The notes beneath the pieces are model-generated. The model saw only the letters and a list, made by a program, of their open reading frames with translations. It was not told where the DNA came from and made no database searches. DNA of 64,000 bases from Nemertoderma westbladi (Eukaryota; Animalia; Xenacoelomorpha): NCBI GenBank assembly GCA_032718475.1, contig JAUCBJ010001179.1:69562-133561 (forward strand). Direction: 5' to 3'. Position numbers and translations under genes: made by a program. Below are positions 1-64,000 of this stretch, piece by piece. Numbering within the stretch: position 1 is the first letter of the stretch; each line of letters starts with the position of its first letter.

Positions 1-839
1 TCCCAGTCCGTTTCTGTAACATTTAGAGAAAAGGTAACTTGTGATACTTCTTTTAGTGTTAAATTAACAGCAGATTCCAAATACAGTAACCGTTTTTACA
101 TATGATTTGTAGTTCTCGCGATATTTGGGTTCAAACACAACGTTTTTTGATATTTTACGAGATTTAAAGTATTTTTTATTGAAAAAGCAGACATAACTAT
201 TCCCAGTCCGTTTCTGTAACATTTAGAGAAAAGTTAACTTGTGATACTTCTTTTAGTGTTAAATTAACAGCAGATTCCAAATTCAGTAACCGTTTTTACA
301 TATGATTTGTAGTTCTCGCGATATTTGGGTTCAAACACAACGTTTTTTGATATTTTACGAGATTTAAAGTATTTTTTATTGAAAAAGCAGACATAACTAT
401 TCCCAGTCCGTTTCTGTAACATTTAGAGAAAAGGTAACTTGTGATACTTCTTTTAGTGTTAAATTAACAGCAGATTCCAAATACAGTAACCGTTTTTACA
501 TATGATTTGTAGTTCTCGCGATATTTCGGTTCAAACACAACGTTTTTTGATATTTTACGAGATTTAAAGTATTTTTTATTGAAAAAGCAGACATAACTAT
601 TCCCAGTCCGTTTCTGTAACATTTAGAGAAAAGGTAACTTGTGATACTTCTTTTAGTGTTAAATTAACAGCAGATTCCAAATACAGTAACCGTTTTTACA
701 TATGATTTGTAGTTCTCGCGATATTTGGGTTCAAACACAACGTTTTTTGATATTTTACGAGATTTAAAGTATTTTTTATTGAAAAAGCAGACATAACTGT
801 TCCGAGTCCGTTTCTGTAACATTTAGAGAAAAGGTAACT
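1..839. repeat. 200-bp satellite array (runs off the window start)
   Basis: tcccagtccgtttctgtaac recurs at 1, 201, 401, 601, with a variant at 801. Confidence 0.97.
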
Positions 840-1628
840 ACTGTTCAATTTATTTTATAACGCTCTATAATCTTTTATTAAATAATTGAGCAATAAATAA
901 GTACAGTAGTGTTACAAAATAAATTGAACTGTAGTATTTTACTATATTGCTTCCATAGTTACTGCAATTCAATTTACTGTACTCTTCAACTCCTGATACC
1001 GCCTTTCTCAATGTTAAATAAATTAGTGTTATCGAATATTTATTACGTAACTAGAGAGCCTCTTAACAATATAAACTAATATTGGATATGGAGTTCCGTT
1101 ATGGAATTCGCCTTGCAGACACTAAATTTGCAATAACTTTTGAGTGTTTAAATGGATTTTGCTCAAATTACTTGCAAACCTTTTCTACTTCAGTGCCCTT
1201 TTAATACTTGCAACAAAATATAACAAATTCCACAAATGATTTTATTTTACATTTTTCGCTGTGAAAAACTAAAATCAATGCAATGATACTTTTTTTCCCT
1301 ATAGGAAAAAAGTGCAACTTTTTCTCCCGATATTGGGGTAAATTCAAGTGAAAATGTAACAATTTAAGAATAAAAACTGTAAGGTTTTCGTATCCACGGA
1401 ATCGACCTAAATTGAACTAAAATCAGCCAGATGTCCGTCCATTAACTACATATATTTTTTAATAATCGGTATGAAATAATTACAAAAGTTAATAAAGCTA
1501 ACAAAATAATAAATATACAAACTAGATAAATAAATACTGTATCACAACACAATTCCGCCTCTTTCTTCAAGTCTTGCTGTTTATGGTAACCAGCTGACGG
1601 CGGCCAGACAATTCTTAGGTAACCATAA

Positions 1629-2864
1629 TTAGCTCCGGACCAACAACCTAACAGTTCCTCTTAGTCTCTTCAACAATCGGACCACTTTATCATGGCCCAT
1701 CCCGTGTAGACTCTTCCCGTTAACCGCGAGTATCTGGTTCCCCCGTCTCAATCTACCGTCGTCCACTGCCGCCCCCTTCGCGTAGACTGTCTTTACGTAG
1801 ATAGGGAGGTTACCATGGGGACTGCCGTAACCGCCCACAATAGAGAATCCCAGACCCTCGGAACCCCGCTGGAGAGTTACCGTGGTAACCAAATCACTGA
1901 AAATAAAAGTTAGTTAGATTATATTTGATTTTACGAAAACTACCGAACCTAAAAGGTTATTAAGACCAAGATGTTGCGATCAGTGACGATCTGATAAAAA
2001 AAAAGAAATTCAACTGACCCAGAATTTAACTGTTCGTGTTGTTTCTCAATATTGTCCAACTCCATCGTATCTTGACTTGACTGACTAACTTCTGTTGTTT
2101 TTGAATCTGCGAAATGAAATAGAAACAAATAAAATAGTCATCTAGAAATTCACACAACTTCTTAGGAAGCCAACCACTTACACGAAATTATAAAGAAAGT
2201 CAATTAAATGAATACTGGATATAAACAAATAACTATGTTTATGACTTATTGCTGTTTGTATTGCGTGTGTGTGTGTATGCCGAGTGTTTGTGGCTGTGGC
2301 ATAGCGCGGCCTTCCAGTAAGTAGGCCGAGTTAATATACAATTAATTTACATTTTAGAATGATAATCAACTAATAAACAAACAGCTGGGAAGCAGCACTA
2401 CAAACTCGGATCGATTACTTTTTCCGTGTAATATATTTATAGCTTTATCAAAACCGGCAGTATAGGCCTACAGTGCCGCGCGCAATTACTGTGAAATGTT
2501 AAACAGTTTAGGATTCATTGAGTCAGCAAACATAAATAAATATTTAACATATAAACCTGAAGGTAGGCCTGTTGGTGATTCCTCTTTGTAGTATTCCTTG
2601 GCGTAATCCTGATACAGTCTCTCAAAGTCTCCCTTGTAAACAACATCCTCAGGGTCGGCCTCACTGACAGCACCACTACCATCGGCGTTGGCTTCCCCAT
2701 CCAATGGACTGTCTACAGACCCAGACAGGTCGAGCTGCAGAGACGGGGGGGTTGAACACAAATAGACCCGAGGTGGTGAACGCGAGCTGGAGGTGGTGGG
2801 AACGGAAGGCCACGGATTCCAGAGGGGAGGACAACATTAATTCAGTCATTCTAGAACACCGACC
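1629..2864 (-). pseudogene. Duplicated MPDZ 3' exons, copy 1 (1629-1896, 2019-2106, 5'-truncated/chimeric 2557-2864)
   Basis: Nearly identical to 35859-36944; homology ends at 2753 inside the acidic exon. Confidence 0.85.
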
Positions 2865-3121
2865 CTGGGAATTGTATAATAATAAAATAATATAATAATA
2901 TACATTGACTTTATCTAGTTCAGTTAGTTAATCTCAATCACAAAATAATAATATACACACTCATAATGAATTACCTTTGTAACAATAATTGTCTGTCCCA
3001 ACTCTTTAATATTATTAAATTGCAAATGGCCGGCCGGTAATTCTTGTAAGGAATCCTGGAGAATGGACGGCTTCTTTATAATAATGCAGATACTATTCGT
3101 GAATAAAAACCAAACTGAACT
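2754..3121 (-). pseudogene. Two exons of an unidentified second gene (2975-3121 and 2754-2864) fused to the MPDZ fragment; also at 13024-13391 and 21978-22291
   Basis: 147-nt open phase 0-0 exon (acttag|AGT...AAG|gtaatt) then ttcccag|GGT. Joined translation: SSVWFLFTNSICIIIKKPSILQDSLQELPAGHLQFNNIKELGQTIIVTK-GRCSRMTELMLSSPLESVAFRSHHLQLAFTTSGLFVFN. I do not recognise the family. Confidence 0.55.
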
Positions 3122-3718
3122 CTAAGTAATAAGTTAAACCAGACCACCGCACCGTGAATTATTACAACAAAGCGAAAGTGTTAAAAGTTTAAAGAAAGTT
3201 TAAAGTGATAGAATTTGTGCAGAGCTATATTAATATATTTTCTGTGTCTATAACACAACAAAGGTAACAAGTGTCTGGCCATTGACCTACATTGGAACTC
3301 ACAAGCAACCAACCCACCCACACAATGAACGAAGCACAGTACGTTGTATGTCAGCCCGCCAGGCTGGCGCCTCCTACAACACACGCAGCTCAGCAGCCAC
3401 CTTGTCAATATTGGTTGTAAAATTCTGTTGTAAATATTTTCGAAGTCAATAAATAATTACACTTGAAATGCACTGTAGAGGGGTGGGGAGGTGTTAGCGA
3501 TGTCGCCCGGTGAATCTGAGCGTTTTTGGTGATCATTTCCTTAAAACATATTTTTTATGCTCTATCTCGTGGTGTGGGTTAGAACGCGCGAAAGCGAAAA
3601 TCGATGGTCATTTTTGAAAAAAATCTGAAGTTATTTCGGTAAATTGCGGCTAATTAACGGAAGGGCTTTTGTGTTGGCAATCCAATTTAAATGAAAGGTG
3701 TTCTTCGGATAATTTGAA

Positions 3719-3984
3719 TTAATAACGAGTGCCTTACATAACGGCGCAGTGCACTTAATAACGAGCGCACTGCATAACGGCGCAGTGCACTTAATAACGA
3801 GTGCCCTACATAACGGCACAATGCAATTAATAACGAGTGCCCTACATAACAGCACAGTGCACTTAATAACGAGTGCACTGCATAACGGCACAGTGCACTT
3901 TATAACGGCGCAGTGCACTTCATAAAGGTGTAGTGCACTTCATAAAGGTGTTAGTAATGCACTTCATAACGATGCAGTGCACTA
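3719..3984. repeat. 36-bp minisatellite (aataacgagtgccctacataacggcacagtgcactt); also at about 13986-14251, 23009-23331, 29763-30085
   Basis: Directly visible; explains the 12-aa periodic VIKCTVPLCRAL ORFs. Confidence 0.9.
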
Positions 3985-5469
3985 AATGTTATATGCTTTT
4001 CTATATGCTATGATATATGTTATATGTTATGCTATAGTACATGCTATGTTATATGCTATTCTATATGCTATGCTATATGTTATATGCTATAAGCTATATG
4101 TTATATGTTATGCTATAGTACATGCTATGCTATATGCTTTATGCTATATGCTTTATGCTATATGCTTTATGCTATATGCTATATGCTATGCTGTATGCTA
4201 TATGCTATACTATATGCTATGCTATATGCTATATGTTATATGTTATGCTATAGTACATGCTATGCTATATGCTTTATGTTATATGATATATGCTATATGA
4301 TATATGCTATATGCTATGCTATATGCTATATGCGATTTGCTATAAGCTATATGTTATATGTTATGCTATAGTACATGCTATGCTATATGCTATATGCTAT
4401 TCTATATGCTATGCTATATGCTATGCTATATGCTATGCTACATGCTATATGCGATTTGCTATAAGCTATATGTTATATGTTATGCTATAGTACATGCTAT
4501 GATATATGCTATGCTATATGCTATGCTATATGCTATGCTATATGCTATGCTATATGCTATGCTATATGCTATGCTATATGCTATGCTATATGCTATGCTA
4601 TATGCTATGCTATATGCTATGCTATATGCTATGCTATATGATATGCTATATGCTATGCTATATGCTATGCTATATGCTATGCTATATGCTATGCTATATG
4701 ATATGCTATATGCTATGCTATATGCTATGCTATATGCTATGCTATATTTTATATGTTATGCTATAGTACATGCTATGCTATATGCTTTATGTTATATGCT
4801 ATATGCTATATGCTATATGATATATGCTATATGCTATGCTATATGCTATAATCTATTTGCTATAAGCTATATGTTATATGTTATGCTATAGTACATGCTA
4901 TGATATAGGCTATATGCTATGCTATATGCTATGCTATATGCTATATGCTATGCTATATGCTATGCTATATGCTATGCTATATGCTATATGCGATTTGCTA
5001 TAAGCTATATGTTATATGTTATGCTATAGTACATGCTATGCTATATGCTTTATGCTATATGCTATGTTATATGCTATTCTATATGCTATGCTATATGCTA
5101 TGCTATATGCTATGCTATATGCTATGCTATATGCTATGCTATACGCTATGCTATACGCTATGCTATACGCTATGCTATGATATGCTATGCTATGCTATGC
5201 TATGCTATGCTATGCTATGCTATGCTATGCTATGCTATGCTATGCTATGCTATGCTATGCTATGCTATGCTATGCTATGCTATGCTATGCTATGCTATGC
5301 TATGCTATGCTATGCTATGCTATGCTATGCTATGCTATGCTATGCTATGCTATGCTATGCTATGCTATGTTATGCTATGCTATGCTATGCTATGCTATGC
5401 TTTGCTATGCTATGCTATGCTATGCTATGCTATGCTATGCTATGATATGCTATGCTATGCTATGCTATG
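3985..5469. repeat. Compound ATGCT/ATGCTAT microsatellite ending in nearly pure (ATGCT)n; also at about 14253-15737 and, shorter and more degenerate, 23332-23966 and 30086-30720
   Basis: Directly visible 5-, 7- and 12-bp periodicities. Confidence 0.95.
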
Positions 5470-7569
5470 TTTGTCAAAATGTCATTTTGAAATTTTGACA
5501 TGTCATTTTGCAAAAATGTCATTTTCAAAATGAAATTATGAAATGTCATTTTGTCAAAATGTCAATGTGTCAATATGTCACTTTCAAATTGACACTTTGA
5601 CATGTCTTTTTGTCAAAATGTCACTTTCGAATTGACATTTTGATGTGTCATTTTGCCAAAAAGTCTCTTTCAAATTGACACTTTGACATGTCTTTTTGTG
5701 AAAATGTCACTTTCTAATTGACACTTTGACATGTCATTTTGTCAAAATGTCACTTTCAAATTGACACTTCACATGTCTTTTTGTCAAAATGTCACCTTCG
5801 AATTGACATTTCGATGTGTCATTTTGTCAAAATGTCACTTTCAAATTGACACTTCACATGTCTTTTTGTCAAAATGTCACCTTCGAATTGACATTTCGAT
5901 GTGTCATTTTGCCAAAATGTCACTTTCAAATTGACACTTTGACATGTCATTTTGTCAAAATGTCACTTTCGAATTGACATTATAACATGTATCATTTTGT
6001 CAAAATGTCATTGTGTCAAAATGTCACTTGACATGTCATTTTGCCAAAATGTCATTTTTAAATTGACATTTGCCATTTTGACATGTCATTTTGCCAAAAT
6101 TTCATTTACAAATTGACATTTTGACATGTCATTTTGGCAAAATGTCATTTTCAAATTGACATTTTGTCATTTTGTCGAAATGTCATTTTGAAATTGACAT
6201 TTTGACATGTCATTTTGCCAAAATGTCATTTTAAATTGACATTTGACATTTTGACATGTCATTTTGCCAAAATGTCATTTTCAAATTGTCATTTTGTCAT
6301 TTTGTCGAAATGTCATTTTGAAATTGACATTTTGACGTCATTTTGCCAAAATGTCATTTTTAAATTGACATTTGACATTTTGACATGTCATTTTGCCAAA
6401 ATTTCATTTACAAATTGACATTTTGACATGTCATTTTGCCAAAATGTCATTTTGAAATTGACATTTTGACATGTCATTTTGTCAAAATGTCATTTTCAAA
6501 TTGACATTTTGGCATGTCATTTTGGCAAAATGTCATTTTCAAATTGACATTTTGTCATTTTGTCGAAATGTCATTTTGAATTTGACATTTTGACATGTCA
6601 TTTTGCCAAAATGTCATTTTAAATTGACATTTGACATTTTGACATGTCATTTTGCCAAATTGTCATTTTCAAATTGACATTTTGACATGTCATTTTGCCA
6701 AAATGTCATTTTGAAATTGACATTTTGACATGTCATTTTGCCAAAATGTCATTTTTAAATTGACATTTGACATTTTGACATGTCATTTTGCCAAAATGTC
6801 ATTTTCAAATTGACATTTTGACATGTCATTTTGCCAAAATGTCATTTTCAAATTGACATTTTGACATGTCATTTTGCCAAAATGTCATTTTGAAATTGAC
6901 ATTTTGACATGTCATTTTGCCAAAATGTCATTTTTAAATTGACATTTGACATTTTGACTTTTGTCAAAATGTCAAATGTCAATTTAAAAATCATTTTGCC
7001 AAAATGTCATTTTCAAATTGACATTTTGACATGTCATTTTGCCAAAATGTCATTTTGAAATTGACATTTTGACATGTCATTTTGCCAAAATGTCATTTTT
7101 AAATTGACATTTGACATTTTGACATGTCATTTTGCCAAAATGTCATTTTCAAATTGACATTTTGACATGTCATTTTGCCAAAATGTCATTTTGAAATTGA
7201 CATTTTGACATGTCATTTTGCCAAAATGTCATTTTTTTATTGACATTTGACATTTTGACATGTCATTTTGCCAAAATGTCATTTTCAAATTAACATTTTG
7301 ACATGTCATTTTGGCAAAATGTCATTTTCAAATTGACATTTTGTCATTTTGTCGAAATGTCATTTTGAAATTGACATTTTGACATGTCATTTTGCCAAAA
7401 TGTCATTTTTAAATTGACATTTGACATTTTGACATGTCATTTTGCCAAAATGTCATTTTCAAATTGACATTTTGACATGTCATTTTGCCAAAATGTCATT
7501 TTGAAATTGACATTTTGACATGTCATTTTGCCAAAATGTCATTTTTAAATTGAGATTTTGAAATGTCAT
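5470..7569. repeat. About 43-bp quasi-palindromic satellite (aaattgacattttgacatgtcattttgccaaaatgtcattttc); also at 15738-17837, 23967-26779, 30721-33533
   Basis: Directly visible; built from TGACA/TGTCA half-sites around the palindrome TGACATGTCA. Confidence 0.95.
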
Positions 7570-10500
7570 AGATTTATTGTTCTCACGATATTTGGGTTCA
7601 AACACAACGTTTTTTTGATATTTTACGAGATTTATGGTATTTTTTATTGAAAAAGCAGACATAGCTATTCCCAGCCCGTTTCTGTAACATTTAGAGAAAA
7701 GTTAACTTGTGATACTTCTTTTAGTGTTAAATTAACAGCAGATTCCAAATTCAGTAACCGTTTTTACATATGATTTGTAGTTCTCGCGATATTTGGGTTC
7801 AAACACAACTTTTTTTGATATTTTACGAGATTTAAAGTATTTTTTATTGAAAAAGCAGACATAACTATTCCCAGTCCGTTTCTGTAACATTTAGAGAAAA
7901 GTTAACTTGTGATACTTCTTTTAGTGTTAAATTAACAGCAGATTCCAAATTCAGTAACCGTTTTTACATATGATTTGTAGTTCTCGCGATATTTGGATTC
8001 AAACACAACGTTTTTTGATATTTTACGAGATTTAAAGTATTTTTTATTGAAAAAGCAGACATAACTATTCCCAGTCCGTTTCTATAACATTTAGAGAAAA
8101 GGTAACTTGTGATACTTCTTTTAGTGTTAAATTAACAGCAGATTCCAAATACAGTAACCGTTTTTACATATGATTTGTAGTTCTCGCGATATTTCGGTTC
8201 AAACACAACGTTTTTTGATATTTTACGAAATTTAAGGTATTTTTTATTGAAAAAGCAGACATAACTATTCCAAGTCCGTTTTTGTAACATTTAGAGAAAA
8301 GATAACTTGTGATACTTCTTTTAGTGTTAAATTAACAGCAGATTCCAAATTCAGTAACCGTTTTTACATATGATTTGTAGTTCTCGCGATATTTGGGTTC
8401 AAACACAACTTTTTTTGATATTTTACGAGATTTAAAGTATTTTTTATTGAAAAAGCAGACATAACTATTCCCAGTCCGTTTCTGTAACATTTAGAGAAAA
8501 GTTAACTTGTGATACTTCTTTTAGTGTTAAATTAACAGCAGATTCCAAATTCAGTAACCGTTTTTACATATGATTTGTAGTTCTCGCGATATTTGGATTC
8601 AAACACAACGTTTTTTGATATTTTACGAGATTTAAAGTATTTTTTATTGAAAAAGCAGACATAACTATTCCCAGTCCGTTTCTATAACATTTAGAGAAAA
8701 GGTAACTTGTGATACTTCTTTTAGTGTTAAATTAACAGCAGATTCCAAATACAGTAACCGTTTTTACATATGATTTGTAGTTCTCGCGATATTTCGGTTC
8801 AAACACAACGTTTTTTGATATTTTACGAAATTTAAGGTATTTTTTATTGAAAAAGCAGACATAACTATTCCAAGTCCGTTTTTGTAACATTTAGAGAAAA
8901 GATAACTTGTGATACTTCTTTTAGTGTTAAATTAACAGCAGATTCCAAATTCAGTAACCGTTTTTACATATGATTTGTAGTTCTCGCGATATTTGGGTTC
9001 AAACACAACGTTTTTTGATATTTTACGAGATTTAAAGTATTTTTTATTGAAAAAGCAGACATAACTATTCCCAGTCCGTTTCTGTAACATTTAGAGAAAA
9101 GGTAACTTGTGATACTTCTTTTAGTGTTAAATTAACAGCAGATTCCAAATTCAGTAACCGTTTTTACATATGATTTGTAGTTCTCGCGATATTTGGATTC
9201 AAACACAACGTTTTTTGATATTTTACGAGATTTAAAGTATTTTTTATTGAAAAAGCAGACATAACTATTCCCAGTCCGTTTCTATAACATTTAGAGAAAA
9301 GGTAACTTGTGATACTTCTTTTAGTGTTAAATTAACAGCAGATTCCAAATACAGTAACCGTTTTTACATATGATTTGTAGTTCTCGCGATATTTCGGTTC
9401 AAACACAACGTTTTTTGATATTTTACGAAATTTAAGGTATTTTTTATTGAAAAAGCAGACATAACTATTCCAAGTCCGTTTTTGTAACATTTAGAGAAAA
9501 GATAACTTGTGATACTTCTTTTAGTGTTAAATTAACAGCAGATTCCAAATTCAGTAACCGTTTTTACATATGATTTGTAGTTCTCGCGATATTTGGGTTC
9601 AAACACAACTTTTTTTGATATTTTACGAGATTTAAAGTATTTTTTATTGAAAAAGCAGACATAACTATTCCCAGTCCGTTTCTGTAACATTTAGAGAAAA
9701 GTTAACTTGTGATACTTCTTTTAGTGTTAAATTAACAGCAGATTCCAAATTCAGTAACCGTTTTTACATATGATTTGTAGTTCTCGCGATATTTGGATTC
9801 AAACACAACGTTTTTTGATATTTTACGAGATTTAAAGTATTTTTTATTGAAAAAGCAGACATAACTATTCCCAGTCCGTTTCTATAACATTTAGAGAAAA
9901 GGTAACTTGTGATACTTCTTTTAGTGTTAAATTAACAGCAGATTCCAAATACAGTAACCGTTTTTACATATGATTTGTAGTTCTCGCGATATTTCGGTTC
10001 AAACACAACGTTTTTTGATATTTTACGAAATTTAAGGTATTTTTTATTGAAAAAGCAGACATAACTATTCCAAGTCCGTTTTTGTAACATTTAGAGAAAA
10101 GATAACTTGTGATACTTCTTTTAGTGTTAAATTAACAGCAGATTCCAAATTCAGTAACCGTTTTTACATATGATTTGTAGTTCTCGCGATATTTGGGTTC
10201 AAACACAACTTTTTTTGATATTTTACGAGATTTAAAGTATTTTTTATTGAAAAAGCAGACATAACTATTCCCAGTCCGTTTCTGTAACATTTAGAGAAAA
10301 GTTAACTTGTGATACTTCTTTTAGTGTTAAATTAACAGCAGATTCCAAATTCAGTAACCGTTTTTACATATGATTTGTAGTTCTCGCGATATTTGGATTC
10401 AAACACAACGTTTTTTGATATTTTACGAGATTTAAAGTATTTTTTATTGAAAAAGCAGACATAACTATTCCCAGTCCGTTTCTATAACATTTAGAGAAAA

Positions 10501-11107
10501 GGTAACTTGTGATACTTCTTTTAGTGTTAAATTAACAGCAGATTCCAAATACAGTAACCGTTTTTACATATGATTTGTAGTTCTCGCGATATTTCGGTTC
10601 AAACACAACGTTTTTTGATATTTTACGAAATTTAAGGTATTTTTTATTGAAAAAGCAGACATAACTATTCCAAGTCCGTTTTTGTAACATTTAGAGAAAA
10701 GATAACTTGTGATACTTCTTTTAGTGTTAAATTAACAGCAGATTCCAAATTCAGTAACCGTTTTTACATATGATTTGTAGTTCTCGCGATATTTCGGTTC
10801 AAACACAACGTTTTTTGATATTTTACGAAATTTAAGGTATTTTTTATTGAAAAAGCAGACATAACTATTCCAAGTCCGTTTCTGTAACATTTAGAGAAAA
10901 GATAACTTGTGATACTTCTTTTAGTGTTAAATTAACAGCAGATTCCAAATTCAGTAACCGTTTTTACATATGATTTGTAGTTCTCGCGATATTTCGGTTC
11001 AAACACAACGTTTTTTGATATTTTACGAAATTTAAGGTATTTTTTATTGAAAAAGCAGACATAACTGTTCCGAGTCCGTTTCTGTAACATTTAGAGAAAA
11101 GGTAACT
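7570..11107. repeat. 200-bp satellite, about 17.7 monomers, with a 600-bp higher-order repeat
   Basis: Exact 200-bp period; three variant monomers cycle. Confidence 0.97.
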
Positions 11108-11898
11108 ACTGTTCAATTTATTTTATAACGCTCTATAATCTTTTATTAAATAATTGAGCAATAAATAAGTACAGTAGTGTTACAAAATAAATTGAACTGT
11201 AGTATTTTACTATATTGCTTCCATAGTTACTGCAATTCAATTTACTGTACTCTTCAACTCCTGATACCGCCTTTCTCAATGTTAAATAAATTAGTGTTAT
11301 CGAATATTTATTACGTAACTAGAGAGCCTCTTAACAATATAAACTAATATTGGATATGGAGTTCCGTTATGGAATTCGCCTTGCAGACACTAAATTTGCA
11401 ATAACTTTTGAGTGTTTAAATGGATTTTGCTCAAATTACTTGCAAACCTTTTCTACTTCAGTGCTCTTTTAATACTTGCAACAAAATATAACAAATTCCA
11501 CAAATGATTTTATTTTACATTTTTCGCTGTGAAAAAAACTAAAATCAATGCAATGATACTTTTTTTCCCTATAGGAAAAAAGTGCAACTTTTTCTCCCGA
11601 TATTGGGGTAAATTCAAGTGAAAATGTAACAATTTAAGAATAAAAACTGTAAGGTTTTCGTATCCACGGAATCGACCTAAATTGAACTAAAATCAGCCAG
11701 ATGTCCGTCCATTAACTACATATATTTTTTAATAATCGGTATGAAATAATTACAAAAGTTAATAAAGCTAACAAAATAATAAATATACAAACTAGATAAA
11801 TAAATACTGTATCACAACACAATTCCGCCTCTTTCTTCAAGTCTTGCTGTTTATGGTAACCAGCTGACGGCGGCCAGACAATTCTTAGGTAACCATAA

Positions 11899-13134
11899 TT
11901 AGCTCCGGACCAACAACCTAACAGTTCCTCTTAGTCTCTTCAACAATCGGACCACTTTATCATGGCCCATCCCGTGTAGACTCTTCCCGTTAACCGCGAG
12001 TATCTGGTTCCCCCGTCTCAATCTACCGTCGTCCACTGCCGCCCCCTTCGCGTAGACTGTCTTTACGTAGATAGGGAGGTTACCATGGGGACTGCCGTAA
12101 CCGCCCACAATAGAGAATCCCAGACCCTCGGAACCCCGCTGGAGAGTTACCGTGGTAACCAAATCACTGAAAATAAAAGTTAGTTAGATTATATTTGATT
12201 TTACGAAAACTACCGAACCTAAAAGGTTATTAAGACCAAGATGTTGCGATCAGTGACGATCTGATAAAAAAAAAGAAATTCAACTGACCCAGAATTTAAC
12301 TGTTCGTGTTGTTTCTCAATATTGTCCAACTCCATCGTATCTTGACTTGACTGACTAACTTCTGTTGTTTTTGAATCTGCGAAATGAAATAGAAACAAAT
12401 AAAATAGTCATCTAGAAATTCACACAACTTCTTAGGAAGCCAACCACTTACACGAAATTATAAAGAAAGTCAATTAAATGAATACTGGATATAAACAAAT
12501 AACTATGTTTATGACTTATTGCTGTTTGTATTGCGTGTGTGTGTGTATGCCGAGTGTTTGTGGCTGTGGCATAGCGCGGCCTTCCAGTAAGTAGGCCGAG
12601 TTAATATACAATTAATTTACATTTTAGAATGATAATCAACTAATAAACAAACAGCTGGGAAGCAGCACTACAAACTCGGATCGATTACTTTTTCCGTGTA
12701 ATATATTTATAGCTTTATCAAAACCGGCAGTATAGGCCTACAGTGCCGCGCGCAATTACTGTGAAATGTTAAACAGTTTAGGATTCATTGAGTCAGCAAA
12801 CATAAATAAATATTTAACATATAAACCTGAAGGTAGGCCTGTTGGTGATTCCTCTTTGTAGTATTCCTTGGCGTAATCCTGATACAGTCTCTCAAAGTCT
12901 CCCTTGTAAACAACATCCTCAGGGTCGGCCTCACTGACAGCACCACTACCATCGGCGTTGGCTTCCCCATCCAATGGACTGTCTACAGACCCAGACAGGT
13001 CGAGCTGCAGAGACGGGGGGGTTGAACACAAATAGACCCGAGGTGGTGAACGCGAGCTGGAGGTGGTGGGAACGGAAGGCCACGGATTCCAGAGGGGAGG
13101 ACAACATTAATTCAGTCATTCTAGAACACCGACC
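11899..13134 (-). pseudogene. Duplicated MPDZ 3' exons, copy 2 (11899-12166, 12289-12376, 12827-13134)
   Basis: Matches copy 1 at offset 10270. Confidence 0.85.
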
Positions 13135-16100
13135 CTGGGAATTGTATAATAATAAAATAATATAATAATATACATTGACTTTATCTAGTTCAGTTAGTTA
13201 ATCTCAATCACAAAATAATAATATACACACTCATAATGAATTACCTTTGTAACAATAATTGTCTGTCCCAACTCTTTAATATTATTAAATTGCAAATGGC
13301 CGGCCGGTAATTCTTGTAAGGAATCCTGGAGAATGGACGGCTTCTTTATAATAATGCAGATACTATTCGTGAATAAAAACCAAACTGAACTCTAAGTAAT
13401 AAGTTAAACCAGACCACCGAGTGAATTATTACAACAAAGCGAAAGTGTTAAAAGTTTAAAGAAAGTTTAAAGTGATAGAATTTGTGCAGAGCTATATTAA
13501 TATATTTTCTGTGTCTATAACACAACAAAGGTAACAAGTGTCTGGCCATTGACCTACATTGGAACTCACAAGCAACCAACCCACCCACACAATGAACGAA
13601 GCACAGTACGTTGTATGTCAGCCCGCCAGGCTGGCGCCTCCTACAACACACGCAGCTCAGCAGCCACCTTGTCAATATTGGTTGTAAAATTCTGTTGTAA
13701 ATATTTTCGAAGTCAATAAATAATTACACTTGAAATGCACTGTAGAGGGGTGGGGAGGTGTTAGCGATGTCGCCCGGTGAATCTGAGCGTTTTTGGTGAT
13801 CATTTCCTTAAAACATATTTTTTATGCTCTATCTCGTGGTGTGGGTTAGAACGCGCGAAAGCGAAAATCGATGGTCATTTTTGAAAAAAATCTGAAGTTA
13901 TTTCGGTAAATTGCGGCTAATTAACGGAAGGGCTTTTGTGTTGGCAATCCAATTTAAATGAAAGGTGTTCTTCGGATAATTTGAATTAATAACGAGTGCC
14001 TTACATAACGGCGCAGTGCACTTAATAACGAGCGCACTGCATAACGGCGCAGTGCACTTAATAACGAGTGCCCTACATAACGGCACAATGCAATTAATAA
14101 CGAGTGCCCTACATAACGGCACAGTGCACTTAATAACGAGTGCCCTGCATAACGGCACAGTGCACTTTATAACGGCGCAGTGCACTTCATAAAGGTGTAG
14201 TGCACTTCATAAAGGTGTTAGTAATGCACTTCATAACGATGCAGTGCACTAAATGTTATATGCTTTTCTATATGCTATGATATATGTTATATGTTATGCT
14301 ATAGTACATGCTATGTTATATGCTATTCTATATGCTATGCTATATGTTATATGCTATAAGCTATATGTTATATGTTATGCTATAGTACATGCTATGCTAT
14401 ATGCTTTATGCTATATGCTCTTATGCTATATGCTTTATGCTATATGCTATATGCTATGCTGTATGCTATATGCTATACTATATGCTATGCTATATGCTAT
14501 ATGTTATATGTTATGCTATAGTACATGCTATGCTATATGCTTTATGTTATATGATATATGCTATATGATATATGCTATATGCTATGCTATATGCTATATG
14601 CGATTTGCTATAAGCTATATGTTATATGTTATGCTATAGTACATGCTATGCTATATGCTATATGCTATTCTATATGCTATGCTATATGCTATGCTATATG
14701 CTATGCTACATGCTATATGCGATTTGCTATAAGCTATATGTTATATGTTATGCTATAGTACATGCTATGATATATGCTATGCTATATGCTATGCTATATG
14801 CTATGCTATATGCTATGCTATATGCTATGCTATATGCTATGCTATATGCTATGCTATATGCTATGCTATATGCTATGCTATATGCTATGCTATATGCTAT
14901 GCTATATGATATGCTATATGCTATGCTATATGCTATGCTATATGCTATGCTATATGCTATGCTATATGATATGCTATATGCTATGCTATATGCTATGCTA
15001 TATGCTATGCTATATTTTATATGTTATGCTATAGTACATGCTATGCTATATGCTTTATGTTATATGCTATATGCTATATGCTATATGATATATGCTATAT
15101 GCTATGCTATATGCTATAATCTATTTGCTATAAGCTATATGTTATATGTTATGCTATAGTACATGCTATGATATAGGCTATATGCTATGCTTATGCTATG
15201 CTTATGCTATATGCTATATGCTATGCTATATGCTATGCTATATGCTATGCTATATGCTATATGCGATTTGCTATAAGCTATATGTTATATGTTATGCTAT
15301 AGTACATGCTATGCTATATGCTTTATGCTATATGCTATGTTATATGCTATTCTATATGCTATGCTATATGCTATGCTATATGCTATGCTATATGCTATGC
15401 TATATGCTATGCTATACGCTATGCTATACGCTATGCTATACGCTATGCTATGATATGCTATGCTATGCTATGCTATGCTATGCTATGCTATGCTATGCTA
15501 TGCTATGCTATGCTATGCTATGCTATGCTATGCTATGCTATGCTATGCTATGCTATGCTATGCTATGCTATGCTATGCTATGCTATGCTATGCTATGCTA
15601 TGCTATGCTATGCTATGCTATGCTATGCTATGCTATGTTATGCTATGCTATGCTATGCTATGCTATGCTTTGCTATGCTATGCTATGCTATGCTATGCTA
15701 TGCTATGCTATGATATGCTATGCTATGCTATGCTATGTTTGTCAAAATGTCATTTTGAAATTTTGACATGTCATTTTGCAAAAATGTCATTTTCAAAATG
15801 AAATTATGAAATGTCATTTTGTCAAAATGTCAATGTGTCAATATGTCACTTTCAAATTGACACTTTGACATGTCTTTTTGTCAAAATGTCACTTTCGAAT
15901 TGACATTTTGATGTGTCATTTTGCCAAAAAGTCTCTTTCAAATTGACACTTTGACATGTCTTTTTGTGAAAATGTCACTTTCTAATTGACACTTTGACAT
16001 GTCATTTTGTCAAAATGTCACTTTCAAATTGACACTTCACATGTCTTTTTGTCAAAATGTCACCTTCGAATTGACATTTCGATGTGTCATTTTGTCAAAA

Positions 16101-17837
16101 TGTCACTTTCAAATTGACACTTCACATGTCTTTTTGTCAAAATGTCACCTTCGAATTGACATTTCGATGTGTCATTTTGCCAAAATGTCACTTTCAAATT
16201 GACACTTTGACATGTCATTTTGTCAAAATGTCACTTTCGAATTGACATTATAACATGTATCATTTTGTCAAAATGTCATTGTGTCAAAATGTCACTTGAC
16301 ATGTCATTTTGCCAAAATGTCATTTTTAAATTGACATTTGCCATTTTGACATGTCATTTTGCCAAAATTTCATTTACAAATTGACATTTTGACATGTCAT
16401 TTTGGCAAAATGTCATTTTCAAATTGACATTTTGTCATTTTGTCGAAATGTCATTTTGAAATTGACATTTTGACATGTCATTTTGCCAAAATGTCATTTT
16501 AAATTGACATTTGACATTTTGACATGTCATTTTGCCAAAATGTCATTTTCAAATTGTCATTTTGTCATTTTGTCGAAATGTCATTTTGAAATTGACATTT
16601 TGACGTCATTTTGCCAAAATGTCATTTTTAAATTGACATTTGACATTTTGACATGTCATTTTGCCAAAATTTCATTTACAAATTGACATTTTGACATGTC
16701 ATTTTGCCAAAATGTCATTTTGAAATTGACATTTTGACATGTCATTTTGTCAAAATGTCATTTTCAAATTGACATTTTGGCATGTCATTTTGGCAAAATG
16801 TCATTTTCAAATTGACATTTTGTCATTTTGTCGAAATGTCATTTTGAATTTGACATTTTGACATGTCATTTTGCCAAAATGTCATTTTAAATTGACATTT
16901 GACATTTTGACATGTCATTTTGCCAAATTGTCATTTTCAAATTGACATTTTGACATGTCATTTTGCCAAAATGTCATTTTGAAATTGACATTTTGACATG
17001 TCATTTTGCCAAAATGTCATTTTTAAATTGACATTTGACATTTTGACATGTCATTTTGCCAAAATGTCATTTTCAAATTGACATTTTGACATGTCATTTT
17101 GCCAAAATGTCATTTTCAAATTGACATTTTGACATGTCATTTTGCCAAAATGTCATTTTGAAATTGACATTTTGACATGTCATTTTGCCAAAATGTCATT
17201 TTTAAATTGACATTTGACATTTTGACTTTTGTCAAAATGTCAAATGTCAATTTAAAAATCATTTTGCCAAAATGTCATTTTCAAATTGACATTTTGACAT
17301 GTCATTTTGCCAAAATGTCATTTTGAAATTGACATTTTGACATGTCATTTTGCCAAAATGTCATTTTTAAATTGACATTTGACATTTTGACATGTCATTT
17401 TGCCAAAATGTCATTTTCAAATTGACATTTTGACATGTCATTTTGCCAAAATGTCATTTTGAAATTGACATTTTGACATGTCATTTTGCCAAAATGTCAT
17501 TTTTTTATTGACATTTGACATTTTGACATGTCATTTTGCCAAAATGTCATTTTCAAATTAACATTTTGACATGTCATTTTGGCAAAATGTCATTTTCAAA
17601 TTGACATTTTGTCATTTTGTCGAAATGTCATTTTGAAATTGACATTTTGACATGTCATTTTGCCAAAATGTCATTTTTAAATTGACATTTGACATTTTGA
17701 CATGTCATTTTGCCAAAATGTCATTTTCAAATTGACATTTTGACATGTCATTTTGCCAAAATGTCATTTTGAAATTGACATTTTGACATGTCATTTTGCC
17801 AAAATGTCATTTTTAAATTGAGATTTTGAAATGTCAT

Positions 17838-20175
17838 AGATTTATTGTTCTCACGATATTTGGGTTCAAACACAACGTTTTTTTGATATTTTACGAGATT
17901 TATGGTATTTTTTATTGAAAAAGCAGACATAGCTATTCCCAGCCCGTTTCTGTAACATTTAGAGAAAAGTTAACTTGTGATACTTCTTTTAGTGTTAAAT
18001 TAACAGCAGATTCCAAATTCAGTAACCGTTTTTACATATGATTTGTAGTTCTCGCGATATTTGGGTTCAAACACAACTTTTTTTGATATTTTACGAGATT
18101 TAAAGTATTTTTTATTGAAAAAGCAGACATAACTATTCCCAGTCCGTTTCTGTAACATTTAGAGAAAAGTTAACTTGTGATACTTCTTTTAGTGTTAAAT
18201 TAACAGCAGATTCCAAATTCAGTAACCGTTTTTACATATGATTTGTAGTTCTCGCGATATTTGGATTCAAACACAACGTTTTTTGATATTTTACGAGATT
18301 TAAAGTATTTTTTATTGAAAAAGCAGACATAACTATTCCCAGTCCGTTTCTATAACATTTAGAGAAAAGGTAACTTGTGATACTTCTTTTAGTGTTAAAT
18401 TAACAGCAGATTCCAAATACAGTAACCGTTTTTACATATGATTTGTAGTTCTCGCGATATTTCGGTTCAAACACAACGTTTTTTGATATTTTACGAAATT
18501 TAAGGTATTTTTTATTGAAAAAGCAGACATAACTATTCCAAGTCCGTTTTTGTAACATTTAGAGAAAAGATAACTTGTGATACTTCTTTTAGTGTTAAAT
18601 TAACAGCAGATTCCAAATTCAGTAACCGTTTTTACATATGATTTGTAGTTCTCGCGATATTTGGGTTCAAACACAACTTTTTTTGATATTTTACGAGATT
18701 TAAAGTATTTTTTATTGAAAAAGCAGACATAACTATTCCCAGTCCGTTTCTGTAACATTTAGAGAAAAGTTAACTTGTGATACTTCTTTTAGTGTTAAAT
18801 TAACAGCAGATTCCAAATTCAGTAACCGTTTTTACATATGATTTGTAGTTCTCGCGATATTTGGATTCAAACACAACGTTTTTTGATATTTTACGAGATT
18901 TAAAGTATTTTTTATTGAAAAAGCAGACATAACTATTCCCAGTCCGTTTCTATAACATTTAGAGAAAAGGTAACTTGTGATACTTCTTTTAGTGTTAAAT
19001 TAACAGCAGATTCCAAATACAGTAACCGTTTTTACATATGATTTGTAGTTCTCGCGATATTTCGGTTCAAACACAACGTTTTTTGATATTTTACGAAATT
19101 TAAGGTATTTTTTATTGAAAAAGCAGACATAACTATTCCAAGTCCGTTTTTGTAACATTTAGAGAAAAGATAACTTGTGATACTTCTTTTAGTGTTAAAT
19201 TAACAGCAGATTCCAAATTCAGTAACCGTTTTTACATATGATTTGTAGTTCTCGCGATATTTGGGTTCAAACACAACTTTTTTTGATATTTTACGAGATT
19301 TAAAGTATTTTTTATTGAAAAAGCAGACATAACTATTCCCAGTCCGTTTCTGTAACATTTAGAGAAAAGTTAACTTGTGATACTTCTTTTAGTGTTAAAT
19401 TAACAGCAGATTCCAAATTCAGTAACCGTTTTTACATATGATTTGTAGTTCTCGCGATATTTGGATTCAAACACAACGTTTTTTGATATTTTACGAGATT
19501 TAAAGTATTTTTTATTGAAAAAGCAGACATAACTATTCCCAGTCCGTTTCTATAACATTTAGAGAAAAGGTAACTTGTGATACTTCTTTTAGTGTTAAAT
19601 TAACAGCAGATTCCAAATACAGTAACCGTTTTTACATATGATTTGTAGTTCTCGCGATATTTCGGTTCAAACACAACGTTTTTTGATATTTTACGAAATT
19701 TAAGGTATTTTTTATTGAAAAAGCAGACATAACTATTCCAAGTCCGTTTTTGTAACATTTAGAGAAAAGATAACTTGTGATACTTCTTTTAGTGTTAAAT
19801 TAACAGCAGATTCCAAATTCAGTAACCGTTTTTACATATGATTTGTAGTTCTCGCGATATTTCGGTTCAAACACAACGTTTTTTGATATTTTACGAAATT
19901 TAAGGTATTTTTTATTGAAAAAGCAGACATAACTATTCCAAGTCCGTTTCTGTAACATTTAGAGAAAAGATAACTTGTGATACTTCTTTTAGTGTTAAAT
20001 TAACAGCAGATTCCAAATTCAGTAACCGTTTTTACATATGATTTGTAGTTCTCGCGATATTTCGGTTCAAACACAACGTTTTTTGATATTTTACGAGATT
20101 TAAGGTATTTTTTATTGAAAAAGCAGACATAACTGTTCCGAGTCCGTTTCTGTAACATTTAGAGAAAAGGTAACT
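17838..20175. repeat. 200-bp satellite, about 11.7 monomers, with a 600-bp higher-order repeat
   Basis: Same as the previous array but 1200 bp shorter. Confidence 0.97.
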
Positions 20176-20964
20176 ACTGTTCAATTTATTTTATAACGCT
20201 CTATAATCTTTTATTAAATAATTGAGCAATAAATAAGTACAGTAGTGTTACAAAATAAATTGAACTGTAGTATTTTACTATATTGCTTCCATAGTTACTG
20301 CAATTCAATTTACTGTACTCTTCAACTCCTGATACCGCCTTTCTCAATGTTAAATAAATTAGTGTTATCGAATATTTATTACGTAACTAGAGAGCCTCTT
20401 AACAATATAAACTAATATTGGATATGGAGTTCCGTTATGGAATTCGCCTTGCAGACACTAAATTTGCAATAACTTTTGAGTGTTTAAATGGATTTTGCTC
20501 AAATTACTTGCAAACCTTTTCTACTTCAGTGCCCTTTTAATACTTGCAACAAAATATAACAAATTCCACAAATGATTTTATTTTACATTTTTCGCTGTGA
20601 AAAACTAAAATCAATGCAATGATACTTTTTTTCCCTATAGGAAAAAAGTGCAACTTTTTCTCCCGATATTGGGGTAAATTCAAGTGAAAATGTAACAATT
20701 TAAGAATAAAAACTGTAAGGTTTTCGTATCCACGGAATCGACCTAAATTGAACTAAAATCAGCCAGATGTCCGTCCATTAACTACATATATTTTTTAATA
20801 ATCGGTATGAAATAATTACAAAAGTTAATAAAGCTAACAAAATAATAAATATACAAACTAGATAAATAAATACTGTATCACAACACAATTCCGCCTCTTT
20901 CTTCAAGTCTTGCTGTTTATGGTAACCAGCTGACGGCGGCCAGACAATTCTTAGGTAACCATAA

Positions 20965-22034
20965 TTAGCTCCGGACCAACAACCTAACAGTTCCTCTTAG
21001 TCTCTTCAACAATCGGACCACTTTATCATGGCCCATCCCGTGTAGACTCTTCCCGTTAACCGCGAGTATCTGGTTCCCCCGTCTCAATCTACCGTCGTCC
21101 ACTGCCGCCCCCTTCGCGTAGACTGTCTTTACGTAGATAGGGAGGTTACCATGGGGACTGCCGTAACCGCCCACAATAGAGAATCCCAGACCCTGGGAAC
21201 CCCGCTGGAGAGTTACCGTGGTAACCAAATCACTGAAAATAAAAGTTAGTTAGATTATATTTGATTTTACGAAAACTACCGAACCTAAAAGGTTATTAAG
21301 ACCAAAATGTTGCGATCAGTGACGATCTGATAAAAAAAAGAAATTCAACTGACCCAGAATTTAACTGTTCGTGTTGTTTCTCAATATTGTCCAACTCCAT
21401 CGTATCTTGACTTGACTGACTAACTTCTGTTGTTTTTGAATCTGCGAAATGAAATAGAAACAAATAAAATAGTCATCTAGAAATTCACACAACTTCTTAG
21501 GAAGCCAACCACTTACACGAAATTATAAAGAAAGACAATTAAATGAATACTGGATATAAACAAATAACTATGTTTATGACTTATTGCTGTTTGTATTACG
21601 TGTGTGTGTGTATGCCGAGTGTTTGTGGCTGTGGCATAGCGCGGTCTTCCAGTAAGTAGGCCGAGTTAATATACAATTAATTTACATTTTAGAATGATAA
21701 TCAACTAATAAACAAACAGCTGGGAAGCAGCACTACAAACTCGGATCGATTACTTTTTCCGTGTAATATATTTATAGCTTTATCAAAACCGGCAGTATAG
21801 GCCTACAGTGCCGCGCAATTACTGTGAAATGTTAAACAGTTTAGGATTCATTGAGTCAGCAAACATAAATAAATATTTAACATATAAACCTGAAGGTAGG
21901 CCTGTTGGTGATTCCTCTTTGTAGTATTCCTTGGCGTAATCCTGATACAGTCTCTCAAAGTCTCCCTTGTCTCCCTAGGCCACGGATTCCAGAGGGGAGG
22001 ACCACATTAATTCAGTCATTCTAGAACACCGACC
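20965..22034 (-). pseudogene. Duplicated MPDZ 3' exons, copy 3 (20965-21232, 21354-21441, internally deleted 21890-22034)
   Basis: PDZ exon intact with Q as in the native copy; 169 bp replaced by 6 bp at about 21971. Confidence 0.85.
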
Positions 22035-25000
22035 CTGGGAATTGTATAATAATAAAATAATATAATAATATACATTGACTTTATCTAGTTCAGTTAGTTA
22101 ATCTCAATCACAAAATAATAATATACACACTCATAATGAATTACCTTTGTAACAATAATTGTCTGTCCCAACTCTTTAATATTATTAAATTGCAAATGGC
22201 CGGCCGGTAATTCTTGTAAGGAATCCTGGAGAATGGACGGCTTCTTTATAATAATGCAGATACTGTTCGTGAATAAAAACCAAACTGAACTCTAAGTAAT
22301 AAGTTAAACCAGACCACCGAACGAATTATTACAACAAAGCGAAAGTGTTAAAAGTTTAAAGAAAGTTTAAAGTGATAGAATTTGTGCAGAGCTATATTAA
22401 TATATTTTCGTTGTCTATAGCACAACAAAGGTAACAAGTGTCTGGCCATTGACCTACATTGGAACTCACAACCACCCAACCCACCCACACAATGAACGAA
22501 GCACAGTATTGTATGTCAGCCCGCCAGGCTGGCGCCTCCTACAACTAACATGCACACGGCCACCTTGTGAATATTGGTTGTAAAATTCTCTTGTAATAAT
22601 ATTTCCGAAGTCAATAAATAATTACACTTGAAATGCACTATAGAGGGGTGGGGACGTGTTAGCGATGTCGCCCGGTGAATCTGAGCGTTTTTGGTGATCA
22701 TTTCCTTAAAACATATTTTTTAAGCTCTATCTCGTGGTGTCGGTTAGAACGCGCGAAAGCGAAAATCGATGCTCATTTTTGAAAAAAATCGGAAGTTATT
22801 TGACAAAATTATGGCTAATTAACGGAAGGGCTTTTGTGTTGGCAATTTATTATTTAATACAGTTGAATATTTGGCTGACTTGAAGTTCATTAACCCAGAC
22901 AATTAAATTAAAATGAGAAATTATTTCGGTAAATTGCGGCTAATTTTGGGAAGGGCTTTTGGGTTGGCAATCCAATTTAAATGAAAGGTGTTCTTCGGAT
23001 AATTTGAATTAATAACGAGTGCCTTACATAACGGCGCAGTGCACTTAATAACGAGTGCCCTACATAACGGCACAATGCACTTAATAACGAGTGCCCTACA
23101 TAACGGCACAGTGCACTTAATAACGAGTGCACTGCATAACGGCACAATGCACTTAATAACGAGTGCCCTACATAACGGCGCAGTGCACTTAATAACGAAT
23201 GCCCTACATAACGGCACAGTGCACTTTATAACGACGCAGTGCACTTCATAAAGGTGTAGTGCACTTCATAATGGTGTAGTGCACTTCATAAAGGTGTTAG
23301 TAGTGCACTTCATAACGATGCAGTGCACTTAATGTTATATGCTATAGTATATGCTATGCTATATGCTATATGCTATATATGCAAATGCTATGCTATGCTA
23401 TATGTTATATGTTATATGTTATGCTATAGTACATGCTATGCTATATGATTTATGCTATATGCTATATGCTATGCTGTATGCTATATGCTATACTAAATGC
23501 TCTGCTATATGCTATATGTTATATGTTATGCTATAGTACATGCTATGCTATATGCTTTATGCTATATGCTATATGCTATATGCTATATGCAATCTGCTAT
23601 ATGCTATATGCTATGCTATATGCTATGCTATATGCTATGCTATAAGCTATGCTATATGCTATATGCTATGCTATATGCTATATGCTATGCTATATGCTAT
23701 GCTATATGCTATGCTATATGCTATGCTATATGCTATGCTATATGCTATATGATATGCTATATGCTATATGCTATGTGCTATATACTATATGCTATATACT
23801 ATATGCTATATGCTATGCTATATGTCATATGCTATATGTTATATGTTGTGCTATAGGCCATGTTATGCTATATGCTATATGCTATGCTATATGCTATATG
23901 TCATAAGCTACGCTTTATGCATATCATATGCTATATGCTATATACTATGCTATATGCTTTCATATGTAACTTTCAAATTGACATTTTGACATGTCATTTT
24001 GCCAAAATGACATTTTCAAATTGACATTTTGACATGTCATTTTGCCAAAATGTCACTTTCAAATTGACAGTTTGACATGTCATTTTGCCAAAATGTTAAT
24101 GTGTCAATATGTCACTTTCAAATTGACATTTTGACATGTCATTTTGCCAAAATGTCACTTTCAAATTGACAGTTTGACATGTCATTTTGCCAAAATGTTA
24201 ATGTGTCAATATGTCACTTTCAAATTGACATTTTGACATGCCATTTTGCCAAAATGTTAATGTGTCAATATGTCACTTTCAAATTGACATTTTGACATGC
24301 CATTTTGCCAAAATGTCACTTTCAAATTGACATTTTGACATGTCATTTTGACAAAATGTCAATGTGTCAATATGTCACTTTCAAATTGACAGTTTGACAT
24401 GTCATTTTGTCAAAATGTAACTTTCAAATTGACATTTCGACATGTCATTTTGCCAAAATGTCACTTTCAAATTGACATCTCGACATGTCATTTTGCCAAA
24501 ATGTCACTTTCAAATTGACATTTTGACATGTCATTTTGCCAAAATGTCATTTTCAAGTTGACATTTTGACATTTCATTTTGCCAAAATGTCACTTTCGAA
24601 TTGACATTTTCACATGTCTTTTTGCCAAAATGTCAATGTGTCAATATGTCACCTTCAAATTGACAGTTTGACATGTCATTTTGTTAAAATGTCACCTTCA
24701 AATTGACACTTTGGCATGTCATTTTGCCAAAATGTCACTTTCGAATTGACATTTTGACATGTCATTTTGCCAAAATGTCACTTTCGAATTGACATTTTGA
24801 CATGTCATTTTGCCAAAATGTCATTTTCAAGTTGACATTTTGACATGTCATTTTGCCAAAATGTCACTTTCGAATTGACATTTTGATGTGTCATTTTGCC
24901 AAAATGTCACTTTCAAATTGACACTTTGACATGTCATTTTGCCAAAATGTCACTTTCAAATTGACAGTTTGACTTGTCTTTTTGTGAAAGTGTCACTTTC

Positions 25001-26779
25001 AAATTGACATTTTCACATGTCATTATGTCAAAATGTCACTTTCGAATTGACATTTTAACATGTGTCATTTTGTGAAAATGTCATTGTGTCAAAATGTCAC
25101 TTGACATGTCATTTTGTCAAAATGTCACTTTCAAATTGATACTTTGACATGTCTTTTTGTCGAAATGTCACTTTCGAATTGACATTTTAACATGTGTCAT
25201 TTTGTGAAAATGTCATTGTGTCAAAATGTCACTTGACATGTCATTTTGTCAAAATGTCACTTTCAAATTGACACTTTGACATGTCTTTTTGTCAAAATGT
25301 CACTTTCGAATTGACATTTTGATGTGTCATTTTGCCAAAATGTCACTTTCAAATTGACACTATGACATGTCATTTTGCCAAAATGTCACTTTCAAATTGA
25401 CACTTTGACTTGTCTTTTTGTGAAAGTGTCACTTTCAAATTGACATTTTCACATGTCATTATGTCAAAATGTCACTTTCGAATTGACATTTTAACATGTG
25501 TCATTTTGTCAAAATGTCATTGTGTCAAAATGTCACTTGACATGTCATTTTGTCAAAATGTCACTTTCAAATTGACACTTTGACATGTCTTTTTGGCAAA
25601 ATGTCATTTTCAAGTTGACATTTTGTCATTTTGTCAAAATGTCATTTTGAAATTGACATTTTGACATGTCATTTTGCCAAAATGTCATTTTGAAATGACA
25701 TTTTGACATGTCATTTTGCCAAAATGTCATTTTGAAATTGACATTTTGACATGTCATTTTGCCAAAATGTCATTTTTAAATTGACATTTGACATTTTGAC
25801 ATGTCATTTTGCCAAAATTTCATTCACAAATTGACATTTTGACATGTCATTTTGGCAAAATGTCATTTTCAAATTGTCATTTTGTCATTTTGTCGAAATG
25901 TAATTTTGAAATTGACATTTTGACATGTCATTTTGCCAAAATGTCATTTTAAATTGACATTTGACATTTTGACATGTCATTTTGCCAAAATGTCATTTTC
26001 AAATTGACATTTTGACATGTCATTTTGCCAAAATGTCATTTTGAAATTGACATTTGACATTTTGACATGTCATTTTGCCAAAATTTCATTTACAAATTGA
26101 CATTTTGACATGTCATTTTGGCAAAATGTCATTTTCAAATTGACATTTTGTCATTTCGTCGAAATGTCATTTTGAAATTGACATTTTGACATGTCATTTT
26201 GCCAAAATGTCATTTTAAATTGACATTTGACATTTTGACATGTCATTTTGCCAAAATGTCATTTTCAAATTGACATTTTGACATATCATTTTGCCAAAAT
26301 GTCATTTTGAAACTGACATTTTGACATGTCATTTTGCCAAAATGTCATTTTTAAATTGACATTTGACATTTTGACATGTCATTTTGCCAAAATTTCATTT
26401 ACAAATTGACATTTTGACATGTCATTTTGGCAAAATGTCATTTTCAAATTGTCATTTTGTCATTTTGTCGAAATGTCATTTTGAAATTGACATTTTGACA
26501 TGTCATTTTGCCAAAATGTCATTTTAAATTGACATTTGACATTTTGACATGTCATTTTGCCAAAATGTCATTTTCAAATTGACATTTTGACATGTCATTT
26601 TGAAATTGACATTTTGACATGTCATTTTGCCAAAATGTCATTTTGAAATTGACATTTGACATGTCATTTTGTCAAAATGTCATTTTCAAATTGACATTTT
26701 GGCATGTCATTTTGGCAAAATGGCATTTTCAAATTGACATTTTGTCATTTTTTCAAAATTGAGATTTTGAAATGTCATA

Positions 26780-28315
26780 GATTTATTGTTCTCACGATAT
26801 TTTGGTTCAAACACAAACGTTTTTTGATATTTTACGAGATTTAAAATATTTTTTATTGAAAAAGCAGACATAACTATTCCCAGTCCGTTTCTGTAACATT
26901 TAGAGAAAAGGTAACTTGTGATACTTCTTTTAGTGTTAAATTAACAGCAGATTCCAAATTCAGTAACCGTTTTTACATATGATTTGTAGTTCTCGCGATA
27001 TTTCGGTTCAAACACAACGTTTTTGGTATTTTACGAGATTTAAAGTATTTTTTATTGAAAAAGCAGACATAACTATTCCCAGTCCGTTTCTGTAACATTT
27101 AGAGAAAAGTTAACTTGTGATACTTCTTTTAGTGTTAAATTAACAGCAGATTCCAAATACAGTAACCGTTTTTACATATGATTTGTAGTTCTCGCGATAT
27201 TTGGATTCAAACACAACGTTTTTTGATATTTTATGAGATTTAAAGTATTTTTTATTGAAAAAGCAGACATAACTATTCCCAGTCCGTTTCTGTAACATTT
27301 AGAGAAAAGGTAACTTGTGATACTTCTTTTAGTGTTAAATTAACAGCAGATTCCAAATTCAGTAACCGTTTTTACATATGATTTGTAGTTCTCGCGATAT
27401 TTGGGTTCAAACACAACGTTTTTTGATATTTTACGAGATTTAAAGTATTTTTTATTGAAAAAGCAGACATAACTATTCCCAGTCCGTTTCTGTAACATTT
27501 AGAGAAAAGGTAACTTGTGATACTTCTTTTAGTGTTAAATTAACAGCAGATTCCAAATTCAGTAACCGTATTTACATATGATTTGTAGTTCTCGCGATAT
27601 TTGGGTTCAAACACAACGTTTTTTGATATTTTACGAGATTTAAAGTATTTTTTATTGAAAAAGCAGACATAACTATTCCCAGTCCGTTTCTGTAACATTT
27701 AGAGAAAAGGTAACTTGTGATACTTCTTTTAGTGTTAAATTAACAGCAGATTCCAAATACAGTAACCGTTTTTACATATGATTTGTAGTTCTCGCGATAT
27801 TTGGGTTCAAACACAACGTTTTTTGATATTTTACGAGATTTAAAGTATTTTTTATTGAAAAAGCAGACATAACTATTCCCAGTCCGTTTCTGTAACATTT
27901 AGAGAAAAGGTAACTTGTGATACTTCTTTTAGTGTTAAATTAACAGCAGATTCCAAATTCAGTAACCGTTTTTACATATGATTTGTAGTTCTCGCGATAT
28001 TTGGGTTCAAACACAACGTTTTTTGATATTTTACGAGATTTAAAGTATTTTTTATTGAAAAAACAGACATAACTGTTCCGAGTCCGTTTCTGTAACATTT
28101 AGAGAAAAGGTAACTTGTGATACTTGTTTTAGTGTTAAATTAACAGCAGATTCCAAATTCAGTAACCGTTTTTACATATGATTTGTAGTTCTCGCGATAT
28201 TTCGGTTCAAACACAACGTTTTTTGATATTTTACGAGATTTAAAGTATTTTTTATTGAAAAAACAGACATAACTGTTCCGAGTCCGTTTCTGTAACATTT
28301 AGAGAAAAGGTAACT
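26780..28315. repeat. 200-bp satellite, about 7.7 monomers
   Basis: 200-bp period without the three-monomer cycle. Confidence 0.96.
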
Positions 28316-29104
28316 ACTGTTCAATTTATTTTATAACGCTCTATAATCTTTTATTAAATAATTGAGCAATAAATAAGTACAGTAGTGTTACAAAATAAAT
28401 TGAACTGTAGTATTTTACTATATTGCTTCCATAGTTACTGCAATTCAATTTACTGTACTCTTCAACTCCTGATACCGCCTTTCTCAATGTTAAATAAATT
28501 AGTGTTATCGAATATTTATTACGTAACTAGAGAGCCTCTTAACAATATAAACTAATATTGGATATGGAGTTCCGTTATGGAATTCGCCTTGCAGACACTA
28601 AATTTGCAATAACTTTTGAGTGTTTAAATGGATTTTGCTCAAATTACTTGCAAACCTTTTCTACTTCAGTGCCCTTTTAATACTTGCAACAAAATATAAC
28701 AAATTCCACAAATGATTTTATTTTACATTTTTCGCTGTGAAAAACTAAAATCAATGCAATGATACTTTTTTTCCCTATAGGAAAAAAGTGCAACTTTTTC
28801 TCCCGATATTGGGGTAAATTCAAGTGAAAATGTAACAATTTAAGAATAAAAACTGTAAGGTTTTCGTATCCACGGAATCGACCTAAATTGAACTAAAATC
28901 AGCCAGATGTCCGTCCATTAACTACATATATTTTTTAATAATCGGTATGAAATAATTACAAAAGGTAATAAAGCTAACAAAATAATAAATATACAAACTA
29001 GATAAATAAATACTGTATCACAACACAATTCCGCCTCTTTCTTCAAGTCTTGCTGTTTATGGTAACCAGCTGACGGCGGCCAGACAATTCTTAGGTAACC
29101 ATAA

Positions 29105-29241
29105 TTAGCTCCGGACCAACAACCTAACAGTTCCTCTTAGTCTCTTCAACAATCGGACCACTTTATCATGGCCCATCCCGTGTAGACTCTTCCCGTTAAC
29201 CGCGAGTATCTGGTTCCCCCGTCTCAATCTACCGTCGTCCA
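29105..29241 (-). pseudogene. Duplicated MPDZ terminal exon, copy 4, truncated (3' half only)
   Basis: Matches the PDZ exon up to ...ccgtcgtcca, then jumps about 1.6 kb within the unit. Confidence 0.88.
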
Positions 29242-32200
29242 GTCGTAGTACGTCGTAGTACATTGTATGTCAGCCCGCCAGGCTGGCGCCTCCTACAACA
29301 CACGCAGCTCAGCAGCCACCTTGTCAATATTGGTTGTAAAATTCTGTTGTAAATATTTTCGAAGTCAATAAATAATTACACTTGAAATGCACTGTAGAGG
29401 GGTGGGGACGTGTTAGCGATGTCGCCCGGTGAATCTGAGCGTTTTTGGTGATCATTTCCTTAAAACATATTTTTTAAGCTCTATCTCGTGGTGTGGGTTA
29501 GAACGCGCGAAAGCGAAAATCGATGGTCATTTTTGAAAAAAATCGGAAGTTATTTGACAAAATTATGGCTAATTAACGGAAGGGCTTTTGTGTTGGCAAT
29601 TTATTATTTAATACAGTTGAATATTTGGCTGACTTGAAGTTCATTAACCCAGACAATTAAATTAAAATGAGAAATTATTTCGGTAAATTGCGGCTAATTT
29701 TGGGAAGGGCTTTTGGGTTGGCAATCCAATTTAAATGAAAGGTGTTCTTCGGATAATTTGAATTAATAACGAGTGCCTTACATAACGGCGCAGTGCACTT
29801 AATAACGAGTGCCCTACATAACGGCACAATGCACTTAATAACGAGTGCCCTACATAACGGCACAGTGCACTTAATAACGAGTGCACTGCATAACGGCACA
29901 ATGCACTTAATAACGAGTGCCCTACATAACGGCGCAGTGCACTTAATAACGAATGCCCTACATAACGGCACAGTGCACTTTATAACGACGCAGTGCACTT
30001 CATAAAGGTGTAGTGCACTTCATAATGGTGTAGTGCACTTCATAAAGGTGTTAGTAGTGCACTTCATAACGATGCAGTGCACTTAATGTTATATGCTATA
30101 GTATATGCTATGCTATATGCTATATGCTATATATGCAAATGCTATGCTATGCTATATGTTATATGTTATATGTTATGCTATAGTACATGCTATGCTATAT
30201 GATTTATGCTATATGCTATATGCTATGCTGTATGCTATATGCTATACTAAATGCTCTGCTATATGCTATATGTTATATGTTATGCTATAGTACATGCTAT
30301 GCTATATGCTTTATGCTATATGCTATATGCTATATGCTATATGCAATCTGCTATATGCTATATGCTATGCTATATGCTATGCTATATGCTATGCTATAAG
30401 CTATGCTATATGCTATATGCTATGCTATATGCTATATGCTATGCTATATGCTATGCTATATGCTATGCTATATGCTATGCTATATGCTATGCTATATGCT
30501 ATATGATATGCTATATGCTATATGCTATGTGCTATATACTATATGCTATATACTATATGCTATATGCTATGCTATATGTCATATGCTATATGTTATATGT
30601 TGTGCTATAGGCCATGTTATGCTATATGCTATATGCTATGCTATATGCTATATGTCATAAGCTACGCTTTATGCATATCATATGCTATATGCTATATACT
30701 ATGCTATATGCTTTCATATGTAACTTTCAAATTGACATTTTGACATGTCATTTTGCCAAAATGACATTTTCAAATTGACATTTTGACATGTCATTTTGCC
30801 AAAATGTCACTTTCAAATTGACAGTTTGACATGTCATTTTGCCAAAATGTTAATGTGTCAATATGTCACTTTCAAATTGACATTTTGACATGTCATTTTG
30901 CCAAAATGTCACTTTCAAATTGACAGTTTGACATGTCATTTTGCCAAAATGTTAATGTGTCAATATGTCACTTTCAAATTGACATTTTGACATGCCATTT
31001 TGCCAAAATGTTAATGTGTCAATATGTCACTTTCAAATTGACATTTTGACATGCCATTTTGCCAAAATGTCACTTTCAAATTGACATTTTGACATGTCAT
31101 TTTGACAAAATGTCAATGTGTCAATATGTCACTTTCAAATTGACAGTTTGACATGTCATTTTGTCAAAATGTAACTTTCAAATTGACATTTCGACATGTC
31201 ATTTTGCCAAAATGTCACTTTCAAATTGACATCTCGACATGTCATTTTGCCAAAATGTCACTTTCAAATTGACATTTTGACATGTCATTTTGCCAAAATG
31301 TCATTTTCAAGTTGACATTTTGACATTTCATTTTGCCAAAATGTCACTTTCGAATTGACATTTTCACATGTCTTTTTGCCAAAATGTCAATGTGTCAATA
31401 TGTCACCTTCAAATTGACAGTTTGACATGTCATTTTGTTAAAATGTCACCTTCAAATTGACACTTTGGCATGTCATTTTGCCAAAATGTCACTTTCGAAT
31501 TGACATTTTGACATGTCATTTTGCCAAAATGTCACTTTCGAATTGACATTTTGACATGTCATTTTGCCAAAATGTCATTTTCAAGTTGACATTTTGACAT
31601 GTCATTTTGCCAAAATGTCACTTTCGAATTGACATTTTGATGTGTCATTTTGCCAAAATGTCACTTTCAAATTGACACTTTGACATGTCATTTTGCCAAA
31701 ATGTCACTTTCAAATTGACAGTTTGACTTGTCTTTTTGTGAAAGTGTCACTTTCAAATTGACATTTTCACATGTCATTATGTCAAAATGTCACTTTCGAA
31801 TTGACATTTTAACATGTGTCATTTTGTGAAAATGTCATTGTGTCAAAATGTCACTTGACATGTCATTTTGTCAAAATGTCACTTTCAAATTGATACTTTG
31901 ACATGTCTTTTTGTCGAAATGTCACTTTCGAATTGACATTTTAACATGTGTCATTTTGTGAAAATGTCATTGTGTCAAAATGTCACTTGACATGTCATTT
32001 TGTCAAAATGTCACTTTCAAATTGACACTTTGACATGTCTTTTTGTCAAAATGTCACTTTCGAATTGACATTTTGATGTGTCATTTTGCCAAAATGTCAC
32101 TTTCAAATTGACACTATGACATGTCATTTTGCCAAAATGTCACTTTCAAATTGACACTTTGACTTGTCTTTTTGTGAAAGTGTCACTTTCAAATTGACAT

Positions 32201-33533
32201 TTTCACATGTCATTATGTCAAAATGTCACTTTCGAATTGACATTTTAACATGTGTCATTTTGTCAAAATGTCATTGTGTCAAAATGTCACTTGACATGTC
32301 ATTTTGTCAAAATGTCACTTTCAAATTGACACTTTGACATGTCTTTTTGGCAAAATGTCATTTTCAAGTTGACATTTTGTCATTTTGTCAAAATGTCATT
32401 TTGAAATTGACATTTTGACATGTCATTTTGCCAAAATGTCATTTTGAAATGACATTTTGACATGTCATTTTGCCAAAATGTCATTTTGAAATTGACATTT
32501 TGACATGTCATTTTGCCAAAATGTCATTTTTAAATTGACATTTGACATTTTGACATGTCATTTTGCCAAAATTTCATTCACAAATTGACATTTTGACATG
32601 TCATTTTGGCAAAATGTCATTTTCAAATTGTCATTTTGTCATTTTGTCGAAATGTAATTTTGAAATTGACATTTTGACATGTCATTTTGCCAAAATGTCA
32701 TTTTAAATTGACATTTGACATTTTGACATGTCATTTTGCCAAAATGTCATTTTCAAATTGACATTTTGACATGTCATTTTGCCAAAATGTCATTTTGAAA
32801 TTGACATTTGACATTTTGACATGTCATTTTGCCAAAATTTCATTTACAAATTGACATTTTGACATGTCATTTTGGCAAAATGTCATTTTCAAATTGACAT
32901 TTTGTCATTTCGTCGAAATGTCATTTTGAAATTGACATTTTGACATGTCATTTTGCCAAAATGTCATTTTAAATTGACATTTGACATTTTGACATGTCAT
33001 TTTGCCAAAATGTCATTTTCAAATTGACATTTTGACATATCATTTTGCCAAAATGTCATTTTGAAACTGACATTTTGACATGTCATTTTGCCAAAATGTC
33101 ATTTTTAAATTGACATTTGACATTTTGACATGTCATTTTGCCAAAATTTCATTTACAAATTGACATTTTGACATGTCATTTTGGCAAAATGTCATTTTCA
33201 AATTGTCATTTTGTCATTTTGTCGAAATGTCATTTTGAAATTGACATTTTGACATGTCATTTTGCCAAAATGTCATTTTAAATTGACATTTGACATTTTG
33301 ACATGTCATTTTGCCAAAATGTCATTTTCAAATTGACATTTTGACATGTCATTTTGAAATTGACATTTTGACATGTCATTTTGCCAAAATGTCATTTTGA
33401 AATTGACATTTGACATGTCATTTTGTCAAAATGTCATTTTCAAATTGACATTTTGGCATGTCATTTTGGCAAAATGGCATTTTCAAATTGACATTTTGTC
33501 ATTTTTTCAAAATTGAGATTTTGAAATGTCATA

Positions 33534-35069
33534 GATTTATTGTTCTCACGATATTTTGGTTCAAACACAAACGTTTTTTGATATTTTACGAGATTTAAAA
33601 TATTTTTTATTGAAAAAGCAGACATAACTATTCCCAGTCCGTTTCTGTAACATTTAGAGAAAAGGTAACTTGTGATACTTCTTTTAGTGTTAAATTAACA
33701 GCAGATTCCAAATTCAGTAACCGTTTTTACATATGATTTGTAGTTCTCGCGATATTTCGGTTCAAACACAACGTTTTTGGTATTTTACGAGATTTAAAGT
33801 ATTTTTTATTGAAAAAGCAGACATAACTATTCCCAGTCCGTTTCTGTAACATTTAGAGAAAAGTTAACTTGTGATACTTCTTTTAGTGTTAAATTAACAG
33901 CAGATTCCAAATACAGTAACCGTTTTTACATATGATTTGTAGTTCTCGCGATATTTGGATTCAAACACAACGTTTTTTGATATTTTATGAGATTTAAAGT
34001 ATTTTTTATTGAAAAAGCAGACATAACTATTCCCAGTCCGTTTCTGTAACATTTAGAGAAAAGGTAACTTGTGATACTTCTTTTAGTGTTAAATTAACAG
34101 CAGATTCCAAATTCAGTAACCGTTTTTACATATGATTTGTAGTTCTCGCGATATTTGGGTTCAAACACAACGTTTTTTGATATTTTACGAGATTTAAAGT
34201 ATTTTTTATTGAAAAAGCAGACATAACTATTCCCAGTCCGTTTCTGTAACATTTAGAGAAAAGGTAACTTGTGATACTTCTTTTAGTGTTAAATTAACAG
34301 CAGATTCCAAATTCAGTAACCGTATTTACATATGATTTGTAGTTCTCGCGATATTTGGGTTCAAACACAACGTTTTTTGATATTTTACGAGATTTAAAGT
34401 ATTTTTTATTGAAAAAGCAGACATAACTATTCCCAGTCCGTTTCTGTAACATTTAGAGAAAAGGTAACTTGTGATACTTCTTTTAGTGTTAAATTAACAG
34501 CAGATTCCAAATACAGTAACCGTTTTTACATATGATTTGTAGTTCTCGCGATATTTGGGTTCAAACACAACGTTTTTTGATATTTTACGAGATTTAAAGT
34601 ATTTTTTATTGAAAAAGCAGACATAACTATTCCCAGTCCGTTTCTGTAACATTTAGAGAAAAGGTAACTTGTGATACTTCTTTTAGTGTTAAATTAACAG
34701 CAGATTCCAAATTCAGTAACCGTTTTTACATATGATTTGTAGTTCTCGCGATATTTGGGTTCAAACACAACGTTTTTTGATATTTTACGAGATTTAAAGT
34801 ATTTTTTATTGAAAAAACAGACATAACTGTTCCGAGTCCGTTTCTGTAACATTTAGAGAAAAGGTAACTTGTGATACTTGTTTTAGTGTTAAATTAACAG
34901 CAGATTCCAAATTCAGTAACCGTTTTTACATATGATTTGTAGTTCTCGCGATATTTCGGTTCAAACACAACGTTTTTTGATATTTTACGAGATTTAAAGT
35001 ATTTTTTATTGAAAAAACAGACATAACTGTTCCGAGTCCGTTTCTGTAACATTTAGAGAAAAGGTAACT
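33534..35069. repeat. 200-bp satellite, about 7.7 monomers, about 790 bp downstream of the native stop codon
   Basis: Matches 26780-28315 at offset 6754. Confidence 0.96.
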
Positions 35070-35470
35070 ACTGTTCAATTTATTTTATAACGCTCTATAA
35101 TCTTTTATTAAATAATTGAGCAATAAATAAGTACAGTAGTGTTACAAAATAAATTGAACTGTAGTATTTTACTATATTGCTTCCATAGTTACTGCAATTC
35201 AATTTACTGTACTCTTCAACTCCTGATACCGCCTTTCTCAATGTTAAATAAATTAGTGTTATCGAATATTTATTACGTAACTAGAGAGCCTCTTAACAAT
35301 ATAAACTAATATTGGATATGGAGTTCCGTTATGGAATTCGCCTTGCAGACACTAAATTTGCAATAACTTTTGAGTGTTTAAATGGATTTTGCTCAAATTA
35401 CTTGCAAACCTTTTCTACTTCAGTGCCCTTTTAATACTTGCAACAAAATATAACAAATTCCACAAATGAT

Positions 35471-35476
35471 TTTATT
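35471..35476 (-). terminator. Candidate polyadenylation signal AATAAA
   Basis: Minus-strand AATAAA about 385 nt after the stop codon. The region is AT-rich, so the match may be chance. Confidence 0.25.
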
Positions 35477-35858
35477 TTACATTTTTCGCTGTGAAAAACT
35501 AAAATCAATGCAATGATACTTTTTTTCCCTATAGGAAAAAAGTGCAACTTTTTCTCCCGATATTGGGGTAAATTCAAGTGAAAATGTAACAATTTAAGAA
35601 TAAAAACTGTAAGGTTTTCGTATCCACGGAATCGACCTAAATTGAACTAAAATCAGCCAGATGTCCGTCCATTAACTACATATATTTTTTAATAATCGGT
35701 ATGAAATAATTACAAAAGGTAATAAAGCTAACAAAATAATAAATATACAAACTAGATAAATAAATACTGTATCACAACACAATTCCGCCTCTTTCTTCAA
35801 GTCTTGCTGTTTATGGTAACCAGCTGACGGCGGCCAGACAATTCTTAGGTAACCATAA

Positions 35859-36126
35859 TTAGCTCCGGACCAACAACCTAACAGTTCCTCTTAGTCTCTT
35901 CAACAATCGGACCACTTTATCATGGCCCATCCCGTGTAGACTCTTCCCGTTAACCGCGAGTATCTGGTTCCCCCGTCTCAATCTACCGTCGTCCACTGCC
36001 GCCCCCTTCGCGTAGACTGTCTTTACGTAGATAGGGAGGTTACCATGGGGACTGCCGTAACCGCCCACAATAGAGAATCCCAGACCCTGGGAACCCCGCT
36101 GGAGAGTTACCGTGGTAACCAAATCA
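35859..36126 (-). CDS. MPDZ: MPDZ-like terminal exon encoding the C-terminal PDZ domain (PDZ13-equivalent) and stop
   Basis: Acceptor attttcag|T GAT TTG; complete PDZ domain [15 protein letters not shown]...GTVRLLVRS*. Confidence 0.92.
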
Positions 36127-39100
36127 CTGAAAATAAAAGTTAGTTAGATTATATTTGATTTAACGAAAACTACAGAACCTAAAAGGTTATTAAGACCAAA
36201 ATGTTGCGATCAGTGACGATCTGATAAAAAAAAGAAATTCAACTGACCCAGAATTTAACTGTTCGTGTTGTTTCTCAATATTGTCCAACTCCATCGTATC
36301 TTGACTTGACTGACTAACTTCTGTTGTTTTTGATTCTGCGAAATGAAATAGAAACAAATAAAATAGTCATCTAGAAATTCACTCAACTTCTTAGGAAGCC
36401 AACCACTTACACGAAATTATAAAGAAAGTCAACTAAATGAATACTGGATATAAACAAATAACTATGTATATGACTTATTGCTGTTTGTATTACGTGTGTG
36501 TGTGTATGCCGAGTGTTTGTGGCTGTGGCATAGCGCGGCCTTCCAGTAAGTAGGCCGAGTTAATATACAATTAATTTACATTTTAGAATGATAATCAACT
36601 AATAAACAAACAGCTGTGAAGCAGCACTACAAACTCGGATCGATTACTTTTTCCGTCGGCTGATAACGCGCAATTACTGTGAAATGTTTAACAATTTAGG
36701 ATTCATTGAGTCAGCAAACATAAATAAATATTTAACATATAATAAACCTGAAGGTAGGCCTGTTGGTGATTCCTCTTTGTAGTATTCCTTGGCGTAATCC
36801 TGATACAGTCTCTCAAAGTCTCCCTTGTAAACAACATCCTCAGGGTCGGCCTCACTGACAGCACCACTACCATCGGCGTTGGCTTCCCCATCCAATGGAC
36901 TGTCTACAGACCCAGACAGGTCGAGCTGCAGAGACGGGGGGGTTCCACGGTTTATGGCACCAAGTTCAGCCATGGAATCTGTGTGATAAAGATAACAATA
37001 TTGTTTTGGGAAAAATCAACTTATCAGCTACACCCACCAACTAATCACTACCAGCGACACCTACCCACTAATCGCTACCAGCTATACCCACCAACTAATC
37101 CCCACCAGCTACACCCACCAACTAATCCCTACCAGCTATACCCACAAAGTAATCCCTACCAGCGACACCTACCAACTAATCCCTACCAGCTACACCAACC
37201 AACTAATAATCCCAACCAGCTACACCCACCAACAAATCCCTACCAGCTACACCCACCAACTAATCCCCACCAGCTACACCCACCAACTAATCCCTACCAG
37301 CTATACCCACCAACTAATCCCTACCAGCGACACCTACCCACTAATCGCTACCAGCTATACCCACCAACTAATCCCCACCAGCTACACCCACCAACTAATC
37401 CCTACCAGCTATACCCACCAACTAATCCTCACCAGCTACACCCACCAACTAATCCCTACCAACTACACCCACCAACTAATCCCTACCAGCTACACCAACC
37501 ACAGCAACTAATAATCCCTACCAGCTACACCCACCAACTAATAATCCCTACCAGCTACACCCACCAACTAATCACTACCAGCTACACCCACCAACTAATC
37601 CCTATCAGCTACACCTACCCACTAATCCCTACCAGCTACACCCACCAACTAATTCCTACCAGCTACACCAACCAACTAATAATCCCTACGAGCTACACCC
37701 ACCAACTAATAATCCCTACCAGCTACACCCACCAACTAATCCCTACCAGCTACACCCACCAACTAATCCTTACCAGCTACACCCACCAACGAATCCCTAC
37801 CCGCTACACCCACAAACTAATAACTACCAGCTACACCCACCAACTAATCCTTACCAGCTACACCCACCCACTAATCCCTACCAGCTATACCCACCAACTA
37901 ATCCCTACCAGCGACACCTACCCACTAATCGCTACCAGCTATACCCACCAACTAATCCCCACCAGCTACACCCACCAACTAATCCCTACCAGCTATACCC
38001 ACCAACTAATCCCCACCAGCTACACCCACCAACTAATCCCTACCAACTACACCCACCAACTAATCCCTACCAGCTACACCCACCAACTAATCCCTACCAG
38101 CTATACCCACAAAGTAATCCCTACCAGCGACACCTACCAACTAATCCCTACCAGCTACACCAACCAACTAATAATCCCAACCAGCTACACCCACCAACAA
38201 ATCCCTACCAGCTACACCCACCAACTAATCCCCACCAGCTACACCCACCAACTAATCCCTACCAGCTACACCCACCAACTAATTCCTACCAGCTACACCA
38301 ACCAACTAATAATCCCTACGAGCTACACCCACCAACTAATAATCCCTACCAGCTACACCCACCAACTAATCCCTACCAGCTACACCCACCAACTAATTCC
38401 TACCAGCTACACCAACCAACTAATAATCCCTACGAGCTACACCCACCAACTAATAATCCCTACGAGCTACACCCACCAACTAATAATCCCTACCAGTTAC
38501 ACCCACCAACTAATCCCTACCAGCTACACCCACCAACTAATCCTTACCAGCTACACCCACCAACGAATCCCTACCCGCTACACCCACCAACTAATAACTA
38601 CCAGCTACACCCACCAACTAATCCTTACCAGCTACACCCACCCACTAATCCCTACCAGCTACACCCACCAACTAATCCCTACCAGCTACACCAACCACAG
38701 CAACTAATAATCCCTACCAGCTACACCCACCAACTAATAATCCCTACCAGCTACACCCACCAACTAATCACTACCAGCTACACCCACCAACTAATCCCTA
38801 TCAGCTACACCTACCCACTAATCCCTACCAGCTACACCCACCAACTAATTCCTACCAGCTACACCAACCAACTAATAATCCCTACGAGCTACACCCACCA
38901 ACTAATAATCCCTACCAGCTACACCCACCAACTAATCCCTACCAGCTACACCCACCAACGAATCCCTACCCGCTACACCCACCAACTAATAACTACTAGC
39001 TACACCCACCAACTAATCCTTACCAGCTACACCCACCCACTAATCCCTACCAGCTACACCCACCCACTAATCCCTACCAGCTACACCCACCCACTAATCC

Positions 39101-42100
39101 CTACCAGCTACACCCACCGACTAATTCCTATCAGCTACCCACCAACTAATAACTACCAGCTTCACCCACCAACTAATCCCTACCAGCTACACCCACCAAC
39201 TAATCCCTACCAGCTACACCCACCAACTAATAACTACCAGCTACACCCACCAACTAATTCCTACCAGCTACAACCTCCAACTAATCCCTACCAGCTACAC
39301 CCACCAACTAATCCCTACCAGCTACACCCACCAATTAATCCCTACCAGCTACACCCACCAACTAATCCCTACCAGCTATACCCACCCACTAAACCCTACC
39401 AGCTACACCCAGCAACTAATCCCTACCAGCTACACCAACCAACTAATAATTCCTACCAGCTATACCCACCCAATAATCCCTACCAGCTACACGAACCGAC
39501 TAATAATCCCTACTAGCTACACCCACCAACTAATAATCCCTACCAGCTACACCCACCAACTAATTCCTACCAGCTACACCCACCAACTAATCCCTATCAG
39601 CTACACCCACCAACTAATCCCTACCAGCTACACCAACCAACTAATAATCCCTACCAGCTACACCCACCAACTAATCCCTACCAGCTACACCCACCAACTA
39701 ATACCTACCAGCTACACCCACCAACTAATCCCTACCAGCTACACCAACCAACTAATAATCCCTACCAGCTATACCCACCCAATAAACCCTACCAGCTACA
39801 CCCACCAACTAATCCCTACCAGCTACACCCACCAACTAATAACTACCAGCTACACCCACCAACTAATCCCTTCCAGCTACACCCACCAACTAATCCCTAC
39901 CAGCTACACCCACCAACGAATCCCTACCCGCTACACCCACCAACTAATCCCTACTAGCTACACCAACCAACTAATAATCCCTACCAGCTACATCCACCAA
40001 CTAATCCCTATCAGCTACACCCACCAACTAATCCCTACCAGCTACACCAACCAACTAATCCCTACCAGCTAGACCCACCAACGAATCCCTACCAGCTACA
40101 CCCACCAACTAATCCCTACCAGCTACACCAACCAACTAATCCCTACCAGCTAGACCCACCAACTAATCCCTACCAGCTACACCAACCAACTAATAATCCC
40201 TACCAGCTACACCCACCAACTAATCCCTACCAGCTACACCCACCAACTAATACCTACCAGCTACACCCACCAACTAATCCCTACCAGCTACACCAACCAA
40301 CTAATAATCCCTACCAGCTATACCCACCCAATAAACCCTACCAGCTACACCCACCAACTAATCCCTACCAGCTACACCCACCAACTAATCCCTACCAGCT
40401 ACACCCACCAACTAATCCCTATCAGCTACACCCACCAACTAATCCCTACCAGCTACACCAACCAACTAATAATCCCTACCAGCTACACCAACCAACTAAT
40501 AATCCCTACCAGCTACACCCACCAACTAATCCCTATCAGCTACACCCACCAACTAATCCCTACCAGCTACACCAACCAACTAATCCCTACCAGCTAGACC
40601 CACCAACTAATAACTACCAGCTACACCCACCAACTAATCCCTTCCAGCTACACCCACCAACTAATCCCTACCAGCTACACCCACCAACTAATCCCTACTA
40701 GCTACACCAACCAACTAATAATCCCTACCAGCTACACCCACCAACTAATCCCTATCAGCTACACCCACCAACTAATCCCTACCAGCTACACCAACCAACT
40801 AATCCCTACCAGCTAGACCCACCAACGAATCCCTACCAGCTACACCCACCAACTAATCCCTACCAGCTTCACCCACCAACTAATCCCTATCAGCTACACC
40901 CACCAACTAATGCCAACCAGCTACACCAACCAACTAATAATCCCTACCAGCTACACCCACCAACTAATCCCTACCAGCTACACCCACCAACTAATCCCTA
41001 CCAGCTACACCCACCAACTAATCCCTACCAGCTACACCAACCAACTAATAATCCCTACCAGCTATACCCAACCAATAAACCCTACCAGCTACACCCACCA
41101 ACTAATCCCTACCAGCTACACCCACCAACTAATAACTACCAGCTACACCCACCAACTAATCCCTACCAGCTACACCAACCAACTAATAATCCCTACCAGC
41201 TATACCCACCCAATAAACCCTACCAGCTACACCCACCAACTAATCCCTACCAGCTACACCCACCAACTAATCCCTTCCAGCTACACCCACCAACTAATCC
41301 CTACCAGCTACACCAACCAACTAATAATCCCTACCAGCTATACCCACCCAATAAACCCTACCAGCTACACCCACGAACTAAGATTCCCTACCAGCTACAC
41401 CCACCAACTAATCCCTATCAGCTACACCCACCAACTAATCCCTACCAGCTACACCAACCAACTAATAATCCCAACCAGCTACACCCGCCAACTAATAATC
41501 CCTACCAGCTACATCCACCCACTAATCCCTACCAGCTACACCCACCAACTAATCCCTACCAGCGACACCCACCAACTAATCCCTACCAACTACATCCACC
41601 AACGAATCCCTACCAGCTACACCCACCAACGAATCCCTATCAGCTACACCCACCAACTAATCCCTACCAGCTACACCCACCAACTAATCCCTACCAGCTA
41701 CACCCACCAACTAATCCCTACCAGCTACACCAACCAACTAATAATCCCTACCAGCTACACCCACCAACTAATCCCTACCAGCTACACCCACCAACTAATC
41801 CCTATCAGCTACACCCACCAACTAATCCCTTCCAGCTACACCAACCAACTAATAATCCCTACCAGCTACACCCACCAACTAATCCCTACCAGCTACACCC
41901 ACCAACTAATACCTACCAGCTACACCCACCAACTAATCCCTACCAGCTACACCCACCAACTAATCCCTACCAGCTACACCCACCAACTAATCCCTACCAA
42001 CTACATCCACCAACGAATCCCTACCAGCTACACCCACCAACGAATCCCTATCAGCTACACCCACCAACTAATCCCTACCAGCTACACCCACCAACTAATC

Positions 42101-45100
42101 CCTACCAGCTACACTCACCAACTAATCCCTACCAGCTACACCCACCAACTAATCCCTACCAGCTACATCCACCAACTAATCCCTCTAATCCGCCAACTTA
42201 CTCACCTCCGTCTCCATTCTCCCCATCGCTTGTATGGATAGAATAGGTTTTATTGGTTTTATCTTCTGTGCTCATATTATCCTCATTAATTTCAACTTGA
42301 ACATAATTTGAATCGCCGGCCAACTGCTCCTCATTGCCGGCATGGCTCTGACTATCAGTGCTTGTCTCCATAACAACATCAGTATCGTGCAGATCAGAAA
42401 CATCTTCTTTAACTCCTCCGGTTAGATCCTGCCATGTGATGTCACTGAGAGCTAAAATATAGGAATTTATTAATCGCTTAATATTTATCCATTTTCCTAA
42501 TTTGTACATTCAATTCACCCTCCCTCCTATAACCCAGTTGGCCTGTAAAGCAACGTTACCTCTGTGAGTGAACGGGACTACCGAAGAATATATGATGGGA
42601 CTTTACCGAAGAATAATGGAAATCAACATTATTATTGCTTTAATATTTATAGAACTTATTTCTATCTATATACATATATTATCCATGGATCCCTGTAAGC
42701 TTGAACGTCTTTTCTCTTCAACGTTTTTTCATTTCCTCCACTTTTTCTCAAAAAATATATTAAATTCTAAATTGATTAAAGTTATTTAACCTTATCTAAG
42801 TTTTTTTTGTATTTGGAAATAATGTATAACTTCTATGTTAATACACAACTATTTTGCAATGGCAATGACACACCCCCACCCCCCCCCCCCCCCCCCTTCC
42901 TTATCCCACCGTCCTTAAATCCTCAATTATTTAATCAAATCGAATGAAGCTATTTAATCTAATATTCTTAGGTGGGTAGTAAACTACTAGCGCAATCTAT
43001 CATACTATACTCCTACCACTAACTATATAATACTATACCACACTATAATACTAGACCTATTATGACCGGTTGCATTTTATGGTGATCCCCAACTTTTTTT
43101 AAATTGTTTTGGAATGTATATTTTTGTTGAATTTAGAGGAAATAAATAAAATAATTTAATTGAACATGAAACATCGGCGGCAACCCCGCGACGCCTTCTC
43201 TCTCTTGACAATTACCTGTAACTCTCAGGTGGGGCCACTCTAACTCCCAAGTTTGAACACTCAATATATATCCAACCGTTACCGTAGTAGAAGCACAATT
43301 CCCATATCGCGCACCAGTTACGAGATTGTAACTCAACTTCCTCGGCGCAGGATTAAACAGTAGATCTCCCACATAAGGAGAAAAGAATAACACTTTACTA
43401 GAAGTGCTTATTTCCTTATCCGCTGTAGTCCCCCAACCTTCTCCCTTCATGAACTCTGTGCCTGTAGTTATGACCCTATAACTATAACTTCCCCTATACC
43501 TTCCCCTCCTCTAACTTACCCCCTATTGTTTCCCCTGTACCTCCCCCCTTTCCCCTAACTTACCCCGTGTTGTTTCCCCTGTACCTTTCCCCTAACCCAC
43601 CCCCTAGTGTTTCCCCTGTACTTCACCCCTTCCCCTAACTTACCCCCTATTATTGCCCCTATTCCCTCCCCCCTTCCCCTAACTTACCCCCTATTGTTTC
43701 CCCTGTACCTCCCCCCTTTCCCCTAACTTACCCCGTGTTGTTTCCCCTGTACCTTTCCCCTAACACACCCCCTAAGTGTTTCCCCTGTACCTCACCCCTT
43801 CCCCTAACTTACCCCCTATTGTTGCCCCTATTCCCTCCCCCTTTCCCATAACTTACCCCCTGTTGTTGCCCCTGTTCCTTCCTCTTCCCCTTCTGTCTCT
43901 CCATAATCGAATGGCGACGCAACTCTCAGTTCGAGTTTTGTTTTCGTTTTCATTAACTCTATAATACTTCCCTGGTCTAATCCGTCTAATGGCTCTTTAT
44001 TTACTGAAAGAACTCGATCACCAACCTTGAAAAATAAAAATATTACAGCTTTTATTTTTATATATTTGTGTGACCCGTTCAAAATCATAACAAGCGCGAA
44101 TCGCTCCTAGGTCCACGTCTACTAACGCATGAACTGTCTCCCGAATGTATGAATTTGCTCTAGAAACTGCGCCATGTGAAGCCTTATACATCTAAAATTT
44201 AAGTGGAAATGAATAACAACAACACCAACAATGGTATGAATACTAGAGGTCTCGAAACGCGGACCTAAAAAAACCGACCGAATCGAAACAAAGGCCTATT
44301 TTTGCGTTTACCTTTTTTTTTACACAACTACATGTAGTTTTCACGAATAATAATTTCCAACCTTGAGTTTAGTCGTCTGAGAGGCTAGACCCCCGGGTAC
44401 AATGTAAGTGATGTAAACGGCCCCATCGTCAACCAATTCGGAACCTTTCCCTCCGGCTATACTGAACCCTAAAGACTGCTCTGGTTGAACCTACAGAAAA
44501 ATAGTTGTATTTTTATAATATCAATAAAATCTATGTTGAATAAATTCTGGGAAGAGCTGAGTGTTGGCTTATTACTATGCAGTTTGGCGCGGGACAAATG
44601 GCCAATTCTGTTTGTCCGTTTCTCTGTGTCAGTCCGTCTGTCTGCCTAAACGAACCGTCTGTTTGTAAAATTTGATGTTTAAAAGTGATACAGATAATTC
44701 GGAACCGGTATGTAAATATAAATATTAATTCGATAATATTGTGCGTGAATCATAGATAGTTACCGAAAGTGATGTTTTATTAGTCTGTCGTATTTTTCTG
44801 ATATGACGGATAAGTTAAAAAGAAGCTCTAAACTATCTAATAAATGATTCATATTAACAAATTAATTAAGTCCAACCAATAAATCATATTCAGAACCTGT
44901 ATAACAGTAATTAATATTGGTTGAATCATGGAGGCCACCAGTTCGATCCCACCTGGACGCCATTGCCGAATTTGCTAAGCTGTGTCCAACAAAAATTATT
45001 ACGGTGTCCGAACACAACCCCCCCCCCCCCCGTTCAAATAGGACACTTCTCCCCGGACACTCCCCCCCCCCCCTCCCCCCCCGACTGTTCTTAATTTCGT

Positions 45101-48100
45101 ACTTGACTAGATACAACCTGTCCTGTAACCATCTTTAACTTTTGTTTATTGCTTTGATGCACCCAGATTAAGTTAACACTTTAACTGGGGGGGAACTGAC
45201 CGGGGGGAAGTGTCCAGGGGGGTGGTGTCATAGAACCATTATAACATATAACAGTAATGGCATTTTGGAAACATATCTGAACCACCAATGTCTAGTATTG
45301 CGATTATGTAGCATCTATATTTCTGCATCATTCTTTCAGGTTTACATTTTATCACCCAATCTCCATTATAATTATTATTGTTTTAATATAATAGGCGGAT
45401 CTCATTGCATGGCCCAACAAGGCACAGCGATGTATTTTAATGTAACACAATGTAACACATTGAGTTGCGAGGAATCAATATGTCAAGGCAATATATGTTT
45501 TGAGTCGACTGACTGACAGGAAATAATTCCTGTATGATTATTAGGGCTGAGCACAATGGCTGTAGATTGGCTGCTGTGGAACGACAATGACGCACATCAG
45601 GTGGTTCGACTGGGGAGAGTGCCATATTGCCTTCCTCCAGGACATCACCAGTTAGATCCACCTACTGGACGCCAAACTCATCTTTACCAAGGTGCGATGA
45701 ATAGTGTTGTAGATAACACGGGGGTAAGGTAATCGCGGATGACGTAGTAAGCAGGCTTAGCATACCGGTACCATCCGCACTACTGCAACCGTTGCCTAGT
45801 CGCCATCTAGCGGGGGACTGGAGAACTACTGAGTCTCCCCACACAAATTATATTCCAGACTATTGACAGACTAAGTTTGGTTTCATTTCATCATCAAATA
45901 TTGACTTGAGTTATTAGCCTTCAAACATTTGCCGACAGATAGACAGATAAACGGTTGAAACATTGGTACCTACTCGTACGCTAAAGCTCGCTTTCTACGT
46001 CGCTCGCCCCACAAATAAAAATTAAGTCATATTTTTTTACCAGTATAGTCTGGCATAAAAACAAATTGTTTTTCGATAAAATAATTCCTTAATATAACGG
46101 TGACCCGAAAGGTGCTACTCCCCGTTGAGGAATCAAACAGGGTATCCCCCATATTGGATGCAAAGAATAGCAAGAGATAGGTACTGGAATTACTAGACCA
46201 ATGGGAAGCCTTCTTAGCGAGGTGATAATTAGAAAGAAAAACCGCTAATAAAATACGAAAATTAACATAACCATATACAACAAGCAATAGCAAAAAGTAT
46301 TGTGTAGGTTAGTATGTAGTTTATTTCTTAATAAATTAACAATCAAAATAAGGTTCATTACTCATAAATTGATTAATAGGTTACAAAATAAATTGAGCGA
46401 AACCATAGAAACTATAAGTGTGTAGAAACTTAAGTATCATATAAATATTAATTATATAACATAAACCGAATTAATATTATAAACCAAATGGTTCGCACGA
46501 GAAGAAAAAATGTACTGAGTTAGACCTATTTAGGTTAGTAAATCAGATAGTTATTAGTGACGTCATAGTCTTATTGACGTCACGGGTATAGTTTGGAAGC
46601 TGTGTAAGTATGTAGGTGGCAGCAGCAATAAATAGTTCGACAAATGGGATAACAAGGGAGCTGATTGCATCAATAACATTGTGACGTCACACAAGCACGA
46701 ACAGATGCGTCACGAACAATTTGTCATCACGTCTTTCGTCTAGAAAAAAAAAACAAAAAAAAAGGTTTTAAACTTAATTAATTGTTCACTATGACGTGAT
46801 GATAATATAACTTATTTAACCAAATAAATGAGTGTCAGACAGATTAAACATCAATATGACAGACGACGTCATAGACACGCCCATGTGAAGAATACCAGGA
46901 TTTCACTTTTCGGTCGACTTTTTTTTATTGGAATTTTATATATGAAGATTTTTTATTTTTTTTAATTTATCTTTTTTAAGTGTTTTATAGCGCTTATTTC
47001 TGTCTTATAACCTGTGCATATACTAAATCGTTTATTGTTTTGGTTAGATTCAGCCCTTCTGTAACCTGTGCTTTTGGTGAAAACCTGGTATTCTTCACAT
47101 GGGGGTAACTGCGAAGTGAAATATAACGGCAGAAAGTCTGGTATTCTGCATATGGGCCCAAAGACAGACAACAAATTATAAGAAAAGACAAAGAAGGGTA
47201 AAACTACCAACCTTTATGAAATCAGTCGGTGACATAATATTTGCAGTCGCAGCGACATTATTATGCATATGTGGCGGTGAAAGCGAAAAGGTACCTTAAG
47301 GTGAAAATTACGTTTTGAGAAAATCGTATTTAAAGAAAAATTTCATTTTCAAGTCAAAATTTTCAATTTTTTTATTTTCAATGTGATATATGCAGTTTTT
47401 AATGAGGAATCCAAATCTGTTAACGGTATGTTAACAGCTAGCTTAGTTTTGGAGATAGTCAGCTTTGATTGAGGGTAGTCAGAAGTTTTGAAATTTAAAT
47501 CTCATTCCCGGTAGATATTATGTTGTTCTATGTAGATTTACTCTTATAAATTAATTTATATGCCTTATTATTCCAATAGAAAACTATCTTCCAGTTATTT
47601 TCAATATGTTTGCTTGTCAATCGCTCTCTTAGTTGTTCATGTACTGCTCGGAGTCCCAGATTAGATAAAAACCCAGCATAGTTGTTCACGTGCTGCTCGA
47701 AGTCCTGGCTAGAAAAAAAAGGCAGCATAGTTGTTCATTAGTTTGCTAATGCACATTCCTGTTACACATTTTGCCCCTCAAGCCTCAACATCACAACACA
47801 ACCCCCGCCCCACTCCAATTTAGTAAACTCACTTTCAAGATATTTTGTAAGTAATCCCTACGACAATTAAAATACAACAAAAACTTTAAACGCGATTTAC
47901 TCGTAATAATATATTTTCCATCTGGTTGTCGTGCCAATACTTAAATTCTAATAACTCCTGATGTACTCATCCAATCAGGATGATTTATAGCTCATTAGAG
48001 AGCTGAGATGTTGGCCAATCACATGAAATATCTAACTCAAAAACCTCATTTTCACCTTAAGGTACCTTTTCGCGTTCACTGCCACATATACACTTGTAGA

Positions 48101-51100
48101 CAACGCCAACCCATGCAAATAAAGCAGCAATCCATGCAATAAACTCATTTAAAATGAAAAACTAAACCAACATAGAAGCAACAATGCAAGGCGATGTGAC
48201 AACGACATAAATAATTGACTAAATTAAATCAATAAACAACAGTTACATAAATCTTGTGAAAAGCCAACAGGTACACAAAAAGTTACAATTGAAGGAAATA
48301 TATAAAGAATAGGCAGATAGAGGGGAAACTGGACGCAATAAAAATTCATCCTTCTCCACGGGAAATTCGACGCAAATAACATATGATTACTCTCAAAACT
48401 GTAACCTGTTCTATTGTATTTAGTTTATTGCTTTGGTTAAAATAACGTGCCACTGTAACCTGCTCCTTTCCCTAAATTGAGAATTTAACATTGAAGCGGG
48501 ATATTAATTTGCCAAGGCGGGTTTTGCGTCCATTTTCCCCCCTCTTTCAGAATAAGATTTTTAAGGAGTGAAATAAAAATGATTTTTCAAGCAAATAACG
48601 TAACTTCAAAGTATTGTAAGTTTATAAGAATCGTTATACCGGTATACTAATAGTATCGAATTAAAATCAATAATTTCCATCAATTTAATATGTTTTATTA
48701 TAGAAGTATATTCCGCTAATATTAATAGATGATTGTTCGACTTCCTTTACCCACTTAAGCGCTAATCAGATATTAACCCGCTAGCGTAAAAGAGACATCG
48801 ATCTAAACCTCGATATCTCCACCCCACATTGTGCATTTAACTTATCTTGTCAAGTCTGACTCATTTCCAATCCACGGCCCAGTTTAGGTAAAATGGAAAC
48901 TATGAAATAAGGTAATAAAATGGAAACATACCACCCACCTTCGCGGTTATCTAACCTATATTCCCAAAAATATAGAGCAAAAACCTAAAATAATCTAACA
49001 TTATAATTATGTCATTTAATTTAATTAATTATTATTAACATCTCACACCTTTATTAGAGTCACGTCCCTTTCATTGGCTGATTGTTGACTCCGCGATGAC
49101 GAACTGTTGCTATGGCGACTGGTAGGTCTGGAGCCCTCTTTTAACCGACCAATCGTGAGGCTAACTTTGCCTCGGACAGTCTGTAAGAAACATCAGGGAC
49201 ACAATGTAAGTGGCAGTAATATATACCAAAAACAGTATATTAGGTAATTATACCTCAGTTTTGCAAGTCTGATCTGTGGAATTCGCTGAATTATCAGAAC
49301 CTTATCAATTTTAGGTCTAATTATAAACAAATAGGTCCGAATTGTATTGAGATTTAAATTGAAGTTGACATTGTTCGTACTAAACTGTGTGTATATGAGG
49401 CTTTAAGAAACACATACTTTATACTAAGCTGAAGCCACACATAATATACTAACTTTAAGCCACACCTACTATACTAACTTTAAGCCACACCTACTATACT
49501 AACTTTCAGCCACACACCTACTATACTAACTTTAAGCCACACCTACTATACTAACTTTAAGCCACCCACCTACTATACTAACTTTAAGCCACACACCTAC
49601 TATACTAACTTTCAGCCACACCTACTATACCAACTTTAAGCCTCACCTACTATACTAACTTTAAGCCACACACCTACTATACTAACTTTCAGCCACACCT
49701 ACTATACCAACTTTAAGCCTCTCCTACTATACTAACTTTAAGCCACACACCTACTATACTAACTTTAAGCCACACACCTACTATACTAACCTTTATGCAC
49801 ACCTACTATACTAACTTTAAGCCACACCTACTATACTAACTTTAAGCCACACCTACTATACTAACTTTAAGCCACACACCTACTATACTAACTTTCAGCC
49901 AGACCTACTATACCAACTTTAAGCCTCTCCTACTATACTAACTTTAAGCCACACACCTACTATACTAACTTTAAGCCACACACCTACTATACTAACTTTT
50001 ATGCCACACCTACTATACTAACTTTAAGCCACACCTACTATACTAACTTTAAGCCACACCTACTATACTAACTTTAAGCCACACCTACTATACTAACTTT
50101 AAGCCACACACCTACTATACTAACTTTAAGCCACACACCTACTATACTAACTTTAAGCCACACCTACTATACTAACTTTAAGCCACACACCTACTATACT
50201 AACTTTTATGCACACCTACTATACTAACTTTAAGCCACACCTACTATACTAACTTTAAGCCACACCTACTATACTAACTTTAAGCCACACACCTACTATA
50301 CTAACTTTCAGCCACACCTACTATACCAACTTTAAGCCTCACCTACTATACTAACTTTAAGCCACACACCTACTATACTAACTTTCAGCCACACCTACTA
50401 TACCAACTTTAAGCCTCTCCTACTATACTAACTTTAAGCCACACACCTACTATACTAACTTTAAGCCACACACCTACTATACTAACTTTTATGCCACACC
50501 TACTATACTAACTTTAAGCCACACCTACTATACTAACTTTAAACCACACACCTACTATACCAACTTTAAGCCTCACCTACTATACTAACTTTAAGCCACA
50601 CACCTACTATACTAACTTTAAGCCACACACCTACTATACCAACTTTAAGCCTCACCTACTATACTAACTTTAAACCACACACATACTATACTAACTTTAA
50701 GCCACACACCTACTATACTAACTTTAAGCCACACACCTACTATACTAACTTTCAGCCACACCTACTATACTAACTTTCAGCCACACCTACTATACTAACT
50801 TTCAGCCACACCTACTATACTAACTTTAAGCCACACACCTACTATACTAACTTTAAGCCACACACCTACTATACTAACTTTAAGCCACACCTACTATACT
50901 AACTTTAAGCCACACCTACTATACTAACTTTAAGCCACACCTACTATACTAACTTTAAGCCACACACCTACTATACTAACTTTAAGCCACACCTACTATA
51001 CTAACTTTAAGCCACACCTACTATACTAACTTTAAGCCACACCTACTATACTAACTTTAAGCCACACCTACTATACTAACTTTAAGCCACACCTACTATA

Positions 51101-54100
51101 CTAACTTTAAGCCACACCTACTATACTAACTTTAAGCCACACACCTACTATACTAACTTTAAGCCACACCTACTATACTAACTTTAAGCCACACCTACTA
51201 TACTAACTTTAAGCCACACACCTACTATACTAACTTTAAGCCTCACCTACTATACTAACTTTAAGCCACACACCTACTATACTAACTTTAAGCCACACCT
51301 ACTATACTAACTTTAAGCCACACACCTACTATACTAACTTTAAGCCACACACCTACTATACTAACTTTAAGCCACACCTACTATACTAACTTTAAGCCAC
51401 ACCTACTATACTAACTTTAAGCCACACACCTACTATACTAACTTTAAGCCTCACCTACTATACTAACTTTAAGCCACACACCTACTATACTAACTTTAAG
51501 CCTCACCTACTATACTAACTTTAAGCCACACACCTACTATACTAACTTTAAGCCACACCTACTATACTAACTTTAAGCCACACCTACTATACTAACTTTA
51601 AGCCACACACCTACTATACTAACTTTAAGCCTCACCTACTATACTAACTTTAAGCCACACACCTACTATACTAACTTTAAGCCTCACCTACTATACTAAC
51701 TTTAAGCCACACACCTACTATACTAACTTTAAGCCACACACCTACTATACTAACTTTAAGCCTCACCTACTATACTAACTTTAAGCCACACCTACTATAC
51801 TAACTTTAAGCCACACCTACTATACTAACTTTCAGCCACACCTACTATACTAACTTTCAGCCACACCTACTATACTAACTTTCAGCCACACCTACTATAC
51901 TAACTTTCAGCCACACCTACTATACTAACTTTAAGCCACACCTACTATACTAACTTTCAGCCACACCTACTATACTAACTTTAAGCCACACCTACTATAC
52001 TAACTTTCAGCCACACCTACTATACTAACTTTAAGCCACACCTACTATACTAACTTTAAGCCACACACCTACTATACTAACTTTAAGCCACACCCTACTA
52101 TACTAACTTTAAGCCACACCTACTATACTAACTTTAAGCCACACCTACTATACTAACTTTAAGCCACACCTACTATACTAACTTTAAGCCACACACCTAC
52201 TATACTAACTTTAAGCCTCACCTACTATACTAACTTTAAGCCACACACCTACTATACTAACTTTAAGCCTCACCTACTATACTAACTTTAAGCCACACAC
52301 CTACTATACTAACTTTAAGCCACACACCTACTATACTAACTTTAAGCCACACACCTACTATACTAACTTTAAGCCTCACCTACTATACTAACTTTAAGCC
52401 ACAACTACTATACTAACTTTAAGCCACACCTACTATACTAACTTTAAGCCACACACCTACTATACTAACTTTAAGCCACACACTACTATACTAACTTTCA
52501 GCCACACCTACTATACTAACTTTCAGCCACACCTACTATACTAACTTTAAGCCACACCTACTATACTAACTTTCAGCCACACCTACTATACTAACTTTAA
52601 ACCACACACCTACTATACTAACTTTAAGCCACACCCTACTATACTAACTTTCAGCCACACCTACTATACTAACTTTAAGCCACACCTACTATACTAACTT
52701 TCAGCCACACCTACTATACTAACTTTCAGCCACACCTACTATACTAACTTTCCGCCACACCTACTATACTAACTTTCAGCCACACCTACTATACTAACTT
52801 TCAGCCACACCTACTATACTAACTTTCAGCCACACCAACTATACTAACTTTAAGCCACACCTACTATACTAACTTTCAGGCACACCTACTATACTAACTT
52901 TAAGCCACACCTACTATACTAACTTTAAGCCACACCTACTATACTAACTTTCAGCCACACCTACTATACTAACTTTCAGCCACACCTACTATACTAACTT
53001 TAAGCCACACCTACTATACTAACTTTAAGCCACACACCTACTATACTAACTTTTAGCCACACCTACTATACTAACTTTCAGCCACACCTACTATACTAAC
53101 TTTCAGCCACACCTACTATACTAACTTTAAGCCACACCTACTATACTAACTTTCAGCCACACCTACTATACTAACTTTCAGCCACACCTACTATACTAAC
53201 TTTCAGCCACACCTACTATACTAACTTTCAGCCACACCTACTACTAACTTTCAGCCACACCTACTATACTAACTTTCAGCCACACCTACTATACTAACTT
53301 TAAGCCACACCTAATATACTAACTTTCAGCCACACCTACTATACTAACTTTAAGCCACACCTACTATACTAACTTTCAGCCACACCTACTATACTAACTT
53401 TCAGCCACACCTACTATACTAACTTTCAGCCACACCTACTATACTAACTTTAAGCCACACACCTACTATACTAACTTTCAGCCACACCTACTATACTAAC
53501 TTTCAGCCACACCTACTATACTAACTTTAAGCCACACCTACTATACTAACTTTCAGCCACACCTACTATACTAACTTTCAGCCACACCTACTATACTAAC
53601 TTTCAGCCACACCTACTATACTAACTTTAAGCCACACCTACTATACTAACTTTAAGCCACACCTACTATACTAACTTTAAGCCACACACCTACTATACTA
53701 ACTTTCAGCCACACCTACTATACTAACTTTCAGCCACACCTACTATACTAACTTTAAGCCACACCTACTATACTAACTTTCAGCCACACCTACTATACTA
53801 ACTTTAAGCCTCACCTACTATACTAACTTTAAGCCACACCTACTATACTAACTTTTCAGCCACACCTACTATACTAACTTTAAGCCACACCTACTATACT
53901 AACATTCAGCCACACCTACTATACTAACTTTAAGCCACACACCTACTATACTAACTTTAAGCCACACCTACTATACTAACTTTCAGCCACACCTACTATA
54001 CTAACTTTAAGCCACACCTACTATACTAACTTTCAGCCACACCTACTATACTAACTTTCAGCCACACCTACTATACTAACTTTCAGCCACACCTACTATA

Positions 54101-57100
54101 CTAACTTTCAGCCACACCTACTACTAACTTTCAGCCACACCTACTATACTAACTTTCAGCCACACCTACTATACTAACTTTAAGCCACACCTACTATACT
54201 AACTTTCAGCCACACCTACTATACTAACTTTAAGCCACACCTACTATACTAACTTTCAGCCACACCTACTATACTAACTTTCAGCCACACCTACTATACT
54301 AACTTTCAGCCACACCTACTATACTAACTTTAAGCCACACACCTACTATACTAACTTTCAGCCACACCTACTATACTAACTTTCAGCCACACCTACTATA
54401 CTAACTTTAAGCCACACCTACTATACTAACTTTCAGCCACACCTACTATACTAACTTTCAGCCACACCTACTATAGTAAATTTCAGCCACACCTACTATA
54501 CTAACTTTAAGCCACACCTACTATACTAACTTTAAGCCACACCTACTATACTAACTTTAAGCCACACACCTACTATACTAACTTTCAGCCACACCTACTA
54601 TACTAACTTTCAGCCACACCTACTATACTAACTTTAAGCCACACCTACTATACTAACTTTCAGCCACACCTACTATACTAACTTTAAGCCTCACCTACTA
54701 TACTAACTTTAAGCCACACCTACTGTACTAACTTTTCAGCCACACCTACTATACTAACTTTAAGCCACACCTACTATACTAACATTCAGCCACACCTACT
54801 ATACTAACTTTAAGCCACACACCTACTATACTAACTTTAAGCCACACCTACTATACTAACTTTCAGCCACACCTACTATACTAACTTTAAGCCACACCTA
54901 CTATACTAACTTTCAGCCACACACCTACTATACTAACTTTCAGCCACACCTACTATACTAACTTTAAGCCACACACCTACTATACTAACTTTCAGCCACA
55001 CACCTACTATACTAACTTTCAGCCACACCTACTATACTAACTTTAAGCCTCACCTACTATACTAACTTTAAGCCACACCTACTATACTAACTTTCAGCCA
55101 CACACCTACTATACTAACTTTCAGCCACACCTACTATACTAACTTTAAGCCACACCTACTATACTAACTTTAAGCCTCACCTACTATACTAACTTTAAGC
55201 CACACCTACTGTACTAACTTTTCAGCCACACCTACTATACTAACTTTAAGCCACACCTACTATACTAACATTCAGCCACACCTACTATACTAACTTTAAA
55301 CCACACACCTACTATACTAACTTTCAGCCACACCTACTATACTAACTTTCAGCCACACCTACTATACTAACTTTCAGCCACACCTACTATACTAACTTTC
55401 AGCCACACCTACTATACTAACTTTAAACCACACACCTACTATACTAACTTTCAGCCACACCTACTATACTAACTTTCAGCCACACCTACTATACTAACTT
55501 TCAGCCACACCTACTATACTAACTTTAAGCCACACCTACTATACTAACTTTCAGCCACACCTACTATACTAACTTTCAGCCACACCTACTATACTAACTT
55601 TCAGCCACACCTACTATACTAACTTTCAGCCACACCTACTATACTAACTTTAAACCACACACCTACTATACTAACTTTCAGCCACACCTACTATACTAAC
55701 TTTCAGCCACACCTACTATACTAACTTTCAGCCACACCTACTATACTAACTTTCAGCCACACCTACTATACTAACTTTAAACCACACACCTACTATACTA
55801 ACTTTCAGCCACACCTACTATACTAACTTTCAGCCACACCTACTATACTAACTTTCAGCCACACCTACTATACTAACTTTAAGCCACACCTACTATACTA
55901 ACTTTCAGCCACACCTACTATACTAACTTTCAGCCACACCTACTATACTAACTTTCAGCATTACTGCGGCTTTATTTCTACTCGCTGTCCTCATATCCTC
56001 GTTGTTAATCGCGATTATCTGATCGCCGGTTTGCAGTCGGCCGTCCTGCTCGGCCAAACCACCAGAGAGAACGTCCGATATAATAACACCATTATTGTTC
56101 CTGTTCAATGGAAAATTTCAGTTTTAGGATCCGGTGAAACATCATTATGTGTAGTAGGCCAAAACTATTAATCAAGATTCATCTAATCGAAAAAAAAAAT
56201 AAAATCAACTCAAATTTAAAATAACTGCTTTCTCATTATTATACTGCACATTAAAGGTGCATAACAGAAATTTATAATGGAAACTTTACAAATATACCAT
56301 ATACTATACAATACTACATACAGTATAGTAACTAGGTACCTGTCTGTATACATAATTCATTAAGTGAAGACAAAATTATGTATAATAAAAGTACTGCTTA
56401 TAAAAGTAGCAGACTTTATTAATCTACTAACTTTCGACTTCTGATGCTGATTCCCAGACTGGATCCCGGCCTTTTACTTAAATCGACATTAAATATATCG
56501 CAAACATCTTCCTCCTTGTATATTGTATCATCTCTGTAGATTCGCATTGTGACGCTAGATGGCGTATGTCTGAGTGCGTGTATGGCTTCGTCGTGGGTGG
56601 CATTCCTTAGATTCACATGGTTGACCTGAAACAAATACCAACATTCTGATCAGATGCCGGTCCAACTCCACAGTCTGCCATTTCGTCTACTCACCAACTG
56701 TATGTAGTCTGTACTTTTCCCCAACCCACACTCTCCATTTCGTCCCCAACCCACACTCTCCATCTCGTCCCCAACCCACACTATCCATCTCGTCCCCAAC
56801 CCACACTCTCCATCTCGTCCCCAACCCACACTCTCCATCTCGTCCCCAACCCACACTCTCCATCTCGTCCCCAACCCACACTATCCATCTCGTCCCCAAC
56901 CCACACTCTCCATCTCGTCCCCAACCCACACTCTCCATCTCGTCCCCAACCCACACTCTCCATCTCGTCCCCAACCCACACTCTCCATCTCGTCCCCAAC
57001 CCACACTCTCCATCTCGTCCCCAACCCACACTCTCCATCTCGTCCCCAACCCACACTATCCATCTCGTCCCCAACCCACACTCTCCATCTCGTCCCCAAC

Positions 57101-60100
57101 CCACACTCTCCATCTCGTCCCCAACCCACACTCTCCATCTCGTCCCCAACCCACACTATCCATCTCGTCCCCAACCCACACTCTCCATCTCGTCCCCAAC
57201 CCACACTCTCCATCTCGTCCCCAACCCACACTCTCCATCTCGTCCCCAACCCACACTATCCATCTCGTCCCCAACCCACACTCTCCATCTCGTCCCCAAC
57301 CCACACTCTCCATCTCGTCCCCAACCCACACTCTCCATCTCGTCCCCAACCCACACTATCCATCTCGTCCCCAACCCACACTCTCCATCTCGTCCCCAAC
57401 CCACACTCTCCATCTCGTCCCCAACCCACACTATCCATCTCGTCCCCAACCCACACTCTCCATCTCGTCCCCAACCCACACTCTCCATCTCGTCCCCAAC
57501 CCACACTCTCCATCTCGTCCCCAACCCACACTCTCCATCTCGTCCCCAACCCACACTATCCATCTCGTCCCCAACCCACACTCTCCATCTCGTCCCCAAC
57601 CCACACTCTCCATCTCGTCCCCAACCCACACTCTCCATCTCGTCCCCAACCCACACTATCCATCTCGTCCCCAACCCACACTCTCCATCTCGTCCCCAAC
57701 CCACACTCTCCATCTCGTCCCCAACCCACACTCTCCATCTCGTCCCCAACCCACACTCTCCATCTCGTCCCCAACCCACACTCTCCATCTCGTCCCCAAC
57801 CCACACTCTCCATCTCGTCCCCAACCCACACTCTCCATCTCGTCCCCAACCCACACTCTCCATCTCGTCCCCAACCCACACTATCCATCTCGTCCCCAAC
57901 CCACACTCTCCATCTCGTCCCCAACCCACACTATCCATCTCGTCCCCAACCCACACTCTCCATCTCGTCCCCAACCCACACTCTCCATCTCGTCCCCAAC
58001 CCACACTATCCATCTCGTCCCCAACCCACACTCTCCATCTCGTCCCCAACCCACACTATCCATCTCGTCCCCAACCCACACTCTCCATCTCGTCCCCAAC
58101 CCACACTCTCCATCTCGTCCCCAACCCACACTCTCCATCTCGTCCCCAACCCACACTCTCCATCTCGTCCCCAACCCACACTATCCATCTCGTCCCCAAC
58201 CCACACTCTCCATCTCGTCCCCAACCCACACTATCCATCTCGTCCCCAACCCACACTCTCCATCTCGTCCCCAACCCACACTCTCCATCTCGTCCCCAAC
58301 CCACACTCTCCATCTCGTCCCCAACCCACACTCTCCATCTCGTCCCCAACCCACACTATCCATCTCGTCCCCAACCCACACTCTCCATCTCGTCCCCAAC
58401 CCACACTATCCATCTCGTCCCCAACCCACACTCTCCATCTCGTCCCCAACCCACACTCTCCATCTCGTCCCCAACCCACACTCTCCATCTCGTCCCCAAC
58501 CCACACTCTCCATCTCGTCCCCAACCCACACTATCCATCTCGTCCCCAACCCACACTCTCCATCTCGTCCCCAACCCACACTATCCATCTCGTCCCCAAC
58601 CCACACTCTCCATCTCGTCCCCAACCCACACTCTCCATCTCGTCCCCAACCCACACTCTCCATCTCGTCCCCAACCCACACTCTCCATCTCGTCCCCAAC
58701 CCACACTATCCATCTCGTCCCCAACCCACACTCTCCATCTCGTCCCCAACCCACACTATCCATCTCGTCCCCAACCCACACTCTCCATCTCGTCCCCAAC
58801 CCACACTATCCATCTCGTCCCCAACCCACACTCTCCATCTCGTCCCCAACCCACACTCTCCATCTCGTCCCCAACCCACACTCTCCATCTCGTCCCCAAC
58901 CCACACTCTCCATCTCGTCCCCAACCCACACTATCCATCTCGTCCCCAACCCACACTCTCCATCTCGTCCCCAACCCACACTATCCATCTCGTCCCCAAC
59001 CCACACTCTCCATCTCGTCCCCAACCCACACTATCCATCTCGTCCCCAACCCACACTCTCCATCTCGTCCCCAACCCACACTATCCATCTCGTCCCCAAC
59101 CCACACTCTCCATCTCGTCCCCAACCCACACTCTCCATCTCGTCCCCAACCCACACTATCCATCTCGTCCCCAACCCACACTCTCCATCTCGTCCCCAAC
59201 CCACACTCTCCATCTCGTCCCCAACCCACACTCTCCATCTCGTCCCCAACCCACACTCTCCATCTCGTCCCCAACCCACACTCTCCATCTCGTCCCCAAC
59301 CCACACTCTCCATCTCGTCCCCAACCCACACTCTCCATCTCGTCCCCAACCCACACTCTCCATCTCGTCCCCAACCCACACTCTCCATCTCGTCCCCAAC
59401 CCACACTCTCCATCTCGTCCCCAACCCACACTCTCCATCTCGTCCCCAACCCACACTATCCATCTCGTCCCCAACCCACACTATCCATCTCGTCCCCAAC
59501 CCACACTCTCCATCTCGTCCCCAACCCACACTATCCATCTCGTCCCCAACCCACACTCTCCATCTCGTCCCCAACCCACACTCTCCATCTCGTCCCCAAC
59601 CCACACTCTCCATCTCGTCCCCAACCCACACTATCCATCTCGTCCCCAACCCACACTCTCCATCTCGTCCCCAACCCACACTCTCCATCTCGTCCCCAAC
59701 CCACACTCTCCATCTCGTCCCCAACCCACACTATCCATCTCGTCCCCAACCCACACTCTCCATCTCGTCCCCAACCCACACTCTCCATCTCGTCCCCAAC
59801 CCACACTCTCCATCTCGTCCCCAACCCACACTATCCATCTCGTCCCCAACCCACACTATCCATCTCGTCCCCAACCCACACTCTCCATCTCGTCCCCAAC
59901 CCACACTCTCCATCTCGTCCCCAACCCACACTCTCCATCTCGTCCCCAACCCACACTCTCCATCTCGTCCCCAACCCACACTATCCATCTCGTCCCCAAC
60001 CCACACTATCCATCTCGTCCCCAACCCACACTCTCCATCTCGTCCCCAACCCACACTCTCCATCTCGTCCCCAACCCACACTCTCCATCTCGTCCCCAAC

Positions 60101-62957
60101 CCACACTCTCCATCTCGTCCCCAACCCACACTCTCCATCTCGTCCCCAACCCACACTCTCCATCTCGTCCCCAACCCACACTATCCATCTCGTCCCCAAC
60201 CCACACTCTCCATCTCGTCCCCAACCCACACTCTCCATCTCGTCCCCAACCCACACTCTCCATCTCGTCCCCAACCCACACTCTCCATCTCGTCCCCAAC
60301 CCACACTCTCCATCTCGTCCCCAACCCACACTCTCCATCTCGTCCCCAACCCACACTCTCCATCTCGTCCCCAACCCACACTCTCCATCTCGTCCCCAAC
60401 CCACACTCTCCATCTCGTCCCCAACCCACACTCTCCATCTCGTCCCCAACCCACACTCTCCATCTCGTCCCCAACCCACACTCTCCATCTCGTCCCCAAC
60501 CCACACTCTCCATCTCGTCCCCAACCCACACTCTCCATCTCGTCCCCAACCCACACTCTCCATCTCGTCCCCAACCCACACTCTCCATCTCGTCCCCAAC
60601 CCACACTATCCATCTCGTCCCCAACCCACACTCTCCATCTCGTCCCCAACCCACACTATCCATCTCGTCCCCAACCCACACTCTCCATCTCGTCCCCAAC
60701 CCACACTCTCCATCTCGTCCCCAACCCACACTCTCCATCTCGTCCCCAACCCACACTCTCCATCTCGTCCCCAACCCACACTCTCCATCTCGTCCCCAAC
60801 CCACACTATCCATCTCGTCCCCAACCCACACTCTCCATCTCGTCCCCAACCCACACTATCCATCTCGTCCCCAACCCACACTCTCCATCTCGTCCCCAAC
60901 CCACACTCTCCATCTCGTCCCCAACCCACACTATCCATCTCGTCCCCAACCCACACTCTCCATCTCGTCCCCAACCCACACTATCCATCTCGTCCCCAAC
61001 CCACACTCTCCATCTCGTCCCCAACCCACACTCTCCATCTCGTCCCCAACCCACACTATCCATCTCGTCCCCAACCCACACTCTCCATCTCGTCCCCAAC
61101 CCACACTATCCATCTCGTCCCCAACCCACACTCTCCATCTCGTCCCCAACCCACACTCTCCATCTCGTCCCCAACCCACACTCTCCATCTCGTCCCCAAC
61201 CCACACTCTCCATCTCGTCCCCAACCCACACTCTCCATCTCGTCCCCAACCCACACTATCCATCTCGTCCCCAACCCACACTCTCCATCTCGTCCCCAAC
61301 CCACACTCTCCATCTCGTCCCCAACCCACACTCTCCATCTCGTCCCCAACCCACACTATCCATCTCGTCCCCAACCCACACTCTCCATCTCGTCCCCAAC
61401 CCACACTCTCCATCTCGTCCCCAACCCACACTCTCCATCTCGTCCCCAACCCACACTCTCCATCTCGTCCCCAACCCACACTATCCATCTCGTCCCCAAC
61501 CCACACTCTCCATCTCGTCCCCAACCCACACTCTCCATCTCGTCCCCAACCCACACTCTCCATCTCGTCCCCAACCCACACTATCCATCTCGTCCCCAAC
61601 CCACACTATCCATCTCGTCCCCAACCCACACTCTCCATCTCGTCCCCAACCCACACTCTCCATCTCGTCCCCAACCCACACTATCCATCTCGTCCCCAAC
61701 CCACACTCTCCATCTCGTCCCCAACCCACACTCTCCATCTCGTCCCCAACCCACACTATCCATCTCGTCCCCAACCCACACTATCCATCTCGTCCCCAAC
61801 CCACACTCTCCATCTCGTCCCCAACCCACACTCTCCATCTCGTCCCCAACCCACACTCTCCATCTCGTCCCCAACCCACACTCTCCATCTCGTCCCCAAC
61901 CCACACTATCCATCTCGTCCCCAACCCACACTATCCATCTCGTCCCCAACCCACACTCTCCATCTCGTCCCCAACCCACACTATCCATCTCGTCCCCAAC
62001 CCACACTCTCCATCTCGTCCCCAACCCACACTCTCCATCTCGTCCCTAACCCACACTCTCCATCTCGTCCCCAACCCACACTCTCCCCTCTACTCACCGC
62101 CTGTATTTGGTCTCCTGCCCACAGTCTACCATCCCGGGCCGCTGCTCCCTCTTCGTAGACTTCGTGAACGAGTATAGAACCCAGTAAAGTGTCGGAGCCT
62201 CCAACAATAGACAGACCCAAACCTTAAAAATAGTATTATTGGTGTAAACATAATCACCAATAACTAACTATATTAAACCCTTTGCACATTGATAAAATTA
62301 TAGGCATATTTTACAGTATGTTAAAAAATAGTAAATTTAAGTGAAGTATTTTTACAAGGAAGATTAAACTTATATGTTAATTAATTGGTTGTTTATAAAT
62401 TAGTGACTTCAGAATAGATGCATGGACGAGGTGTTGATAATAATTCAAGGTGATTTGTCACAAGGGGGCGATGCGAGGGGGTTCTACATTAACATTGGAG
62501 TGTTGTCTACGAACAACCATTATTTGTATAGAAGAATGCTGGCCTATTCCTTTTAACAATTATTATTATTTAATTGAATTTTTATTTCTCCAATAATGGT
62601 TTGCTCCATATTGGCCCTTAGCAGTCCACCAACAAGAGAGACTTCGCTCGTTTTGAAATAAATTTGCTTAGATTAATTTAGTTTTAGATTTAATTTAATG
62701 TCGATTTTCGTTATTTTTATCAATATTATGCTTTGAAGTGCGATTTCCAAACACTAAAACGCGGAAAACAAATAAAATAACCTTTGATTATGAAAGTTTG
62801 ATTGAACCTAAGAATGTTGGCCTACCTGTGTTCCCTTTATCGATTGTAATTACGGTGGATTTCTTAGAAATGATGTCGCAGTCTACAGGATCGCCTTGTT
62901 CCGAATTAGTACCGAATATTGAATCACCCGAAGCGTTGGAGTTAGACCGTGAAAGAT
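35859..62957 (-). CDS. MPDZ: Multi-PDZ domain protein (MPDZ/MUPP1-PATJ family), 3' part: 11 coding exons, 4 PDZ domains; the 5' part lies beyond the window
   Basis: Exons 62826-62957, 62098-62222, 56432-56625, 55953-56100, 49049-49180, 44362-44490, 43857-44025, 42206-42451, 36748-36978, 36248-36335, 35859-36126 join through GT-AG introns with matching phases into one open frame. The motifs [52 protein letters not shown] and [32 protein letters not shown] match my recollection of vertebrate MPDZ PDZ10-13. MPDZ versus PATJ orthology was not tested. Confidence 0.88.
36248..36335 (-). CDS. MPDZ: MPDZ-like 88-nt exon ([30 protein letters not shown])
   Basis: Not in the ORF track. Acceptor tttcgcag|AA, donor TCTGG|gtcagt; needed to convert phase 1 to the phase 2 of the last exon. 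Confidence 0.78.
36748..36978 (-). CDS. MPDZ: MPDZ-like exon, acidic linker ([15 protein letters not shown]...EESPTGLPS)
   Basis: Acceptor cacacag|AT, donor TCAG|gtttat; 231 nt, phase 1-1. Confidence 0.8.
37021..42190. repeat. Intronic 27/30-bp minisatellite (ccaccaactaatccctaccagctacac), roughly 185 copies
   Basis: Fills almost all of intron 36979-42205. Confidence 0.96.
42206..42451 (-). CDS. MPDZ: MPDZ-like exon, acidic linker ([13 protein letters not shown]...DGENGDG)
   Basis: Acceptor attttag|CT, donor GGAG|gtgagt; 246 nt, open, phases fit both neighbours. Confidence 0.8.
43485..43890. repeat. About 42-bp degenerate minisatellite overlapping the exon end and donor site
   Basis: ccctaacttaccccctattgtt(g/t)cccct recurs about 10 times; the last copy is the exon end and real donor. 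Confidence 0.9.
43857..44025 (-). CDS. MPDZ: MPDZ-like exon (end of PDZ12: [16 protein letters not shown]...LELRVAS, start of acidic linker)
   Basis: Acceptor ttttcaag|GTT, donor GGGG|gtaagt; phase 1 out. Confidence 0.9.
44362..44490 (-). CDS. MPDZ: MPDZ-like exon (PDZ12: [43 protein letters not shown])
   Basis: Not in the ORF track. Acceptor ttctgtag|GTT, donor AAG|gttgga; 129 nt; SLGFSIAGG carboxylate-binding loop. Confidence 0.9.
45002..45240. mobile_element. Short MITE-like element with ggacacttccccc subrepeats in inverted orientation at its ends
   Basis: Left ggacacttctccccggacactcccc versus right ggggggaagtgtccagggggg; a related copy lies at 63330-63430. Confidence 0.55.
47267..48089. 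mobile_element. Non-autonomous DNA transposon (MITE-like), about 820 bp, with about 55-bp terminal inverted repeats
   Basis: atatgtggcggtgaaagcgaaaaggtaccttaaggtgaaaat... at the left is the reverse complement of ...attttcaccttaaggtaccttttcgcgttcactgccacatat at the right; no transposase ORF. Confidence 0.8.
48319..48545. mobile_element. Possible small MITE, about 225 bp
   Basis: agaggggaaactggacgcaa ... ttgcgtccattttcccccctct form an imperfect inverted repeat of about 20 bp. Confidence 0.4.
49049..49180 (-). CDS. MPDZ: MPDZ-like exon (end of PDZ11, Ser-rich linker, start of PDZ12: [16 protein letters not shown]...ERDVTLIK)
   Basis: Not in the ORF track. Acceptor tcttacag|ACT, donor AAG|gtgtga; 132 nt, open, phase 0-0; supplies the missing last strand of PDZ11. 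Confidence 0.85.
49401..55960. repeat. Intronic 25/27-bp minisatellite (actttcagccacacctactatacta), roughly 255 copies, overlapping the donor site
   Basis: The minus-strand unit GCTGAAA-GTTAGTATAGTAGGTGTG equals the exon/intron junction at 55953. Confidence 0.97.
55953..56100 (-). CDS. MPDZ: MPDZ-like exon (PDZ11: [37 protein letters not shown]...VMLK)
   Basis: Acceptor gaacag|G, donor CTGAAA|gttagt; PDZ motif DGRL..GDQI. Confidence 0.92.
56432..56625 (-). CDS. MPDZ: MPDZ-like exon (end of PDZ10, start of PDZ11: [15 protein letters not shown]...SLGISIRSR)
   Basis: Acceptor tgtttcag|GTC, donor AA|gttagt; phase 0 in, phase 2 out. Confidence 0.92.
56718..62090. repeat. Intronic 25-bp minisatellite (ccaacccacact[c/a]tccatctcgtcc), roughly 215 copies
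   Basis: Strict 25-bp period with essentially one variable site; fills intron 56626-62097. Confidence 0.98.
62098..62222 (-). CDS. MPDZ: MPDZ-like exon (PDZ10 core: [42 protein letters not shown])
   Basis: Acceptor tttttaag|GT, donor GCG|gtgagt; typical PDZ motifs. Confidence 0.93.
62826..62957 (-). CDS. MPDZ: MPDZ-like exon (linker and start of PDZ10-equivalent: DLSRSNS...[11 protein letters not shown])
   Basis: Acceptor ttttgtag|AT, donor ACAG|gtagg; phase 1 joins the next exon to give GLGLSIVGG. Confidence 0.85.
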
Positions 62958-63329
62958 CTACAAAATAATACAATTATATTTTAGCAATGATAAACGAGAA
63001 AATAGCAGGTTAAAATAACAAACATTTGTTTATCCAATATTGTAATATATGTATTATATTATTATACTGTATGCTGTACAGTAGTTTGTAAAAAAATTAA
63101 GAATTTGAAGAAACTATTATTTATTTAAGGGTTTTGAAGTATTGTAACAAACTATTGTATTAGGGAGGTTTGAAAGCTGTTTCGAACAATTTCTATATAA
63201 ATTCGAGTATAATAACTACAGCAAGAAGTAAACGATATATTCGACGCCGACCCCAAACGCAAAAATGTATTATTTCCTGAGAGAGAGTTAGCGACCGCTG
63301 ACAGCTGTCAATTATTATCGGCAATATCG

Positions 63330-63430
63330 CGGGGTCTGCGGACACCCCCCCCCCCCCCCCCCGGACACTTCCCCCCAAATACTTCCCCCCCCGGACACTT
63401 CCCCCCCGACTGTTCTTAACTTCGCACATT
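63330..63430. mobile_element. Partial second copy of the ggacacttccccc element
   Basis: Shares ggacacttcccccc repeats and ccgactgttcttaa.ttcg.ac with 45040-45102. Confidence 0.55.
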
Positions 63431-64000
63431 CTTTTTTTGTTTTGTAAGGTAAACGGACCGCTTGTATCCAGACAAATTGTATCCAGTTTTCCTTTCGTAG
63501 CTCAGAAAGTGATCTTTTGCATCCCGATTTCTACAATTTGTATCCAAGTTTTATTTATGAGTTTTATCAAAGCAATTACATTGTATTGTTTGCTAATCTT
63601 TAAACAATTAATTAGATGACCTATAAATACCATCCCCCGAATGATATACTGTTTTTATTAACTATAGAATTATAATAATTAATTGTTTTAATTATACAGT
63701 AGGTATTATTATGTAATAGTCTTCTTCAAATTGTAGCAGATGGGGATGAATATTATTGTTGCAATCAAAATTATACCTCTCCAGGTAAAATCGACATGCG
63801 TTGACCTGTATTCTGTGTTCAGCATTACATATTTATAAATTAATTAAATTTCCTGGTTACTTGCAATATTTTTAATAGGATTTTGATGAATTATATAATA
63901 TTGTAGTAATTTATATATTAATTTGGTTAAAATTCAATACAGCTCCTACTTTAGGCTTATTCAATTTATTATCTGATGATACAAACATGAATTAATTATT

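What the first reader, a model, noticed from the sequence alone, without database searches (positions are those of the whole stretch)
36979..62130. Four unrelated intronic minisatellites each start at a 5' splice site and look copied from the exon/donor sequence
Seen: in 4 of the 10 introns an array begins at or within about 20 nt of the donor and extends toward the acceptor. In two (43857, 55953) the unit contains the exon end plus the donor. In one (62098) it resembles the last ~40 nt of the exon. In one (42206) it weakly resembles the donor (GTGAGTAAGTTGGCGG vs GGGATTAGTTGGTGG). All four are G-rich and C-poor on the sense strand, and their units are unrelated. Inference: a locally seeded, directional process linked to transcription or splicing (R-loops at donors, RNA-templated repair, or slippage tolerated only on the intron side) expands introns. 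I do not know a named system for this, but I cannot search the literature.
Basis: partly seen in the sequence, partly recalled or inferred. Interest (0 to 1): 0.88.

Follow-up and report, generated by a model that had tools for sequence, protein, structure and literature searches.

The report
Exon-end minisatellites swelling MPDZ introns
In an animal cell-junction scaffold gene (MPDZ), four introns carry G-rich tandem repeats that start at the splice donor, three of them matching the neighbouring exon end and likely copied from it, and one spliced transcript-type contig shows normal splicing across the two largest, so this is a large example of a repeat type already described in lancelets ("mirages") and humans.

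Summary
The minus strand holds 11 exons of an MPDZ orthologue. Four of its 10 introns carry arrays starting 0-21 nt from the donor; together they make up 69% of intron sequence. A2 (25 bp x257) and A3 (44 bp x9) repeat the exon end plus donor (243 and 6 extra copies). A1 (25 bp x215) matches conserved PDZ-coding exon sequence (1 of 2000 shuffles) and has lost the donor, but a decayed junction copy survives at its far end (1 of 5000). A4's likeness to its donor is no better than chance. A spliced contig uses the first donor at A1 and A2. Such arrays are published as lancelet 'mirages' and as human F7, IFI6, CBS, LMNB2 and PDGF donor minisatellites, and this scan noted them on other DNA (31 findings, at least 12 genomes). 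Likely mechanism: local DNA tandem duplication of the junction, tolerated because the upstream donor wins, then ordinary array turnover. What stands out is size, density and a hint that G-rich exon ends are the seeds. RNA-templated growth is not supported. No genome was held, so the genome-wide test was not run.

The parts
62826..62957 (-). MPDZ exon E1 (first exon in the window)
   Evidence: open spliced frame; aligns to vertebrate MPDZ
62098..62222 (-). MPDZ exon E2; its last ~40 nt encode conserved PDZ sequence and are the likely seed of A1
   Evidence: GRLWAGDQI motif in 120 of 120 fetched MPDZ proteins; E2-E3 join seen as a loose end of spliced contig X3
56718..62086 (-). Array A1, 25 bp x215, donor-less sub-unit resembling E2 coding sequence; two main unit variants (156 and 56 copies)
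56668..56710 (-). Decayed copy of the E2 end, the donor (GT at 56694) and a further exon-like piece at the far end of A1
   Evidence: score 44; 1 of 5000 shuffles, 0 of 1066 background windows; covered by DNA contigs of runs X1 and X2
56432..56625 (-). MPDZ exon E3
   Evidence: X3 contig skips the 331-nt intron 3 with GT..AG ends
55953..56100 (-). MPDZ exon E4; its last 7 nt plus the donor are part of the A2 unit
   Evidence: E4-E5 join at 55953 seen in X3; 5 of 120 vertebrate isoforms lack 29 aa starting at this position
49420..55959 (-). Array A2, 25 bp x257, with 243 further copies of exon end plus donor (AAA|GTTAGT)
49049..49180 (-). MPDZ exon E5
   Evidence: its start is the loose end of X3 at 55953
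44362..44490 (-). MPDZ exon E6
   Evidence: open frame, homology
43857..44025 (-). MPDZ exon E7; its last 23-37 nt are shared with the A3 unit
   Evidence: an X3 piece covers 43868-44020 only
43489..43879 (-). Array A3, 37-44 bp units x9 with a 169-bp higher-order duplication; 6 further GGG|GTAAGT donors
42206..42451 (-). MPDZ exon E8 (acidic linker, G-rich end)
   Evidence: open frame and phase match; not covered by X3
37025..42184 (-). Array A4, 27 bp x187, starting 21 nt after the donor; origin from the junction not shown
36748..36978 (-). MPDZ exon E9
   Evidence: open frame
36260..36335 (-). MPDZ exon E10
   Evidence: needed for phase
35859..36126 (-). MPDZ last exon E11 (last PDZ domain and stop)
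   Evidence: best single-domain PDB hit 2fne, MPDZ, E 5.5e-36; 67-71% identity to vertebrate MPDZ

Best explanation
These are 'mirage'-type minisatellites: in three of the four introns the unit matches the neighbouring exon end or donor, likely because a short stretch spanning that junction was tandemly duplicated in the DNA and then expanded by ordinary minisatellite turnover. The arrays run into the intron because the first donor stays the one used (shown for A1 and A2 in one contig), so all extra copies are spliced out and the protein is unchanged. In A1 an internal 25-bp part of an original ~45-50-bp junction unit was amplified and the donor dropped out (inferred from the relic at the far end). 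A4 is probably the same thing decayed past recognition, or was seeded just inside the intron (not resolved). The G-rich sense strand is inherited from G-rich seeds and may help expansion through G4 or R-loop instability (inferred, untested). The arrays are most likely neutral passengers.
For: Unit-to-own-junction matches for A1, A2, A3 and for no acceptor. The direction exon to array is clear for A1: the matching exon stretch encodes a motif present in 120 of 120 MPDZ proteins. Contig X3 joins E2-E3-E4-E5 at the first donors. Reading on past the A2 or A3 donor meets an in-frame stop within the first unit, which would select for use of the first donor. No unit matches elsewhere in the window (0 hits, 20-mers, up to 3 mismatches), and the commonest A2 contig in run X1 has depth 10.6 per window copy, equal to single-copy depth of 9-10 nearby, whereas dispersed elements in intron 5 reach 10^4-4x10^5. 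Precedent: lancelet mirages (PMC3087553, PMC3902484) and human F7, where the upstream donor is chosen by oriented scanning (PMC1557585).
Against: A4 fails the likeness test. The A3 and A4 donors were not seen spliced; the X3 piece on E7 stops 11 nt short of the modelled donor, unexplained. Splicing rests on one contig from a run labelled 'DNA?', and contigs drop rare forms. In A2, exon-type units are commoner near the donor (73 of 118 against 19 of 118), which a directional model also predicts. All four arrays share strand bias and side, which plain neutral duplication does not by itself require. Depth is not a copy-number measure, and X1 may be the source sample.
Confidence: 0.8

Rival explanations
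1. Transcription drives the expansion: G-rich exon ends on the non-template strand form G4 or R-loops at donors, and repeated repair there grows the arrays. This is an addition to the best explanation, not an alternative origin.
For: 4 of 4 arrays are G-rich on the sense strand. The four array-bearing exon ends are the most G-skewed of ten (permutation 1 to 11 of 210 over six correlated post hoc tests). A1 and A3 score as G4-prone (G4Hunter mean 1.31 and 1.64). In yeast, G-runs are unstable only on the non-transcribed strand (PMC4256205, abstract); human G4 motifs are enriched 5.56-fold on the non-template strand at donors (PMC9065059, passages).
Against: The largest array, A2, is not G4-prone (0.46; 0 of its windows reach 1.2) and A4 is marginal (0.93). 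One gene, n = 10 donors. A3's exon end is part of the unit, so that test is partly circular. Selection against pyrimidine-rich, acceptor-like repeats would give the same bias.
Confidence: 0.25
2. RNA-templated repair or repeated copying from the donor extends the arrays directionally from the 5' splice site.
For: All arrays start at the donor; A2 units near the donor more often carry the exon-type variant.
Against: A1's amplified unit lacks the donor and its most junction-like relic is at the acceptor end. A1 variants are interspersed with no gradient (0.66, 0.77, 0.74, 0.77 by quarter). A3 shows a 169-bp block duplication typical of DNA-level turnover. No unit contains a spliced exon-exon join (seen directly in the units).
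Confidence: 0.05
3. The arrays are functional splicing elements (G-run enhancers or spare donors) kept by selection.
For: Some donors here are non-optimal (GTTAGT), and G4 motifs are enriched at weak human donors (PMC9065059, passages).
Against: Downstream donors would give stops. The same GTTAGT donor at intron 3 splices without an array. Units are unrelated and arrays are far longer than an enhancer needs.
Confidence: 0.07
4. The arrays are dispersed satellite or mobile-element pieces that landed near donors, or assembly artefacts.
For: A4 has no shown local source; exact copy numbers cannot be checked with short-read contigs.
Against: Own-junction specificity; contigs of two DNA runs from different studies bridge exon and first array bases; depth fits a single locus for A2.
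Confidence: 0.05

Closest known systems
Lancelet 'mirage' minisatellites (Adh3, globins BflGb6 and BflGb9, troponin C, PGBD5). Seen: passages of PMC3087553 and one passage of PMC3902484; Canestro et al. 2002 was not held and is known only through these citing papers
   Same: [quoted passage not shown]
   Different: Here three arrays are 5-6.5 kb with 187-257 copies (globin mirages 3-6 copies), all four lie on the donor side (lancelet globin mirages hit both sides), and A1 has lost the donor from its amplified unit. The organism is an unnamed animal.
Human donor-spanning minisatellites: F7 IVS7 (37 bp x5-9), IFI6/6-16 (25 pseudo-sites), CBS IVS13 (15-20), LMNB2 (100 bp x10-15), PDGF intron 4 (81 bp x16-18). 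Seen: abstract and passages of PMC1557585
   Same: The first unit spans the exon end and donor; the F7 unit has 4 exon bases, like the 7 in A2; the most upstream donor is used.
   Different: About ten times more copies in A2, and four arrays in one gene; length polymorphism and occasional use of the second or third donor (IFI6, CBS) were not shown here.
Intron gain by tandem duplication (Rogers model as cited in PMC3087553; De Grassi and Ciccarelli 2009, PMC2812944, passages)
   Same: Internal tandem repeats at exon-intron boundaries that lengthen introns.
   Different: These introns were not made by the repeats: acceptors are unrelated to the units and the intron 4 position matches a vertebrate isoform break.

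Membership tests
Mirage / junction-spanning minisatellite | Repeat unit spans the host gene's own exon-intron boundary (A2, A3) | tested here: met
   arrays start 7 and 23 nt inside the exon; 243 and 6 further junction copies
Mirage / junction-spanning minisatellite | Same feature for A1 | tested here: inconclusive
   the present unit holds exon-like sequence only; one decayed junction copy remains at the far end (1 of 5000), so A1 is best called mirage-derived
Mirage / junction-spanning minisatellite | Same feature for A4 | tested here: not met
   902 and 608 of 5000 shuffles; 844 of 1000; A4 is not filed as a member
Mirage / junction-spanning minisatellite | Normal splicing at the authentic site (A1, A2) | tested here: met
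   one spliced contig of run X3 joins E2-E3, E3-E4 and E4-E5; rare forms cannot be seen in contigs
Mirage / junction-spanning minisatellite | Normal splicing at the authentic site (A3, A4) | tested here: inconclusive
   X3 piece stops 11 nt short of the A3 donor and does not cover E8
Mirage / junction-spanning minisatellite | Locus-specific units of minisatellite length | tested here: met
   25-44 bp; 0 matches outside the own intron within the window; A2 depth fits one locus; whole genome not held
Mirage / junction-spanning minisatellite | Length instability between alleles | tested here: inconclusive
   summed array depth relative to single copy is lower in X2 than in X1, but depth is no copy number and G-rich bias could explain it
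Mirage / junction-spanning minisatellite | Homogenised interior with divergent edges | tested here: met
   A1 interior has two variants in 212 of 214 units, with decayed copies at both edges
Intron gain by tandem duplication | Both ends of the intron come from the repeat unit | tested here: not met
   0 of 10 acceptor sides resemble the preceding intron beyond chance; intron 4 position shared with vertebrate isoforms

The most novel reading that the evidence does not exclude
In this lineage G-rich exon ends act as seeds that transcription-linked G4/R-loop instability blows up into multi-kilobase arrays, making junction-born minisatellites the main source of intron length (69% of intron sequence in this gene part). 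Many intronic minisatellites with no visible splice signal, like A1 and perhaps A4, would then be disguised descendants of their neighbouring exon.
Probability: 0.2. Interest if true: 0.6.

Novelty: new member of a known kind. Interest (0 to 1): 0.3.

Why it matters
As one locus it is an extreme example of a described repeat type. A1 preserves an informative intermediate: seed exon, amplified donor-less sub-unit and relic junction in one intron, showing how a junction repeat can lose the marks of its origin. If the donor-side and G-strand bias held genome-wide, it would give a simple, testable source of intron growth in animals and a natural test of first-donor choice against up to 243 competing copies.

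Tried and rejected
The run search listed no RNA holder; X3 turned out to be spliced only when laid. X2 shows almost no cover inside A3: not used as evidence of absence. X6 laid nothing. The first E6 donor guess broke the frame and was corrected. A4's donor likeness was rejected as chance. Rogers-type intron birth was rejected. Look-ups of earlier notes for this genome, for relatives and for a multi-intron G-rich pattern returned nothing. Seven paper searches listed no genome-wide study of side or strand bias of junction-derived minisatellites; I judged this from listings and abstract starts, and subscription papers are mostly missing. Two cited papers were not held. No supplements were read; those of PMC3087553 (mirage alignments) and of human tandem-repeat catalogues could bear on how large known cases get.

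Full report
Setting. No whole genome is held for this window. Translation of the minus strand and a junction-by-junction model (corrected) give 11 exons from 62957 to 35859 with 10 GT-AG introns and an open 615-aa frame. The last exon's best single-domain PDB match is MPDZ (2fne), the named proteins among the 120 best hits are vertebrate MPDZ at 67-71% identity over this domain, and the first 350 residues align at about 43%. The organism is an animal far from any named record (a linker exon found 0 of 106 candidates); that it is an invertebrate is my inference.

The arrays. TRF finds A1 (25 bp x215, intron 2), A2 (25 bp x257, intron 4), A3 (44 bp x9, intron 7) and A4 (27 bp x187, intron 8). 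They total 17,460 bp, 69% of intron sequence and 64% of the gene span in the window. A2 and A3 begin inside the exon, A1 and A4 11 and 21 nt after the donor. Because A1 and A4 nearly fill their introns, their position alone says little; the four together have a post hoc chance of 1-5 x 10^-4. Sense-strand G is 0.34-0.55 and C 0.04-0.06, against 0.18 and 0.16 in the other intron sequence.

Are the units copied from the junction? A3: yes, 0 of 2000 shuffles against exon alone, with 6 further donors in exon context. A2: the unit holds 7 exon bases and the donor, repeated 243 more times; against exon alone it is not significant. A1: the unit matches the exon's last 40 nt (1 of 2000 shuffles, 0 of 2140 background windows per strand, best of 11 exon ends). 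That stretch encodes a motif found in 120 of 120 MPDZ proteins, so the exon is the source. Between A1 and the acceptor lies a decayed copy of exon end, donor and a further exon-like piece (1 of 5000 shuffles, 0 of 1066 background). The simplest history (inferred) is at least three tandem junction copies, with a 25-bp part of the middle one amplified 215 times. A4: the consensus is no closer to its donor than chance; only the edge unit is borderline in a post hoc test (97 and 62 of 5000). A uniform test of both sides of all ten introns flags only the donor sides of introns 2, 4 and 7.

Real and spliced? No RNA run was listed, but run X3, labelled 'DNA?', holds a 1630-nt contig that skips intron 3 at GT..AG and whose loose ends are the end of E2 and the start of E5. 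So A1 and A2 are spliced out and the first of the A2 donors is used, in the one contig seen. The A3 and A4 donors were not tested by this. DNA contigs from two studies cover the A1 relic and the first bases of A2 and A3. The commonest A2 contig in X1 has 10.6 depth per copy in the window, like single-copy sequence beside it; with the tool's warning that depth is no copy number, this fits one locus and not a dispersed family. No unit matches elsewhere in the window.

Mechanism. Shown: local identity of unit and junction in three arrays, use of the first donor in two, stops just beyond the A2 and A3 donors, DNA-type turnover marks (interspersed variants in A1, block duplication in A3, decayed edges). 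Inferred: birth by tandem duplication across the junction, survival because the upstream donor wins, growth by slippage or unequal exchange. Against RNA-templated growth from the donor: the A1 unit lacks the donor and its relic is at the far end. For a directional element: exon-type units in A2 are 73 of 118 in the donor half and 19 of 118 in the other, though neighbouring units resemble each other under any local turnover, so this does not decide. The four array-bearing exon ends are the most G-skewed of the ten (1 to 11 of 210 permutations, six correlated post hoc tests, partly circular for A3). A1 and A3 look G4-prone, A4 marginal, A2 not. Yeast work shows G-runs unstable only on the non-transcribed strand (PMC4256205, abstract) and human G4 motifs are enriched on that strand at donors (PMC9065059, passages), so a transcription-linked boost is plausible but untested.

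What is known. Tandem repeats spanning exon-intron boundaries are named 'mirages' in lancelet Adh3, globins, troponin C and PGBD5, where splicing stays normal (PMC3087553 and PMC3902484, passages). Human F7, IFI6, CBS, LMNB2 and PDGF carry donor-spanning minisatellites, and F7 minigenes show that the most upstream donor is chosen (PMC1557585, abstract and passages). A human catalogue counts 1470 tandem repeats on exon boundaries (PMC12855859, table passage). I reached this reading before opening the scan's notes; those list 31 similar findings in at least 12 genomes and acceptor-side cases, one reporting donors and acceptors hit equally in its genome. These are unchecked notes, but they caution against reading the 4-to-0 donor bias of one gene as a rule.

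Verdict. A2 and A3 are members of the known kind, A1 is derived from it, and A4 is unassigned. What is unusual is the size (up to 257 copies), four arrays in ten introns, and the caught-in-the-act loss of the donor in A1. Interest 0.3; the bolder reading (G-rich exon ends as transcription-driven seeds of intron growth) has probability about 0.2 and needs the genome-wide test.

Noticed in passing
window 1-35069: The 3' end of the same MPDZ gene (E11, E10 and part of E9, 99.6-100% identical) recurs at about 1629-2753, 11899-13023, 20965-21970 and, in part, 29105-29241, between composite satellites (200-bp, 36-bp, TATGC-type and 43-bp arrays), as a 6.7-10 kb tandem macro-repeat. A recent segmental amplification or an assembly effect.
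   Followed up: partly
window 46305-46739 (intron 5): A contig of the spliced-type run X3 matches exactly at depth 198 where DNA runs X1 and X2 show single-copy depth: possibly an exon of a nested or overlapping transcript.
   Followed up: no
window 43857-43868: The X3 piece on exon E7 ends 11 nt before the modelled donor with 25 letters left unshown; an allele with a shorter exon end, or trimming by the tool, could explain it.
   Followed up: no
window about 44.1, 44.9-45.2, 46.9-47.2 and 48.4-48.5 kb: Short, very high-copy dispersed elements in introns 5 and 6 (summed depth 10^4 to 4x10^5).
   Followed up: no
window 47630-47737: A fifth small tandem repeat (49 bp x2.2) in mid-intron 5, away from any junction.
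   Followed up: no
window 36260, 36748, 44362, 55953, 56432: Five of the ten donors have T at intron position +3 (GTTAAA, GTTTAT, GTTGGA, GTTAGT twice); two of them are confirmed by the spliced contig.
   Followed up: partly
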